A DNA stretch of 64,000 nucleotides from an uncultured Haloferula sp. (lineage in GTDB: Bacteria; Verrucomicrobiota; Verrucomicrobiia; Verrucomicrobiales; Akkermansiaceae): contig CBFGTS010000006.1 of the NCBI GenBank assembly GCA_965652295.1, positions 192,001-256,000 of the forward strand. The letters are read 5' to 3'. The position numbers and the translations under genes are program-made. Position 1 is the first letter of the stretch; each line of letters opens with the position of its first letter. Below are positions 1-64,000 of this stretch, one piece after another. The notes below the pieces were generated by a model that was not told the DNA's origin, did not search any database, and worked only from the letters and a program-made list of their open reading frames with translations.

Positions 1-591
1 TTCATCGCCGACCTGATCTGCTGGTCGGCCATCGGTGCCCGCACCACCGAGAGCCAGACGCATCGCCAGATGGCCTCCGGGCTTTCCATGCCGGTCGGTT
101 TCAAAAACGGCACCTCCGGCGACCTCGTGGCCGCCATCAATGCCGTGAAAGCCGCCGGACGGCCGCAGACGTTTCTCGGCGTCTCCGAACAGGGCGTCGC
201 CTCCGCCGTGACCACCACCGGCAATCCCGGCTGCCACGTCATCCTCCGCGGCGGCGAGAACGGTCCGAATTTCGACGCCGATTCCGTGGGTCGGGCTCGC
301 GCCGCGCTCGAAGCCGCCAAGCTGCCGCCAGCCATCATGATCGATGCCTCCCACGCCAACTGCGACAAGGACGACGCCAAGATGCCCGCCGTTTTCGAAG
401 ACATCGTCCGCCAGCGCGCCGCGGGCGACACCTCGATCATCGGCACCATGCTTGAAAGCAACCTCGTCTGCGGCAACCAGAGTTTCCCCCAGCCCCTCGA
501 CCAGCTCGTCCGCGGCCAATCGATCACCGACAAGTGCATCGACTGGGAAACCACCGAGCGCCTCCTCACCGAGGCCGCGGAGAAGCTCTGA
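1..591 (+). CDS. aroG: 3-deoxy-7-phosphoheptulonate (DAHP) synthase, class I; 5'-truncated by window edge
   Basis: Open frame from base 1: WSAIGARTTESQTHRQMASGLSMPVGFKNGT, HVILRGG, MIDASHAN, GQSITDKCIDW. The aroF/G/H isozyme cannot be distinguished. Confidence 0.95.
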   Translation, partial: FIADLICWSAIGARTTESQTHRQMASGLSMPVGFKNGTSGDLVAAINAVKAAGRPQTFLGVSEQGVASAVTTTGNPGCHVILRGGENGPNFDADSVGRARAALEAAKLPPAIMIDASHANCDKDDAKMPAVFEDIVRQRAAGDTSIIGTMLESNLVCGNQSFPQPLDQLVRGQSITDKCIDWETTERLLTEAAEKL

Positions 592-609
592 GCCCGCCAC
601 CATCCGCAC

Positions 610-689
610 GTAGTTCCCCCTTCAGGGGGTGGCGGACGGCCGGATCGCCGGTTCGCTCGGGCACTGCTACCCCCTGAAGGGGGAACTAC
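610..689. repeat. REP/REPIN-like inverted doublet
   Basis: GTAGTTCCCCCTTCAGGGGGT (610-630) and its reverse complement (669-689). Each arm has GTAG plus an internal palindrome; it lies between convergent genes. Confidence 0.8.
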
Positions 690-710
690 TTACTGAAAGC
701 ACCCTGCATC

Positions 711-1799
711 TCAGGCGACTTCGTTTTTCCTCCCCGAAAGCGCCACAAGCACAAGCGAGAGCGCCAAGCCCGCAGCCACTCCCAAAAACGTCCCAAACAC
801 CAGATTCAGTGCCACCTTGGGACTCACCGGAACCTCCGCCTCCACCGGTTCCTCGTGCACGATCACCGGATCCTCGGAAATCCGACGCTGCATCTCCTCA
901 CCGATCAACTTGACCTTGAGCTGCTCCAGCAGGTCCTGAGCCGTTTGGGAGTCGGCCCTAAGATCTTCGAATGCTTGGGAAGCTTTCTGCCCCGATGGCG
1001 GAACCGCCCGCGCCTGCTGCTCCACTTCCGCCATCTGCTTGCCGATCAATTCAAGTTGCACCGCCAACGTCGATTTCAACGACTCAACGGCCGCGGCCAG
1101 CTCATCCTCGGTGAACCCCGGATCAAGCATCCGGACCGGGTTGGGAGAAACATCCAGACGCGACCCATAGTCGAAAAGCGAAGTTCCCTCATGTCGACTC
1201 AACTTCTCCATCTGTGCTTGCCGCTCGATCTTCTGGCGCTCCAGCCACACATGAACGCGCGGCTCCTTCGGAGCAAACGTCAGACCCTCCGATCGGATCA
1301 ATGAGGCCAACTCCCGCCGCTTCTCCTCCACCACTTTCTCCTGAGCCATCACCGCCTCTCGCAAGGCAGCCACCACCCCATCGATCCCCTCATTCTCCCA
1401 TTCCGCACGCCGCATCCGGTAGGCCCTGCTCACCGCCGCAGCGACATCCTTCGCGTCCCTCGGGTTCGTTGCCCGCACATCGATCTTGATCAGGTCGGTG
1501 CCATGGATGTTCTCGACCTCGACGATTTCCCGCAGCCGACCCAGCACCTGCTGCGTGTCCATGCTCCAACGCTTCTCCAGCTCAAGCTCGCTCGCGGCGA
1601 TCTCCAAAGTCTTCGCCGAGCGGATCATCTCAAACTCGGATGTCAGGCCCCCACCCATCGTCGACGGCCTCACCTGCAGAACCGCGCCCGATTCATACTG
1701 CTTCGGCATCACGTAGGTCACCACCGCGGCCACCATGAGCCCCACGCCGCCGCCCACCACCATCAAAAAGGGAACCAGCCACCAAGATCGTTTCATCAC
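711..1799 (-). CDS. Wzz/GumC-like polysaccharide chain-length determinant family protein
   Basis: N-terminal TM followed by PKQYESGAVLQV, coiled-coil middle, C-terminal PVSPKVALNLVFG plus TM. Confidence 0.75.
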   Translation of the reverse strand: MMKRSWWLVPFLMVVGGGVGLMVAAVVTYVMPKQYESGAVLQVRPSTMGGGLTSEFEMIRSAKTLEIAASELELEKRWSMDTQQVLGRLREIVEVENIHGTDLIKIDVRATNPRDAKDVAAAVSRAYRMRRAEWENEGIDGVVAALREAVMAQEKVVEEKRRELASLIRSEGLTFAPKEPRVHVWLERQKIERQAQMEKLSRHEGTSLFDYGSRLDVSPNPVRMLDPGFTEDELAAAVESLKSTLAVQLELIGKQMAEVEQQARAVPPSGQKASQAFEDLRADSQTAQDLLEQLKVKLIGEEMQRRISEDPVIVHEEPVEAEVPVSPKVALNLVFGTFLGVAAGLALSLVLVALSGRKNEVA

Positions 1800-1930
1800 G
1801 GTTTCTCATGACAGCCATGATTTTGCAGCGCAATGTCGAATCCCACAGCGCCTCGCCGCTCCCCCCATATGGCAGGAAACGCGCAAAACCGCGCTTGCGC
1901 CCCTTGGGGCTGTTCGTAGCTTGGGCCGCC

Positions 1931-3145
1931 ATGACGCCAGCCAGCCCCGCCCTGCCTGACTACCTGTCGGAGGAAATCCTGCTCCACCCGGAGAACCGCA
2001 AGTTCCCTCCCTTTGATCTCGTCAAGCTCCTCGGCTCCGTGTTCGAGCCCACCGCAGGCTGCCGCGTCTGCATCCTCACCGATTTCGACGAGCCCGCCGA
2101 ACTCATCAAGGACTTCGCCTTCCTCCAGCACGACGGCTTCCCGGTGCAAAAGAAGGCGCACGAAGCGTTCTATCAAGCCCTCCATGGCGGCGCGATGGAA
2201 GCCCTCGGCATGACCGGCGGCGACATGTTCGCCTACCGCACCACCCACGGCTCCAACCTCGATCTCCAGGACGAGGTCTGGGACACCCAAGGCCACCTGC
2301 TTTCGCTCGATGCCGACATTTATCCGAACTACGACATCATCCTCTGCATCTCCACCTGGTCGGCCACCGCGCCGCTGACCGCGAAATGCAAGGAATTCGG
2401 CTTCCGCGGCGCGACCCTTCACGGTCTCAACGACATCATCCTCTCCTCCGGCCTCGCGGTGAACTACGACGACGTCTCCGCCGACGCCGAGCGCATCCGG
2501 CTCGCAATGACCAGGGCCGACTCCGTCGAGATCGACTTTGAACTCGAGGACGGCCGCATCCTCACCGCCTGGCTCGGTCTCAACCGCCAGGAGGCGCAGA
2601 AGTCCCACGGCCTCTGCAAGGGTAGGACGCCCGATGTCGCCAACCTGCCCGCCGGCGAAGTCTATTTCGTCCCCAACGACGCCAACGGTCATTTCCCGAT
2701 GAAATACGAGGACGGCACCCTCGGGGTGCTGACCGTGAAGGACCGCAACATCATCCTCTCCGAGTTGATCGAGGGCAACCAGGCCACCATCGACGCCCAC
2801 AATGCTCGCCTCGCCGACGACCCGATGACCGGCACCCTCGGCGAACTCGGCTTCGGCACCCAGGTGCTGCCCGTTTCCGGTGCCGACATCCAGGACGAGA
2901 AAGTCCTCGGCACCTGCCACCTCGCCACCGGCCGCGACGACCACCTCGGCGGCGACATCGTCCCGGAGATGTTCAAGAAGCACGAGAATTCGACCCACGA
3001 CGACATCCTCTTCGCCCCGCACAAGACGCCGAACTTCAACGTCAAGGAAGTCCGCATGAACCGCGGCGGCCAGCAGGAAGTCATCATCGAGAACTTCCGC
3101 CCGTCCCGCTACATCATGGACGCCCTCGCCGCGGGCAGGGATTGA
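1931..3145 (+). CDS. Aminopeptidase T / peptidase M29-like metalloprotein
   Basis: NLPAGEVY, GELGFGT, DEKVLGTCHLATG, HDDI motifs; start placed at ATG 1931. Confidence 0.7.
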   Translation: MTPASPALPDYLSEEILLHPENRKFPPFDLVKLLGSVFEPTAGCRVCILTDFDEPAELIKDFAFLQHDGFPVQKKAHEAFYQALHGGAMEALGMTGGDMFAYRTTHGSNLDLQDEVWDTQGHLLSLDADIYPNYDIILCISTWSATAPLTAKCKEFGFRGATLHGLNDIILSSGLAVNYDDVSADAERIRLAMTRADSVEIDFELEDGRILTAWLGLNRQEAQKSHGLCKGRTPDVANLPAGEVYFVPNDANGHFPMKYEDGTLGVLTVKDRNIILSELIEGNQATIDAHNARLADDPMTGTLGELGFGTQVLPVSGADIQDEKVLGTCHLATGRDDHLGGDIVPEMFKKHENSTHDDILFAPHKTPNFNVKEVRMNRGGQQEVIIENFRPSRYIMDALAAGRD

Positions 3146-3148
3146 GCC

Positions 3149-3871
3149 ATGCCGAATCCCTACGAGTCGGAGAAGCTCGTCTCCGAGTATCTCCTCTTCC
3201 ACTACGGCAGCCCGGAGGAAATCCTGCCTCCCGCCGCCCCCGCCGGCATGCGGGAGGCGCTCGATTTCCCCCTCCGCACCTGCGCCCGCTTCCGCGGAAA
3301 CGGCGGCCGCGGCCTCGACCTCGGATGTGCCGTCGGCCGCTCGACCTACGAGATGTCCCGTAGCTTCGATTCGGTGCTGGGGATCGATTCCTCCCACGCC
3401 TTCATCGACACCGCCCGCGCCCTCCGGCACGGCTCCGTTTCCTACCGTCGGCTCGACGAAGGAAATCTTTCCACCTCTCTCGAAGCCCGACTCCCCGCCG
3501 GGGTCCGGCCGGAAAGGGTGAGCTTCGAACAGGGGGACGCCATGAACCTGCGCGACGACCTCGGAGCCTTCGATCACGTTCACGCCGCCAACCTCCTGTG
3601 CCGCCTTCCCGATCCGGAGCGGCTGCTGCGCCGCCTTCCCGATCTCGTTTCCCCCGGCGGCGAACTCATCCTCGCCACCCCCTGCACCTGGCTCGGCGAG
3701 TTCACTCCGATGGAAAACTGGCCCGCCGGCCCCACACTCGACTGGCTGCTGGATCAGCTCGGCGAGGCTTTCGAGCTCCTCGAAACCGCCGAAGAGCCCC
3801 TCCTTATCCGGGAGACGGCGCGCAAGTTCCAGTGGACCTCCTCCCAGGTCACCCTCTGGCAGCGGCACTGA
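3149..3871 (+). CDS. SAM-dependent methyltransferase, OvoA C-terminal (4-mercaptohistidine N1-methyltransferase)-like
   Basis: NPYESEKLVSEYLLFHYG, LDLGCAVGRS, QGDAMNL, ANLLCRLPDP, IRETARKFQ. Confidence 0.85.
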   Translation: MPNPYESEKLVSEYLLFHYGSPEEILPPAAPAGMREALDFPLRTCARFRGNGGRGLDLGCAVGRSTYEMSRSFDSVLGIDSSHAFIDTARALRHGSVSYRRLDEGNLSTSLEARLPAGVRPERVSFEQGDAMNLRDDLGAFDHVHAANLLCRLPDPERLLRRLPDLVSPGGELILATPCTWLGEFTPMENWPAGPTLDWLLDQLGEAFELLETAEEPLLIRETARKFQWTSSQVTLWQRH

Positions 3872-3910
3872 CCGTTCAGCAAGACCCGCGCAGTTCGGAC
3901 GCACGCCCGC

Positions 3911-3943
3911 CAGAATCCGCGCACACTTGCACAGCCCACGCGG
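3911..3943 (+). promoter_or_regulatory. 33-bp element, copy 1 (putative transcription-factor site)
   Basis: CAGAATCCGCGCACACTTGCACAGCCCACGCGG, 26/33 identical to 4503-4535. Confidence 0.55.
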
Positions 3944-3997
3944 AGCGTGATGAGGCTCCGGGCATGAGCATTCGCTTCAATCTCGGAAGCCACAGCC

Positions 3998-4495
3998 ATG
4001 CCCATCACGACCCTCACCGATTTCCATCACTGGCTCCTCGCCGAGGAGACCGATGGAGCCCCCTTCATCCTTCTTGAAACCGGCGACCTCCCCCGGACTT
4101 CCTGTGCCGCCGCCGTGGCCAGGCATCTCAACGAGTTCGACGAAACCTCCGGTGGCAACTGGGTCGCCCTCGACTCCGAAGTGATCCAGGCGATCGCCAA
4201 CGATCCCGCCCAGCGCAAGCTCATCGGCTTGAACGGAGATACCGCGTCTCCGCCGTGCCTCGCGGAGGTCTTCGCCGCCCTCGCCCGCCGTGGCCACATC
4301 GTCATCAACCACCCCGGTGCCAAAAAAACCCTCGCCGGTCATCGCCTCGGTTTCCTCGCAGCCCTGGGGGTGCCACCCAACGGTGGTGAAGGCTTCCATA
4401 TCATCCTCGATCCCAACGCCTTCCCCGCCCGCTGCCTCGCGCCACTCATCGCGGACATCTTCCTCGAGTGGTTCAACCACCTCACGTCCGCCTGA
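3998..4495 (+). CDS. Hypothetical protein, weak resemblance to cytidylate kinase-like family
   Basis: 165-aa ORF with genome-typical codons; AVARHL..NWVALDSEVIQAIA..RRGHIVI segments. Confidence 0.6.
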   Translation: MPITTLTDFHHWLLAEETDGAPFILLETGDLPRTSCAAAVARHLNEFDETSGGNWVALDSEVIQAIANDPAQRKLIGLNGDTASPPCLAEVFAALARRGHIVINHPGAKKTLAGHRLGFLAALGVPPNGGEGFHIILDPNAFPARCLAPLIADIFLEWFNHLTSA

Positions 4496-4502
4496 TCCAC
4501 GG

Positions 4503-4535
4503 CAGGATCCGCGCATCCTCGCGCAATCCACGCGG
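4503..4535 (+). promoter_or_regulatory. 33-bp element, copy 2, upstream of the cbb3 operon
   Basis: CAGGATCCGCGCATCCTCGCGCAATCCACGCGG. Confidence 0.55.
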
Positions 4536-4574
4536 CGACCCGGCTCCCGCCCCGCGCTCTCATCCCCTCCATCC

Positions 4575-4715
4575 ATGAACGTCATCGCCCTGACCATTTT
4601 CGTCAGCACCTGCCTCGCCGGCATCTTCATCGTCTGCTTCCTCGGCGAGTTCCGGCGTTCCAAGAACTCCTCTCCCGAACGCGACAGCCTCCTTCCTTTC
4701 GAAGACGAAAACTAA
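4575..4715 (+). CDS. ccoS: CcoS-like cbb3 oxidase maturation peptide
   Basis: MNVIALTIFVSTCLAGIFIVCF...SPERDSLLPFEDEN, single TM, directly before ccoN. Confidence 0.7.
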   Translation: MNVIALTIFVSTCLAGIFIVCFLGEFRRSKNSSPERDSLLPFEDEN

Positions 4716-4728
4716 CCCGCTCCCATCC

Positions 4729-7260
4729 ATGAGCAACCCCGCCAGCAGCACCACCACCATCACCTACGACGACAAGTCGGTCCGGCAGTTCATGTTCTTC
4801 TCCATCCTCTGGGGATTGGTCGGCATGCTCGTCGGCGTCATCTGCGCCACCCAGCTTTCGTGGTGGCAAATGAACGGCAAGTTCCTCGAAACCCTCACCT
4901 TCGGGGCCGTCCAAGCCGACGGCATCTCCTACCTCACCTTCGGCCGCCTCCGTCCGCTTCATACGAACGCGGTCATCTTCGCCTTCGTCGGCAACATGAT
5001 GTTCGCCGGCATCTACTACTCCACCCAACGCCTCTGCAAAGTCCGGATGGCTTCGGACTTGCTCACGAAAATCCACGTCTGGGGCTGGCAGGCGATCATT
5101 GTCGCCGCCGCCGTCACCCTGCCGATGGGCCTCACCCGCAGCAAGGAATACGCCGAACTCATCTGGCCCATCAACATCGCCGTCGCGCTGATCTGGGTGG
5201 TGTTCGCGGTCAATTTCTTCTGGACGCTGGCGAAACGCAACGAGCCCAGCCTCTACGTCGCGCTTTGGTTCTACATCGCGACCATCGTGACGGTGGCGAT
5301 GCTGTATATCGTCAACCACCTTTCCATCCCCACCTCCCTGACCCACTCCTACCCGATCTTCGGCGGGCTTCAGGATGCGCTGGTCCAGTGGTGGTATGGC
5401 CACAACGCCGTCGCCTTCTTCCTCACGACCCCGATCCTCGGGATCATGTATTACTTTTTGCCGAAGGCCGCCAACCGTCCGGTTTACTCCTACCGTCTCT
5501 CCATCATCCACTTCTGGTCGCTGGTCTTCATCTACATCTGGGCCGGACCCCACCACCTGCTGAACACCTCGCTGCCGCGCTGGCTGCAGATGCTCGGCAT
5601 GCTCTTCTCCCTCATGCTCTGGGCTCCCTCCTGGGGCGGCATGCTCAACGGCCTCCTCACCCTCCGCGGTGCCTGGCACAAGCTCCGCACCGATCCCGTC
5701 ATCAAGTTCTTCGCCGCCGGCGTCACCTTCTACGGCATGGCCACCTTCGAGGGGCCCCTGCTCTCGATCCGCGCCGTCAACCAGCTCTCCCACTATACCG
5801 ACTGGACCATCGGCCACGTCCACGCCGGTGCCCTCGGCTGGAACGGACTCATGGCCGCCGGCATGTTCTACTGGCTCGCTCCGCGCCTTTGGAAAACCAA
5901 GCTTTGGTCCGTCGCCCTGGCCAACCTCCACTTCTGGGTCGGTCTCGTCGGCATCCTCCTCTACGTCGCCGCCATGTGGACCGCCGGCGTCATGCAGGGC
6001 CTGATGCTCGGTGAGGTCGCCGAAGGCGGCACCACGCTGAAATACGAGTTCGTGGAAACCCTCAAGGCGATCCAGATCGAGTACATCCTCCGTTCCTTCG
6101 GCGGCACCCTCTTCCTGATCGGATTCGGATTCTGCGCGGTGAACATCTGGATGACCGCCCGCTCCGGCCAGCCCCACAACGACACCGTCGAGGTCGCACT
6201 TCCCGAGGAGAAGATGGACGACATGCCGCTGCCGAAGACGATCTTCAACGACCCGCTTTCCTACGTCATCCTCGGTCTCGTCTTCCTCTGCCTGTGGTTC
6301 TTCCTGCCGCCCCACGGCGACAAGGTCGCGCTGATCCTCACCATCCTGCTCTCGATCAAGGCCATCGCCGCTTTCCAGAAGAACAAGGGCGCATGGATCA
6401 GCTGGCACGAGCGCCTGCTTCACAACTACCTGCCCTTCACCCTGCTGGTCTTCTTCGCCGTGGTCGTCGGCGGTGCGGTGCAGATCATCCCGTCGCTCAT
6501 CGTCAACCGCGAGAAGAACATCGAGGGCCGCCTGCAGGAACTCTACACGCCGCTCGAACTCGCCGGCCGCGACATCTATGTCTCGGAAGGATGCTACAAC
6601 TGCCACTCGCAGATGATCCGCATGCTCCTGCCCGACGTCATGCGTTACTCCCGCGCCGGGAAGACCGACGACTTCTCCCACCTCGGCGAGTCCCTTTTCG
6701 ACCACCCCTTCCAGTGGGGATCCAAGCGCACCGGACCGGACCTCGCCCGCGAGGGTGGGGAGATCGTGATGGGTGCCAAATACATGCGCTCCGGCAAGCG
6801 CGACAACGTCTGGCACTACAACCACTTCCTCAATCCGCGCCAGACCTCGGAAGGCTCCAACATGCCCGCCTATCCCTGGCTGTTCGAGGCCAAGACCGAT
6901 TACAAGGCCCTGCCCGGCAAGATCGCCGTCCAGCGCAAGGTCGGCGTGCCCTACCCGGCGATGAACCAGCACGAGATCAACGACACCGCCCGTGTCCAAG
7001 CGGCCGAGATCGCCAAGTCGCTGGCCGACGCCAAGGTCGTGCCGCCCGCCGGTGCCGAGGGTCTGTCCGGTGATCAGCTCGCCCACTACCTCGAAGATCG
7101 CCAGATCGTCGCCCTCATCGCCTACATCCAGAAACTCGGCACCTACCGGATGGTCGAGAAGGAAGGCGAGGACGGCCCCACTCCGCTCGATCCCGACTCC
7201 TACCGCAACACCCGCGCCAAAACTCCCGCAGCCGCCAACCCGGAGTCCGCCGCCAACTAA
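4729..7260 (+). CDS. ccoN: cbb3-type cytochrome c oxidase, fused subunits I/II (CcoN-CcoO)
   Basis: FGRLRPLHTNAVIFAF, QWWYGHNAVAF, WAGPHHL, IGHVH; then EGCYNCHSQMIR, WGSKRTGPDLAR, MPAYPWL. Confidence 0.97.
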   Translation: MSNPASSTTTITYDDKSVRQFMFFSILWGLVGMLVGVICATQLSWWQMNGKFLETLTFGAVQADGISYLTFGRLRPLHTNAVIFAFVGNMMFAGIYYSTQRLCKVRMASDLLTKIHVWGWQAIIVAAAVTLPMGLTRSKEYAELIWPINIAVALIWVVFAVNFFWTLAKRNEPSLYVALWFYIATIVTVAMLYIVNHLSIPTSLTHSYPIFGGLQDALVQWWYGHNAVAFFLTTPILGIMYYFLPKAANRPVYSYRLSIIHFWSLVFIYIWAGPHHLLNTSLPRWLQMLGMLFSLMLWAPSWGGMLNGLLTLRGAWHKLRTDPVIKFFAAGVTFYGMATFEGPLLSIRAVNQLSHYTDWTIGHVHAGALGWNGLMAAGMFYWLAPRLWKTKLWSVALANLHFWVGLVGILLYVAAMWTAGVMQGLMLGEVAEGGTTLKYEFVETLKAIQIEYILRSFGGTLFLIGFGFCAVNIWMTARSGQPHNDTVEVALPEEKMDDMPLPKTIFNDPLSYVILGLVFLCLWFFLPPHGDKVALILTILLSIKAIAAFQKNKGAWISWHERLLHNYLPFTLLVFFAVVVGGAVQIIPSLIVNREKNIEGRLQELYTPLELAGRDIYVSEGCYNCHSQMIRMLLPDVMRYSRAGKTDDFSHLGESLFDHPFQWGSKRTGPDLAREGGEIVMGAKYMRSGKRDNVWHYNHFLNPRQTSEGSNMPAYPWLFEAKTDYKALPGKIAVQRKVGVPYPAMNQHEINDTARVQAAEIAKSLADAKVVPPAGAEGLSGDQLAHYLEDRQIVALIAYIQKLGTYRMVEKEGEDGPTPLDPDSYRNTRAKTPAAANPESAAN

Positions 7261-7285
7261 GCCCAACCCCGGAAACACCACTCCC

Positions 7286-7459
7286 ATGTTCAAGCGCGTC
7301 ATCTATGAGGACTGGGCCAACATCGTGCCCATCATCGCCTTCGGCATCATGTTCACCGTGTTTGTCGTCGCCACCATCCGCGCCCTGCGCATCCGCCCCA
7401 CCGAGCGCGAACGGCTGGCCACCCTGCCCTTGGACGAGTCCTCCAGCACCGATCTCTAA
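7286..7459 (+). CDS. ccoQ: CcoQ-like small membrane subunit
   Basis: MFKRVIYEDWANIVPIIAFGIMFTVFVV...LATLPLDE between ccoNO and ccoP. Confidence 0.7.
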   Translation: MFKRVIYEDWANIVPIIAFGIMFTVFVVATIRALRIRPTERERLATLPLDESSSTDL

Positions 7460-7474
7460 CTCCACCGCACGACC

Positions 7475-8113
7475 ATGTCCGATTCATCCCGATCCGAACA
7501 ACCGAAGCGGGGGGATTTCGCCACCAAGAAAGGCGAGGTCATCCTCCGCGAACACGAATACGACGGCATTCAGGAGTTCGACCAGAAGCTCCCGAACTGG
7601 TGGCTGTTCACCTTTTACTTCGCCATCGCCTGGTTCGTGATCTACTGGGTGCTCTACTACCACTTCGGCACCTACAGGACGGATCAGGAAAAGATCATCT
7701 CCTCCCTCGAACAGATCGAAGCCGACAAATCCGCAACCCTCGCCACCGCCATGGCCAGCCTCGACAACGAGACGCTGATCCACGGGTGGGCGACCGACCC
7801 CGAAAAGGTGTCCGCAGGCGAGGCGATCTACACCCTCAACTGCGTCGCCTGCCACGCCGCCGATCTCAGTGGCGTGATGGCCGTCGGCGATCAGAAGATC
7901 CCGCTTCCCGGCCTGCCGCTCAACGACGGAGAATGGAAATACGGAGCCCAACCGCTTGATCTCTTCAAGTTGATCAACGAAGGCACCCCGGCCGACTCCC
8001 CCGGCCACAACGGAGCACGCATGCAGGCGTGGGGTCAGATGCTGACGCCCGAGCAGATCGCCCAGGTCACCGCCTATCTCATCTCGAAGAATCCCACTGA
8101 CTTCGGTCTCTGA
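7475..8113 (+). CDS. ccoP: cbb3-type cytochrome c oxidase subunit III (mono-heme)
   Basis: HEYDGIQEFDQKLPNWW, one CVACH motif, MQAW. Confidence 0.92.
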   Translation: MSDSSRSEQPKRGDFATKKGEVILREHEYDGIQEFDQKLPNWWLFTFYFAIAWFVIYWVLYYHFGTYRTDQEKIISSLEQIEADKSATLATAMASLDNETLIHGWATDPEKVSAGEAIYTLNCVACHAADLSGVMAVGDQKIPLPGLPLNDGEWKYGAQPLDLFKLINEGTPADSPGHNGARMQAWGQMLTPEQIAQVTAYLISKNPTDFGL

Positions 8114-8143
8114 TTCTCCCATTGGCTCATCCACGCACACGGC

Positions 8144-8174
8144 AAAGGCGGTCTCCTCACGGAGGCCGCCTTTT
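8144..8174. terminator. Intrinsic terminator, probably bidirectional
   Basis: AAAGGCGGTCTCC-TCAC-GGAGGCCGCCTTTT between convergent ccoP and phoH. Confidence 0.75.
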
Positions 8175-8198
8175 CCATATCGGATCAACAGGACCTTC

Positions 8199-9719
8199 TC
8201 ACATCAATGTCGCGCCCGCCTCGGCCAGCTCGGAACGCTCGCCGCGGCTCAGCGGAACGTGCGCCACGAAGGGCTGACCTTTGAGACGATTGCGCGTGTA
8301 GACGAGACCGTTGCTACGGCTGTCGACGTAGGGATGGTCGATCTGCGCCGGGTCGCCGACCATCACCAGCTTCGAGCCGCGCGACATCCGCGTGACGACC
8401 GTCTTCGCCTCCTGCGGCGTGAGCTGCTGGGCTTCGTCGAGCACGAAGAAACGGTTCGGGATCGAGCGACCGCGGATGTAGGCCAGGGCCTCGATTTCAA
8501 TGATCCCCTGCTCAAGCAAAACTTCGTAGGGCTTCTTGCCGCCGGAGTCGGTCTGCTTCTGCTTGCGGCGCGGTCCGGCCGGGCTCGGGGGGCACATCAG
8601 CAGTTCCAGAGCATCATGGATCGGCTGAAGCCACGGCCGCATCTTTTCCTCCAGGGTGCCGGGCAGGAAACCGAGCTGTTCGCCCATCGCGACCACCGGA
8701 CGGCTCACCGTCAGGCCGTTGTATTTCCGATTGAACATCTCGTGCAGTCCCGCCGCCACCGCGATCAGCGTTTTGCCCGTGCCGGCGTGGCCGTAGCACG
8801 TCACCAGCGAGACCTCCGGGTTGAGCAAGGCATCGATGAGGCAACGTTGCCCGAGGTTCATCGGTTTCAGCGCGATGCCATCCGGGATCTTCAGCGCGTC
8901 GGGCACCTGCAAACGCACCAGCCGCCCCTCGCTCGCCAGGCGCGCCGGCATGGTTTGCTTCTCCCCGGCTTCCAGCAGCACATACTGGTTGAGCACCACC
9001 TCGAACCGACGCTCGTGGGGAACCACCAGCTCGCCCGAACTCGCGAAACGTTGCAGCTCCGAGGGATCCACCTCGATACGGCGGATGTCGTAGGTCGAGA
9101 CCTCCCGCGGGTCCACCTTGTCATTGAGATAATCCTCGCACTCGATGCCTACCGCCCGCGCCTTGAGTTGGAGGTTGATGTCCTTGGTCACCAACACCAC
9201 CGGCGCGGTGTTATGCTGCATCAACAGCAGTGTGGCGGCCATGATCCGGTGATCGACCCGCTCGCGATCGGGGAACACCCGGTGGAAATGATTCAACATC
9301 TCCGAGTTCTTCGGACAACTGAGCGGATCATAGATCACCATCCGCAAGGTCCCGCCACCTTCCGTGGGCACCCCGGTCGTGATCGCGTCCGAGCTCGAGA
9401 AAAGCTCCGTCAACCTCCGATGCACCCGGCGGGCGTTGGCACCGCGCTCCGATTGCTCGGACTTGAAACGGTCGAGCTCCGCCAGCACGTCCACGGGAAT
9501 GCAGATATGGTTCTCCTTGAAACGGCTGAGACAGCCCGGATCGTGAATCAGGACATTGGTGTCCAGGACGAAATTCTTCACCACCTGTGATGGAGCCCGC
9601 AGGCCGAACTCCATCGCATCGGAGATGAGCTTCGCCGTTCTCTTCCGCGCCGCGCCTCCCGGTTTGCCGTTTGTTTCAGCGAAGAGATTGCTTTGGGAGT
9701 CGTCGACCGGCTGGATCAT
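8199..9719 (-). CDS. PIN-domain PhoH family ATPase (PhoH2/YlaK-like)
   Basis: FVLDTNVLIHDP, VTKDINLQLKA, GHAGTGKT, LGFLPG, YIRGRS, DEAQ, GDPAQID, ERSELA. Confidence 0.93.
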   Translation of the reverse strand: MIQPVDDSQSNLFAETNGKPGGAARKRTAKLISDAMEFGLRAPSQVVKNFVLDTNVLIHDPGCLSRFKENHICIPVDVLAELDRFKSEQSERGANARRVHRRLTELFSSSDAITTGVPTEGGGTLRMVIYDPLSCPKNSEMLNHFHRVFPDRERVDHRIMAATLLLMQHNTAPVVLVTKDINLQLKARAVGIECEDYLNDKVDPREVSTYDIRRIEVDPSELQRFASSGELVVPHERRFEVVLNQYVLLEAGEKQTMPARLASEGRLVRLQVPDALKIPDGIALKPMNLGQRCLIDALLNPEVSLVTCYGHAGTGKTLIAVAAGLHEMFNRKYNGLTVSRPVVAMGEQLGFLPGTLEEKMRPWLQPIHDALELLMCPPSPAGPRRKQKQTDSGGKKPYEVLLEQGIIEIEALAYIRGRSIPNRFFVLDEAQQLTPQEAKTVVTRMSRGSKLVMVGDPAQIDHPYVDSRSNGLVYTRNRLKGQPFVAHVPLSRGERSELAEAGATLM

Positions 9720-10009
9720 CGGATCAAGGTGTTGGGGTTGGATGGGTGGCGGTGAAGCTGGGACGAACGCCCGGACCGCCTCCGGGCTTCGCCAATCCGC
9801 AACAGTGCGGAACGGTTGAAAACAATATATTCAAGCCATCCGAAGTATTGCCGGCGCGCGCCGGAAGGCAACCAAATTCGGCTTTCAGTTCGTTCACTGG
9901 ATTTCCCTTGAGCATGGCGGATGCCAGACGTTGCGATGACGCTTGTCATCCGACCACCCGCGTCGAAAAGCCTGCGTCGGGAAGCTTTGCGACGGCCGAA
10001 CTCGGGTAC

Positions 10010-11095
10010 CTATCGTACCTCGGCGGATCCGGCGGCGAGCCGGCGGGCTTCACGGCGGTCCGGCTTGCCCAGCGGCGTGCGCGGGAGAACGGGCACCCGC
10101 ACCATGCGTCCGATCTTCCATGGGCCTGCCACCGTGGCATTATGCACGGCCAGCTTCTGATTTGCATCCCCGCCAGCCGTTACGAGAACCAGCTCCCGGC
10201 CATTCCTGGGATGGGGCACATCCACGACCATGCTGTCCACCCCGAAAACCCGCTCGAGTTCGTCGAGGTCGACCAGCTCGCCGAGAACCTTTACGCAGCG
10301 GTCGGCCCGCCCGATGACCGAAATCGCCGAGCCGGTGATGCAGACCCGGTCGGAGGTGGTGAACGGCCCGGGAGCCCGCGGAATGAAGCGACAACCCGTT
10401 TCCCCGCCTTCGAGCACCCCGGCGAAAAGCGAGGGACCCTCAATTTCCAGCCGTCCCCCCTCGCCAATGCCGGCCCGCCAATGAGGAAGGATTTCGATCG
10501 GCTCCGGCACGTACGGAGATCCCAGTAGTTCCGGCGGTTGGGTGGCGATCTGTGACGCCGCCTCGGTCATGCCGTAGCTGGCCAGAACCGGCCATCCGAG
10601 TTCACGAGCCGCGTTCCCCAATTCCCCGGAAAGCGCTCCCCCACCCACCACCACGGTCCGCAAGGCGGGCGGTGCCGGAAGCCGGGCGACCACAAGATCG
10701 TGAACCTGCGTGGGCACCAGCGGGCAATGGGCCACGTCTTCCGTCCTCATCCAGGCCACCGCAGCGACGGGATCCCACCGGCCGTTCAGGCGCGTGATTC
10801 CGCAGCCCGCTTCGAACGCACGGGCCACCACTCCGAATCCGCCGACGTGATGAAGCGGCAGCGCCAGGCCCCAGATTTCTCCGTCCTTCACACCCAGATG
10901 CCGGTTGACCACCGCAGCGGAAACCAACAACGCCTCGCGGGAAAGCCCGATCCATTTCGGCTCGCCGGTAGACCCGGACGTCCGGAAATAAACCAATCCC
11001 GGAAGCCCGCCTTCCACCTCCGGAAGCTCGCTGCCCGGAGCGATGGGGCGGTCCGAAACCCAGAACGCCGGGTCGGTCAGGAGAGCTTCTTCCAT
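10010..11095 (-). CDS. menE: o-succinylbenzoate-CoA ligase (short form)
   Basis: FRTSGSTGEPK, LPLHHVGG, SYGMTEAASQ, RTPLGKPDR; overlaps the 3' end of menC. Confidence 0.85.
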   Translation of the reverse strand: MEEALLTDPAFWVSDRPIAPGSELPEVEGGLPGLVYFRTSGSTGEPKWIGLSREALLVSAAVVNRHLGVKDGEIWGLALPLHHVGGFGVVARAFEAGCGITRLNGRWDPVAAVAWMRTEDVAHCPLVPTQVHDLVVARLPAPPALRTVVVGGGALSGELGNAARELGWPVLASYGMTEAASQIATQPPELLGSPYVPEPIEILPHWRAGIGEGGRLEIEGPSLFAGVLEGGETGCRFIPRAPGPFTTSDRVCITGSAISVIGRADRCVKVLGELVDLDELERVFGVDSMVVDVPHPRNGRELVLVTAGGDANQKLAVHNATVAGPWKIGRMVRVPVLPRTPLGKPDRREARRLAAGSAEVR

Positions 11096-12048
11096 GGCAG
11101 TCGTTCCAACAGGTCGTCGAAACCCAGGCCGGTTCCGCCCGGCGGCTTGAACTCCGGCGACCAGCGGCCGAGGCGTTCGGCGAAGTCGCTGGGCGTGAAA
11201 AGGTGATGCGTCTGCAAGCCGCACACCCCGACCAGCCCCGGAAACTGGACGTTCAACTTCGCCGCCTCCCAGGCCGCCGCGCACTGCCCGAGCGGGTGCT
11301 CCATCGAGCTGGTCACCACCACCTGCTGGCCCCGCGCAGCCGCGGCCTCGGCAAGGAGCCAGGGTTCATCCACGGCAGGCTTGATCACCATCACCTGAGC
11401 GGCCGCGGCCAGCGGAACCGCCTCGCGATCCACCGCCAGGGGCACCCGGCAGCGGCTCTTCAGCTCGCGCCAAGTGGTTTCGGAATACGGACATGGATCT
11501 TCCACGAAATCAATCTTCCACCTCAGCGCCTCCGGCAACCCTAGTAGGAAATCGGTCGCCTGCGCCGGGTCGAAGCTTTCGTTGGCATCCAACCGCCATC
11601 GCAAGCCAGGGTGCTTGTCCGCCGACTTCATCAGGTACTCGGCTTCCGCCGCGGGATCCCGGCCGATCTTCATCTTGATCCGCGTGAAGCCCTTTTCCAC
11701 GGCGCTGTCCAGAATCCGTTCGTCCTGCCACGGGAGGGTCGCGTGGCTCGGCGGGATGTCGATTTCCTCCAGCAATGGATCACCGATAAAGCGGGCATCG
11801 GCATCCTCCTTCGCGCAGCGGACCGCGCGACGCACGATCACCCGCCGGCGGTCTCCTGCAAGGTCGTCGAGGCATTTCGCCAGCGTCGGATCACCGAACT
11901 CCGGCCATGGATGCAGGCAGGCGAAGCCTTCGCCGACGCGAACCAGCGCGCCCTCGAACTCGCGGCGGGTCGTCTTCGAGTTCACCGGCTGCCGGGCTGC
12001 CAGCGTGTATTTCCAATACCAGAGATCCTCGGACACGTGCGGAACCAT
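11077..12048 (-). CDS. menC: o-succinylbenzoate synthase
   Basis: LHPWPEFGD, KMKIG, RLDANE, FVEDP, AVDRE, VIKPAVD, VVTSSMEHPLG. Confidence 0.88.
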   Translation of the reverse strand: MVPHVSEDLWYWKYTLAARQPVNSKTTRREFEGALVRVGEGFACLHPWPEFGDPTLAKCLDDLAGDRRRVIVRRAVRCAKEDADARFIGDPLLEEIDIPPSHATLPWQDERILDSAVEKGFTRIKMKIGRDPAAEAEYLMKSADKHPGLRWRLDANESFDPAQATDFLLGLPEALRWKIDFVEDPCPYSETTWRELKSRCRVPLAVDREAVPLAAAAQVMVIKPAVDEPWLLAEAAAARGQQVVVTSSMEHPLGQCAAAWEAAKLNVQFPGLVGVCGLQTHHLFTPSDFAERLGRWSPEFKPPGGTGLGFDDLLERLPWKKLS

Positions 12049-12225
12049 GCCCTCGTCGGCAGGATTTCCAAATGCAAAGCGGCGGGCAGGATGTTTCCCT
12101 TCCTTATGACGGACTCCTCTCCAGCGAACGGGCGTTTGAGCTTGCCTCAGAGGAGGCTTTTGGAGTGTGTTGCGGAGAGCCTTTTCTCCGGGAAAGGCCA
12201 TCAACCCAACCCCAACCAACCCAAA

Positions 12226-13179
12226 ATGAAGACCCATCCCTTGATGTGGCCGCTGATCTGCGGCTCCATTGCCGGCAGCCTGCACGCAAGCACCGTGGCC
12301 TACTGGCGATTTGAAGAAGGCCCCGCGGGAGCGAACGTGGATCGCAACGGCCAAGCCGACGGCACCTACTACGGCGCGATCGCCGATCACTCCGGCAACG
12401 GCTACAACCTCTCGGTGTGGTCCGACGGCGGCGGTGCCGGCTACGCCTACCGTTCGTCGGTGGCTGGTCCCATCGTAGACGGCCAGGCAAACAACCTGAG
12501 CGTGCAGAACACCGGCGGTTCTCCGGCGATGTGGACGGAAACAGGCTCCTCGCTGCAGACGATGACGTTTCCGCAGTTTACGATCGAGGCGACCTTCAAG
12601 CTCGAAAACGGGACCCACCGTACCATCGTGGGTCGCGACTCGTTTGGCGCCTCCACCACCAATTCCCAACTCTCCGCGCTTTACTTCCAGGCCCTGCCCA
12701 ACAACGGCCTGGCCATCAAGTTCGGCGATGAAGACGGGTTCTGGCACGAAGCCGTTTCGGCCGACAACGCTTTCACGAGCTTCGACTTCGGCACCGATCC
12801 GAATGGCGACAACGCCCCTTGGTACAGTATGGCCGGAGTCAGTGACGGCTCGACGCTTTCGCTCTACCTGCGGGACATCGATGCAGGCGGTGGCTGGAGC
12901 CTGCTCGCCAGCACCGATTTGACCGCCAGTGGCAGCACCAACACCGCTTTGACCAATGGAGCAGGCGATGGAGGCGACTGGGACGCGGGCAACTTCTCGC
13001 TCGGCCGCGGCCTCTACAACAGCGGTCACGGCGATCGCGCCTGGGGCTTCATCGACGAGGTCCGGATTTCCGACACGGCGCTCGATACGTCCGAATTTTT
13101 GGCGGTGGTGCCGGAGCCAAGTACTGTGGCCCTCGGACTTCTCGGCGGCCTTGCCCTGCTGCGCCGGCGGCGTGACTGA
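12226..13179 (+). CDS. LamG-like jelly-roll PEP-CTERM protein
   Basis: Signal peptide, VAYWRFEEG, GFIDEVRISDTAL, VPEPSTVALGLLGGLALLRRRRD. Confidence 0.9.
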   Translation: MKTHPLMWPLICGSIAGSLHASTVAYWRFEEGPAGANVDRNGQADGTYYGAIADHSGNGYNLSVWSDGGGAGYAYRSSVAGPIVDGQANNLSVQNTGGSPAMWTETGSSLQTMTFPQFTIEATFKLENGTHRTIVGRDSFGASTTNSQLSALYFQALPNNGLAIKFGDEDGFWHEAVSADNAFTSFDFGTDPNGDNAPWYSMAGVSDGSTLSLYLRDIDAGGGWSLLASTDLTASGSTNTALTNGAGDGGDWDAGNFSLGRGLYNSGHGDRAWGFIDEVRISDTALDTSEFLAVVPEPSTVALGLLGGLALLRRRRD

Positions 13180-13201
13180 CCAGCCTTTTCTTCGACTTCA
13201 G

Positions 13202-13235
13202 AACGGCCCGGGATTCATCGCCCGGGCCGTTTTTT
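13202..13235 (+). terminator. Intrinsic terminator
   Basis: AACGGCCCGGG-loop-CCCGGGCCGTTTTTT. Confidence 0.85.
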
Positions 13236-13261
13236 GTACTCCGCAAATCGTAAGCCCACCC

Positions 13262-14137
13262 TCAGAAGGCCACTGCGCAGAGATGGAACAACGCCGCAAA
13301 CGCGACCAACTGAAGGGCGGCGAGTGCGAGCAGGCGGTTCATTCCCGGGCCCTCGTCCATCGACATCGCTCCCCAACTGATCCTCAGACCGAGTGTCCAC
13401 AGCGGCAAGGTGGCGATGAACAGCCACGGCAGGCCGAAGAAGACCCACACGATCCCCAGCAAGGCCGGAATTTTCACCTCCGCCCAGACCATCAGCCGCG
13501 CGAACTTCGGCCCGAAGCGAACAGCCAGCGTGTGCTTGCCGGTGCCCGCGTCCTCCACCCGGTCACGCAGGTTGTTGATGGAGATGAGCACCGCGGAGAG
13601 CAGTCCCACCTGAGCACCGAGCAGCAGCGCCTCCGGCCGCCATTCGCGGAGCTGCACGAAAACCGTTCCGGTCACCGCGACCACGCCGAAGAACAGGATC
13701 ACGAACAGCTCGCCCATGCCCCGATAGGCCAGAGGGAACGGTCCGCCGGTGTAGCCATAGGCGAGATACATCGACACCGCCCCGATCGCCAGAATCGGCC
13801 ATCCGGCGGCGAGGAACAGCGGAACCCCGAACAGGGCCGCAAGCAGCAGAAAGACCCCACCGCAGATCATGACCGCACGCGGCGACATCAGCCCGCTGGC
13901 CGTCACCCGCCGCGGACCGGTACGGCGATCGGTATCCGCCCCCTTGGCGGAATCGATCGCGTCATTGAAAAAATTCGTCGCAATCTGGATACAAACCGCT
14001 CCGAGCAGCGTGCAGACGCCGAGCAACGGACTCCAGGTTTCCTCCAGCTTCCAGGCAAGCACACAGCCGGCCCAGACCGGAACGACGGCGGCGGGCAGGG
14101 TCTTCGGACGCGTGGCGAGCAGGAAGGCTTTGATCAC
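13262..14137 (-). CDS. menA: 1,4-dihydroxy-2-naphthoate octaprenyltransferase
   Basis: ATRPKTLPAA, NFFNDAID..GADT, YTGGPFPLAYRGMGE, INNLRDRVEDAGTGKHTLAVRFG; GTG start at 14137. Confidence 0.93.
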   Translation of the reverse strand: MIKAFLLATRPKTLPAAVVPVWAGCVLAWKLEETWSPLLGVCTLLGAVCIQIATNFFNDAIDSAKGADTDRRTGPRRVTASGLMSPRAVMICGGVFLLLAALFGVPLFLAAGWPILAIGAVSMYLAYGYTGGPFPLAYRGMGELFVILFFGVVAVTGTVFVQLREWRPEALLLGAQVGLLSAVLISINNLRDRVEDAGTGKHTLAVRFGPKFARLMVWAEVKIPALLGIVWVFFGLPWLFIATLPLWTLGLRISWGAMSMDEGPGMNRLLALAALQLVAFAALFHLCAVAF

Positions 14138-14176
14138 GCGGGAGAGCAAAGGAACTGGCCGACGGTGCCGCCATCC

Positions 14177-14215
14177 AAAAAACGAGAACGGCCGCCCGGG
14201 AGATCCGGACGGCCG
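14177..14215 (-). terminator. Intrinsic terminator of the autotransporter gene
   Basis: GC hairpin 14189-14215 followed on the minus strand by TTCTCGTTTTTT. Confidence 0.6.
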
Positions 14216-14238
14216 CGATGCGCAGGTCAAAAAAAGCG

Positions 14239-15957
14239 TCAGAATTCGTAGCCGACTTTGGCTCCGATGTAGTGGGACTCCGTGTTCTCACCCAGACGCG
14301 CTTCGTAGTCGACCACCACGTTGATGCCGCAGTTCTGATACCAGCCGACACCGACTCCAATGACCGCGAGGTCTTCGTCCAGACTGGCCAGCGGAACACC
14401 GCCGATGGTTCCTGGATCGTCTTCGAACTCGTGCTCCCATGCGGCGCGCACCTGGGGAACCAGTGTTCCGGAAGCCAGTTTCACCGGGTAGGACAGTTGA
14501 TACCCCAGCTGGGTGGCGAGCGACTCATAGGTTGCATCCTGGAAGGTCAGGGCTCCGGGACCGGTTTCGGTGTAGCCGTCGATTTCACCATCCAGCCAGC
14601 GGACCTGGCCGTACGGGCCATGGACGAGCGCACCGGTGGAAATGTTCAGGCCGGTGTTGAACTCAAGATGGTGGAAGTCGCCTTCCGTGTCACCGATCGC
14701 CCCACTGGGAATTCTCGTCGTCTCGTAATCGTTCATCCCATATGCATACAGCGCATCGGCGTAGAACATCATGTTCGAGCCGACGTCCTGACGGTACGAA
14801 ACGTAGGGGATCAAGGCGACCGTATCGATGTCGGCATTGCCGAGGTTCGTCATGTCAATATCCGTCCGGGCACTGCTGAGCGCGAAGCCCGCGGACCAGT
14901 TGGCGTTGAAGTCGTATTCGAATCCGATCATTCCGCCGAAGACATCGGTGGAAACCTCGTCCTGCAACAACTGGCGGAACAGCCCGTTGGCGGTGCTGAA
15001 GGTCCGGTACTGGGCATCGAAATCGTCCGAAGAATAAAAGATCTGACCATAAACCTCCCATGGGCAGGTCTCGGTCATCATGATCGGCTCCTTGGACATG
15101 CCTCCCTTTGCCATACCGCCCTTTGCCCCCGAGGGAGCTGGCTGGGTGTAGGTCACCGGCTCGGTGCGGACGCCGGAGCGGAGACGATAGAGACGGCTCC
15201 CCACATCACGGGTCACCGTCCGCGAAACCGCGAGCGAGGAAGTGCGGAGGGTGGAGCTGACCAACCGGCCTGCATCGGTGATTTCGAAACCGATCTCCCG
15301 ACCCAGCTTCGAAAGGATCGCCGCCTCGAAATCAGTAAACGTGTCCGCGGCCAGGGTGAAGGAACCGGTTCCGCCCTGGATGTTATCGATGAAATACTGT
15401 TCGAGCGTGGTGCTCCCATCGAGGATAGGAAGACCGTTGATGGCATCGATTCCTGCGGCAAGCGCGGCATCCCGCGATGCTGCATCGCTACTGGCGGAAC
15501 CACTGCCGTCGCCGGAAACGTCGATCACCTGACGGTTGCTGACGATGTTGTTGCCGAAGATTTCCTGAACCGCCAAGTCGATGCCGATGGCGGGATTGGT
15601 CCCTCCGGAACTCGGACGGGCGAAATTGTCGAGCAGATTGGCGAACGTCAGCGCATCCGAGGCGTTGTTCAGCACCGTCCACGGGATTCCCACGCCGGCC
15701 GAGCTGTCGAAATAGATGAGACTGACGGCCAACCCTCCCGAAAGCGACGAGTGAAGCTGCGAATTTCGAAATGCCTGCGCATAACCATCAAGCTGGAGAT
15801 CGAACTCCATACTGTCGATGCTTCCCGACGTATCGGTGACGAGAGCCAGCTCTAAACCGACCATGGTCTGCGCGCCAACACTGGCAGGCACGCTCGCTGC
15901 TACGAGCGCTCCGAAAAGCTTGGCGTAGCGAATAGGGGGTAAACTACTGCGTTTCAT
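14239..15957 (-). CDS. DUF1194 (vWA-like) passenger plus autotransporter beta-barrel protein
   Basis: LELALVTDTSGSID..QLDGYAQAF, RQVIDVSGDG, INGLPI; C-terminal barrel with PQVRAAWEHEF ending GYEF. Confidence 0.85.
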   Translation of the reverse strand: MKRSSLPPIRYAKLFGALVAASVPASVGAQTMVGLELALVTDTSGSIDSMEFDLQLDGYAQAFRNSQLHSSLSGGLAVSLIYFDSSAGVGIPWTVLNNASDALTFANLLDNFARPSSGGTNPAIGIDLAVQEIFGNNIVSNRQVIDVSGDGSGSASSDAASRDAALAAGIDAINGLPILDGSTTLEQYFIDNIQGGTGSFTLAADTFTDFEAAILSKLGREIGFEITDAGRLVSSTLRTSSLAVSRTVTRDVGSRLYRLRSGVRTEPVTYTQPAPSGAKGGMAKGGMSKEPIMMTETCPWEVYGQIFYSSDDFDAQYRTFSTANGLFRQLLQDEVSTDVFGGMIGFEYDFNANWSAGFALSSARTDIDMTNLGNADIDTVALIPYVSYRQDVGSNMMFYADALYAYGMNDYETTRIPSGAIGDTEGDFHHLEFNTGLNISTGALVHGPYGQVRWLDGEIDGYTETGPGALTFQDATYESLATQLGYQLSYPVKLASGTLVPQVRAAWEHEFEDDPGTIGGVPLASLDEDLAVIGVGVGWYQNCGINVVVDYEARLGENTESHYIGAKVGYEF

Positions 15958-16089
15958 AATGTTTGAGGTTAATCAGGAGGAGGCCTTCCAGCCCTTTACT
16001 ACAATCCGTCTTTAAACAAAGAACCCCCATTCTAGACAAGAGCGAAATGCATTCTTAACGATTTCAGACAATACCGAGCCAAGAATATG

Positions 16090-16112
16090 CCCGTGATTAT
16101 TATTATCACGGG
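16090..16112. promoter_or_regulatory. Palindrome containing a Fur-box-like 7-1-7 sequence
   Basis: CCCGTGATTATTATTATCACGGG; core TGATTATTATTATCA has one mismatch to TGATAATnATTATCA. Confidence 0.5.
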
Positions 16113-16154
16113 ATCCTCCGGAATTTCGAAAGTCCGGGATGCGTCCGCCCGGGA

Positions 16155-16194
16155 AAGCCAAACGACCGCTCCGAGGATCACCTCGAAGCGGCCG
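16155..16194 (-). terminator. Putative terminator downstream of menB
   Basis: Hairpin CGACCGCTCCGAGG-ATCA-CCTCGAAGCGGCCG followed on the minus strand by TTTGGCTTT. Confidence 0.5.
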
Positions 16195-16249
16195 CGGAAA
16201 GCTCCGGTTCAGTAACGCGTCAAAATATCCAACAGCTGCGCGCCGCCGT

Positions 16250-17065
16250 TCAGGGCACCCTGGGGAACTTCGAAAAGTCGGGCTTGCGCTTTTCGACGAA
16301 GGCGTTTTTCCCCTCCTTCGCCTCCTCGCTCATGTAGTAGAGCAGAGTGGCGTTTCCGGCGAGGTCGAGGAGACCCATCTGCCCGTCGCAGTCGGCGTTG
16401 AGGCACGCTTTGAGACAACGCAGCGCGAGCGGCGAGTGGGCGAGCATCTCGCGGCACCATTGAAGGGTTTCCGCTTCAAGTCTTTCGAGCGGCACCACGG
16501 TATTCACGAGTCCCATCTCCAAGGCTTGTTGGGCGTCGTACTGACGGCACAAATACCAAATCTCCCGAGCTTTTTTCTGACCGACGATCCGGGCCAGATA
16601 GCTGGAGCCCAGCCCACCATCGAAAGACCCCACCTTCGGTCCTGTCTGACCGAAGCGTGCGTTGTCGGCGGCGATGGTTAGGTCGCACACGACGTGCAGC
16701 ACATGACCGCCGCCGATGGCATAGCCCGCCACCATCGCCACCACCGGCTTGGGCATCTGGCGGATCTTCTTCTGGACGTCGAGGATGTTGAGGCGAGGCA
16801 CGCCGTCATCGCCGACGTAGCCGGCATGGCCGCGCACCTTCTGGTCACCGCCGGAGCAGAACGCCTTGTCGCCCTCGCCCGTCAGCACCACCACTCCGAC
16901 CTGCGGGTCCTCGTGCGCGAGTTCGAACGCGATGAGCATCTCCTTCACGGTCTGAGGCCGGAAGGCGTTGCGCACCTCCGGCCGATTGATGGTGATCTTG
17001 GCAATCTGCCCCTCATCCGTCGTCTCGTAGCGGATGTCCTCGAATTCACGCACTGCGGTCCACAT
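16250..17065 (-). CDS. menB: 1,4-dihydroxy-2-naphthoyl-CoA synthase
   Basis: [49 protein letters not shown]. Confidence 0.97.
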
Positions 17066-17082
17066 GGTGGCCGGAGTGTGGC

Positions 17083-17814
17083 TTAGGAAACGGACCGCTC
17101 AAGGAATTCCCCCACGATGCGGGGAAAGTCCGCGCTCTCCCACGGCACGCGGTGGCCGGCTCCGGGGGCGATCCACGACTCGAAGCCGCCGCACGCCATC
17201 GCACGCGCGGCAAGCGTGCGGAACTTCGCGTCCTTTTCTCCCGCGACCCACAATACCGGGCATGCGATCTTTCCCAGCCGGTCCCACAGAGGCTCCTGCA
17301 CGCCCAGCGACCAGTCCATGAAACTCCGCGCCACCGCGCCGCGACGCGTTTCCAGCGGGCGGCGGTCCGGCATGGCGAGCCCTTCGTTCCCTTCACGCTT
17401 CAAAACACCCTGCCCATCCCATGCCTCCAGAAAATCCCGCCAGTCTCCCTTGAGCGCCTTCGCCGCCCATGCCGCATCGTGTTTCCGGCGGGCGGCCTTT
17501 TCCCGCTCCTCCTCCAGCCCGGCGTGGGCCGAAACGATCACCGCCGCATCCCACGGACCGCCCGCAAGCAGCGCATGCAGTGCCAGCCGTCCACCCATCG
17601 AGTAGCCGAGCAGAACATTCCGCGCTCCGCACTCCGCACTCCGCGCTCGTTCCGCCTCTTCGTTGAGCGCTCCGCCGAAAGCCGGCATCGACATCGGGCA
17701 GCAGTCGAGGAAACGCCAGAGATCGACCCGTTTCACCGCCCATCCCGGAACCGACAGCCCGCGCCAGTCCGCCGCCATCCCGACCGCTCCGTGCAGGCAC
17801 CAGATCGACTTCAT
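17083..17814 (-). CDS. menH: Alpha/beta hydrolase, SHCHC synthase-like
   Basis: [27 protein letters not shown]; adjacent to menB. Confidence 0.85.
17619..17646. repeat. Heptamer tandem repeat (TCCGCRC)x4 inside menH
   Basis: TCCGCGC TCCGCAC TCCGCAC TCCGCGC; encodes the ARSAECGAR loop. Confidence 0.7.
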
Positions 17815-19958
17815 CAAGCAACGTGGCGGGCGATGACGCGGTCCAGCTCGCCGAGGGTCAGAGATTTCGTCAGGTAATCGTCCATTCCGGCAACGAGGGC
17901 GGCTTCACGGTCCTCGTTGAAGGCGTGGGCGGAGAGGCCGACGATGACCCGGCGCCCCCCCTCCCTGCCACCTTCGGCCTCACGGATTCGGCGCGTCGTT
18001 TCCAAACCATCCATCCCGGGCATCTCAACATCCATCAGGATCAGGGAGCAATCCTCTCCACCGATCATTTCCAAAGCGTCAGCGCCGCTGCCCGCCTCCA
18101 TGACCCGCAAGCCGCGCCGCTTGAACAGCGCGGAAAGCAAGGACCGATTCACTTCGTTGTCGTCCACGATCAGCACGGCGCCTTGCAGCGGACGGAGTTC
18201 GCCCGCCGCCTCGGACCCCGTTTCCGCGAAGTCGGCAGCGCCGTTGGCCGCGGGCAGATCGATCTCGAAGAAGAACGTACTGCCCGATCCCGGCCGACTG
18301 TCGAAATCGATCCTGCCGCCCATTTGATCCACCAAGCGTCTGCAAATCGCGAGGCCGAGGCCGGTACCCTCGAACGAGCGCGAACTTGAACGGTCGAGCT
18401 GGCTGAAGGGCTGGAACAGCAGCTCTTTCGCACCGGAATCGATGCCGATCCCGGTATCGGTCACCTCGAAGCGGATCACGCTACCCGCGGTGGCTCCCAC
18501 GTGGACGGTCACGCCGCCACTCGGCGTGAACTTGATCGCATTCCCCACGAGGTTGAAGAGCACCTGCCGGACTCGCCCGGCATCTCCTGTCACCCGCGCC
18601 GGCACGTTGCGATCGACGGAGCAATCCAGCGCGAGCCCTTTCGTCCCGGCAGCGGTGGAAAGCAGGTCGATCACCTCACGGGCGACGTCTTCCGGCGAGA
18701 ACTCGTCCCGCCGGAGCGTCGCGGCCCCCGCTTCGAGCCGGGAAAAATCAAGGATGTCGTTGAGCAGCGTGAGCAGGTGGTCGCCGCAGCGCTTGACGAT
18801 GCTGATGTGGCGCTCCTGCTCCTCCGACAAGCCGCTCTGGCGGAGCAGCTCGGCGTAACCGAGGATGCCGTGCAACGGCGTGCGGATCTCGTGGCTCATG
18901 GCGGCGACGAAGTCACTTTTCACCCGCGTGGCCATCTCCGCATCCTTGCGTGCGGCCACCTCCACAGCTTCCGAGCGGCGGATCTGAAGGTAGGAAAAGC
19001 CGAACCACGCACCCAGTAGCAGCACGCCGCCGGAAAACACCATCAGCATGAAGCCGGACAAGCGGTGGAGACTCGCCAAGTGGCGGTCCTTTTCCGTGGA
19101 AAACACCAACCCCAGCGGCTCACCCGCGAGACTCAGCGGGTTGAAAACCGAAATCACCTCCCGCTCGTCAGGGAAGGCCACCGTGTGCTCACGCATGCCT
19201 TCCAGGCCGTCGTTCATCAGGCGCTTGAAGTGCCGAAGGCAGCCCGGAGACACTTGGAAAGCGCTCCTCCGCGGATCGAGGGGATGGCGGATGAGATCCG
19301 GCCGCGAGTTCGCATCGAGCGCCCAGATCCATAGCTCCGACTGCCCCATCATGTAGCTTTCCAGCCCCGCTCCGAGAAAATCCCGGTGGCGGATGACCAG
19401 CTCGGCACCGGCCACCGGGGAATGGACACCGGCGGGAAGCCACTCCGAGATCACGATGAAGTCGCCGCGCCGCGACACGCTGGAAGACCTCCTGGGAGGA
19501 TGCTTGCTGCCGCCGGATGGCAACTCCGAGACGCTCAGGTAGTTCCCCGGCAGGATCTCGATGGCCATGGTTTTCCCCGAACGAAGTTCCACCTCGATCC
19601 GCTCCAGCGAATCCTGGTGACGCGCGAAAAACCGCCTCACCATCGCCTGGTTGCGATGCCCGAGATCGGGCAGCCCATCATTCCCAAAGTAGCTGGCAAA
19701 GGCGTCGAGCGAGGCCAGCAGGCGGAAGTCGTCCCGCAAGCCGTCGAACTGGCTCTCAAGATGGCGTGAAGCCCCCGCGGTGAAACTCTGCAGGCGCGTG
19801 GTGGCGGCGTGCGTTTCCCTCCGTATGATCCGGCGGGAAAAGACCATTGTCACGGAAACGAACAGCAGCGAGACCGCCAGCACATGCCACAGGGAGATCG
19901 GGCTGATCCATTGCAGGAAACGCCCGGCGGTGCCCCGCACTTCCCGCTCCGATCTCAT
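17814..19958 (-). CDS. Hybrid sensor histidine kinase/receiver
   Basis: Two TMs, MSHEIRTPL, NLVGNAIKFT, DTGIGI, GTGLGL, receiver VDDNEVN..LMDVEMPGMDG; ATG 19958 overlaps the upstream stop (ATGA). Confidence 0.93.
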   Translation of the reverse strand: MRSEREVRGTAGRFLQWISPISLWHVLAVSLLFVSVTMVFSRRIIRRETHAATTRLQSFTAGASRHLESQFDGLRDDFRLLASLDAFASYFGNDGLPDLGHRNQAMVRRFFARHQDSLERIEVELRSGKTMAIEILPGNYLSVSELPSGGSKHPPRRSSSVSRRGDFIVISEWLPAGVHSPVAGAELVIRHRDFLGAGLESYMMGQSELWIWALDANSRPDLIRHPLDPRRSAFQVSPGCLRHFKRLMNDGLEGMREHTVAFPDEREVISVFNPLSLAGEPLGLVFSTEKDRHLASLHRLSGFMLMVFSGGVLLLGAWFGFSYLQIRRSEAVEVAARKDAEMATRVKSDFVAAMSHEIRTPLHGILGYAELLRQSGLSEEQERHISIVKRCGDHLLTLLNDILDFSRLEAGAATLRRDEFSPEDVAREVIDLLSTAAGTKGLALDCSVDRNVPARVTGDAGRVRQVLFNLVGNAIKFTPSGGVTVHVGATAGSVIRFEVTDTGIGIDSGAKELLFQPFSQLDRSSSRSFEGTGLGLAICRRLVDQMGGRIDFDSRPGSGSTFFFEIDLPAANGAADFAETGSEAAGELRPLQGAVLIVDDNEVNRSLLSALFKRRGLRVMEAGSGADALEMIGGEDCSLILMDVEMPGMDGLETTRRIREAEGGREGGRRVIVGLSAHAFNEDREAALVAGMDDYLTKSLTLGELDRVIARHVA

Positions 19959-21004
19959 CGGTTCAGGGAAAAGGCAAGAAGCCGCCAGTTGAGATTCCTG
20001 ATCCGCCGGACGCGGACTTTCCACTCCCGGTCGTCGAGCCGCAGCAAGGCCTCGGAGCGGGCGGAGCCTCCGTCAACCAACACTTCGGCCGCCAGCCGCC
20101 GGATCGGCAACGAGCTGCTCTTGCAAAGATTGTATTGATCCGAGCGGAAGGTGTCCGAGCGCACCGTATCGACGTAGCGATGGCTCTTCAGTGGCGGGAG
20201 GCGCAGCACCTGCACCAGTGCCGCACCGGTCGCCACGACCGTGCCATCGTCCGTCAACAGCAGGCAGAAACGGTTGTCGCCTTCGAAGTCGAGACCACGC
20301 ACCAGCGTCTCGATGGTGATGTCGAGCCCCGCCACGCCCTGCAGGTCGTTCCCGGTATAAACGGGAGCCACACACGAGACCATCCAACCCCGGCCGGCGG
20401 GATCGACGTACGGTTGCTTGACCCACACCGGAACCCGCGCCGGATTGTGGGCCTGATCCGCCAGGTAGTAGAAGTTGTAATCCTCCATCTTCATGCCCGG
20501 CGGATACTGCATCACCACGTCGAAGGGCGGGTAGATGCGGTTGAAGCTATGACGATCGTTGTAGTAGGCTTGGACCACCTGCTCGTTCTCCTCCACCGCA
20601 CGCTTCAGGGCGGGATCCGCCGCCTCGGTGGCATGGACCACGCGGAGAATCTCCTCGTTCACCGGCACTACTCCGGACACGAAGACGGCGGAATCGCGGT
20701 TCGCGACCGCGGTGGGCCGGTGCAGCGTGCCATTTTCCTCCAGCACGTAGGCCGAGGGATCGGCCCGGGCGGCGAGTTCATCGAGGTTCCCGTAGATGCC
20801 GCGGATCTCCGCCGCCAGCGCGGCACATTCGGCCTCGGCCCGCATCACACCGCCCTCCAGCTTGACCGCCAGGGCATCCAGGCGGGAAAACGGCGGCTCC
20901 GATGCCTCGTCGCTCCCCCGGCACCCTGATGCCACGAGCGCACCCAGAACCACCCCGAGGAGGGTCGCGCTACGGCGTGCTGTCGTGACGACTCCTGGCT
21001 TCAT
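19955..21004 (-). CDS. Stand-alone Cache-domain (lipo)protein
   Basis: Lipobox-like LVASGC; YNFYYLAD..HNPAR..WVKQPYVDPAGRGWMVSCVAPVY..GVAGLDIT. Confidence 0.82.
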   Translation of the reverse strand: MKPGVVTTARRSATLLGVVLGALVASGCRGSDEASEPPFSRLDALAVKLEGGVMRAEAECAALAAEIRGIYGNLDELAARADPSAYVLEENGTLHRPTAVANRDSAVFVSGVVPVNEEILRVVHATEAADPALKRAVEENEQVVQAYYNDRHSFNRIYPPFDVVMQYPPGMKMEDYNFYYLADQAHNPARVPVWVKQPYVDPAGRGWMVSCVAPVYTGNDLQGVAGLDITIETLVRGLDFEGDNRFCLLLTDDGTVVATGAALVQVLRLPPLKSHRYVDTVRSDTFRSDQYNLCKSSSLPIRRLAAEVLVDGGSARSEALLRLDDREWKVRVRRIRNLNWRLLAFSLNR

Positions 21005-21357
21005 GCATCGGGCAGGTGTTTCTCCAGAATGGCCTCCGCCTCGTCAAGCTGCCGCGCCAGCCACTCCAGCTCGGAGGGTGCCGGGGCTCGGCCGTTCGCG
21101 GCATCGGCCTCAAGGCGGGCGAAGCCTGCGGCGAGGCTTGTCAGGCCGAGCGACGCAGAAGCTCCCTTCAGCTTGTGGGCCAGCTTCGGGATCGTCGCCA
21201 TCGGTGCCCGGGCGGAGAGCTGCTGCAGACCCTCGCGCGTCTGCATGAGGTACTTCCCCCAGATCGGGCGCAGCTCCGGGCCGATCATTTCCACGAGGGC
21301 TTCCAGCATCCTCTCATCCACTTCCCCCGCCGACCGCTCTTCGCTCCTATCCGACAT
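21001..21357 (-). CDS. Hpt phosphotransfer protein
   Basis: LAHKLKGASASLG. Confidence 0.88.
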   Translation of the reverse strand: MSDRSEERSAGEVDERMLEALVEMIGPELRPIWGKYLMQTREGLQQLSARAPMATIPKLAHKLKGASASLGLTSLAAGFARLEADAANGRAPAPSELEWLARQLDEAEAILEKHLPDA

Positions 21358-21372
21358 CCAATCAAGATCCTG

Positions 21373-22743
21373 CTAGAATTTCGCTTCCCGCAACTGGTGG
21401 CGGTCCAGCATGTTGTAAACGGTGCGCAGGCTGACGCCGAGCGTCTTGGCCGCGCGACGGCGGTTGCCCTTGACCGCCCTCAGCGTCTGAACGAGAGCCT
21501 CGCGCTCAAGCTCGCGCAGCCGGTTCTGCTCGCGCTCGGCCAGCGAACCACTGAGCTGCGCACTCCAGATTTTTTGTTTCTCCTCCAGCTCGCGCGCGGT
21601 GATCGGGCCATCTTCCCGGTCCGTCATCACCTCGGAGATGGAAAGGGACATCTCTTCCAGATTTCCCGGCCACGCGTGGTCGGCGATCCACTCCTGCGCC
21701 GGGCGATCGAGCGCCGGCCGTCGGATCCGGTGGCGGATGCAATGCTCCGCGAGCCGGAATTCCCATAGGTTCACCAGGTCCTGGGAGCGCTCGCGCAGCG
21801 GCGGCAGGGCGAGGTGAAGAATGGACAGCATGTAAACGAGATCGGCATCCAGTTCGGCGGTCCCGAGCAGATCGCGCAGCGTGCGCTCGCTGTGCACGAT
21901 AACCCGGCAGGCGTCCGCCACCGCCGGCTGCTTGAGTGCGGCGAGCAGGCGTCGCTGGCAGATCTCCGGCAGCGCTTCCAGCCGGCGCAGCATCAGCGTG
22001 GAGGGCTGCCGCGCGTTCATGATGCCGGGAAGCCTCGTGACGAGCACGCCGGAGCCGGCGGCCGTCATTTCCCCGCCGAAGACACGGGCCATGAACTCCG
22101 CCGGCGGCACGACCGAGCAATCGAGTTCCAGCCAGCTGTCCGGCCCACCACCGGCCGCCTCGTGCAGCTGCATCGCCAGCCGGGATTTTCCCGTCCCCGC
22201 TTCGCCCTCGATGAAGACCGGCCTGCGGCTTCCGGACGCCTGGCGGAAGAGCTCCGCCACGCGCAGCATCGAGGGGGAGGCCCATGCAAAGCCGTCGTGA
22301 CAAAGTCCGCTTTCCTCCGAAGCGGAGCCATCCACGAGCCGGGTCACCTTTTCGAAGAAACCTTCCGGATCGAATGGCTTCACCACGTAATCGACCGCTC
22401 CGCCCTTCATCGCCCGCACCGCATCGTCCGCGCAATCGCGAGCGGTGAGCACCACGCAGGGCAACCGCGGAAATCGATCCCGCACCCGCTTCAAAACCTC
22501 ATGGCCGTCACAATCCGGCAGTCCCAGATCCAGCACCATCACATCCCACGGGCATTCGCCACCAGCGGCCTCGAAAGCCAGGTTCACCTGCTCACCGCAC
22601 TCCATCACCAGCGGCTCGAAGCCGAAATGGCGCGAGGTCTGGAACAGCAGGTCGGCGGAAATCGGATCGTCCTCCACGATCGCCATCCGTCCGAGGCGCA
22701 AGGGAAGCCTGCCTCCGCTTTCTTGGATTGGAATCTTCCTCAT
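21373..22743 (-). CDS. NtrC-like response regulator (REC, degenerate AAA+, Fis HTH)
   Basis: IVEDD, LDLGLPD, KPF, GEAGTGKS, LPPLRER, WPGN, GNRRRAAKTLGVSLRTVYN; start uncertain (22743 or 22687). Confidence 0.88.
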   Translation of the reverse strand: MRKIPIQESGGRLPLRLGRMAIVEDDPISADLLFQTSRHFGFEPLVMECGEQVNLAFEAAGGECPWDVMVLDLGLPDCDGHEVLKRVRDRFPRLPCVVLTARDCADDAVRAMKGGAVDYVVKPFDPEGFFEKVTRLVDGSASEESGLCHDGFAWASPSMLRVAELFRQASGSRRPVFIEGEAGTGKSRLAMQLHEAAGGGPDSWLELDCSVVPPAEFMARVFGGEMTAAGSGVLVTRLPGIMNARQPSTLMLRRLEALPEICQRRLLAALKQPAVADACRVIVHSERTLRDLLGTAELDADLVYMLSILHLALPPLRERSQDLVNLWEFRLAEHCIRHRIRRPALDRPAQEWIADHAWPGNLEEMSLSISEVMTDREDGPITARELEEKQKIWSAQLSGSLAEREQNRLRELEREALVQTLRAVKGNRRRAAKTLGVSLRTVYNMLDRHQLREAKF

Positions 22744-22994
22744 TTCGTTGCCAGGCGCAGCCCCCCGCCGGTGTGCGCGCAGAGGTTGGAGGAGAAAAAG
22801 AGTGCTCGGAGCAAGGGCCGACCCTGCATTCCATGGTAACTGCCGCGTTACATTGCTCTGCCGGCCATCCCTCCCTCCCCCTCGGGGATGCAAATTCTGC
22901 ACGTTCCCGACCATCATTCCGTCGATTTTCCCGGCATGTGTCTCCACCCTGACAAAGCCGCTCGGGGGGGCGGCACGCTGCTGTCAAAGCAGCC

Positions 22995-23090
22995 AAGGGA
23001 CCTCAGGGTCCCTGGTAAGAGCGTGGCCGGGTAGCACAATCGAGCAGCGGTTTTGAAAGCTGCCATTGGGGGAAGCTACCCGGCCGCCTG
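22995..23090. ncRNA. Candidate structured non-coding RNA
   Basis: GGGACC-TCAG-GGTCCC hairpin, then an 11-bp stem GGCCGGGTAGC (23025-23035) / GCTACCCGGCC (23075-23085) enclosing a GCAGC/GCTGC helix. Confidence 0.35.
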
Positions 23091-23140
23091 CCCCCTCCCG
23101 ACCGTTTGACAGCACCTCGCCGCGCGGCACCTTAGCCGCC

Positions 23141-24283
23141 ATGCGCGCCATCCTGACCGTCCTGCTGTGCCTGCCCCTCGCCGCCGAAACGACCACCCGG
23201 GTCGTCGCCGAGGGCTTCGAGCGTCCGGTATGGATCGGCGCGCCGCCGGACGACCGCGACCACCTCTGGGTCGTGGAGCAGGCGGGAAAGATCTGGAAGC
23301 TCGATGCGCGGACCGGCGAAAAGGCCAACTCGCCGGTGCTCGATATTTCCTCCCGCGTCAGCCGCCGCGGAAACGAAGAAGGTTTGTTAGGTCTGGCATT
23401 CCCGGCCGATTTCGCCACCAGCGGCCGGTTCTACATCAACTACACCGGCAACGACGAAACCACTTACATCCAGCGGATCCACGCCCGCGGACCGGAATTC
23501 GATGCGGTGGACGACTCGAAATCCGAGACCCTTTTCGAGTTCAAGCAACCCTGGCGGAACCACAACGGCGGCTGGCTCGGCTTCGGGCCCGATGGCTACC
23601 TCTACGTCGGCACCGGCGATGGCGGCGCGGCCAACGATCCCCACGGCAACGGCCAGAAACTCGACACCCTGCTCGGCAAGCTGCTGCGCGTCGATGTTTC
23701 GCCCGAACGCTCGATCAAGATCCCTCCGGACAACCCCTTCGTGGGCCGCGAGGGCGCGCTCGGCCACATCTGGGCCTACGGCCTGCGCAATCCGTGGCGT
23801 TGTTCGTTCGATCGAAAAACCGGTGACCTCTGGATCGGCGATGTCGGTCAGAACCGCTGGGAGGAAATCAACTTCGTCCCTGCCGACGAAGGCTCCGGTG
23901 CCAACTTCGGCTGGCGGCAGCGCGAGGGCAACCGCAAGACCCCCGGCGTCGGCGGTGCCAGACCAGAGGGGGCGATCGATCCCGTTTACGTCTACGACCA
24001 CGGCACCGGCCCGCGCGACGGTCTCTCAGTCACCGGTGGATACGTTTACCGCGGGCCGATCCGGGAACTCCAGGGACGGTATATCTTCGCCGACTACCAG
24101 AACCGCCGTATCTGGTCGTTCGTCCTGAAAGCCGGCAAGACCTCCGATTTCCAGGACCACACCGACGACTGGCAACCGCAGAACCACCGCATCGGCCTTG
24201 TCTCCTCCTTCGGCGAAGATCCCGACGGCCACCTTTATTTCACCTGTCTTGAAGGCACGGTCATGAAAGTCATCGAGCAGTGA
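23141..24283 (+). CDS. PQQ-dependent sugar dehydrogenase (GSDH family)
   Basis: Signal peptide, EEGLLGLAF, NHNGGWLGFGPDGYLYVGTGDGG, GLRNPWRCSFD, DVGQNRWEEIN, SSFGED. Confidence 0.92.
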   Translation: MRAILTVLLCLPLAAETTTRVVAEGFERPVWIGAPPDDRDHLWVVEQAGKIWKLDARTGEKANSPVLDISSRVSRRGNEEGLLGLAFPADFATSGRFYINYTGNDETTYIQRIHARGPEFDAVDDSKSETLFEFKQPWRNHNGGWLGFGPDGYLYVGTGDGGAANDPHGNGQKLDTLLGKLLRVDVSPERSIKIPPDNPFVGREGALGHIWAYGLRNPWRCSFDRKTGDLWIGDVGQNRWEEINFVPADEGSGANFGWRQREGNRKTPGVGGARPEGAIDPVYVYDHGTGPRDGLSVTGGYVYRGPIRELQGRYIFADYQNRRIWSFVLKAGKTSDFQDHTDDWQPQNHRIGLVSSFGEDPDGHLYFTCLEGTVMKVIEQ

Positions 24284-24374
24284 TCCCCTGAACAGGGGAA
24301 ATTGATGCATTGAGGCGCTTTTATCTCCTCATGGTGCGGACCCGTCCGGTAAGGGACCGGTAATCCCCACCACG

Positions 24375-27300
24375 ATGATCCGCTCGCTGATTTTTCTGGC
24401 TGCCCTCGCCGCGATTGCCCCCGCCGCTCCCGATACCGTCGACACCACCTTTGCCAGCACGGCCGGGCAGGTGTTCACGCCGAACCACTACGGCGGCGTC
24501 GCATCGTTGCTCGTCCAGCCCGATGGCAGGATTCTCTTCGGCTCCAACGAAATACCCGGCACGGTCGGCGGCAATCCGCTCCGGCTCCCGCTCATCCGCT
24601 TCAACCCGGACGGCTCGGTCGACAACACCTTCTTCGCCGACAACGAACCGAACGGCTCCGACGGCGGCATCTACTACGACGGTCAGGGCTGGTCCGAGGT
24701 CCACTCCCTGGGCCTGCTTTCGGACGGAAAAATCGTCGCCGCCGGGGTCATGCAGGGCGTGCGCACCGGCACCGTTTCCTCGCCCGGGACTTTCCTCCAA
24801 TCGAACTCCATCGTCCGCTTCAACGCCGACGGCACTATCGACACCTCCTTCCAAACCGCCGGCACCATCGGCTGGCCGACCGGCGGACTGAATTTCATCG
24901 ATGAAGTCACCATCCAGCCGGACGACAAGATCATCGCCGTCGGAGGCTTCGGAGGCTTCCGGGATTCGCTCGCGCTACCATCGGTAGCGCGCCACGGCAT
25001 CGCCCGGCTGAATGTGGATGGCTCGCTCGACACGTCCTTCCAGATCAACCCGTCCGAATTCGGCGTGCCGACAGGAGCGTCCCTCGTCCGCGGCTGGTTC
25101 CAACAAGCGTCGCTCGATGCCTCGGGGCGGGTTCTGGTGGTCGGAGGTTTCGAATGGGGTCCCTCCTTTCCTCCGGCCGGCAGTGTCGAAGTTCTCGCCC
25201 GCCTGAACCCGGACGGCTCCCGCGACACCTCGTTCTCACCCGTACTTCCCGCCGATCTCGCCGGGTTCCGCAACGTCGTCGTGGAGCCCTCCGGCCGCAT
25301 CACCGTGGTCGCCAGCCGGACCAATGATCAAACCTGGATGGGCCGCTTCCTGCCAGACGGCACACCGGATGCCACCTTCGTTCTCGATCCCTCGCTGACC
25401 ACCTTTTCCGCCCGCCCGCTGCGCGTCGACGCCGCAGGCCGCTACCTCGTTGCCACCCGCAGCGCCAGCGGTGCCTACGACCGCCTCGTCCGCATTCTTC
25501 CCGATGGCTCGCTCGACACCGCCTTCGAAGCCCTCGCAACCTACGTCAACGGCCCCTCCGGCAGTGGTCCAGGCTACTTCGGCACCTTCGACACCGCCCC
25601 CTCGGGGAAAATCTACTCCGGCTCGTTCTTCGACCGGGTGAATGGCGAGGAAACCGTCAAGCTCGTCGCCTTCGAAGGCGACTACTCGCCCTCGGCCACC
25701 GGCCAGATCCGACTCGCCGCCACGGCGGTCTCCGCCGCCGAGCAAGACGGCATGATCCGTGTCGCCGTCACCCGCGACGGTGGCGTCGCCGGGATCGCGA
25801 CGGTCCAGTTCGCCACCTCACCCGGCACGGCAAACAGCACCGATTTCACCCTCACCGCCGGCACCCTCACCTGGCCCGCCGGCACCGGCGGCAGCCAGTT
25901 CATCGAGATCCCCATCACCCAGGACTCCATCGCCGAAGGCAGCGAGCCCTTCACCCTGGTCCTCAGCAACGCCACCGGAGCCACCATTTCCGGGGCTAGC
26001 GTGGCCACCGCGACCATCATCGATTCGAACTCACCGCCGATCATTACCCGCCAGCCCCAGACGCTCTTCGTCCCGCCCGGCTCACCCTTCACCCTGAATG
26101 TCGGCGTCGTCTCCGGTGCCGGACCGGTCACCTATCAGTGGTTCAAAAACGGCAATCTCCTGTCCGGTGCCACCGCCCCGGTTTATTCCATCCCCTCGGC
26201 CGATGCCGCCGCGCACAACGGCAACTACACCGTCACCGTCACCAACCCCAATGGTTCCACCCCCTCCGCGGCCGCCGGGGTCACGGTGAAAAACCCGGCC
26301 ATCCTCGGCTTCACCAGCCCCACCGCCACGGCGGTCGAAAATGATGGCACGCTTACCCTCACGCTCCAGCGCGCCGGCTCGAATGTCGGTGCGGTTTCCG
26401 TGGATGTCTCGCTGGTCGATGGCACCGCCACCAGCCCGGCCGATTTCACCGCAGCCACCACCACCGTTTCCTGGGCCGATGGCGATACCGCCGACAAGAC
26501 CATCGCCATCACCCTCACCAACGACGCCGCCGCCGAGTCTCCCGAAACCTTCCAGGTCATCCTCGAAAACCTCTCGCTCGACGCCATCTTCGGCGGTGCC
26601 ACCACCGTCGTCACGCTGCTCGACGATGACTCCGGCCCCGCCATCACCACCCCGCTGGCCTCGATGCGAGCCGTTACCGGTTGGAATGCCGCGTTTTCCG
26701 TAGGCGTCCAGTCGCAGACCACTGTCAGCTACGAGTGGTTCAAGGACGGCGAGTCCCTGCCCGGGGAAACGGGGGCCACGCTCAGCTTCGAGCCCGTTAC
26801 CCTGGCCGACTTCGGCTACTACTCCGTCGAAGCCACCAACACCGCCGGCACCGTCACCTCCGGTCCGGTCGAACTCGGCGCTCGACCGAACCCGCTCGAC
26901 CGCGTCGCGCTGGATCTCAGCGTTTCCTCGAACCAGTTCTCCGGAATCTCCGCCCGGCCCGCCGGCGGCTATCTGATCTACGGTGCCTTCACTTCCGTCC
27001 CCACCTCCGGCGGCACCGTGAGCATCTCCCGCGTCATGCGCACGCATCCGGACGGCTCGCTCGACACCACCTTCAGTCCGGCCCCCAACTCCACCGTCAC
27101 CCACGCGCTTGAGCTGTCCGATGGTTCCACTATCCTCGGCGGCGGCTTCAGCCAGATCGGCGTCGTGTCCGTCTCCGGCCCTCTGGTCAAACTCCTGCCC
27201 GACGGCTCGGTCGATCCGGACTTCTCCTCGAACCTCCCCGCCGGCATCGGCTCCCTCCGTGATCTGGAGATCGGACCCGACGGGAGAATCTACGTCACCC

Positions 27301-30300
27301 ACGCCGACGGCATCGATCGCCTCAACCTCGACGGCACCTACGACGCCGCCTTCCGCGCCAACGTCATCGCCCCCTTCGAGCCCTTCGCCACCTACAACAA
27401 CCTTGAGTTCGGACCGGGCGGAGAATTCTACCTCGCCGGCCGCGTCCAGCTTCCCGGCGTGGGCTATCGCAACCTCGTCAAACTCAACTCCAACGGCACC
27501 CTCGACCCCACCTGGAAGTTCACCTACGGCAACTCCACCTTCTCCAACATCGGCATCCAGCCGGATGGAAAACTCATCGTTCCCGGAAGCTCCAGCTCCA
27601 CGGTCATCCGACTGCTGCCGGACGGCTCCACGGACGCCGGTTTCACCCCCATCACCGGCGTCTGGAGCCAGACCTTCGGCGTCGCCGCCGATGGCTCGGT
27701 TTACATCGCCAGCGGCAACAACTCCAATGCCAAGCTCCGCCACTTCCTCCCGGACGGAACCCTCGACAGCGCTTTCAACGGCGGCATCGATCCCGCCGCG
27801 AACAACACCATCAGCTCCATCACGCCCCTGCCCGATGGCTCGATCGCCATCCACGGTTCTTTCACTACCTTCAACGGCGCTTCCGCCGACCGGCCCTACC
27901 TGCTGACCGCCCAGAAGCAAGGCATCATCATCACCAGCCAGCCGCTGTCGCAAGCCGTCGATCCCGGTGACGACGTCTCGCTCCAGGTCGTCGCGACCTC
28001 CGTCACGCCGCTCACCTACCAGTGGTCCAAGAACGGCTCGCCGCTCCCCGGCGAAACGCTGCCGACCCTCCAGCTCGATGCCGTCGATACCTCCGACACC
28101 GCCGGCTACTCCGTCAAAGTCACGGCCGGCCCCCTTTCGGCCACCTCGGAAACCGCCTCGCTCACCGTCCGGGACGAACCCGTCGTGCTCGCCACGCCCG
28201 ACGACCTCACGCTGCTTCTCGGCAACCCGCTGGAACTCACCATCGATTGGGTCGGCCTGACTCCGGCCACCTTCGAGTGGTTCCGCAACGGCTCGCCGGT
28301 CGGCGGCCAGGACACCGCCACCCTTTCCATCCCCTCGCCCACCGCGGGCGACTCCGGCCTCTACACACTGCGCATCACCAACTCGCTCGGCCACACCACC
28401 AGCCACCCCGTGGTCGTCAACATCGTCCCCGACCCCGCCGCCATCGCCGCAGGCTACGTCCCCGCCACCGCCGGCAGCCCACAGGTCTCTGGCATCACTC
28501 CCGCGCCGGACGGTGCCTATGTCCACCACGAGTTTTCCACCATCACCCACCCCTCCGGAACCTATAACTCCGTCCTCGAACGCATCGACCTGAACGGCAA
28601 CATCGCCGAGCCCTTCGCCTCCACGCCCAACACCAACCTCAACAGGGTTTACCGTGATGCATCGACCGGCGACCTCTACCTCTACGGCCAGAGTCTGTTC
28701 CTCGATGGCATCCCCAGCCTCAGCCTCGCCCGCATCGCCGCCGACGGCACGGTCGACACCGCCTTCACCGCCGCCGCCACCGCCGCGCTGAACAGCATCG
28801 GCGTGAATCCCTTCGGCGTCGGCCTCGATGCCGACGGACGCGTCCTCGTCGGCGGCATCACCCACCTCGTCCGTCTCAACTCCGACGGCACCCTGCACGC
28901 CAACCTCAGCTCCGCCGTCAGCGATCTCTCCTTCATTCATCAAATGGAGATCGTCGAGGACGGGAAGATCCTCCTCGTCGCCAACCAAGGCATGCGCCGG
29001 GTGCTTCCCGATGGCACCATCGACCCCACCTTTACCATGCCGGCGCTCGGGGTCGGCGCCTCGTTCAGCCAATTCGAACTCGAACCGAACGGCAACATCA
29101 TCCTGCCCTTCGGCGGCTTCACCGGGCAGGCGATCTTCCGCCTTTCGCCCGAGGGCTCCCTGCTCGAAACCCTCGACTTCCCCTATTCCACCTACGGCAC
29201 TCTCCACCAGTTGAAGGTCACCCCGTCCGGCAAGTTCCTCATCGCGCACAGTACCGGCACAAAGCTCACCCGCCTCAACCCCGACGGCACGCCCGACCCA
29301 CAATTTTCCCTCACCACCGGCTTCGGCAACAGCCTCAGCACCATCGCCCTCGGCCCCGATGGCAGCTACTGGGCCGGCGGCTCCTTCACCACCTTCGAGG
29401 GCGCGAACGTCCGTGGCCTCGTCCGCCTGAATGGCGAGCCACTTGACGTCGTCATCTCCACCCAGCCCACCCCGCAGATCACCGACGCCGGGGAAACCGC
29501 CGCGTTCTCCGTCTCCGCCACCGCCTCCGGTGGGGCCACCCTTTCCTACCTCTGGCGCAGGGACGGCGTCCCGCTCGAAAACGGCGGCAAGATCTCCGGT
29601 GCCACCACCGCCACGCTCACGATCACCGATAGCCAGGACGCCGATGAAGGCAGCTACGACGTCATCGTCACCAACACCGTCACCGGCCGCCCTTACCTGT
29701 CCAACCCCGTCAACCTCACCGTCCTCCGCGAGCCCGAGTTCCTCGTCACCCCCGCCGCGCAGAACCTCGAAGTCGGCGATTCCCTGACCCTTTCCATCGA
29801 AGCCCGCGGTGCCGGCACCCTCGGCTACCAGTGGCTCCGCAATGGCGATCCCATCTTCGGGGAAAACGCCGCCACCCTCACCATCTCGCCGGCCAAGGAG
29901 CAGGACAGCGGCACCTACACCGTGGAAATCAGCAACGCCTACGGCACCTTCAGCTCCATCGACATCCCCGTCGTCGTCACGCTTCCCGCCGGAGGCATCC
30001 GCTACACCACGCCGCAGCTCACCTTCGGCAGCACCGTCGCCGCCGTCCTCCCGCTGCCCGACGGCCGCACCCTCGTCGGCGGCTATTTCACCAACGTCAT
30101 CGCCAACTCCACCAACCACAACATCAGTGAACTCGCCCTGCTCGACGTGGACGGCAACCTCGTCACCACCTTCGATCTGAATCCGAGCAGCAGCGTCGAT
30201 GCCCTCGCCCTCATGCCCGATGGCGGCGTCCTCGTCGGCGGCAACTTCACCTTCATCGGCGGCGTCTCCCGCAACCGCATCGCCCGCCTGAATCCCGACC

Positions 30301-33101
30301 TCACGCTCGACACCGACTGGACCGCCGACGCCGGAGCCAACAACCGCATCAACGTCATCGAGCCCGCCCCCACCGGCTACTATGTCGGGGGTAGTTTCAC
30401 CTCCTTCAATGGCGACACCCTCCTCGCCCACCTCTGCCGCATCCTCCCCGACGGTTCGCCCGATCCCGGGTTCCTCCCCCATGCCCCCCTCGGCATCATT
30501 TACGACCTCCAGCGCGATGGCGACGGCGTCCTCGCCGGCGGAAACATGACCGTCGCCAACGCCGACACCGCCAACAACCAGATCGGCATCGTCCGCCTCC
30601 ATGGCGATGGCTCCCACGACACCGGCTTCGTCTCCACAATGGCCTTCGGCACCACCGTCTACAGCATCGCCGCCCTGCCGGATGGCAAATGGCTCGCCGG
30701 CGGCACCTCGGGCCGCCTCCAGCGCTTCCTGCCGGACGGCACTACCGATTCCACCTGGCTCGCCTCCGCCAACCAGACGATCCGCTCCATCGCCGTCCAA
30801 CCCGATGGCCTCATCGTGATCGGCGGCAATTTCACCACCCTCGCCGGCACCTCCGTCAACCGCATCGGCCGCCTCTTCCCCAACGGCTCGCCCGATGCCT
30901 CCTTCGCTCAGGGCGCGGGAGCCGATGGCGAGATCAACGTCATCGCCCGGGACGCGCTCGGCGGTCTTCACATCGGCGGCAGCTTCAACAACTACCGCTC
31001 CCAGCAACGCGGCCGCTACGCCCGCCTCAACGGCACCCCCGTTTCCATCGGCATTGCCATCCAACCCGTCGCCCAGATCGTCAACCCCGGCGACACCGCA
31101 CAGTTCAGCATCACCGCCGTCGCCACCGAGACCATCAGCTACCAATGGCGGAAAAATGGCACCCCCCTCAGCAACGGCGGCGATTTCTCCGGCGTGACGA
31201 CCGCCACCCTCACCATCGCCAACGTCGAGGACACCGACGAGGCCGGCTACGACGTCGTCGTCACCCACAACGGCGACGCCACCGCCATCACCTCCGCCTC
31301 CGCCGAACTCGTCGTCCTCGGCGCGCCCGAGATCCTCACCCCGCCCGCCGCCGTCACCACCGAGGCCGGACTTTCCGCCACCTTCCGCGTCAATGCCCGC
31401 GGCGTCGCCCCCCTCACCTACCAATGGTATCGCGGAAACACCCTGCTCAGCGATGAGACCGGCATCGCCGGTACATCTACGGCGGAACTCGTACTTTCCG
31501 GCCTCGCCGTTGCCGACAGCGGCGACATCAAGGTCCGCGTCACCAACCCGCTGGGCTTCGACGAAAGCAGCCCCGTCGCCCTGCTCGTCGAGAAGCTCCC
31601 CGCCGCCCGCGATCGCTCGATCGTCCTCCCCGTCAACGTGAACACCACCATCAACGACGTGATCCCCTTCGCCGACGGCAGCTACCTCATCGGTGGCAAC
31701 TTCACCTCCGTCTCCCACACCACCGGCAGCGCCAGCCGCCGCTACCTCGCCAGGTTCCATGCCGATGGCTCGCTCGATTCCGACATCCCCCAGATCAGCG
31801 GCAGTGGCACGGTCGAGATCCTCGCCCTCGCTCCCGATGGCAAGATCTACATCGGCGGCGGCTTCACCACCCTCAGCACCCCGGGAGGAAACATCAGCCG
31901 CACCCGCATCGCGCGACTCAACTCCGACCTCTCGCTCGACACCACCTTCGCCGTCGAAGGCACCGGCCCGAACTCCGCGGTGAAATGCATCCTCCCCCTC
32001 GCCAACGGCAAGGTCCTCATCGGCGGGCAGTTCAATAACATCAACTCCCTCGCCGGCACCGGCTACCTCGCCCTGCTCAACTCCGACGGCAGCGTCGACA
32101 CCGGCTTCACTTCCCTGGCCACCACCACCGTCAACGACATCGCCCCCGCCGGCGACGGCACCTACTGGCTCAGCCATTCCAACAGCTACGGCGGCCAGAT
32201 GCGCATCGTCCGCATCGACGCCACCGGCGCCGTCGCCTCCGGCTTCTCCTATACCAGCAACATCAGCTCGGACCGCGTCAGCCCGCAGCCCGATGGCACC
32301 GTCCTCTCCATCGCCAGCTACGCCGTCCAGAAACTCGAAGCCTCCGGCACCATCGTCAACGGCTGGGGCGGCGGCGGCACCTATCTCGGCGTTTCCAATC
32401 CCAGCGCCATCACCACCCACACCGACGGCACCATCTATCTCGGCGGCAATTTCACCGGCATCAACAGCGTCACCCGCAACCGCCTCGCCGCGCTCGATAG
32501 CGATGGCTCCATCATTGATGCCTTCGACCCCGGCGATGGCCCCAACGGCCCCACCAGCCGCATCCGCATCGATGCCGCCGGCCGCGTCTGGGTCGTCGGA
32601 TCCTTCACCACCTACCGCGGCGAAAGCGTGCCCTACATGGTCGTCCTCAACGGCCTCGGCGATGGCACCAGCGATCCCTTCAACACCTTCGTCGCCACCC
32701 TGCCGCCCGGCGAGCAGGGCGAAAACGACGACCCCGACGGCGATGGCTTCCCCAACCTGATCGAGTTCCTCTTCGGCACCGACCCCGGCAACGGCGGCAC
32801 CACCCCCACCCCCGTCTCCACGGGCAGTGCCCAGACCGGAGCCGCCCTCAATGCCACCTACAGCCTCAGCCTTGATCCGGGGAAAACCTACCGCCTCGTC
32901 GAAATCGAGATCCCCACCGATCTCATGGGCCTCGATGTCGACCTCGAAGCCAGCCAGGACCTCGGTTTCAGCGGCGATGCCACCGCCACCGAAATCGGTG
33001 TTCCCACCGACAACGGCAGCACCGAAACCCGCCGCTACGTCATCACACCCGCCCTCGAGGACGCCCCCGCAATGTTCTGGCGCCTCACCGCCACGAGGTG
33101 A
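24375..33101 (+). CDS. Giant secreted repeat protein (delta-60-type beta-propeller repeats, two Calx-beta, multiple Ig-like domains, Ca-binding DxDGDG motif, C-terminal domain)
   Basis: Many QPDGKI..GGxF / RLNPDGSLDTSF repeats; ITRQP..YQWFKNG..GxYxVxVTN Ig units; TSPGTA..DF / DxxAExxExF Calx-beta; DDPDGDGFPNLIEFLFGTDP; ends FWRLTATR. Confidence 0.93.
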   Translation: MIRSLIFLAALAAIAPAAPDTVDTTFASTAGQVFTPNHYGGVASLLVQPDGRILFGSNEIPGTVGGNPLRLPLIRFNPDGSVDNTFFADNEPNGSDGGIYYDGQGWSEVHSLGLLSDGKIVAAGVMQGVRTGTVSSPGTFLQSNSIVRFNADGTIDTSFQTAGTIGWPTGGLNFIDEVTIQPDDKIIAVGGFGGFRDSLALPSVARHGIARLNVDGSLDTSFQINPSEFGVPTGASLVRGWFQQASLDASGRVLVVGGFEWGPSFPPAGSVEVLARLNPDGSRDTSFSPVLPADLAGFRNVVVEPSGRITVVASRTNDQTWMGRFLPDGTPDATFVLDPSLTTFSARPLRVDAAGRYLVATRSASGAYDRLVRILPDGSLDTAFEALATYVNGPSGSGPGYFGTFDTAPSGKIYSGSFFDRVNGEETVKLVAFEGDYSPSATGQIRLAATAVSAAEQDGMIRVAVTRDGGVAGIATVQFATSPGTANSTDFTLTAGTLTWPAGTGGSQFIEIPITQDSIAEGSEPFTLVLSNATGATISGASVATATIIDSNSPPIITRQPQTLFVPPGSPFTLNVGVVSGAGPVTYQWFKNGNLLSGATAPVYSIPSADAAAHNGNYTVTVTNPNGSTPSAAAGVTVKNPAILGFTSPTATAVENDGTLTLTLQRAGSNVGAVSVDVSLVDGTATSPADFTAATTTVSWADGDTADKTIAITLTNDAAAESPETFQVILENLSLDAIFGGATTVVTLLDDDSGPAITTPLASMRAVTGWNAAFSVGVQSQTTVSYEWFKDGESLPGETGATLSFEPVTLADFGYYSVEATNTAGTVTSGPVELGARPNPLDRVALDLSVSSNQFSGISARPAGGYLIYGAFTSVPTSGGTVSISRVMRTHPDGSLDTTFSPAPNSTVTHALELSDGSTILGGGFSQIGVVSVSGPLVKLLPDGSVDPDFSSNLPAGIGSLRDLEIGPDGRIYVTHADGIDRLNLDGTYDAAFRANVIAPFEPFATYNNLEFGPGGEFYLAGRVQLPGVGYRNLVKLNSNGTLDPTWKFTYGNSTFSNIGIQPDGKLIVPGSSSSTVIRLLPDGSTDAGFTPITGVWSQTFGVAADGSVYIASGNNSNAKLRHFLPDGTLDSAFNGGIDPAANNTISSITPLPDGSIAIHGSFTTFNGASADRPYLLTAQKQGIIITSQPLSQAVDPGDDVSLQVVATSVTPLTYQWSKNGSPLPGETLPTLQLDAVDTSDTAGYSVKVTAGPLSATSETASLTVRDEPVVLATPDDLTLLLGNPLELTIDWVGLTPATFEWFRNGSPVGGQDTATLSIPSPTAGDSGLYTLRITNSLGHTTSHPVVVNIVPDPAAIAAGYVPATAGSPQVSGITPAPDGAYVHHEFSTITHPSGTYNSVLERIDLNGNIAEPFASTPNTNLNRVYRDASTGDLYLYGQSLFLDGIPSLSLARIAADGTVDTAFTAAATAALNSIGVNPFGVGLDADGRVLVGGITHLVRLNSDGTLHANLSSAVSDLSFIHQMEIVEDGKILLVANQGMRRVLPDGTIDPTFTMPALGVGASFSQFELEPNGNIILPFGGFTGQAIFRLSPEGSLLETLDFPYSTYGTLHQLKVTPSGKFLIAHSTGTKLTRLNPDGTPDPQFSLTTGFGNSLSTIALGPDGSYWAGGSFTTFEGANVRGLVRLNGEPLDVVISTQPTPQITDAGETAAFSVSATASGGATLSYLWRRDGVPLENGGKISGATTATLTITDSQDADEGSYDVIVTNTVTGRPYLSNPVNLTVLREPEFLVTPAAQNLEVGDSLTLSIEARGAGTLGYQWLRNGDPIFGENAATLTISPAKEQDSGTYTVEISNAYGTFSSIDIPVVVTLPAGGIRYTTPQLTFGSTVAAVLPLPDGRTLVGGYFTNVIANSTNHNISELALLDVDGNLVTTFDLNPSSSVDALALMPDGGVLVGGNFTFIGGVSRNRIARLNPDLTLDTDWTADAGANNRINVIEPAPTGYYVGGSFTSFNGDTLLAHLCRILPDGSPDPGFLPHAPLGIIYDLQRDGDGVLAGGNMTVANADTANNQIGIVRLHGDGSHDTGFVSTMAFGTTVYSIAALPDGKWLAGGTSGRLQRFLPDGTTDSTWLASANQTIRSIAVQPDGLIVIGGNFTTLAGTSVNRIGRLFPNGSPDASFAQGAGADGEINVIARDALGGLHIGGSFNNYRSQQRGRYARLNGTPVSIGIAIQPVAQIVNPGDTAQFSITAVATETISYQWRKNGTPLSNGGDFSGVTTATLTIANVEDTDEAGYDVVVTHNGDATAITSASAELVVLGAPEILTPPAAVTTEAGLSATFRVNARGVAPLTYQWYRGNTLLSDETGIAGTSTAELVLSGLAVADSGDIKVRVTNPLGFDESSPVALLVEKLPAARDRSIVLPVNVNTTINDVIPFADGSYLIGGNFTSVSHTTGSASRRYLARFHADGSLDSDIPQISGSGTVEILALAPDGKIYIGGGFTTLSTPGGNISRTRIARLNSDLSLDTTFAVEGTGPNSAVKCILPLANGKVLIGGQFNNINSLAGTGYLALLNSDGSVDTGFTSLATTTVNDIAPAGDGTYWLSHSNSYGGQMRIVRIDATGAVASGFSYTSNISSDRVSPQPDGTVLSIASYAVQKLEASGTIVNGWGGGGTYLGVSNPSAITTHTDGTIYLGGNFTGINSVTRNRLAALDSDGSIIDAFDPGDGPNGPTSRIRIDAAGRVWVVGSFTTYRGESVPYMVVLNGLGDGTSDPFNTFVATLPPGEQGENDDPDGDGFPNLIEFLFGTDPGNGGTTPTPVSTGSAQTGAALNATYSLSLDPGKTYRLVEIEIPTDLMGLDVDLEASQDLGFSGDATATEIGVPTDNGSTETRRYVITPALEDAPAMFWRLTATR

Positions 33102-33104
33102 GGA

Positions 33105-33128
33105 ATTTCAGATTTCAGATTTCCGATT
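33105..33128. repeat. Heptamer tandem repeat (ATTTCAG)-like x3
   Basis: ATTTCAG ATTTCAG ATTTCCG ATT immediately after the stop codon. Confidence 0.6.
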
Positions 33129-33191
33129 GAAGAACGCCAAGCGCCAGGCCCGCCCCCATGAATTGGACCGCGAGCTTCAGCTCGCTCTTCC

Positions 33192-33424
33192 TCAACTCAC
33201 CTCCCGGCTGCCCTCGGTTTGAACTACCGGGGAATCCTCGGTAGTTGCCTCCCGGCTCAGCTCACCCTCCTCAAAGAGGATCTTGAGGTGGAGCCCCACG
33301 TTGTCCGTGCTCACATTAAAAGCTGGGCCATTTCCCGCTGGGTCAACCAGACCGTCTGATCCTTCGCCCGCAGCTGGATCTGACTCCGGCCGTCTTCCGT
33401 GGTGTAGAGAATCAAGTCGCTCAT
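33192..33424 (-). pseudogene. RhuM (virulence RhuM family) N-terminal remnant, frameshifted
   Basis: MSDLILYTTEDGRSQIQLRAKDQTVWLTQREMAQL in one frame continues as FNVSTDNVGLHLKILFEEGELSREATTEDSPVVQTEGSREVS* in another. Confidence 0.85.
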
Positions 33425-33531
33425 GAGGCAGAAGGAGATGGGACAGGCATACGAACGAGCGCCGGATGGACAAGATGAAGGCGCGAAAACGACCGACGCA
33501 CACCTATCGGGCAGCCGTTTCCGTGTCCCCC

Positions 33532-33636
33532 TCACACCCCCGGCTCGCGCGTCACGGTGGCCAGCACGCCGATGCCCAGGACGACCAGCCACAACGCGTA
33601 GGGGTCGAAGAAGGACAGGGCTTCCGAAATTTCCAT
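33532..33636 (-). pseudogene. 34-aa hydrophobic ORF, possibly the 5' remnant of a membrane transporter
   Basis: MEISEALSFFDPYALWLVVLGIGVLATVTREPGV*, genome-typical codons ending abruptly. Confidence 0.35.
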
Positions 33637-33665
33637 CGTCCACTCTGGCCCGGTTCCGCGATCCG

Positions 33666-33718
33666 GCAAATCGCAGGAAACGCGCGGCAAGCGAGCGTCC
33701 ATCGTTGGCAAGCCAGCG
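33666..33718 (+). promoter_or_regulatory. Three direct repeats at 21-bp spacing (AraC-type site candidate)
   Basis: GCAAATCGCAG (33666), GCAAGCGAGCG (33687), GCAAGCCAGCG (33708). Confidence 0.65.
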
Positions 33719-33797
33719 TTAGCTGAAACGGGCGCGGCCGGCGCATCGTCCTGCCGTCACCCCGCCATCCCGGCGACGGTGCGAACCCCGACCTACC

Positions 33798-34427
33798 ATG
33801 AAATACCTCATCGCCCTCGTCTCCCTCATCGGCGTCTCCCACGCCGCCGTCCTGCTGGAAAACATCAACCTCCAGAGCACCCAGCAAACCACCACCGTCT
33901 GGACCGACCTCACCAGCGCCAACCCCACGCAGACGCCGGACAGCGGCGACGGCACCATGGCGGTCTCCGGTGCCTTCGGTGCCTCCGCCGGACTCTACAG
34001 CTTCTCCGGCGACTACAGCGCCACCATCGCCCAGTCGGTCGCCTTCGATATCGAATCGATGGTCCTGCAAATCGAAGCCTCACCCAACGGCGAATTCCCC
34101 TACTCCGGCGGCCCTCTTCTCACCCTGACCACCACCTCCGGCACCGAAATCCTCGCCGCCACCAACTACGGTCCCGGCGCGTCCGAAGTCCGCTCCGGCG
34201 GCATGGGTCCCGCCACCTACACCGCTTACGCCTGGCAGTGGGACCTCTCCGGCTATGGCGACACCATCACCTCGGTGAGCGTCGAAACGCCTTTCGCCGT
34301 CCACACCTCGGTCACCGCCGCCCGCATCGACGTGGGCGATTCCTTCAGCCCGGTCGTCGTGCCCGAGCCCTCCGCCACGCTGCTTTCGCTCGCGGGCCTC
34401 GGCTTCGCGCTGCGCCGCCGCCGCTGA
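33798..34427 (+). CDS. PEP-CTERM surface protein
   Basis: Signal peptide; VPEPSATLLSLAGLGFALRRRR. Confidence 0.92.
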   Translation: MKYLIALVSLIGVSHAAVLLENINLQSTQQTTTVWTDLTSANPTQTPDSGDGTMAVSGAFGASAGLYSFSGDYSATIAQSVAFDIESMVLQIEASPNGEFPYSGGPLLTLTTTSGTEILAATNYGPGASEVRSGGMGPATYTAYAWQWDLSGYGDTITSVSVETPFAVHTSVTAARIDVGDSFSPVVVPEPSATLLSLAGLGFALRRRR

Positions 34428-34429
34428 GC

Positions 34430-34461
34430 GCAATCCACCGCTCACAACACGCAACCGACCA
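34430..34461 (+). promoter_or_regulatory. Two direct repeats at 21-bp spacing
   Basis: GCAATCCACCG (34430), GCAACCGACCA (34451). Confidence 0.6.
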
Positions 34462-34502
34462 CTAGCCCGCCGGGCACCGCGCCCGGCAGGCTCCGCGCTC
34501 TC

Positions 34503-35423
34503 ATGAAGCTCCATCCCGTCGCCTTCCTGTCCTTCGCCCTCCCCCTCTTCGCCGGCTCGCCGCCGGATGCCGATCGCGAAGCCATCCTCGCCATGGCCGG
34601 CACGCACACCGTGAACTTCCACTTCGAGGAAAACACGCCGGTCGCCGAAGACTACGAACTCCAACCGAAGCCCTACGACGAGAACGCCACCGAGATCGTC
34701 ACGGTCGTCGAGGACACGCCGACCCGGATCGCGCTCCAGCACCTGCTCGTCGTCCAGGGAAAGGAGAACAAGCCGATGGTGATCAAACACTGGGCCCAGA
34801 TCTGGACGTGGGAGGACACCCGCCTGCTCGACTACACCGGCGAGGACCAGATCCACGATTGGAACATCGTCCACATCACTCCCGAGCAAGCCGCCGGCAC
34901 CTGGACCCAGCTCGTCACACAGGTCGATGACACGCCTCGCTACGAGGGTTATGGTAAATGGATCCACGCCCGCGGCGAAAGCTCGTGGGAGAGCAGCCTC
35001 ACCCGCCGGCCGCTGCCACGACGCGAGTACACCAAGCGCGACGACTACGACTACCTGCTCGTCACCAACCGCCACACGCTCACCAACGAGGGCTGGGTCC
35101 ATTTCCAAGACAACCGCAAGGTCGTGGATCGCGAGGACGAACCCGTTCAGGTCCTTTGTTTCGAAACGGGCATCAACACCTACACCCGCACCGAGAGCCC
35201 GTTCACCGAGGTCGCGATGAACTGGTGGAAGGAACACGGCGAATTCTGGGACGGTGTCCGCAATTTCTGGAGCGAGTCCCAGGACAAGGCTTCCGAGCTG
35301 TTTTCCTACACCACTTCGAAGAACGACAAGTCCCTCAGCAAGCTCCTCGACCAACTCCAGAAAGACAACGCGTCCGCCGAGACCGTCGCCGCCGAGCTCA
35401 CCCCCTTCGTCATCGCGAAATAG
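34503..35423 (+). CDS. DUF6607 family protein
   Basis: DREAILAMAG..VNFHFEE, LQHLLV, IKHWAQIW, QVDDTPRYEGYG, RPLPRREYTKRDDY, GWVHFQDNRK. Confidence 0.85.
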   Translation: MKLHPVAFLSFALPLFAGSPPDADREAILAMAGTHTVNFHFEENTPVAEDYELQPKPYDENATEIVTVVEDTPTRIALQHLLVVQGKENKPMVIKHWAQIWTWEDTRLLDYTGEDQIHDWNIVHITPEQAAGTWTQLVTQVDDTPRYEGYGKWIHARGESSWESSLTRRPLPRREYTKRDDYDYLLVTNRHTLTNEGWVHFQDNRKVVDREDEPVQVLCFETGINTYTRTESPFTEVAMNWWKEHGEFWDGVRNFWSESQDKASELFSYTTSKNDKSLSKLLDQLQKDNASAETVAAELTPFVIAK

Positions 35424-35442
35424 CACCAACTACCACACCCCC

Positions 35443-36090
35443 ATGAGATCCGCCCTCGCCACCGCCGCCGCATTCGGCCTCGTCCTCACTGCCCAAGCCA
35501 CCACCGTCGGCATCCCCGCCGCCGATGGCTCCTACGCCCTGTGGGACACTTTCACCGACGCGAACCCCGGCTACCCTGCCTTGGAATTCAGCGCCGCCAC
35601 TCCCACCGTCGCCTCCACCAGCGACTTCTCCGCGTTGCTTTCCGCGAGTATGGGCGGATCCGTGACCGGCTCGGGTGACCGGATCTACAACGGTGTTGGT
35701 GCCGGCTCCGGAGCGTTCCGCCTCAGCATTGACGGCACCGCCACCAGCCCACTCACGGATCTGATCCTGGTGCTGAAGATGACTCCTCCGTCCAGCGGCA
35801 CCATTCAGGACTTCTTCACCGTCACCCTCGATGGCCATGCCGCGACGGGCTCATACCTTGGAACCACCGGTGAGACGATCGGCGGCGGCGAGATGAGCAT
35901 CATCACCTTCAGTTGGACCGGCCTTTCCATCGCGGCCTCGGAGAACTTCGTGCTTTCCCTCACCAGCCCGGCCGACGGCCACGTCTCGGTGGACTCCATC
36001 CAGCTTTCCCCAGCCATCGTCCCCGAGCCCTCGGTGGCTCTCCTCGGTGGCCTCGGCATGCTGGGCATGCTCCGCCGCCGCCGCTGCTGA
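35443..36090 (+). CDS. PEP-CTERM surface protein
   Basis: Signal peptide; VPEPSVALLGGLGMLGMLRRRRC. Confidence 0.92.
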   Translation: MRSALATAAAFGLVLTAQATTVGIPAADGSYALWDTFTDANPGYPALEFSAATPTVASTSDFSALLSASMGGSVTGSGDRIYNGVGAGSGAFRLSIDGTATSPLTDLILVLKMTPPSSGTIQDFFTVTLDGHAATGSYLGTTGETIGGGEMSIITFSWTGLSIAASENFVLSLTSPADGHVSVDSIQLSPAIVPEPSVALLGGLGMLGMLRRRRC

Positions 36091-36216
36091 CCGGCCTCAC
36101 CTGTCCGTCGCCCCATCACCGCCGCGGACTCCCCCCGGCCGGTGGTGTCGCCTCAGCCCCACGACTCTTTCGCCATCACCCGCCGCATGCGCCGACTCTC
36201 CCGCCTTCAGCTTTCT

Positions 36217-38484
36217 GTGAACGTACCGCGCATCGCGTTCACTTTGCTGGTGCTGGCGCTTCCCACCGTGGCGGAGGATCACTCCTCCGCCACGGTGTCG
36301 GAAGGCCTCGGCCAGCTCGACGAACTGGTCGTCACCGTCGCTTCGCGGAACGAAACCGCGTGGATCGATTCACCGGGCTCGGTGCTCCAGGCCAGCGCCG
36401 AGGACTTGGTCCGTCAAGGCACCTACGATCTCGCCGGCTTCGCCCAATACGATCCCACCGTCAGCCTGCCGTTCGATTTCACCAGTGGCGACGGCGCGTT
36501 CGCCTACGGCCAGAGCGGCTACGGCTCGATCAATATCCGCGGTATCGAAGGCAACCGCATCGCCGTCGAACTCGATGGCATCCGCCAGCCGCCGCAATAC
36601 GTCTCCACCTCCTTCGACATGGGTGCCAGCGATGGTGCCGGCGGCATCGGCCGCGATTACTTCGATCCCGCTATGTTCGAAATGGTCGAAGTTCTCAAAG
36701 GCGGTGCCAGCGCCCTCTATGGCAGCGACGCGCTCGGCGGCGTGGTCGCCTTCCGCACGCCGGCTCCCGATTCCTTTCTGAAAGGGAACAACGCCGGTGG
36801 TCTCCTACGGACGCAGTACTTCTCTGCCAATGATAGCCTCGCCACGCAAGCCGGCGGAGCTTTGCGACAAGACGACACCGCCGTGATGCTGCTCTACGGC
36901 GGACGCTGGGGCGGGGAAACGGAGAACAACGGAAACCTGCCGCCCAATCCCGCCGACTTCCGCTCTTTTGCCACGCTCTTCAAGGCCGAGCACCGCATCA
37001 ACGACCACCTCTTCCGGCTCGCCGTCGAGTTGTTCGAGCGCGAGACCTCCACCGACGCCCGCAGCGCCGTGACCTCCGCCTTCCCGGTCTTCACCGGCCA
37101 CGTCTTCAACAAACAATACCTCGACCGCCAGCGTGTCAGCCTCTGCTGGGACCACGAATCCGGCCTCGACGCCCACCTCTACTGGCAGCACGCCGGTTCG
37201 CGCAGCGTCAACGACTCGGCCTCATTGCCGCTCGTCATCGGCGGCAATCCCATTCCCGGCACCGAACGCACCCGCGAGCAACGCATCACCTTCGATACCG
37301 ACATCGTCGGCCTCTCCACCACAACCCGCCGCGAGTTCACCGGACCATGGCAGCACGGGCACCAACTCACCGCCGGGTTCGAGACCTCGCTTGAGTCCTC
37401 GGAGAACACCTTCGTCCGCTCCGACTCCGGTGCGCCGCTCGATCAGAACCGCACCGGCTTCGCCCCCACCGACACCTTTCGCGCCGGGGTTTTCGTGCAG
37501 GATGAAATCGACCTCGGCAGCGGCTGGTCGCTCACCCCCGGGCTGCGCTTCGACTGGCAGTCGATCGATCCGAATCCGAACGCCGCCTACCTCGAACGTC
37601 TCGCCGCGCTCGGTCGTTTCAGCCAGGATCCGCCCGCCGGTTTCCAGAATCTCGCGGTATCCCCACGACTCGCCATTTCATGGAAACCGGCGGAGCCAGT
37701 CCTCGCCTACTTCACCTACGCCCACGGCGTGCGGAATCCCACCGCCGAAGAGCTTTCGATGGTCTTCGACCACCCCCCGTCCGGCGGCAGCCCGACTGGC
37801 AGCATCACCGTGCCGAACCCGGATCTGGAGGAGGAAACCAGCGACTCCTTCGAACTGGGTGTGAAATCCGAAGGCGCGCCCGGCCGCATTCAAGCCGCCG
37901 CCTTTTACACGCACTATCAGAGTTTCATCGAGAACGGCGTTCCCACCGGCACCGCGCCCGATGGCCGCGACATCCTCACCACGCTCAACCGCGGCGAGGC
38001 CGAAATCTACGGTGTCGAACTCTCCGGCATCCTGGAAGCGGGATACCTTCACCCCGCCGCCGATGGCTGGCAGCTCGGGCTTTCCACGGCCTGGACGCGC
38101 GGCACCAACCTGACCGACGACCAGCCGCTCAACTCCATCGAGCCCATGCAGGCCATCGGTTTCCTCGGCTACGATGATCCTGGTGGAAAATTCGGCGCAC
38201 GCCTCACCGGCACCTGGACGGCGGCGGTCGATCGCATCGATGACACCACCAACCAAGGCACCTACTTCCGCCCGCCTTCCTGGTTCACCCTCGATCTCGG
38301 CGCGTGGTGGCAGCCCACCGAGGACCTCCACGTCCACCTCGGCCTGAACAACCTGTTCGACGAAAAATACTGGACCTGGGGCAGCGTCCGCCGCGGCAAC
38401 GGCCACCTCGGCGGCAGTGCCATCGACGATCGCACCACCGCCCCCGGTCGCAATTTCAGCCTCTCCGTCACCAAGACCTTCTAA
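36217..38484 (+). CDS. TonB-dependent receptor, heme/hemoglobin-receptor type
   Basis: NIRGIEGNRI, EVLKGGASALYGSDALGGVV, RNPTAEEL, PNPDLEEETS, NNLFDEKYW, APGRNFSLSVTKTF; start placed at GTG 36217. Confidence 0.88.
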   Translation: MNVPRIAFTLLVLALPTVAEDHSSATVSEGLGQLDELVVTVASRNETAWIDSPGSVLQASAEDLVRQGTYDLAGFAQYDPTVSLPFDFTSGDGAFAYGQSGYGSINIRGIEGNRIAVELDGIRQPPQYVSTSFDMGASDGAGGIGRDYFDPAMFEMVEVLKGGASALYGSDALGGVVAFRTPAPDSFLKGNNAGGLLRTQYFSANDSLATQAGGALRQDDTAVMLLYGGRWGGETENNGNLPPNPADFRSFATLFKAEHRINDHLFRLAVELFERETSTDARSAVTSAFPVFTGHVFNKQYLDRQRVSLCWDHESGLDAHLYWQHAGSRSVNDSASLPLVIGGNPIPGTERTREQRITFDTDIVGLSTTTRREFTGPWQHGHQLTAGFETSLESSENTFVRSDSGAPLDQNRTGFAPTDTFRAGVFVQDEIDLGSGWSLTPGLRFDWQSIDPNPNAAYLERLAALGRFSQDPPAGFQNLAVSPRLAISWKPAEPVLAYFTYAHGVRNPTAEELSMVFDHPPSGGSPTGSITVPNPDLEEETSDSFELGVKSEGAPGRIQAAAFYTHYQSFIENGVPTGTAPDGRDILTTLNRGEAEIYGVELSGILEAGYLHPAADGWQLGLSTAWTRGTNLTDDQPLNSIEPMQAIGFLGYDDPGGKFGARLTGTWTAAVDRIDDTTNQGTYFRPPSWFTLDLGAWWQPTEDLHVHLGLNNLFDEKYWTWGSVRRGNGHLGGSAIDDRTTAPGRNFSLSVTKTF

Positions 38485-38486
38485 CC

Positions 38487-39269
38487 ATGAAAGTCCCCGC
38501 GCTCCTCCTTCTCCTCGCCGCCGCCTCGCTCCACGCCCAGACACTCACCCCGCTCCAGGACAGCGACGTTTACGCCTACCTCGACCGGCCCACCAGCTCG
38601 GTGGCGACCCTCGGCGTCAGCGCCAGCGGCACCGGAGCCCCCCACTCTCAGCGTTCGTTGATCCAGTTCGATCTCACCGGCGTCACCCTCCCCGCCAACC
38701 AGCTCGGCACCGCCACCCTCCGTCTTTACGTCGTCCAGCCCGATCCGAACTACGGGAACCTTGGTACGGGAGATGTCGGGGTTTTCCGCCAGGGTAGCGC
38801 GTGGTCGGTGGGCACGCTGCGCTGGAGCCACCTCCAGCCCGCGGAGGCGCATGGCACCTTTGCCATCACCGCCACCTCCGGCGACACCTGGGTGGAGATC
38901 GATGTCACAAGTCTCGTCCGCGACTGGCTCGCCGACAGCTCACCCAACCACGGTTTCCTCCTCCAAGCCGCCACCGAGGATCCCGCCACTCTCAACGTCA
39001 CCTTCGCCTCGATGGAGGTCCCCGGTTTCCGGCCGCAGCTCGTCCTCACCAAAGTGGAAGCCACCCCCACCCTCACTATCGAGCGTGCCGGGGAAAACAT
39101 CGTCCTCCGTTGGCCGTCCGCCACCACATGGGTCCTCCAGCAAAGCCCCACCCTCGCCCCCGGAAGCTGGTCCGCCGTGACCGCAGCGTCGGCCAGCGAT
39201 GGCGATGACTCCGTCCTCCACCTCACTCCTTCCGCCACCTCCGCCTTCTACCGCCTGACGCGGCCCTGA
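38487..39269 (+). CDS. DNRLRE/CBM96-like domain secreted protein with C-terminal domain
   Basis: RSLIQFDL, ATLRLY, WVEIDVTSLVRDW..NHGFLL, FASME..PQLVLT; ends AFYRLTRP. Confidence 0.82.
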   Translation: MKVPALLLLLAAASLHAQTLTPLQDSDVYAYLDRPTSSVATLGVSASGTGAPHSQRSLIQFDLTGVTLPANQLGTATLRLYVVQPDPNYGNLGTGDVGVFRQGSAWSVGTLRWSHLQPAEAHGTFAITATSGDTWVEIDVTSLVRDWLADSSPNHGFLLQAATEDPATLNVTFASMEVPGFRPQLVLTKVEATPTLTIERAGENIVLRWPSATTWVLQQSPTLAPGSWSAVTAASASDGDDSVLHLTPSATSAFYRLTRP

Positions 39270-39281
39270 GCCCCTCTCCGA

Positions 39282-41012
39282 TCAGTTGGGGCCGGGATAT
39301 TCGACGCGGGGATCGCTGAGGGTCTTGAGAAAGGCGACGAGGTCCGCGCGCGCTTCCGGAGACAGGTCGAGCCCGCCTGCGGGGTGTTTGGCGAGGTTGG
39401 GATCGAGGGTTTTACCGCGCCGCACGCCGGAGCTGTAGTGATCGACGACCTCCTCCAAGGTGGCGAAACGTCCATCGTGCATGTAGGGCGCGGTGAGGGC
39501 GACGTTGCGCAGGCTCGGGGTGGCGAACTTGAAAGCATCGCCGGGATCGCGGGTGACTGCGGCACGTCCGCGATCCCGACTTTTGGGGGGAAGGCCGTTG
39601 TTGTGGAACTGGTGATCGGTGAAAAGCGCGCCGCCGTGGCAGTGGAAGCAGTCGGCACCGAAGCGGCCGGCGCGCGGCTCGTACTCGGTGAAGAAGAGCT
39701 GGAAGCCACGCTGCTCGGAGGCGCTGAGTTCGGCCTTGCCCGCCATGGCGCGATCGAACTTCGAATCGAAGGAGGTCAGGGTGAGTAGGAAATTCTCGAG
39801 AGCCATGGCGATCTTTTCCTCGTTGGCCTCGAGCGAACCGAAAGCCGCCGTGAGTTCGTCGGCGTAGGCAGCCTCGACTTTCTCAACGACGCGGGGCGGC
39901 GATTCGCCCATCTCCCGCGGGTGGCGCAGCGGCTCGAGAACCTGATCGCGCAGCGAAGGCGAACGGCCGTCCCAGAAGAACTCGCGCTTCCAGGCGAGGT
40001 TGAAGAGCGGCATCGAGTGACGGCGGCCGGCCCGGCCGTGGATTCCGAGGCTGAAGCGGCGGTCATCGGAGAACCCGAGCGCGGGATCATGGCAGCTTGC
40101 GCAGGAGATCTCCCCGGTCCGTGAGAGCGATGCGTCGTGAAAGAGCTTTTTCCCGAGGACGACGCGGCTTTTGAGCAAGGGATTGTCGAGCGGCAACGAC
40201 GGGCGGGGAAAGGTCGAAGCGATCCGCAGAGGAAGAGGCTTGGGATCGGGAGGGAGGTACTTCGGTGTGATCCTCGGTGAGGTGACCGCGGGCGTCGGAG
40301 CAGGTGCGGGGCGCAGGGAAAAGGCGGCGGCGAGGTTCGCGCGGAGCTTGCCAGCCAAAACATCGCCCTTGCCGGAATGCGTGGAATGCCCGTCCTCTTG
40401 AAAAGACAGGGTCAACAAGCGGGACAGATCGAAGTCGAGATGAAGTGCCGCGGCCGAGGGAAGAGAGAGCGACAACTCGACCGGGGTGAGGTTCCAGTTG
40501 TTGGCAAGGTGGAACACGTAGCCGCCGAGTTCGTGATCGGGTTTTCTGTAGCGACCTTCGAGGGCGAGGAAGATATAACCCTGCTGCCAGTTCCAGTGCA
40601 GGCGGTTGAAATTCGGATTGAGCGGATGCCCGCCGGGATAGCTTGCCGGATCGGCGTGGTTGACGTTTTCCGGAAGACCGACGTGGAAGCGCAGGCCGGT
40701 AACGGGCTCGCTCGTGCCAGTCGGCAGCTCGAAGCGGGTGCGGCGTTTCGAAAGATCGATGAAGGCGACGGCTTCCGGAACGGCGTGCCAGACACCGGAG
40801 ACGTCGCGGGTCTCGAAGCCGGAAAGCAAGTAGCTCAGGCGGGTGACGGAGAGCGCATCACCGGTCGGATTTTCATAGCGCAGCGACGAGAGCCGGAGCG
40901 GCTGATCGCCGAAATGGTGGCCGACCTCAACGGTGAGGGCGATCAGCGGCTGGGCGAGCAGGACGAGGCCCGCAGTGGCGAGGGCGACAAGCGAACGCCT
41001 TGGGGAATTCAT
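39282..41012 (-). CDS. Fused MbnP-like domain and MbnH-like di-heme cytochrome c peroxidase
   Basis: LSYLLS, LHWNWQQGYIFLALEG (WxW), then LGKKLFHD..SCASCH, FFWDGR, DCFHCH, FATPSLRNVALTAPYMHDGRF; start 41012 or 41051. Confidence 0.88.
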   Translation of the reverse strand: MNSPRRSLVALATAGLVLLAQPLIALTVEVGHHFGDQPLRLSSLRYENPTGDALSVTRLSYLLSGFETRDVSGVWHAVPEAVAFIDLSKRRTRFELPTGTSEPVTGLRFHVGLPENVNHADPASYPGGHPLNPNFNRLHWNWQQGYIFLALEGRYRKPDHELGGYVFHLANNWNLTPVELSLSLPSAAALHLDFDLSRLLTLSFQEDGHSTHSGKGDVLAGKLRANLAAAFSLRPAPAPTPAVTSPRITPKYLPPDPKPLPLRIASTFPRPSLPLDNPLLKSRVVLGKKLFHDASLSRTGEISCASCHDPALGFSDDRRFSLGIHGRAGRRHSMPLFNLAWKREFFWDGRSPSLRDQVLEPLRHPREMGESPPRVVEKVEAAYADELTAAFGSLEANEEKIAMALENFLLTLTSFDSKFDRAMAGKAELSASEQRGFQLFFTEYEPRAGRFGADCFHCHGGALFTDHQFHNNGLPPKSRDRGRAAVTRDPGDAFKFATPSLRNVALTAPYMHDGRFATLEEVVDHYSSGVRRGKTLDPNLAKHPAGGLDLSPEARADLVAFLKTLSDPRVEYPGPN

Positions 41013-41035
41013 GCCGGCTGAAGCCGGCGTTCCAG
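41012..41035. repeat. Single REP-like palindrome
   Basis: TGCCGGCTGAAGCCGGCGTTCCAG; same CTTCAG/CTGAAG centre as the 610-689 element. Confidence 0.55.
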
Positions 41036-41047
41036 TCCACGGGTGTT

Positions 41048-42859
41048 TCATGGCGCATAGGTGTTCTGCGATTGCAGGGTCATCGTGGTGCCGCCGGGCG
41101 GCGTGAAACTGAGATAGGCCGAGTAGGCTTGACCCGAAGTGAGGGAAGCGTCGTCGAAACTCAGGCCGACTTCACCACTGGTTTGATTGTAGCTGGTGAT
41201 GGTCGCGGCGGGACCGGCAGGACCGATGGTCGCGCTTTCGATGGCGTCCTGGGGTGGCAGCGGCGGATTGGTGGCGAACTGTGCGGTGAAGCTCGCCGTG
41301 CCGCCTCCGGTGCCTCCACCGTCATTACTACCATTGTCGTAGGTGGCGAGAGCGGTGCGGGTGATGCGGTAGAACTTGGTGGTCTCATCGGTCTCCGGCG
41401 TGTCACTGTGAGACAACTGGTCATCCGTCGCCACCTGATCGGTGGCGACATCGGTCCATTCATCGAGGTCAGCGGACGTTTGAACCGTGTAGCTGCCACC
41501 CTCGACCGCGCTCCACGTGACCACGATACCAACATCGTCGTTGATGGACTCCGCGCTCTCCACGCTGTCCGGGCCGCCGAGGAAGATCGTCGTGAGATTC
41601 TCCGGGAAGTCGTTGAGCGTCTCACTCAACGTCGGATCGCCATGGTACTGCGCGGCGACGTTGTAGGGGAAGACCGGCTGACCGGTCGCATCCACATTCG
41701 TGAAGTAGGCCCAGGTGCCTTCGGGGAATTCGGGCGTCACGCAGAAGCGCGCGTTCTGTTCGTTGAGATCGTAATGAACGTCCTCGTCGAGTTCGCCGCT
41801 TTGATAGACGGAAAATCCGACAAGGTCTCCTTTGAACGCATAGTCCTCCATGTAGTACGGCAGCGGTGCGCTGGCTGAAACGTCGGGTCCCCACTGGTTG
41901 ATCGTGACGTCGTATTGGTCCTGCGCCACGAAGGTCCCGACTCCCAATCGCCGCGCGGCCCACGCCGGCAGGGCATGGCGACCGTTGGTGTTGATGTCGT
42001 AGGTGCCATTCGAACCGTCGCGGACGATGAAGCCGCTGATCATCCGGCGGACGCCGCTTTCCGCATCCATCGGCGAGCTGTAGCCATAGGGTCCGTAGAG
42101 CGGCAGGCCGTCGGCAAGCCAGCCGAGGATCGGCGAATGGGTGCCGTTGAAACTTTCCTGATAAGTGACCTCGCCGCTTGGCTGCTCGACCGCGTCGATC
42201 GAATCGCCGAGCAGATGTCGGATCTTCACCGGCGAGGCGTGGTAATGGAGCTGGTTGCCGGCGGCGTGGGCGTTGGATTTATCGAAAGTGTTGCCTTCGG
42301 TGATGTAGGCATCGTGGTTCCAGATACCATCGCCGCGGCCGAAGCCACCCGCGCCAGGACCGGTCTGGGTGCCGCTACCGGTGCCATTCTCGTTGTTGTC
42401 GTAGGAAAAGGTGTCGCTGGAGGAAAAGATGACCGTGCCATCGACCATCAGGCCGATCGTTGCCGCCGGAATGTCCGTCTTGGTCGTTGGAATGACCGGT
42501 TCGGCCGGCACCTTGAAGATGGTCTGGATGGCTTCCGGCCAGTTCCGGAACGCCTCCTCGCTGCCCCCTGGGCCGGTGTCGTTGTACCATGGGCCCATGA
42601 CATGCCCCGCGGCGAGTCCGGTGGTGCGGACATAAACATTCGAGTCATTGTAGCGTATCTCCTGAACACCGCCGTAGGCCGGAATCGTCTGGGCGTAGGT
42701 ACCGTTGTCCCAGGTGGTGACCGCATTCTGCGCCTCCTCGGCTTCGTAGGTCTCGAAAATGCGGGCGTAGCGGGCGGAGTCGTCGGTGTGCCAGGAATCA
42801 AGCAACGGCCCGGCGGCGAGAGGTGCGGCGAGGAACAGAAAGGAGACAAGACATTTCAT
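41048..42859 (-). CDS. YHYH domain secreted protein
   Basis: IGLMVDG, DKSNAHA..LHYHASP, HSPILGWLADGLPLYGPYG, DLNEQNARFCVTPEFPEGTWAYF, PVFPY. Confidence 0.88.
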   Translation of the reverse strand: MKCLVSFLFLAAPLAAGPLLDSWHTDDSARYARIFETYEAEEAQNAVTTWDNGTYAQTIPAYGGVQEIRYNDSNVYVRTTGLAAGHVMGPWYNDTGPGGSEEAFRNWPEAIQTIFKVPAEPVIPTTKTDIPAATIGLMVDGTVIFSSSDTFSYDNNENGTGSGTQTGPGAGGFGRGDGIWNHDAYITEGNTFDKSNAHAAGNQLHYHASPVKIRHLLGDSIDAVEQPSGEVTYQESFNGTHSPILGWLADGLPLYGPYGYSSPMDAESGVRRMISGFIVRDGSNGTYDINTNGRHALPAWAARRLGVGTFVAQDQYDVTINQWGPDVSASAPLPYYMEDYAFKGDLVGFSVYQSGELDEDVHYDLNEQNARFCVTPEFPEGTWAYFTNVDATGQPVFPYNVAAQYHGDPTLSETLNDFPENLTTIFLGGPDSVESAESINDDVGIVVTWSAVEGGSYTVQTSADLDEWTDVATDQVATDDQLSHSDTPETDETTKFYRITRTALATYDNGSNDGGGTGGGTASFTAQFATNPPLPPQDAIESATIGPAGPAATITSYNQTSGEVGLSFDDASLTSGQAYSAYLSFTPPGGTTMTLQSQNTYAP

Positions 42860-42887
42860 GGTGATTAGGGGAAGTATGGGAAGGCTT

Positions 42888-42906
42888 CCTGAACAGAAGA
42901 TGAATC
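42888..42906 (-). promoter_or_regulatory. Direct-repeat motif, copy 1
   Basis: CCTGAACAGAAGATGAATC on the plus strand, about 30 bp upstream of the YHYH start. Confidence 0.6.
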
Positions 42907-42931
42907 CGCCAAATAAATCCTCCGGCACCGC

Positions 42932-43651
42932 TCACTTCGAGGCCGCTGAGATGGTTTGTTTCCTTGGGGACGGGAAACTCAGGACCAGAGTGAGCGGGAG
43001 GCCTTTGGCGGGGAAGGTTTGCGGGAGCTGGGCGCGGTAGATGTCGTCGCGCAGGTCTTCAGCGAGGAGTTGGTGGGTGGCGAGAGCGGAGGGGTCATTG
43101 ATGAGGGAGAGAAGACTGAGTTCGCTGGCGGCGGCGAGTTTGCCATCGACGAGGGTCAGGGCTTGATAGGTCCAGGTGACGGGCTTGCTGTCGGTGGCGG
43201 TGATGTGGATCAGCTCGGTGAGATTGATCGATTGGGGTGGGCCGTTGACGTCCCAACTGACTTGGGCATGCAGCGGGGTGCCGGGTTTGACCGAGAGCAG
43301 GAGGGCGGCGATGTGGAGGTGGGTGGGGTGGACGTCGGTGATCAGCAGCGACTCGTGGGCTTTGCCGGCGGAATGAACGAGGGCGTATTCGAGTGGGCTT
43401 TGGGTCTCGGCGAGGGCGACGGGAAAGCTGAGTTGGCGTTTGGTGGCGTCGATTTCGATCTGGCCGAGGCGGAATTTGCCATGGCCGAGGGGTTCGACTT
43501 TGAGGCCCTCGGCTGCGGGAGCCGGAGGGTCGCTGTGAGCGGGCTGGTATTTGCCGGAGGGGTCTAGCTGGGTTGGATCCATGCGCGGGTCCTGGGCCAT
43601 GGCCGGGCCGGTCAGAACGCCGGCAACGAAACATGTGAGAAGGTGCTTCAT
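42932..43651 (-). CDS. YdjY-like domain protein
   Basis: Signal peptide; LEYALVHSAGKAHESLLITDVHPTHLHIAALLL; stop overlaps nothing, start overlaps the upstream stop (ATGA). Confidence 0.75.
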   Translation of the reverse strand: MKHLLTCFVAGVLTGPAMAQDPRMDPTQLDPSGKYQPAHSDPPAPAAEGLKVEPLGHGKFRLGQIEIDATKRQLSFPVALAETQSPLEYALVHSAGKAHESLLITDVHPTHLHIAALLLSVKPGTPLHAQVSWDVNGPPQSINLTELIHITATDSKPVTWTYQALTLVDGKLAAASELSLLSLINDPSALATHQLLAEDLRDDIYRAQLPQTFPAKGLPLTLVLSFPSPRKQTISAASK

Positions 43652-46600
43652 GGTGCCTCGGGGAGTTCGACGCGGAAGAACAGGGGCCCGGTTTGTGAGG
43701 GGAAATGCAGGTGGCGGATCTCGTAGTCGGCATCGATGGTTTCCACCGAGCTGCTGGCAGGTTGGGCGGGTGCTTCGGGGGCGGTGACCGGGTGCCAGGT
43801 GATCAGGTCGCTGCTGACGGAAACCTGGGAGTATATCTGGTTGTCGTTGCGGGGGTGGATGTAGGAATAGGTGCAAGTGCCGTCGAGGGCGGCCTGGATG
43901 GCGGGAGTGCCGGATGTTTCGCCTGGGGTGAGCGGGATGATGGACGGGTTTCGTGGGTCGCCGAGGTTGAAGAGATAGTAGAAGGCATTGGCGAGGCCAT
44001 TGCCTGAGGCATCGCCATAGGTCCCGCCTTTTTCCGGATCGTAGTAGAGGGTGTCGCCGAGATAGTTGTGGAGGTGAAGCTCGTGAGGGAAGAACGGAGG
44101 GACGTTGCCGACGGTTTTGAAATGCCCGCCATTGAGGCTTTGGAAGTAGCTGCCGGGGATTTCGTCCTGGCCGTTGGTGGGCATAGGGTCGCCTTCTTTC
44201 TGCCAGGATACGGAGAAGTGGCTGGCGCCTCGGTCTTCCTTGTGGAGCAGCTCGATGTAGTAACGCTGGCCGGCAACGAGGGGGATGTAGTCTGATTTTC
44301 CGGTCCTGCCGTCACTCCAGCTGCGCTCGCCGGTGACGTCGGAGTTGGCGGCGATGAGGGATTTGTGTTCGGGGTATTCGTCACCGCTGAGGTAGAGTTG
44401 GACGCGGTCGTCACCGGAGGCGAAGAAGCGGTAGTTGGCGGTCTCGATGGGCACCAGCCACGCGGTGACGCGGTGGCCGAGGTGGTTGTCATTTTGGACG
44501 GCGGTTTTGTAGTAGAAGGAACCGAGCGTGCCGTAGCCGTCGATGAGCCAAGGGTAGCCGGGATCGTCGGTTAGGTCGCTGATTTGGGTGCCTTCGGTTT
44601 CGGTGAAGTAGTGGATGGTCAGCGAGCCGGAGTTGGTGGTGTCCGCGTCTGTGATGGTGACGGTGGACGGGGTGGATGTGAAGACGTGGCCCACGGTGGT
44701 GGCGACGCAGTGGTATTCACCGGCGGATCCGTTGTTGAGCGGATAGAGCGAGAGGACGTAGCTGGTCTTGGGATCGCCGATGGGCGCGCCGTCCTTATAC
44801 CATTGGTAGAGGACGGCTCTCGGGCTGTTGACTCGGTAGGTCAGGCTTGCCGTATTGCCAACGGCACGATCGATGCTCGCGATGGGGTCGAAGGCGACGC
44901 TGGCCTCGGATTCATTGACGGCGTGGGCGAGCACGCTGGAGTCCATCAGCTCGATGTTGGAGTTCGACGGCGTGGTCCAGCCGACGGCGAGCGGGCCAGG
45001 CTGGAAGCGGTCGCAGCGGTGGAGAATCTGGATGGGATAAGCTCTTCCGGCTTCGAGATAGACCGGGGCGGATGCTTGTTCGGCGTTGGCGGTCCAGTCG
45101 TAATCTTCCGGCTCCTGGGTGCACTGGCAGAGGGTGGTGAAGATGCTTTCATCTCCGAGGTCGATGTAGAAAACCGAGTCGTTGCGGGAGGCGAGGTAGA
45201 AGCGGTAGGTGCCGGATTCTCGGGGGATGAGGAAGCCGCTGATCTTCCGGACCATGCTCTCGCTGATCGGTTGGAAATCGAGGATGAAGGCGGTGTCGAT
45301 CCAATCGCCGGTGCCATAGATGTTGGCGACTGTTTCTCCGACTCCGGTGCCGGCGAAGGCGCTGTTGTCGGCGCCGGGAGCGTAGCCGGCGGGGAGGGTG
45401 CGGATGTGGACGTGGACGCGGACTTTTTCCGAAATACTACGGCTGCCGTGGGTGGCGGTGAGCTGGAGCATGTAGGTGCCGTCGGCGGGGAAAGTGACCT
45501 GGGTCGAGAGGCTGTCCGGGCTGGCAATGTTCGATGCGGCCGGGCCGCTGAGTTGGGTCCAGAGCGCGCTGTCAGGCGTGAGCGCTTGGCCGAGGGAGTT
45601 GGTGAGGTCGAGCTGGAAATCGATGCTGCCGATGTCGGTGATCAGGGTGCGGAATTCCGGCTGGTCCCAGGTGTGCGGCGTTTGGTGGAAATCGATGATC
45701 AGCTCGTCGGTGTCCCAGCCGGGAACGAGCGATAGCCCGCCTTTGGCGATGCCGTAAGGCAGGGCGGTGTAGAGTTCGCCGAGCAGGTAGTGGCAGTCAT
45801 CGTCGTTTTCGAAAAGCGTGGTGAAGTAGGCGGGCGGGCCGTCGGCCACTTGGGCGAGGTGCCAGAAGAACTTCCAGTTCTCGAAGAAGTAGCGGCGTTG
45901 CTGGCTGGTCCAGTAGGGCATGGCCAGGTGGTTGAAGACGACGCCGGAGATGGTGTGGGTGTGGGCGTATTGGTGCTCGCGGTTGAAGCGGACGGAGTAG
46001 TCGGTCATGCGCGCGAGCGGCTCCTGCTCGGAGGCGGGCACGGGATTTCCGCCGAGGAAGGTGTTGTAAGCGAAGGTGGCGGCGGCGGTGCGGGCGCTGC
46101 CATCGCGGGCGAAGGTGGCGTTTGCCAGCCCGTGCCAGTAGTGGACGGCGCCGAATTCCGGATGGGCGCTTTCCTTGAGCTGCTGCCATTGCCAGGCCAT
46201 TTTCTGGGAGATCGAGGGATCCTCGTTGACGTCCCAACCCGGGGCGATTTCGGGGATGGCATTGGCGGGTTTGGTTTCGCCCGCGGCGTAGCCGAAATGC
46301 CGGCCGTCGCGCGGGGTTACTGTGAGGTCGAGCACCTTGTTGCCACTGATGTCGGTGACCTGGCTGGCCAGCGCGAGGGCGGCGAAGCTGCTAGAGGTGC
46401 AAATGTTGAAGCCGCAGTTGTTGTAGTCGCTATGCACGCCGGCATGGGCGCCCCCCGCGGGCGTGCGGCGACCGTAGCGGTCGCTCCACCACTGGACGCG
46501 GTTGGCGAGCTTTTCCGCGGCGGTCTGGAAGGCGGGATAGTATTGTTCGTCTTTGGTCTTCTGCAGGTATTCGGAAAGGAAGATCATCGCGACATTCAGC

Positions 46601-47340
46601 GCCCAGTTCTCGTGGCCGCGGAATTGATCGACGAAATTCGGGTTGGCCGAGCCGTCTAACAAATACTGCTCGACCGGGGCGTATTGGGCGAAGTCGAGTT
46701 CATCCAGGCAGCGGTCCCGGATGGCATTGATGCTGAGCCGGTAGGGTTTGTCGCCTGTGGTGCTGTTCCAGTCCGGGTGGCTGAGCAGGGCGAGTCCGAC
46801 CCAGAACGAGGCGTATTTCGTGCCGGAGTTCACGCGCCAGGTTTCGGCCATCGTGTTCTCGTGGATCGATTTCACCGCGCGTTCGTAGGTCTCCTCGAAA
46901 GCGTCGCTGCCGAGCGGGTAGGCCGGGCCGAGTCCGCCATCGGCGGGGAGCTGGATATGGAGGATCAGGTCACCGGTGCCGGGACGCAACACCATGAGCG
47001 GCAGGATGCCATCGGCGCGGCGTGCTTTTTCCATCGCCTCGCCGAGTCCCTTCATCGGGCCGACGTAGAAGTTCCAGACGTCATCGACCGCTTTCTCAAA
47101 AGGCGTGCCGAAGGCGCCGTAGATGAAGTCGTTGACCTGCAGGCCGGCGAGCGCTCCGGCGCCACCAGACCCGACCTCGCTGACCCGCACGAAATTTTCC
47201 CCCAACTGCAAGTAGCAACGCCCGCCGATCTGTCCGAGCGGGTAGTCCCAGTCGGTCTTCTCAGACGCCAAGCTCCACGGGGCCAGGCAGACCATGAGAG
47301 AGATCAGGATGGAGACTGTGGTGCGCATCGGGCGAATCAT
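43648..47340 (-). CDS. DUF6288-type secreted protein with PDZ-like, PKD/Ig and two PA14 domains
   Basis: PLGQIGGR..VSEVGSGGAG..GLQVND, GLALL; GFLIPRESGTYRFYLAS and AWLVPIETANYRFFASGDD..LVAGQRYYIELLHKE; ends LFFRVELPEAP. Confidence 0.8.
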   Translation of the reverse strand: MIRPMRTTVSILISLMVCLAPWSLASEKTDWDYPLGQIGGRCYLQLGENFVRVSEVGSGGAGALAGLQVNDFIYGAFGTPFEKAVDDVWNFYVGPMKGLGEAMEKARRADGILPLMVLRPGTGDLILHIQLPADGGLGPAYPLGSDAFEETYERAVKSIHENTMAETWRVNSGTKYASFWVGLALLSHPDWNSTTGDKPYRLSINAIRDRCLDELDFAQYAPVEQYLLDGSANPNFVDQFRGHENWALNVAMIFLSEYLQKTKDEQYYPAFQTAAEKLANRVQWWSDRYGRRTPAGGAHAGVHSDYNNCGFNICTSSSFAALALASQVTDISGNKVLDLTVTPRDGRHFGYAAGETKPANAIPEIAPGWDVNEDPSISQKMAWQWQQLKESAHPEFGAVHYWHGLANATFARDGSARTAAATFAYNTFLGGNPVPASEQEPLARMTDYSVRFNREHQYAHTHTISGVVFNHLAMPYWTSQQRRYFFENWKFFWHLAQVADGPPAYFTTLFENDDDCHYLLGELYTALPYGIAKGGLSLVPGWDTDELIIDFHQTPHTWDQPEFRTLITDIGSIDFQLDLTNSLGQALTPDSALWTQLSGPAASNIASPDSLSTQVTFPADGTYMLQLTATHGSRSISEKVRVHVHIRTLPAGYAPGADNSAFAGTGVGETVANIYGTGDWIDTAFILDFQPISESMVRKISGFLIPRESGTYRFYLASRNDSVFYIDLGDESIFTTLCQCTQEPEDYDWTANAEQASAPVYLEAGRAYPIQILHRCDRFQPGPLAVGWTTPSNSNIELMDSSVLAHAVNESEASVAFDPIASIDRAVGNTASLTYRVNSPRAVLYQWYKDGAPIGDPKTSYVLSLYPLNNGSAGEYHCVATTVGHVFTSTPSTVTITDADTTNSGSLTIHYFTETEGTQISDLTDDPGYPWLIDGYGTLGSFYYKTAVQNDNHLGHRVTAWLVPIETANYRFFASGDDRVQLYLSGDEYPEHKSLIAANSDVTGERSWSDGRTGKSDYIPLVAGQRYYIELLHKEDRGASHFSVSWQKEGDPMPTNGQDEIPGSYFQSLNGGHFKTVGNVPPFFPHELHLHNYLGDTLYYDPEKGGTYGDASGNGLANAFYYLFNLGDPRNPSIIPLTPGETSGTPAIQAALDGTCTYSYIHPRNDNQIYSQVSVSSDLITWHPVTAPEAPAQPASSSVETIDADYEIRHLHFPSQTGPLFFRVELPEAP

Positions 47341-47426
47341 GGGGCTGGAGTTTTCGAGGGTGGGGGCACCAGTGCCGTGCCGGACCGTGCCATGCACTGG
47401 CGTCGGGGGTGCGTTTCCGACATCTC

Positions 47427-48251
47427 TCAAACGCGACGGCGACGAAAGAACCCGAGCACCGGTAGGGCGAGGCAAATGATCGTCGAAGGCTCGGGCACCG
47501 CCGTGGTGCCGGCGAAGGAGTAGTTCGTCACCGGATCGGTGCCGAAGGGGGTGACCACGGAGTAGGTCAGCTTGTATTCGAACATCTCGTGAACCGCGCT
47601 CAGATCGAGCCCTACCACGTCGCCGGACTCGCCCGGTCCGTAGGATTCCGAGACCATGACTCCATCATGGTAGGTCGTGTAGCTGGCGGTGAGAGTCTCG
47701 GAGCTGGTCGCGGCGGTCAGGGTCGGCAAATCGGGAAGTTGGATGACCGCGCCGGGAATGACGGCGGGCGACCAGGTTCGCAGCGTGATGGTGGCTTCGA
47801 AGAAGGCGTCGGCATTCTCCAGGCCGTCGCCGAAATCAACCTGGGCCAGTTCGGCGCTGGTCAGGCTGTCGATGGTGAAGTCGAAACGGTCGTTGGTGGT
47901 GGCCGAACCGACCGTGAAGCTGGCGCTCAGGCTTCCCTGCGCAACGTCCTTCGCCAGGCCGGAGTCGGGAGCGACGCTGGCGCTCAGGCCGGGATTTCCG
48001 GAGGTGGTCGATGTGGCGGCGAGCACGTCACCGGCCTCATCGACAAAGGGAGTGATGTAGGTGAAGCCCTGATCGCTGGTGACGATCTCCGAGGCGACGC
48101 CGGCGGTGCCGCCGGCCTGGCGGAAGCCAGCCCGGATGGAGGCGCTCAGTTCGAAGCCGTTCCAGCCACCCGGCGACCCGAGGATCAACGAAGCGGCATG
48201 TCCGGACGACGGGATGACGAATAGCAGGGCAAGGATGATGGGTCGTTTCAT
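47427..48251 (-). CDS. PEP-CTERM surface protein
   Basis: Signal peptide; VPEPSTIICLALPVLGFFRRRRV. Confidence 0.9.
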   Translation of the reverse strand: MKRPIILALLFVIPSSGHAASLILGSPGGWNGFELSASIRAGFRQAGGTAGVASEIVTSDQGFTYITPFVDEAGDVLAATSTTSGNPGLSASVAPDSGLAKDVAQGSLSASFTVGSATTNDRFDFTIDSLTSAELAQVDFGDGLENADAFFEATITLRTWSPAVIPGAVIQLPDLPTLTAATSSETLTASYTTYHDGVMVSESYGPGESGDVVGLDLSAVHEMFEYKLTYSVVTPFGTDPVTNYSFAGTTAVPEPSTIICLALPVLGFFRRRRV

Positions 48252-48276
48252 GGTGGGATTGGGATGAGGAATGACT

Positions 48277-48315
48277 CTGAACCCTACCTGACTGAATCTG
48301 AACAGAACCTGAACA
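48277..48315 (-). promoter_or_regulatory. Direct-repeat motif, copy 2 (four half-sites)
   Basis: CTGAAC (48277), CTGACT (48288), CTGAAC (48298), CTGAAC (48309); spacing 11/10/11. Confidence 0.6.
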
Positions 48316-48371
48316 TCTGGAAAAATTGACTTTCGGTTCCTGCGTTTGGCGTTAGGGCCAGTTCCGCAGCG

Positions 48372-49727
48372 TCACTCGGCGGGCACGGGATAGATAAAGC
48401 GGAAATAGCGGGAATCGTGGTCCGTCTCGTCTGGCACCAGTGCGCTGAGAAGGCCGTCCTCGTCCGCCTTCAGCGGCACGGTCGACCAGGTGGCAAGATC
48501 ATCGGATGTTTGGAGACCGTAGGTCACATTCGGCACTCCGATGGCGGAGACAAGGGTTCCGCCCGTACCGTCTTCGTCGAATCGGCCGATCTCAAACGAG
48601 TCGGTTGGCAGGATGATGTAGCTGAGGTTGCCCTCGGCGTCGAACGGGTCCGACCACTTCTCGTCGGTGTAGAGATTCGAGCCGGTCAGTGTCTTGAGGA
48701 AGGCTTCGATCGCGTTCTTCTCCGTACTGGTGAGGTTCAGTTGTTGAGGCTGATCCAGCGGGCGCGCGAGGCGTTGGTCGAGGCCGGGGACGACGGCGGG
48801 GATGGCGTTGTAGTGGTCGATCACATCCTGCAGCGTCGCCAGGCTCGCGTCGTGCATGAATCCTCCGTGCGGAGTTCCGTCGGCGGCGACGAGGTCGCGC
48901 AGGCTGGGGGCGCGGGTGTTGGCCGTGTCGGTGCCGCCGGCGATCACGCCGACCACGCCGTTGTTGCCGCTGGCGGGGTCGATCGAGAATTCCGGCGGCT
49001 GATGGCAACCGGCGCAGCCCGCGCCGCCGACGTTCGGCGGGCGGACGAAGAGGTTTTTGCCGTCGTTTTCCTGCTGGGTGAAATTCGGGAAGGACGAAGC
49101 GTCAGAGCCGGTCGAACTACGACCTTCATCGTAGCGACTGTCGAAGGACTGGATGCTGCGGACGAACTGGGCGAGCGATTTTCCGATCCGCTCCTCGGTG
49201 ACGGCCGGGTCGCCATGGACCGCTTCGAACAGGACCTGATAGACTTCGATTTCCGACAGCCGGTCGATGAGGTCGCTGAAGGCCGGATCGCCGTCGGTGC
49301 CGCTGAATCCCATTTCGACGTGATCCTGGATGGGCATCGTCGCCTGGTCTTCGGCGCTGTCGGCGCGCTCGTCCCAGAAAAAGCGGGATTCGTCGGAAAA
49401 GCGGGCGTTGACGAGGCGCATCGAGTGCCGGCCGGTGACGCCGGCCACCCCGGCGCTGGCCGTGGCGCTGTCACCGAAGGCCCGCTCCTGATGGTGGCAG
49501 CTGGCGCAGGAAACGGTGGCGTTCCGCGACAGACGTTTGTCGTAGAAAAGCACCCGCCCGAGCGTGGCACCGAGATCGGTGACCGGGTTGTCCGCCGGCG
49601 TGTTGTCGCGGGTGATATAAGCGGGAACCGGCTGGTTGGCGTAGTTGGCCGGCCGGGTGAGGTCCAGCATCGACTGAGCGCAGACAGGGAGGGAGGAAAG
49701 GAGCAGGAGGACGATATGGGGATTCAT
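48372..49727 (-). CDS. Di-heme cytochrome c peroxidase (bCcP/MauG superfamily) with C-terminal domain
   Basis: LGRVLFYDKRLS..SCASCH, FFWDERA, GCAGCH, APSLRD, FMHD; ends YFRFIYPVPAE. Confidence 0.9.
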   Translation of the reverse strand: MNPHIVLLLLSSLPVCAQSMLDLTRPANYANQPVPAYITRDNTPADNPVTDLGATLGRVLFYDKRLSRNATVSCASCHHQERAFGDSATASAGVAGVTGRHSMRLVNARFSDESRFFWDERADSAEDQATMPIQDHVEMGFSGTDGDPAFSDLIDRLSEIEVYQVLFEAVHGDPAVTEERIGKSLAQFVRSIQSFDSRYDEGRSSTGSDASSFPNFTQQENDGKNLFVRPPNVGGAGCAGCHQPPEFSIDPASGNNGVVGVIAGGTDTANTRAPSLRDLVAADGTPHGGFMHDASLATLQDVIDHYNAIPAVVPGLDQRLARPLDQPQQLNLTSTEKNAIEAFLKTLTGSNLYTDEKWSDPFDAEGNLSYIILPTDSFEIGRFDEDGTGGTLVSAIGVPNVTYGLQTSDDLATWSTVPLKADEDGLLSALVPDETDHDSRYFRFIYPVPAE

Positions 49728-49749
49728 GCTTTCACATTGGCCCATTTTA

Positions 49750-49768
49750 CCTGAACCGAAGATGAATC
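49750..49768 (-). promoter_or_regulatory. Direct-repeat motif, copy 3
   Basis: CCTGAACCGAAGATGAATC, 18/19 identical to 42888-42906. Confidence 0.6.
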
Positions 49769-49860
49769 GGCGGGCAGCGCGGAAAGCGAATGAAGAGTTC
49801 CAGTCAAGGAGCGGCGGAAGCCGTCTGCCGATGCGGCCGCGCGGAGGATGAACCGCCCCC

Positions 49861-49910
49861 GAACGCCCTCGAACGCCCTCGAACGCCCTCGAACGCCCTC
49901 GAACGCCCTC
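49861..49910. repeat. Perfect 10-bp tandem repeat (GAACGCCCTC)x5
   Basis: Directly visible, with partial flanking units. Confidence 0.95.
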
Positions 49911-49972
49911 GAAGCGAACTTCAAGAAATCCCTTGCGAAGCTCTGGTACTACTGACCCCTTTCACGACCCCG

Positions 49973-50116
49973 TTCATGCTCCCCATCGCCACCCCGCCGA
50001 ACGCCATCGTCTTCGGCTCCGGCCTCGTCACCCAGCGCCAGATGATGCGGGCCGGGCTGGTGCTCAACCTCGTCTTCGCCGTCCTGCTCACCCTGCTCGC
50101 CTGGTGGCTGCTCTAG
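49973..50116 (+). pseudogene. 3' remnant of a DASS/SLC13 sodium:dicarboxylate-sulfate symporter
   Basis: [33 protein letters not shown] is the family C-terminal signature; the rest of the gene is absent. Confidence 0.85.
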
Positions 50117-50185
50117 TGGCCTCACTCCTTTGTCTGCCAGGCACCCGCGCATCGATCCGCTGACCCCCTTCCCGAGTGACTCAGA

Positions 50186-50199
50186 TGTTCGCTTGAACA
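50186..50199. promoter_or_regulatory. LexA (SOS) box, Verrucomicrobia type
   Basis: TGTTC-GCTT-GAACA about 30 bp upstream of imuA. Confidence 0.9.
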
Positions 50200-50227
50200 T
50201 TTCATCCGCTTGTGTTCCCGTTTCCGG

Positions 50228-50845
50228 GTGACCAAGGCGATTGAGGAACTTCGAAAGGAGATGCGGGAACGTTTCCCGCAGGCGCATGCGTCGCCTCCCG
50301 TGGAGGCTTTCCCGGTTCTGACGCCGGTGGAATGCTTCACCCCGGACCTTTTCCCCGAAGGGGCTCTTTCGGAGGTGATCGGAACCGGTCTTGGCATGTT
50401 GGTCGCCCACCTGCTTGAGAGGGAAAAGGGGGTGGATTTCCCCGAACTGGTGCTGGTGGATAGCGACTGCTTTGATCCCGCTTCGTTCAGCACCGATGCA
50501 TGCTCGCGCCTGCTTTGGGTCCGTTGCGCCACGACCGGCGAGATGTTGAAGGCGACCGACCTGCTGGTGCGGGATGGCAACATTCCCTTCGTGCTGCTTG
50601 ATACCTGCGGGATCGATTGCCGCGAGCTCCACCGCCTGCCCACGGCGATCTGGTGGCGGCTCAAACTCGCGGCGGAGACGACGAATTGCCGGCTCGTCGT
50701 GCTTTCCCTCCAGCCTCACGTGCCGTGTGCCTCACTGCGAATCGCCTTGGAGGCGCGGCTTTCGCTGGAAGATTTCGACCACCCGCGGCGCGGGTTATTG
50801 GAGCGGCTGGAAGTGACGCGCGAAAAGGAACGGAGGCTGGGCTAG
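50228..50845 (+). CDS. imuA: ImuA-like protein
   Basis: FPEGALSEVIG, LVDSDCFDPAS, LLWVRC, KATDLLVRDGN; first gene of the cassette. Confidence 0.8.
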   Translation: MTKAIEELRKEMRERFPQAHASPPVEAFPVLTPVECFTPDLFPEGALSEVIGTGLGMLVAHLLEREKGVDFPELVLVDSDCFDPASFSTDACSRLLWVRCATTGEMLKATDLLVRDGNIPFVLLDTCGIDCRELHRLPTAIWWRLKLAAETTNCRLVVLSLQPHVPCASLRIALEARLSLEDFDHPRRGLLERLEVTREKERRLG

Positions 50846-52314
50846 TGTTCGCGGCCTTGCACCTGGTGGACCTCGTGGCCCTTGCCGCGATGAAGGAATG
50901 CCCGTCCTTGTGGCGAAAGCCTTTCGGCGTGATGGCGTTGCAAGAGAAGGCGCTGGTGGAAAGGGTGAAGCTGCCCCTGCTGGCAGTGAACGACGCGGCC
51001 CGCCGCGCTGGAATCGATGCCGGCTGGCCGCTCAACCGCGCCCTGGTCCGCTGCCCTGACCTCCGGATTCTGCCCCCGCAGCCGCGGCATGAGGCCGCTT
51101 TGCTTGCGGAAATGATCCGTCACGCCGAAACGCTTACGCCGGACATCGAGATCGCGGCACCTGATACCCTCGTGCTCGATCTTTCCCGCGCCACGGCGCG
51201 GCAGAAGGAGCGGCTTGACTGGTTGGAGATGGCCGATGGCGGTGAGCTGCGACACGTCCGAGCCGCCACGCCTGATCTGGCCGCCCTCGCCGTCCGTGCG
51301 GAGAACTGCCACGGCGGGTTTGTCACGGCAGAGTCACTGCATCCCCTGCCGCTGTCCTTTCTCGCGCCGCTTCCCGGAGGGGGCGAGCTGGTGGAGCGCC
51401 TTGAGGACTGGGGGCTCCATACCTTGGGCGAATTCATGAAACTGCCGCATCAGGCGCTCACCGAACGGCTCGGGCCTGTCGCGGCGGAGTGGCACTCCCT
51501 CCTGCACGGGCGAAAGCGGCGGCTGCTCAGACTCCATCGCCCGCCGGAGAGCCTGGCGCAGGAGCTCGATCTCGAACACCCGCTTGCCGAGAGCGAACCA
51601 CTGCTTTTCGCTTTCCAGCGTCTGCTGGGCCCTCTTTCGGCACGGCTGCTCGCCCGCCACGTCGCGGTGCGGGCATTGAGGCTCGGATTCCACTTCGAAG
51701 ATGGGGGGGAGATGTCCCGCACGCTGCGTTTGCCGGAGCCACGAAGCGACGCACTGCTCGATCCCATCCAGCACCTGCTTGATTCCCTGATGCTTCCCGC
51801 TCCGGTTCTGCGCATCACCCTCGATGTCGAAACGTCGGAGCCGGCGGCCACGCAGCGCGATGCCTTCCAACGCCAGCTTCCGCGCCCCCGGCAATGGCAG
51901 GAAACCTTGGCTCGCCTGCATGCCTTGCTGGGCGAGGAGCGGGTGGGCATTCCCGTGCCGTCGGCCGATCACCGAAGCGAGGGCTTTCATCTTCGCCAAC
52001 CAGGGGAGCCGTCCGAGGAAACGGAGGCCTGGCCCTCGTGTCCGGTTCCCCTCCGCCGCTTCCGCCCGCCCTACGAGGTTCACGTCGCCTTTTCTCCGGG
52101 ACCGACACCGCTTGCCATCATCTCCGGGCCTCACCGGGGTGAGATCCTGCGTTTCCGCGGGCCCTTCCTCCACTCCGGTCAGTGGTGGGATGAAACGGAA
52201 GCGTGGAAACAGAGAGAGTGGGACATCCAGCTCGCCGCCGGACTCTTCCGCCTCACCCACCGACCACCCGGGCAATGGCGTCTCGAAGGCTGCTACCAAT
52301 TTTCCCCTCCATGA
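50845..52314 (+). CDS. imuB: Inactive Y-family polymerase ImuB
   Basis: AVNDAARRAGIDAGWPL..ALVRCP, LVLDL, WGLHTLGE, RGPFLHSGQWW. Confidence 0.88.
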   Translation: MFAALHLVDLVALAAMKECPSLWRKPFGVMALQEKALVERVKLPLLAVNDAARRAGIDAGWPLNRALVRCPDLRILPPQPRHEAALLAEMIRHAETLTPDIEIAAPDTLVLDLSRATARQKERLDWLEMADGGELRHVRAATPDLAALAVRAENCHGGFVTAESLHPLPLSFLAPLPGGGELVERLEDWGLHTLGEFMKLPHQALTERLGPVAAEWHSLLHGRKRRLLRLHRPPESLAQELDLEHPLAESEPLLFAFQRLLGPLSARLLARHVAVRALRLGFHFEDGGEMSRTLRLPEPRSDALLDPIQHLLDSLMLPAPVLRITLDVETSEPAATQRDAFQRQLPRPRQWQETLARLHALLGEERVGIPVPSADHRSEGFHLRQPGEPSEETEAWPSCPVPLRRFRPPYEVHVAFSPGPTPLAIISGPHRGEILRFRGPFLHSGQWWDETEAWKQREWDIQLAAGLFRLTHRPPGQWRLEGCYQFSPP

Positions 52315-55300
52315 TGGCTGAATTCCACGCCCGTTCCGCCTTCTCCTTCCTGCGCGGAGCCAGCCAGCCCGAGGTGATGGTCCGTCGTGCCGCCGAACTG
52401 GGTCTTTCGTCCATCGCCTTCACCGATCACCATGGGCTTTACGGGTCCGCCCGTGCCCACCACGCCGCGCAGGAATGCGGTATCCGCGCCCTCGTCGGCG
52501 CCACCGTCGAGATCGGGGGCGCCCCCGTACCCCTCCTTTGTTCCACGCGGACCGGCTATCGCACGCTTTCCCGGTATCTCACCAATCGCCACCTCGGTGC
52601 CCTCGCGCCGCACGCCCGGCTTGATGGCGGCGACCTCATCGCACTCACCGGTGACCGGGAGGGCCCGGTGATCCGCCACCTGCTCCGTGATGACCGCAAG
52701 GCCGCGCTGCAAGCCGCGCAGGGGCTCGTCGAACTTTTCGGTCACGGCAATGTTTACGTGGAAATCCAGCGCCACGGTTTGCGCGATGACGGGCGTCTCG
52801 GCCGCCATCTCATCGACCTCGCCGCGCATCTGAAGCTGCCGCTGCTCGCGACGAATGCGCCGCTCCATGCCGGGCGGACGGATCGCTTGCTCGCCGATGC
52901 CTTCACCTGCCTGCGCCACCACCTTCCGCTCGATCAAGCCGGGCGGCTGCTCGCCCCGAATGGCGAGCGGCACCTCAAGCCCCCTTGCGAGATGGCCCGC
53001 CTCTTCGCCGATCTGCCCGAGGCCCTGGCAAACATCCGCCGCCTCGATGAACGTCTGGGTTTCACGCTGCACGACCTCGGTTACCGTTTCCCCGACTTCC
53101 TGGGTGAGGATGGGAAACCGATGTCCCTCTCCGAGCAAACCGTCCTCTTGCGCCAACGCAGTCTGGAAGGAGCCCGGGAAAGATACGGCAAACCTCGTAG
53201 CGAAGCGCTCGCCCAGATCGGCAAGGAGATCGATCTCATCGACCGGCTTGGATTTTCCGGCTATTTCCTCATCGTCCAAGACATCGTCCGCTTTGCCCGC
53301 AGCCAGGGAATCCTGTGCCAGGGCCGCGGTTCGGCGGCCAACTCGGTCGTCTGCTTCGCCCTCGGCATCACGAATGTCGATGCCTTCCACCAACGTCTCG
53401 TCTTCGAGCGCTTCCTTGCCGAAAACCAACGCAAGTGGCCGGATATCGACATCGACTTCCCCTCGGGAGAGCGACGCGAAGCCGTCATCCAGTATGTCTT
53501 TCAGAAATACGGAGCCCGCGGCGCGGCGATGACCGCCAACGTCATCACCTACCGTCCGCGCTCCGCTTTCCGGGAAATGTCGAAAGTGCTCGGGTTCCCT
53601 CCTTCGTTGGCCGATCGGTTTTCCACGCAGGGGTATCACTCGCAACACGATGACAAGGAGGACCGTGATATCTTCGGCGGGCTGATCCCACCCTCGCATC
53701 CGCGGGCGGGGGCCATGGAGAAACTCTACCAGGCCGTGCTCGGCATGCCCCGCCACCTCGGTCAGCATTCGGGCGGGATCATCATCTGCGATCGCGGGCT
53801 GGATGAAATCGTCCCCATCGAACCCGCCACCATGCCCGGACGCACCGTCGTCCAGTGGGACAAGGACGACTGCGAAGACCTCGGCATCGTCAAAATCGAC
53901 CTCCTCGGCCTCGGCATGCTCGCCGCGATGCAGGATGCGTTCGCGCTTTGTGAAAAGCGCGGCCGACCCATCGACCCCGCCCGCATTCCCCTCGAGGACC
54001 CCGCGGTTTATGAAATGCTTCATCGTGCGGACACGGTCGGCACCTTTCAGATCGAGTCGCGCGCCCAGATGGCCACCTTGCGCATCCTGCGGCCGAACCA
54101 TTTCTACGAGCTCGCCATCCAGGTCGCCATCGTCCGCCCCGGCCCCATCGTCGGCGACCTGCTCCATCCCTATCTGCGGCGACGCAATGGATTGGAGCCC
54201 GTCGATTGCATCCACCCCGATTTTGAACCCGTGCTGGCCCGCACCCTCGGAGTGCCCCTGTTTCAGGAACAGGTGCTCAAGATGGCCATGATTCTCGCGG
54301 GCTTCACCGGCTCAGAGGCGGATGATCTGCGCCGTGCCATGTCCTTCAACCGCACCGATGAGCGGATGAAAAAGGTCACCGCCAAGCTGCGCGAGCGCAT
54401 GGTGCAGGCCGGCGTGGCGGAGGAGGTGCAGGAAAAACTCGTCCATGCCATCGGAAACTTCGCCCTCTACGGGTTTCCCGAAAGCCACGCGCTGGCCTTC
54501 GCGCTCATTGCCTACCATTCGTGCTGGCTCAAGGTGCATTTCCCGGCCGAGTTCTTCACCGCGCTCCTCAACAACCAACCGATGGGCTTCTACTCGGCTC
54601 ATTCACTCTTGCAGGACGCGCGCCGCCACGGCATCCGTGCGCTCCCCGTCTCCTGCGTTCATAGTAGCAGGGAAGCCGAGGTCGTTGATGACCGGACCAT
54701 CCGCGTGGGACTGGCGCAGCTCAAAGGCTTGTCCGGGCACACCCTCGAACGACTGCTCGTCCAGCGGCAGCTGCGCGGCTTCGAACATCTGGAGGATTTC
54801 CTCCGCCGCGTGGCACCGAATGAGCGCGAACGACGCCTGCTGGCCAAGGCCGGGGCGTTCTACGATCTTCCTGACAAGCCTCATCGCCGCGAAGCTCTTT
54901 GGCAGGTGGAACTGCCGCTCCACGACGACCTCATCTCCCCTGCCACGCCCGCTGCCTCCCCGGCGGTTCTTCCAGCCATGTCGCTGAACGAGCGGCTCGC
55001 GGCCGACCTCTCGACCCAGGGCCTTTCCACCGGCCCCCACCCCATGAAACTGTGGCGGAAATCCAGCACGCTCCGGCTCGTCGATGCCCGAACGCTGCAA
55101 ACGCTGCCGCACGGCAAACGCATCCATGTTGGAGGGCTCGTCATTTGCCGCCAGCGTCCCGGCACCGCGAAGGGACATTGCTTCATTTCACTCGAAGACG
55201 AAACGGGCATCCTCAGCCTTTTCGTCCCCCGAAGAACCTTCGAGGAGCTACGGCGGGTGATCGTGAGCGAACCCTTTCTCCAAGCCTCCGGCAGGGTTCA

Positions 55301-55400
55301 GATTTCCGAGGGCCACCAGCGGACGGTCTATGTCACCGGCATCGCCCCACTTCCGGGAGCTCACCAAGAGCACCAGGGGCACTCACACGATTTCCATTGA
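52311..55400 (+). CDS. dnaE2: Error-prone DNA polymerase DnaE2
   Basis: HARSAFSFLRGAS, QGRGSAANS, PDIDIDF, PRHLGQHSGG, QWDKDD, FQIESRAQM, YGFPESHA, RQRPGTAKG; ends SHDFH. Confidence 0.97.
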   Translation: MMAEFHARSAFSFLRGASQPEVMVRRAAELGLSSIAFTDHHGLYGSARAHHAAQECGIRALVGATVEIGGAPVPLLCSTRTGYRTLSRYLTNRHLGALAPHARLDGGDLIALTGDREGPVIRHLLRDDRKAALQAAQGLVELFGHGNVYVEIQRHGLRDDGRLGRHLIDLAAHLKLPLLATNAPLHAGRTDRLLADAFTCLRHHLPLDQAGRLLAPNGERHLKPPCEMARLFADLPEALANIRRLDERLGFTLHDLGYRFPDFLGEDGKPMSLSEQTVLLRQRSLEGARERYGKPRSEALAQIGKEIDLIDRLGFSGYFLIVQDIVRFARSQGILCQGRGSAANSVVCFALGITNVDAFHQRLVFERFLAENQRKWPDIDIDFPSGERREAVIQYVFQKYGARGAAMTANVITYRPRSAFREMSKVLGFPPSLADRFSTQGYHSQHDDKEDRDIFGGLIPPSHPRAGAMEKLYQAVLGMPRHLGQHSGGIIICDRGLDEIVPIEPATMPGRTVVQWDKDDCEDLGIVKIDLLGLGMLAAMQDAFALCEKRGRPIDPARIPLEDPAVYEMLHRADTVGTFQIESRAQMATLRILRPNHFYELAIQVAIVRPGPIVGDLLHPYLRRRNGLEPVDCIHPDFEPVLARTLGVPLFQEQVLKMAMILAGFTGSEADDLRRAMSFNRTDERMKKVTAKLRERMVQAGVAEEVQEKLVHAIGNFALYGFPESHALAFALIAYHSCWLKVHFPAEFFTALLNNQPMGFYSAHSLLQDARRHGIRALPVSCVHSSREAEVVDDRTIRVGLAQLKGLSGHTLERLLVQRQLRGFEHLEDFLRRVAPNERERRLLAKAGAFYDLPDKPHRREALWQVELPLHDDLISPATPAASPAVLPAMSLNERLAADLSTQGLSTGPHPMKLWRKSSTLRLVDARTLQTLPHGKRIHVGGLVICRQRPGTAKGHCFISLEDETGILSLFVPRRTFEELRRVIVSEPFLQASGRVQISEGHQRTVYVTGIAPLPGAHQEHQGHSHDFH

Positions 55401-55680
55401 GGCTGGCGAGCAGCGAAGATTGGGACGGGCGGGCATTGTTTCGGCGGCATGCGCGACCAACGCACCGTCTCTCGCCTTGGATTGAGAAAGTTGAATCAAT
55501 TCTCCTCAATACATCTTGGGCAAAACATTTCCTCTCACCGTCCTATCACGGCCGTCACCCAACCTGACGAAGATCCTTTGGAGTGCCGAAATCCAGACCG
55601 CAAGCTGCGAAATCCTTATCAAAGGAGGGAGATCTCGGGGGAGAGGCGGACCGATTCACCATCGCGCTCCCGATGTCGAT

Positions 55681-56589
55681 TCACGACCCTTCACGCTTCC
55701 CACTCCGCCCCCACTCGCCCGGGGACTTTCCGGTTTCCTCGCGGAAGGCTTTGGCGAAATGACTGAGGCTTTGGTAGCCGACTTCGAGCGCCACTTCGGT
55801 CACCGTCGCACCGTTCACGGAAAGCAGTTCGCACGCATGCGCGATGCGGATTCTCCGCAGGTGTTCGCGCAGCGTTTGTCCGGTGCGCTGCTTCACCATC
55901 CGGCTGAGGTGGGTGGGCGAGACCCCACACTCGCGCCCCAGGGACTGGAGATCCATCGGCTCCGCGAGCCGCGCCTCCAGCACGCCCAGGGCCCGCATCA
56001 CCGGATCGGTGCGGCTGCGGATGGCGTGGCAAAAGCCCGCACCGGCATCGGACCGGCCGGTCCGGAAAAGCCTCACCGCGGCCCACTCCAGCACCCGCGC
56101 CTCGACCCGCAATGCCTCCGAGGGGCCCTTGCCGGTCAAGCCGCGCAATCCATCGAGCAGCTCTTTTTCCGGACGACTCATCAACCCCGCGAACGCGATC
56201 TTCCCCCCGCCCCGCAACCATTCCGCGAAGCGCGGATGCACGTGCCGGCTGCTATCGCCGAGCCTGCGCGCGATCCATGCCCGGGAAATCACCACCACCT
56301 CCGCCTCGTGACTGCCGGGCAGTCGCGTCCAGCGCCACTTCTCCTCCGAATCCTCGCCGAAAATCGCATACATCCCCGGCCGCAGGAACATCCGGTCCTC
56401 CGCCCCCCAGATCACCCCCTCGCCGGAGCCATTCAGCCACAGCCAGATCTCCCCGGAAATCCTTGTCTGCCAAGTGCTACCCGCATGCACAGACCTCCCC
56501 GCCAGCCGCCAGCACGACAAGCCTCCGAGATCCATCCAGCGTTCCAGCTCCACGCGACGCTTCATTTCACAATCGGAGATGACGCGCAA
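55681..56589 (-). CDS. AraC family transcriptional regulator (PchR-like architecture)
   Basis: C-terminal HTH LGRECGVSPTHLSR..VTEVALEVGYQSLSHFAKAFREETGKSP; start uncertain. Confidence 0.92.
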   Translation of the reverse strand: MRVISDCEMKRRVELERWMDLGGLSCWRLAGRSVHAGSTWQTRISGEIWLWLNGSGEGVIWGAEDRMFLRPGMYAIFGEDSEEKWRWTRLPGSHEAEVVVISRAWIARRLGDSSRHVHPRFAEWLRGGGKIAFAGLMSRPEKELLDGLRGLTGKGPSEALRVEARVLEWAAVRLFRTGRSDAGAGFCHAIRSRTDPVMRALGVLEARLAEPMDLQSLGRECGVSPTHLSRMVKQRTGQTLREHLRRIRIAHACELLSVNGATVTEVALEVGYQSLSHFAKAFREETGKSPGEWGRSGKREGS

Positions 56590-56597
56590 AAGTTTTT

Positions 56598-56617
56598 ATT
56601 GCGACTCAGTCGCATTT
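56598..56617. promoter_or_regulatory. Perfect 7-1-7 palindrome, Fur-like box
   Basis: ATTGCGACT-C-AGTCGCATTT in the short divergent intergenic region. Confidence 0.65.
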
Positions 56618-56634
56618 AAGCTTGAGTCCTCGCC

Positions 56635-57021
56635 GTGACGCCAGCCGATCTTCACCGCCTGCTCGCCTCCGTAACGCCATCGACCTCCGAGGGGGCCGAT
56701 CAGTTGCTGGATCTGCGCGAGCTGCTTCTTTCCCGCGGCCACGCCGGCAAGTGCGTCCGCTGCTTCTTTGGGCTGCTGGGCGACCTCCGCCAACCGGGAG
56801 CCCTCGCTCCGCTCCGCCACTGGCTCGAGCATCATGTGGAGGTGGAAGTAACGGCGGACGGACGGGAGATCGACACACTGCCGGTGCGCCTCGACCGCGC
56901 GGCGGATCTCGTCAGCTTCTGCCACCAGGCCATCGACACGGTCCGCCACGACCGGTCTTTTGAAGATCGCAGCATCAAGCTGAGTTTCCGTTTCAAGAAC
57001 GCCGTCGCGACGACCTCCTGA
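56635..57021 (+). CDS. Hypothetical protein with HxxxCxxC motif
   Basis: 128 aa, GHAGKCVRCFF, FCH. Confidence 0.75.
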   Translation: MTPADLHRLLASVTPSTSEGADQLLDLRELLLSRGHAGKCVRCFFGLLGDLRQPGALAPLRHWLEHHVEVEVTADGREIDTLPVRLDRAADLVSFCHQAIDTVRHDRSFEDRSIKLSFRFKNAVATTS

Positions 57022-57042
57022 GAACAAAAGGCGGGTCCCTGT

Positions 57043-57057
57043 TGAGATAACATCTCA
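57043..57057. promoter_or_regulatory. 7-1-7 palindrome, Fur-like box
   Basis: TGAGATA-A-CATCTCA. Confidence 0.55.
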
Positions 57058-57135
57058 CTCAGCCTTTCCTTGAGTTGCTTTGGAAAGTGGGCCATGGTCC
57101 TCTCACTTGTTGAGATAGAGACCTGACAATTGACC

Positions 57136-57333
57136 ATGAAAACCACCACTCAAACCAAAGCCTGCGGCGATTGCATCCACTGGAATGCCGGCGCGGAAGA
57201 AGAAGGCGAATGCCGCCGCCACGCTCCGCAGATGATCGCCTTCGAAGTGGACGAGGAAGTCCACCTCGAGTCCCGCTTCCCGATGACCGCCGCCGATGAC
57301 TGGTGCGGCGACTTCGAGCCCGAGCAGAAGTAA
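57136..57333 (+). CDS. Small four-cysteine protein, HiPIP-like Cys spacing
   Basis: CGDCIHW..GECRR..FP..DDWCGDF; no signal peptide. Confidence 0.78.
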   Translation: MKTTTQTKACGDCIHWNAGAEEEGECRRHAPQMIAFEVDEEVHLESRFPMTAADDWCGDFEPEQK

Positions 57334-57355
57334 GCCGCTGCCGAAGCTTCTCCCC

Positions 57356-57390
57356 AAGCCCGCCTCCGATTCCGGAGGCGGGCTTTTTTT
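57356..57390 (+). terminator. Intrinsic terminator
   Basis: AAGCCCGCCTCCG-ATTC-CGGAGGCGGGCTTTTTTT. Confidence 0.9.
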
Positions 57391-57419
57391 GTCCCGCGCC
57401 CTCAGGAGACGGGGAAAAA

Positions 57420-57451
57420 GCAATCCACCGCCCGAAACGCGCAAGCCAGCG
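57420..57451 (+). promoter_or_regulatory. Two direct repeats at 21-bp spacing
   Basis: GCAATCCACCG (57420, identical to 34430) and GCAAGCCAGCG (57441, identical to 33708). Confidence 0.65.
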
Positions 57452-57490
57452 CGCGCGCGCCGTGACTCCCTGCGCCAGGTTCCGGGCCGC

Positions 57491-58153
57491 ATGGGGATCT
57501 TTCCACGACATTCCGGCCCACCGCCCTTGCCGCCGGTATTTCGCAGCGCGGTGACCATTGGGGAAATCCTGCCGCTGCTGCCGGACACCGCGCGGATCGT
57601 CCTGCGGGCGGCAGGCATCGCGCTTTCCAAGGTCACTTCGCTCACCGCCGGGCACCACGGCCTCCAACTCGACCCGGGAGCCGGCCTCGGCGTGCATTTC
57701 CTCCGCTGCCCGGTCGATGCCTCCCTGACGTGCGCGCTACGGGGGGCATCCCACCACACCCCGCTTTCCCTTCATTTTCCCGGCACCGCTTGGGAATCGC
57801 CCGCGACCCGCCAGCTTCTCAACCGCTGCAAGGCCATTCCGACCGCGGCACCGGGAATCTGGTCGACCGGTGCCGGTGCGTGGCTTGACGAAGGCCTGCG
57901 CGACGACCTCCGCATCCAGAGCGAGATGCTCTATCTCCTCTCCCTGCTCGACGAGTCCCGCACCGTGAACGTCCACGCCGTCGCCGCCGGCTGCTCGCTG
58001 GAAGCCAGCTTCCGGCCGACTTTCATCGACCTCGATGGCAGCCTGCTCCGCATCGCTGATCGCCACGGGCAACATGCCATCTACCTCCACCCCGAACGCA
58101 TCCGCGCCCGTCAGGACCGCCATCAACTGCATCTCCACTCGCTCCCCGCATGA
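57491..58153 (+). CDS. Hypothetical protein, possibly a degenerate HemS-like fold
   Basis: ATG 57491; ATGA overlap with the next gene; partial resemblance to its downstream neighbour. Confidence 0.6.
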   Translation: MGIFPRHSGPPPLPPVFRSAVTIGEILPLLPDTARIVLRAAGIALSKVTSLTAGHHGLQLDPGAGLGVHFLRCPVDASLTCALRGASHHTPLSLHFPGTAWESPATRQLLNRCKAIPTAAPGIWSTGAGAWLDEGLRDDLRIQSEMLYLLSLLDESRTVNVHAVAAGCSLEASFRPTFIDLDGSLLRIADRHGQHAIYLHPERIRARQDRHQLHLHSLPA

Positions 58154-58971
58154 CTCCTCCCCTGCTCGAACGACCCATCCGGCTCGATACAAAAGCCTCC
58201 GACCTCCTCCCGGCTCTCGCCTCCTTCGGACCCTTCTGCCTTCAGGCACGGACCCGTCACCTCCAGCTTTCCGTATGGGGCGATCCCGCGGAAACCCTCA
58301 TGACCACAGGCCCCCGGGCGTGGTTTCCCGCCCTCGGGCTTGAGATCAACCGCGACTTCATCGCCGCCGTCCATGCCAGTCCGCTGCCCACGCTTCCGGA
58401 TCACGCCGGCATCGTCGAACTCGACTCCGGCGACGGCCGCGGCCGCGTGGGCTTCGCGGTCGGGACCGAATCCACGTCCCGCGACCGGTTCCACCGCCTC
58501 ATCGGGGACTTCGGCCTGGAGGAAATCGAGAGCCGCCACCTCATCGAGTGGCGTCGGGGCCTCGACGCCGGATTCCAGATGTGCCCCTGCTGTCAGCAAG
58601 CGGCCCTCGAGCGCCGCGAACGCCCCGACCTCCATCCACTGACCGACATCCTCACCCATTGCGCCCAGCTCGACCTCGAGTTGCTCGTCGAGTTCGGCGA
58701 CGAAATGTTCTCGCTCTCCACCTTTTTCGTGCCAGGCGACCTCGACACGCGCGGAGCCATCACCGTCACCTCGGCGGATGAAAAAGGGATCCTGCGCATC
58801 GACCCCTTGCTCCTCCACGCCCTGTGGATCCTGCCGAAAGCCATCGATGGGGAACTTCGCACCGTGCTCCAGGCCTTCGACCCCCTGGGGCGGCGGATTT
58901 TCTCCCTGTCCTGCCCGGATGCCGACCAAATCCTCCCGTGGCAGGACTACGCCCGCGCCTTCTACGGCTGA
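58150..58971 (+). CDS. Divergent HemS/ChuS-like two-domain protein
   Basis: LLPALASFG..ARTRH, RFHRLIGDF, LTDILTHCAQLDLELLVEFGD, ALWILPKAIDGELRTVLQAFDPLGRRIFSL..PWQDY parallel the HemS repeats. Confidence 0.6.
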   Translation: MTPPLLERPIRLDTKASDLLPALASFGPFCLQARTRHLQLSVWGDPAETLMTTGPRAWFPALGLEINRDFIAAVHASPLPTLPDHAGIVELDSGDGRGRVGFAVGTESTSRDRFHRLIGDFGLEEIESRHLIEWRRGLDAGFQMCPCCQQAALERRERPDLHPLTDILTHCAQLDLELLVEFGDEMFSLSTFFVPGDLDTRGAITVTSADEKGILRIDPLLLHALWILPKAIDGELRTVLQAFDPLGRRIFSLSCPDADQILPWQDYARAFYG

Positions 58972-59059
58972 AGGCGTAGCTCATGTCACAGATCGGCACC
59001 TCGCCGCAGCCTCCCGGCTTGCCTTGACGGCCGGGCCGGAGTTTCCTCGTGGCGACGCT

Positions 59060-59212
59060 GGCGCCGGGATGCATGGAATCCGGTGAAAGTCCGGAACAGA
59101 CGCGCTGCGGTAACTGGTCACGAATTCCCACACAGAGCCAATCCTCGCCATAGCGGGGGTGAAGGCGGGAAGGAGGCTTGGAACCAGGAGTCCGAAAACT
59201 TCATCCCGCTGG
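59060..59212 (+). ncRNA. Cobalamin riboswitch
   Basis: GGAATCCGGTGAAAGTCCGGAACAG..GCTGCGGTAAC, GCCA..GAAGGC, GAGTCCGAAAAC; closing GGGATG/CATCCC helix; precedes DUF4465 and a TonB receptor. Confidence 0.88.
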
Positions 59213-59348
59213 CTGCCGTCCGATTCCGTGGAATCCGAGCCGCGGAAATCGTCACACTCCTTCGCGATCCAAGGAGTGACGGGACATGCCCACCAGGCCT
59301 TTCGCCCGGTGTGTTCTCGCTCGGTCCAACGAGAACCAATACATCCAA

Positions 59349-60119
59349 ATGAAACACCGTTTCCTGACGCTCGCCGCGTTCGTGGCGTCCCCGCTTGCCC
59401 ACGGCGCGACCGTGACCTTCGAAGACCTCAGCCCGGGCATCCCCTACGCTGGCGGAGGCAGCTATGAAAACGGGGCCAACCTCTCCGGCTCCTTCACCTC
59501 CGGCCCGCTCACGCTGTCGAACAGCTACAACGCCACCTGGGGTTCGTGGTCCGGCTGGAGCTACTCCACCACGACCGATGACACCACCGCGGGCTTCGAC
59601 AACCAATACAGCGCCTTTCCCGGTTCCGGAGCCGGTGGCAGCGCGACCTATGCCATCGCCTATGCCGATGCCGCCATCGAGATTCCCACAGGCTACAGCA
59701 TCGGCTCACTGGCGATCGCCAACACCACCTACGCCGCGCTCTCGATGCGCGATGGCGATGCGTTCTCCAAGCAGTTCGGCGGCCCGAGCGGCGACGATCC
59801 CGACCTGTTCCAGATCACCTTCACCGGCTACCTGGCGGGAAACCCCATCGGCAGCGTGACCGCCGACCTCGCCGACTTCACCTTCGCCGACAACAGCCAG
59901 GACTACATTCTCGGCGACTGGTTGCAGGTGGATCTGTCCTCGCTCTCCTCCGCCGACCTCGTCCGGTTTTCCTACTCCTCCACCGATGTCGGCGACTGGG
60001 GCATCAACACGCCCACCTACATCGCCGTCGACAGTATCGTCCTCACTGCCGTGCCCGAACCCTCCGCGCTGCTGCTCGCCGCCCTCGCACCGCTCGCCGT
60101 CCTGCGCCGCCGCCGCTGA
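59349..60119 (+). CDS. DUF4465 (BtuJ-like) PEP-CTERM protein
   Basis: WGSWSGWSYS, NQYSAF, NTTYAALSMRDGDAFSKQFGG, WLQVDLSSL, SSTDVGDWGINTPTYIAVD, VPEP..RRRR. Confidence 0.88.
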   Translation: MKHRFLTLAAFVASPLAHGATVTFEDLSPGIPYAGGGSYENGANLSGSFTSGPLTLSNSYNATWGSWSGWSYSTTTDDTTAGFDNQYSAFPGSGAGGSATYAIAYADAAIEIPTGYSIGSLAIANTTYAALSMRDGDAFSKQFGGPSGDDPDLFQITFTGYLAGNPIGSVTADLADFTFADNSQDYILGDWLQVDLSSLSSADLVRFSYSSTDVGDWGINTPTYIAVDSIVLTAVPEPSALLLAALAPLAVLRRRR

Positions 60120-60174
60120 ATCAGGAGAGCGGTTTTGCAAACCGCTTCCCCGTTCTCCTTTGCCGTTTGGTTCC

Positions 60175-62166
60175 GTGAAACACCGGCTCCTCCTCATCCT
60201 CGCCCTCGGCCCGTTCCTGCGGGCCGGGGCACAGGAACGTGAAGAAGACGGACGACTCGATCCATTGGTGGTCGAGGCGGACGAGCAGAACGAGGACACC
60301 GTTCTTCCGCTCCATTTCGCCGGCAACGCCACCGTGATCGGCCCGGAAGCCATCGCCCGATCCGGCGCGCGCTCCGTCGCCGATCTCCTCGTTTCCAAAG
60401 GCGGCCTCCGCCTCACCAGCGCCACCGGGAATGCCGCCGACTCGTCCGTTCACCTCCGCGGCTTCGGCGAGAACTCCGCTTCCCGCGCGCTGGTCCTCAT
60501 CGACGGCCGCCCGATCAACCGCGCGGACATGGCCTCCGTCTCCTGGCTCGAAGTCCCGCTCGCCCGCATCGAGCGCGTCGAGATTCTCCGCGGCAGCCAC
60601 AGCGCCCGCTTCGGCGACAACGCCGTGGGAGGCGTGATCAACCTCATCACCAAGTCGGGACCTACGACATCCACCGTAGTAGAAGCCGCCGGCGGCAGCG
60701 ACGGCACCCTGATCGCCCGCGCCTCCCATCAGGACACGCTCGACGGCCACGGCATCGGCTTTGATTTCGAAAAAAACCTCACCGACGGCTGGCGCGAAAA
60801 CGCCTTCAGCGATCTCGAAAGTGCCTCCGTCCGCTGGGACAAGTCGCTCGCCCGAGGTATTGAAGCCGATCTCTCCCTCTCCTGGGCCGACGAGCGCAAC
60901 GGCTTTCCCGGCCCGCTCGGCAAGGACCGCTACCTCGCCGATCCGCGGCAATCGATCTACGCCCGTTTCGGCCAGGCCGATCAGTATTTCAGCGAGGAAA
61001 CCCGCTGGCGCGCCGGGGGCTCGATCCTGCTCGGCGACCGCTCCGACCTCGCCTTCGAGCTACCCGTTTCCCTCTACCAGCGCGACCTCGCCTGGAACTT
61101 CGGGCCCGGTTTCCACAGCGACAACCTCCTCGAAACCCTCGCCCTTTCGCCCCGCCTCACGCTGCGCCGCGACACCTGGTCGGCCGAGGCCGGCATCCAG
61201 CTCCGGCGCGACTCGCTCGAGCTCTCCCAATTCGCCGAAATCCAGCGCATCAATCGCACCACCGATGCCTCTCTCGCCCGCGACATCTTCGGCGTCTTTG
61301 CCAGCGGCGAGTGGGAGCCGTTGGAAAACTGGCACCTCAACGCCGCCGCCCGCTGGGAGCGATCATCCATCGAGGCCCACTCCAGTAGTTACATCTTCCC
61401 CGCCGACCCCGCCCTCAACTTCGCCCGCACCAACGCTGAATCCAACACCGCCTTCCAGGCCGGAATCCGCTGGGAACCCACCGCCACCCTCTCCTCTTGG
61501 TTCCGCTACGACCACCTCTACCGGCTCCCCTCGACCGACGAGATCGCCTCCTATCAGGGCTTTCCGCTCGCCATCCCCTTCAACGACCGGCTCCACGCCG
61601 AAACCGGCCACAACCTCGAACTCGGCGGCGAGTGGACACCGGGTCCGTGGACCCTCGGACTCAACGCCTTCGCCCAATGGCTGGAGGGCGAGATCGCCTA
61701 CGACTACACCCAGAACCTCAACACCAACCTCGCCGACACCCGTCGCCTCGGCCTCGAAACCACCGTCGGTTATGAGACCGAAAGGTGGAGCGCCGACCTC
61801 CACTACACTGCGCTGAAGGCAGAGTTCGAAAGCGGCCCTTACACCGGTCGTGAAGTCTATCTCGTCCCCAACCACGAACTCACCGCCACCCTCGCCTGCC
61901 GGCCCACCGAATGCATCACCCTCCAAGCCGAGTACCAGTGGATCGGCAGCTCGTTCGAGGGAAACGACTTGCTCAACACCGCCGAAAAGCTCCCCGCCTA
62001 CGACGTCGTCAATCTTCTCGTCCGCTACGAACCGAAGCCCGGGCTCTCCCTTTACTGCCGCATCAACAACCTCCTCGACGAACGCTACGCCACCGTGAAA
62101 TACGGCGGCCTCTGGTATCCCGCCGCCAGCCGCCAGTTCCTCCTCGGCGTCCGCCAGGAGCTCTAA
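60175..62166 (+). CDS. btuB: TonB-dependent receptor, BtuB-like
   Basis: LRGFG, LVLIDGRP, IERVEILRG..FGDNAVGGVINLITK, NNLLDERY; downstream of the cobalamin riboswitch. Confidence 0.8.
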   Translation: MKHRLLLILALGPFLRAGAQEREEDGRLDPLVVEADEQNEDTVLPLHFAGNATVIGPEAIARSGARSVADLLVSKGGLRLTSATGNAADSSVHLRGFGENSASRALVLIDGRPINRADMASVSWLEVPLARIERVEILRGSHSARFGDNAVGGVINLITKSGPTTSTVVEAAGGSDGTLIARASHQDTLDGHGIGFDFEKNLTDGWRENAFSDLESASVRWDKSLARGIEADLSLSWADERNGFPGPLGKDRYLADPRQSIYARFGQADQYFSEETRWRAGGSILLGDRSDLAFELPVSLYQRDLAWNFGPGFHSDNLLETLALSPRLTLRRDTWSAEAGIQLRRDSLELSQFAEIQRINRTTDASLARDIFGVFASGEWEPLENWHLNAAARWERSSIEAHSSSYIFPADPALNFARTNAESNTAFQAGIRWEPTATLSSWFRYDHLYRLPSTDEIASYQGFPLAIPFNDRLHAETGHNLELGGEWTPGPWTLGLNAFAQWLEGEIAYDYTQNLNTNLADTRRLGLETTVGYETERWSADLHYTALKAEFESGPYTGREVYLVPNHELTATLACRPTECITLQAEYQWIGSSFEGNDLLNTAEKLPAYDVVNLLVRYEPKPGLSLYCRINNLLDERYATVKYGGLWYPAASRQFLLGVRQEL

Positions 62167-62207
62167 CCGTGGCGGCGGATTTCATCCGCCATGCCATCCA
62201 TCTCCTC

Positions 62208-63113
62208 ATGAAGCCACTTCCCTCCCTCTTCCTCCTCCCCACCCTCGCCCTCGCCGGCCCCTATCCCGGAGCCGCAGGCACCGCCGCCAGCGACGCGATC
62301 CCCAAAGCCGACCCCCGTATCCTCGCCTGGGCCGCCGGCCACAGCGAAATCGTCTATGGCACCGACGTCGACGCCACCTGGCGCACCCCCGCCAAAGCCA
62401 CCGGCCCTGCCGTCGGCGACTCCTTCGACATCGTTTCCCTCGGAAACGGCGGCCGCATCACGATGTATTTCCCCCACCCCGTCAGCGACGGCTCCGGCCC
62501 CGACTTCGCGGTTTTTGAAAACGGCATCAGCCACACCTTCCTCGAACTCGCCTTCGTCGAGGTCTCCAGCGACGGCGTCAACTTCCACCGCTTTCCCAAC
62601 GACTCACTTACTGCATCCGCTGTAGGTGCATTCGGTTCCGTGGATCCCACCAACCTCTCCGGCCTCGCCGGGAAATACATACAGGGCTTCGGCACGCCCT
62701 TCGATCTCGCGGCCGTTCCCGACTCGCCCACGCTCGACAAACAACGCGTCGTCTTCATCCGCCTCATCGACATCATCGGCAACGGTCAGACCAAGGACAG
62801 CGGCGGAGACCCCATCTACGACCCGACGCCGACCATCGGCAGCGGTGGCTTCGACCTCGACGCCATCGCCGTCCTTCACCTCAACGACGGCCCGTTCCCC
62901 ATCGTCACCCACGGCTTCGAAGACGAAGAGTTCGTCCTCGAATGGCGCAGCAACCCCGCCAGCAGCTACCGCATCGAAACCGGCATCACCCTCGACGATT
63001 GGCAGCCCGCCGACACCCCGGCCACCTCCACCACCACCGCCCTCACCCGCTGGACCACCTCTGCCCCAGGCGACTCGAAGCGCTTCTGGCGCGTCGTGCG
63101 GATCGATCCCTAA
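62208..63113 (+). CDS. Secreted cell-surface protein, BtuH-like, with C-terminal domain
   Basis: IVSLGNGGRIT..DGSGPDFAVFENG..FLELAFVEVSSDG, GTPFDL, GGFDLDAIAV; ends RFWRVVRIDP. Confidence 0.72.
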   Translation: MKPLPSLFLLPTLALAGPYPGAAGTAASDAIPKADPRILAWAAGHSEIVYGTDVDATWRTPAKATGPAVGDSFDIVSLGNGGRITMYFPHPVSDGSGPDFAVFENGISHTFLELAFVEVSSDGVNFHRFPNDSLTASAVGAFGSVDPTNLSGLAGKYIQGFGTPFDLAAVPDSPTLDKQRVVFIRLIDIIGNGQTKDSGGDPIYDPTPTIGSGGFDLDAIAVLHLNDGPFPIVTHGFEDEEFVLEWRSNPASSYRIETGITLDDWQPADTPATSTTTALTRWTTSAPGDSKRFWRVVRIDP

Positions 63114-64000
63114 GGCGACCTTCTCAAGCCCATCACCCACTCGGCCAGCGCCTCCGTTTCCCCGTCCGAGAACAACTCGTGCCCCGGCATGTCGGTACCT
63201 GGCAGGCCCCAACGGATCGCCCGCGCCACCGTGATCCGATCCGCCGTCCAAACAAAAGGCCCCTCCACCAGGTTCGTCGGGCGCTTCGCGAAGCGCGCCG
63301 CCAGCTCGCCATCGCCGCTGCCGCCCTCGCCATGGCACACCGCACAGTGTTTCGAAAAAAGCACTCGCCCGTCTCCACGCGGCTCGCCCTCAGGCACCCA
63401 GCTTGCCGCCCGCTCCGCGCGCCACAGCCTGGCCGCATCCTGGCCGCTCCTCAGCCAATCGATCAGGTCCTCGCCACGCCTGTCCTCGAACAAGTGCGCG
63501 TAGGAAGGCATCGCGCTGCTCTTCACGAATTTCCGTGGAGCCACGAAATGTTCCCGCAACCACGCGGCCGACCGGCGCGCTCCGACGTGCGCAAGATCCG
63601 GCCCCTGCCGCCGGTTGCCGATCACGACCGGCCTCTCATTTAACACCTCCTCCGTCACCGATGGCGGTCCCCAGCCGTCCGGATCACCCTCCCTCACGTA
63701 ACGCGAGTGGCACCCGATGCATCCCTCCGCCAGGTACACCGCCCGGCCCCGGTCCACCGCCGAACCCGATTTATCATCGCCCGGAGTCACGGCAAGCCAC
63801 CCCACCGCCAGTGCCACGCCGCCCACCGCCGCCAGCATCCGCCACTTCCGGAAACCAAAAACCGCCAACGCCACCACAAAGCCGGAAGCTACGACGAACA
63901 TCGTAGGGACCCGGTGAAGGCTCTGCGCCATACCGATGCCATTAGCCGAGCCGAACCAACCCGCCACCGCGAATACCCACGCCGCCCGCGTGGCGGCGGA
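63110..64000 (-). CDS. Membrane protein with a CcoO/FixO-like and a second cytochrome c domain; 5'-truncated by window edge
   Basis: EGCIGCHSRYVR, GNRRQGPDLAHVG, MPSYAHLF, CAVCHG, GTDMPG; frame open to base 64000. Confidence 0.85.
   Translation of the reverse strand, partial: SAATRAAWVFAVAGWFGSANGIGMAQSLHRVPTMFVVASGFVVALAVFGFRKWRMLAAVGGVALAVGWLAVTPGDDKSGSAVDRGRAVYLAEGCIGCHSRYVREGDPDGWGPPSVTEEVLNERPVVIGNRRQGPDLAHVGARRSAAWLREHFVAPRKFVKSSAMPSYAHLFEDRRGEDLIDWLRSGQDAARLWRAERAASWVPEGEPRGDGRVLFSKHCAVCHGEGGSGDGELAARFAKRPTNLVEGPFVWTADRITVARAIRWGLPGTDMPGHELFSDGETEALAEWVMGLRRSP

Follow-up and report, generated by a model that had tools for sequence, protein, structure and literature searches.

The window analysed here, a stretch of 64,000 nucleotides from an uncultured Haloferula, carries direct repeats spaced by 21 bp, and the question it raises is whether they define a regulon for heme acquisition. 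The original prediction placed a Fur-like repressor above an AraC-family regulator and the latter above surface proteins, a TonB-dependent receptor and HemS-like proteins. According to the available text of PMC3900636, half-sites arranged as direct repeats are typical of AraC proteins. The features of the window are collected in Table 1.

Table 1. Features of the proposed regulon (positions within the window)
Feature	Coordinates	Strand	Remarks
Degenerate possible third half-site	33666..33676	+	GCAA kept, CG lost
Site 1	33687..33723	+	Two half-sites, 21-bp period; score 34.0
Predicted -10 hexamer CATCGT	33744..33749	+	20 bp after site 1
PEP-CTERM surface protein 1	33798..34427	+	TIGR02595; predicted jelly-roll domain; conserved W35, Y67, W148, H169
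Site 2	34430..34466	+	Internal promoter site of rhuH-like gene; score 40.3
Predicted -10 hexamer CAGGCT	34487..34492	+	10 bp before ATG, near-leaderless start
DUF6607 protein, RhuH homologue	34503..35423	+	His96, Arg146, Tyr147, Arg174, Gln202 conserved
PEP-CTERM surface protein 2	35443..36090	+	Same family as PEP-CTERM protein 1
TonB-dependent heme/hemoglobin-type receptor	36142..38484	+	Start codon uncertain, 36142-36250
Secreted DNRLRE/CBM96-domain protein	38487..39269	+	Last operon gene; follows this receptor in relatives
AraC-family regulator, 294 aa	55681..56565	-	PF12833; linkage in relatives; proposed cognate activator
Fur-like 7-1-7 palindrome	56596..56618	.	Between araC and divergent orf128
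Conserved 128-aa protein (orf128)	56635..57021	+	No family match; adjoins araC, not behind motif
Conserved 65-aa four-cysteine protein	57136..57333	+	Neighbour of araC or HemS-like genes
Terminator-like hairpin	57356..57385	+	Separates 65-aa gene from site 3
Site 3	57420..57456	+	Score 28.9; sites also before orthologues on other contigs
Predicted -10 hexamer CAGGTT	57476..57481	+	9 bp before ATG
HX1, 220 aa	57491..58153	+	Paralogue of HX2
HX2, 273 aa	58150..58971	+	Distant HemS-family homologue; conserved CPCC motif

The predicted repeat unit, GCAANCNANCG, is matched exactly at 33687, 33708, 34430, 57420 and 57441, and the two units at 57.4 kb are indeed identical to distant ones (57420 to 34430, 57441 to 33708). 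The unit at 34451 carries one mismatch and that at 33666 (GCAAATCGCAG) three; the latter may be, at best, a degenerate third half-site, and in relatives the half-sites also come in arrays of 3-4. The paired motif before the three genes is real and the prediction was partly confirmed, with corrections to individual units. The proposed unit length of 11 bp proved too short: the element consists of two half-sites of about 16 bp, GCAA-N5-CG-NNAGC, with a 21-bp period. The single 11-bp unit was rejected as a signal, being at chance level in shuffles (7 matches, where shuffles average 3.1 and 5 of 100 reach 7). The span 33666..58971 had been proposed as one system, but approximately 16 kb of it (39282-55400) contain no site and are absent between these genes in relatives, and this block was discarded as a part of the regulon.

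A search of the whole genome for pairs with at most one mismatch and a spacing of 11-40 bp found seven, and the three spaced by 21 bp are the window's three sites; the count is circular because the pattern was derived from these sites. With a scoring matrix trained on 39 sites from relatives only, the same three sites take the top three ranks of the 4.37-Mb genome, and the fourth-ranked match (C3:245173, score 22.8) lies within coding sequence and was discarded. The reversed genome peaked at 14.0 and the complemented genome at 11.6; periods other than 21 bp peaked at no more than 22.0, and only the 21-bp period scored above 22. An unseeded Gibbs search recovered the motif in 16/16 upstream regions of relatives, which had been chosen after the matrix matches had been seen, with an information content of 39.4 versus 14.9-15.3 for shuffled sequences. 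The paired motif is conserved across Haloferula-like bacteria upstream of orthologous genes, site 2 being the most conserved, where the relatives are kin and not independent samples and their loci were chosen around these genes.

The DUF6607 protein encoded behind site 2 is homologous to RhuH, a hemophore from Riemerella, an assignment that is new here. Comparison with RhuH (PDB 8XJC) gave a Z score of 34.7, an rmsd of 1.8 Å over 275 residues and an HMM E-value of 8.5e-91. The KHW motif aligns with that of RhuH and the heme ligand His96 is present in 22/22; four of the five modelled propionate contacts of RhuH (Arg143, Tyr144, Arg170 and Gln198) are invariant, and the fifth, Arg183, is replaced by Val, Gly or Ala. 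The N-terminus resembles a signal peptide, as judged from sequence only. The family occurs in Flavobacteriales, Verrucomicrobiota, Planctomycetota, Pseudomonadota and Myxococcota, and in other lineages 12 of the 13 TonB receptors adjoining DUF6607 pass heme-receptor cut-offs. No paper on DUF6607 was found in a search with little coverage of subscription journals. The homology of DUF6607 to the RhuH hemophore makes the link to heme stronger than the original prediction could know.

The receptor of the operon narrowly passes the cut-offs of TIGR01785 (319.4; cut-off 316.85) and TIGR01786 (341.8; cut-off 323.75) and stays under that of the siderophore model TIGR01783 (141; cut-off 223.5). Among 15 genome matches it is the only one above the TIGR01785 cut-off, and its best PDB match is PhuR (E 4e-72). 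Heme/hemoglobin receptors possess a FRAP...NPNL loop motif; in the receptor of the operon VRNP and NPDL align to FRTP and NPNL of PhuR, a variant form. For the model of PEP-CTERM protein 1 (pLDDT 89.6) Foldseek matches all stayed above E 0.001 and included no hemophore; where known hemophore folds (HasA, HmuY, HphA and others) were sought, the best matches were generic jelly-roll/CBM domains (Z <= 10.3).

Of the predicted HemS-like pair, HX2 has direct distant homology to HemS, whereas HX1 is only its paralogue. The HX2 profile aligned to both halves of the HemS-family chains 1u9t/4cdp (E 1.5e-6) and HemS 2j0p (E 1.4e-4), and the Atlas search gave 0.95 with a recognition value below the mark. 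Searched by itself or together with 14 sequences, HX2 retrieved no HemS chain from PDB, and PF05171 remained under the cut-off, with 2 of 92 homologues matching at E <= 0.01. The linker of HemS holds the proximal heme histidine; in HX2 this region is unaligned and the CPCC motif stands in its place. HX1 was aligned to HX2 by hhalign over 191 columns (88.6%, E 2.6e-6), matched nothing in Pfam, NCBIfam, Atlas or PDB, and appears to be tied to HemS only through HX2. Heme auxotrophy was considered because the models for HemE, ferrochelatase and heme oxygenase had no match in the genome, but it is unlikely, as HemB, HemC, ChdC-like, AhbAB-like and CbiX-like genes are present.

The AraC gene and its Fur-like box lie as originally stated, approximately 0.85 kb from site 3. 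The protein comprises a C-terminal double HTH behind an N-terminal sensor domain, which matched no solved structure by sequence and in which His86 is found in 20/21 and His110 in 18/21 aligned sequences. The core of the Fur-like box (56600-56614) is the best of 7 matches in the genome; other matches lie before a FeoB-like ORF, a gene for a PepSY membrane protein and two TonB receptor genes. Among 26 loci of relatives, 20 have a similar box before araC, the genome encodes three Fur paralogues, and araC is probably iron-repressed through this box. For a Fur-like box, all three target promoters give scores below zero. At these promoters a scan for the sigma-70 consensus found nothing, as expected of activator-dependent promoters. 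In 67 of the 95 sites an nAnnnT hexamer stands 19-20 bp beyond the second half-site, versus 0-12 at ten other offsets. In class II geometry the proximal half-site overlaps the -35, and the spacing to the -10-like hexamer fits an activator overlapping the predicted -35.

Together, the conserved sites, the AraC linkage, a conserved Fur-like box found at araC but not at the targets, and the promoter geometry support the predicted cascade from Fur through AraC to heme uptake. We consider it likely, with a probability of roughly three in four, that the AraC protein acts through the three paired sites to activate heme capture, import and handling after Fur derepression. In the course of events that we infer, iron shortage would lift the Fur repression of araC at the Fur-like box. 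AraC would then likely bind the paired sites as a dimer, overlapping the -35, and recruit RNA polymerase to the genes for the RhuH-type hemophore homologue, the heme-type TonB receptor, the two PEP-CTERM proteins and HX1/HX2. The hemophore would be secreted, bind heme through His96 and hand it to the receptor, and HX1/HX2 would handle heme in the cytoplasm.

The least certain part concerns the effector: heme or a heme product may be bound by the N-terminal domain of AraC, though the odds lean slightly against it. More doubtful is a fuller scheme, in which a one-component AraC heme sensor using its N-terminal histidines would preside over a surface heme relay made of the RhuH hemophore and a novel class of PEP-CTERM-anchored jelly-roll heme binders (conserved Tyr67/His169), with the Cys-rich HemS offshoot as the cytoplasmic acceptor. 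If this were true, Verrucomicrobia would scavenge environmental heme by a self-inducing circuit and Planctomycetes would use an operon version without the AraC tier.

The strongest alternative, which we regard as credible although clearly behind the main reading, retains the same AraC protein and sites without heme sensing: the regulator would be a general iron-starvation amplifier or respond to another ligand (xenosiderophore, porphyrin), and the regulon would be mixed with heme genes in the majority. A mixed regulon is suggested by sites before an FhuA-like receptor, a hydrolase and TonB: in genome G020 a 42.9-bit site precedes an FhuA-like siderophore receptor, and in G023 a 37-bit site precedes a hydrolase and a weak site heads HX2, an FhuA-like receptor and an esterase. 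Some relatives' operons have no heme receptor, which also speaks for this alternative; in seven loci (L078-L083, L155) the stretch from the rhuH-like gene to araC contains none, and its place is taken by the gene of a secreted protein, a prepilin-like gene or both. The AraC N-domain has no invariant Cys-Pro or Tyr, but its histidines 86 and 110 are near-invariant, which counts against this alternative. A RhuH, PEP-CTERM, HX, CbiX-like, secreted-partner or AraC family gene lies within 1.5 kb of 77 of the 95 sites (the remaining 18 have no recognised regulon gene in that range), and no paired site stands at the remaining genes with a Fur box in the genome; both points likewise count against it.

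It is improbable that another factor, either an activator or an alternative sigma factor, binds the sites and that araC is merely a Fur-regulated neighbour. At least 12 AraC-like ORFs are present in the genome, AraC homologues of some genera have no nearby sites, and AraC-positive genomes contain four high-scoring sites with no recognised gene behind them, all of which would suit another factor. The link between motif and AraC weakens outside the genus, where the exact pattern was found in 14/41 AraC-positive versus 10/65 AraC-negative genomes; in the AraC-negative ones all 12 exact matches score 1-21 and have neither a -10 nor a regulon gene nearby. Of 11 loci there with AraC but not the pattern, eight have no matrix site scoring higher than 22. 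Within the genus, however, the exact pattern occurs in 21 of 24 genomes with AraC versus 2 of 11 without, and one of these two is 61% complete, while the other (G004) is a deletion relic in which the 5' end of araC is fused to that of rhuH. araC adjoins the operon in most relatives, and among the 20 same-genus relatives with both genes on one contig it is no more than 6 kb away from the rhuH-like gene in 18. This linkage, the co-occurrence and the joint loss in G004 favour AraC as the binding protein, and the -35/-10 pair of a sigma factor does not agree with two similar half-sites repeated at 21 bp and a -10 apart from them.

Still less probable is repression by AraC, either released by heme or shutting the genes off, in the manner of Vibrio cholerae IurV, whose deletion raises iron and heme uptake genes according to the available text of PMC7600106. 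The overlap of the site with the predicted -35 position would allow it, but a Fur-repressed repressor would turn uptake off under iron shortage and the lack of a consensus sigma-70 promoter suits an activator. That the sites are chance matches or remnants of local duplication, as the chance-level single unit and the mismatched 33666 might suggest, is refuted by their conservation with variable spacers across genomes, their genome-wide rank and the controls.

The genes for PchR, AlcR, YbtA, MpeR and DesR are themselves Fur-repressed, and to our knowledge the switching on of uptake by AraC proteins has so far been known only with siderophores. These five proteins are AraC activators of siderophore uptake, as far as described in the available text of PMC7600106. 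Compared with them by description, the system analysed here likewise has an AraC gene beside the TonB receptor it presumably activates and an iron-linked control. Unlike those of PchR, AlcR and YbtA, its targets comprise HemS-like genes, a heme-type receptor and the homologue of a hemophore, a siderophore receptor being a target among relatives only in G020 and G023; the target promoters have no Fur-like box, and the motif appears new against the descriptions of all five. The system may be viewed as a cascade of the PchR/AlcR/YbtA type applied to heme.

The Riemerella anatipestifer rhuH-rhuR-rhuA system, as described in the available text of PMC11967795 and in PDB 8XJC, shares the fold and family, His96, four of the five modelled propionate contacts, the signal-peptide-like N-terminus and the adjoining heme receptor. 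In Riemerella, Fur acts directly on the bidirectional promoter of rhuH, and that text reports homologues for Flavobacteriales only; here the control appears to run through AraC in a verrucomicrobial host, Arg183 corresponds to Val187, RhuA was not seen and PEP-CTERM proteins stand alongside. DUF6607, a family labelled as of unknown function, gains a predicted one as the family of the RhuH hemophores.

Heme-responsive uptake regulators described in the available texts of PMC3792355 and PMC11442138 comprise HurI/HurR (ECF), HupR (LysR), HemP/HmuP and Irr. They too act as a second, iron-controlled tier over the genes of heme uptake, whereas the regulator proposed here is from the AraC family, and the word AraC does not occur in the heme reviews examined. 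No paper on such an AraC/heme system in Verrucomicrobia was found among sources that include few subscription journals. HX2 resembles HemS, ChuS and PhuS in aligning to both halves of the family's chains and differs from them in its score below the Pfam cut-off, the CPCC in the unaligned linker and the diverged paralogue HX1 alongside. The SphR regulon of Pseudomonas aeruginosa is also a small AraC regulon with three promoters and paired direct repeats; in the available description (PMC3900636) the ligand of SphR is sphingosine, not heme, and the motif is unrelated. The present regulon is defined in this phylum with a precise candidate binding site and a Fur-like box, and it nominates the PEP-CTERM family, the CPCC-bearing HemS offshoot and the CbiX-like protein as candidates for heme handling. 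Should heme prove to be the effector, the ECF, LysR and HemP factors that control heme uptake would be joined by an AraC protein.

The original prediction had placed a unit, GCAANCNANCG, at seven positions, with a period of 21 bp ahead of three genes; five positions carried it exactly, 34451 differed by one mismatch and 33666 by three. As a single unit it was at chance level in the window (5 of 100 shuffles attained seven matches), and 148 exact copies were counted in the source genome (4.37 Mb, 63 % G+C). Pairs with at most one mismatch, spaced by 11-40 bp, numbered only seven in the genome, the three at 21 bp being sites 1-3; this count is circular since the pattern was derived from the same sites, and therefore a position matrix of the paired half-sites was built from relatives' sites. 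It was trained on 39 sites from relatives' loci, gathered with a relaxed version of the predicted pattern and including a few chance rows. A genome-wide scan, proposed originally as a check, ranked the three window sites first (40.3, 34.0 and 28.9); the following match (22.8) lay within coding sequence and was rejected as a further site. The matrix maxima were 14.0 in the reversed genome, 11.6 in the complemented genome and at most 22.0 with altered periods (18-20, 22-24 and 31 bp). Orthologous promoters bore the motif out: an unseeded Gibbs search over the 160 bp ahead of DUF6607 genes from 16 relatives, selected after matrix matches were known there, recovered it in all 16, at a distance of 70-77 bp from the start in 13. 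The refined element reads GCAA-N5-CG-(C/T)(C/T)A(A/C), five free bases, then GCAA-N5-CG-NNAGC. Among named organisms, the nearest homologues of the window proteins come from Haloferula and Luteolibacter (Verrucomicrobiota).

Features of the window around the three paired sites
Feature	Position	Strand	Remarks
Secreted protein	24375-33101		2908 aa; DUF5122 propellers, Ig and Calx-beta domains; a short way upstream of site 1
Site 1	33687-33723
Predicted -10 hexamer	33744		CATCGT, after site 1
PEP-CTERM protein 1	33798-34427
Site 2	34430-34466
Predicted -10 hexamer	34487		CAGGCT, after site 2
DUF6607 (rhuH-like) gene	34503-35423	+
PEP-CTERM protein 2	35443-36090
Receptor	36142-38484
DNRLRE protein	38487-39269
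Gene block	39282-49745	-	MbnP-MbnH-like fusion, YHYH, PA14/DUF6288, PEP-CTERM proteins, second MauG-like di-heme enzyme
imuA-imuB-dnaE2 (imuABC)	50210-55400		mutagenesis cassette
araC	55681-56565	-
Fur-like box	56600-56614		7-1-7 palindrome
Two small conserved genes	56635-57333		128 aa (His/Cys motif), 65 aa (four cysteines)
Terminator-like hairpin	57356-57385		upstream of site 3
Site 3	57420-57456
Predicted -10 hexamer	57476		CAGGTT, after site 3
HX1	57491-58153		220 aa
HX2	58150-58971		273 aa
Second surface-protein unit	59075-63113		cobalamin riboswitch, then DUF4465 PEP-CTERM protein and TonB receptor

In 42 of 52 sites of an earlier set, and in 67 of 95 of the final one, an nAnnnT hexamer begins 19-20 bp past the second half-site; ten other offset pairs gave 0-12 in the final set. 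No consensus sigma-70 promoter was found at the three window sites; a hypothetical -35 hexamer, 17 bp upstream of the -10, would share the final 3-4 bases of the paired site. Class II activators of the AraC family bind a site overlapping the -35 in the same arrangement. Direct-repeat half-sites are called typical of this family in a passage of PMC3900636. Two of the three starts are almost leaderless, with the ATG 9-10 bp past the predicted -10 hexamer, and the HX1-HX2 pair needs its own promoter because a terminator-like hairpin precedes site 3.

The araC gene lies 20 kb from the DUF6607 gene in the window and less than 6 kb from it in 18 of 20 same-genus relatives with both on one contig; the intervening block (39282-55400) is absent at that place in relatives, and its minus-strand part may be an insertion that carries a copper or metal module. 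Among 35 same-genus genomes the exact pattern occurred in 21 of 24 AraC-positive versus 2 of 11 AraC-negative ones, these and the following counts taking in kin genomes and not being independent. The three misses were G002, cut at a contig end, G034, with matrix sites of 27, and G007, whose araC has no adjoining operon. The two exceptions were G009, 61 % complete, and G004, with a relic (L147:8700-9050) of a deletion that brought araC and the DUF6607 gene together by their 5' ends, fusing about 34 araC codons to the first rhuH-like codons and keeping the Fur-like box and the intact paired site on either side. A backwards control pattern matched in 1 of 61 genomes. Outside the genus, where scoring took in no more than 19 AraC candidates per genome, the link was weaker (14 of 41 AraC-positive versus 10 of 65 AraC-negative genomes). 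All 12 matches in AraC-negative genomes scored 1-21, with no -10 hexamer and no regulon gene nearby; among 17 loci of AraC-positive genomes 13 scored at least 23, and 9 of these 13 precede a RhuH-like, PEP-CTERM, HX2 or TonB gene. Eleven AraC-positive loci lacked the exact pattern, three with a matrix site and eight without. Sites of 26-36 without a recognisable downstream gene (L263:3388, L264:3330, L265:3514, L275:7396) are possible relics or small-RNA promoters.

Paired sites facing araC itself, not seen in the window, occur in some relatives (L091:12467, L148:16560, L151:9938, L166:1774) and hint at autoregulation. Many relatives (L042-L056) encode proteins of about 200 aa matching only the N-terminal half of AraC, possibly stand-alone sensor domains.

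The Fur-like box lies where it was claimed for araC; a palindrome of this kind, with the consensus TGCGA(C/T)TnA(A/G)TCGCA, also stands in 20 of the 26 araC loci compared from relatives, by a search pattern derived from the same boxes. A matrix of the relatives' boxes gave seven genome matches with araC at the top; the genes of two TonB receptors and of a PepSY membrane protein were among the others, as was an ORF that begins with a FeoB-like GTPase. The genome holds three Fur paralogues. For this box all three target promoters had negative scores, so that any control of the targets by iron would be indirect. The two small genes that travel with araC gave no family match; their relatives are preceded by Fur-like boxes, and one relative of the 128-aa gene appears to adjoin a ferritin-like gene (L186).

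The DUF6607 family consists of homologues of the RhuH hemophore, a solid assignment. The AlphaFold model (pLDDT 91.8) matched Riemerella anatipestifer RhuH (PDB 8XJC) with TM 0.83/0.92, 35 % identity, Z 34.7 (next chain 10.2) and HMM E 8.5e-91. According to sections of PMC11967795, RhuH is secreted, binds heme with a Kd of 3.4e-11 M, takes it from hemoglobin and needs His96, its other heme contacts resting on a model; homologues are reported there in Flavobacteriales. His96, Arg146, Tyr147, Arg174 and Gln202 were invariant in 22 of 22 aligned DUF6607 proteins, and RhuH Arg183 corresponds to Val187 in the window protein. Homologues were also found in Verrucomicrobiota, Planctomycetota, Pseudomonadota and Myxococcota (80 loci). 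In the 25 of these loci that were gene-called, 17 long ORFs tested included 13 TonB receptors, 12 past a heme-receptor cut-off; HmuY, SOUL, DUF2470 and a HemS fragment also occur near DUF6607 homologues. The non-verrucomicrobial loci showed no matrix site scoring above 22. In Planctomycetes (L193, L200, L207, L209, L222, L226) PEP-CTERM, prepilin-like and DUF6607 genes stand together in a single run that mostly follows a Fur-like box; neither AraC nor the paired motif was present in the stretch covered. Another DUF6607 type, longer and sharing about 42 % identity (L080:13659-14786, L131:5048-6280), is common in the genus, including genomes without this AraC.

The window receptor narrowly passed the TIGR01785 and TIGR01786 cut-offs, was closest to PhuR and was the only one of 15 genome matches past the TIGR01785 cut-off. 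Of the proposed HemS-like pair, HX2 proved distantly homologous to HemS (E 1.5e-6 with a profile of 92 sequences, both halves aligned), below the cut-off of the HemS Pfam model and with a conserved CPCC in the linker, a region unaligned to HemS; HX1 belongs only as its paralogue. In several genomes paired sites stand ahead of orthologues of HX1 or HX2 located on other contigs, and G021 and G032 have an extra site ahead of a CbiX-like chelatase and a PepSY protein. PEP-CTERM proteins 1 and 2 form one family, to which only they belong among 53 PEP-CTERM-tailed ORFs of the genome (W35 in 52, Y67 in 51 and H169 in 38 of 52 aligned sequences). Their predicted jelly-roll resembles carbohydrate-binding modules in fold searches, and for this reason heme binding by them is only a hypothesis. 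The unit at 59075-63113 pairs a surface protein with a receptor in parallel fashion, for a different tetrapyrrole.

Several findings speak against a purely heme-related regulon. A FhuA-like siderophore receptor stands behind a 42.9-bit site in G020. G023 has one site leading into HX2, a FhuA-like receptor and an esterase, and a further site ahead of a hydrolase. Seven loci combine a RhuH homologue with a secreted and/or prepilin-like gene, with no heme receptor before araC, and no recognised gene follows 18 of 95 sites. The regulon yielded neither an inner-membrane heme transporter nor a heme oxygenase; nothing in the genome matched the heme oxygenase model, and FecCD gave two weak matches outside the regulon.

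HemB, HemC, ChdC-like, AhbAB-like and CbiX-like genes were found in the genome, HemE and ferrochelatase (PF00762) were not, and of the 61 genomes of the order that were searched only 2 have the latter, which suggests that heme is made by a siroheme-type route with ChdC.

The most likely mechanism, at a probability of roughly three in four, is that Fur release lets an AraC dimer at the paired sites switch on three promoters. On iron shortage Fur would leave araC; the AraC dimer would bind the paired half-sites and activate two promoters of the PEP1-rhuH-PEP2-receptor-DNRLRE operon and a third for HX1-HX2. The rhuH-like hemophore would take heme via His96, the receptor would import it, and the HemS-like pair would hold or process it. 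Heme is a tentative candidate for the effector.

No description of the paired motif, the AraC regulator or DUF6607 was found in the literature searched, most of it open access. The regulators known for heme uptake belong to the ECF, LysR, Irr and HemP/HmuP proteins (PMC3792355, PMC11442138); a term search of three reviews found no mention of AraC. AraC-type activators of siderophore uptake, namely PchR, AlcR, YbtA and MpeR (excerpts of PMC7600106), work in the same way, but their defining target is not that of the window regulon. The regulon is real and apparently undescribed, a variation on this known cascade.
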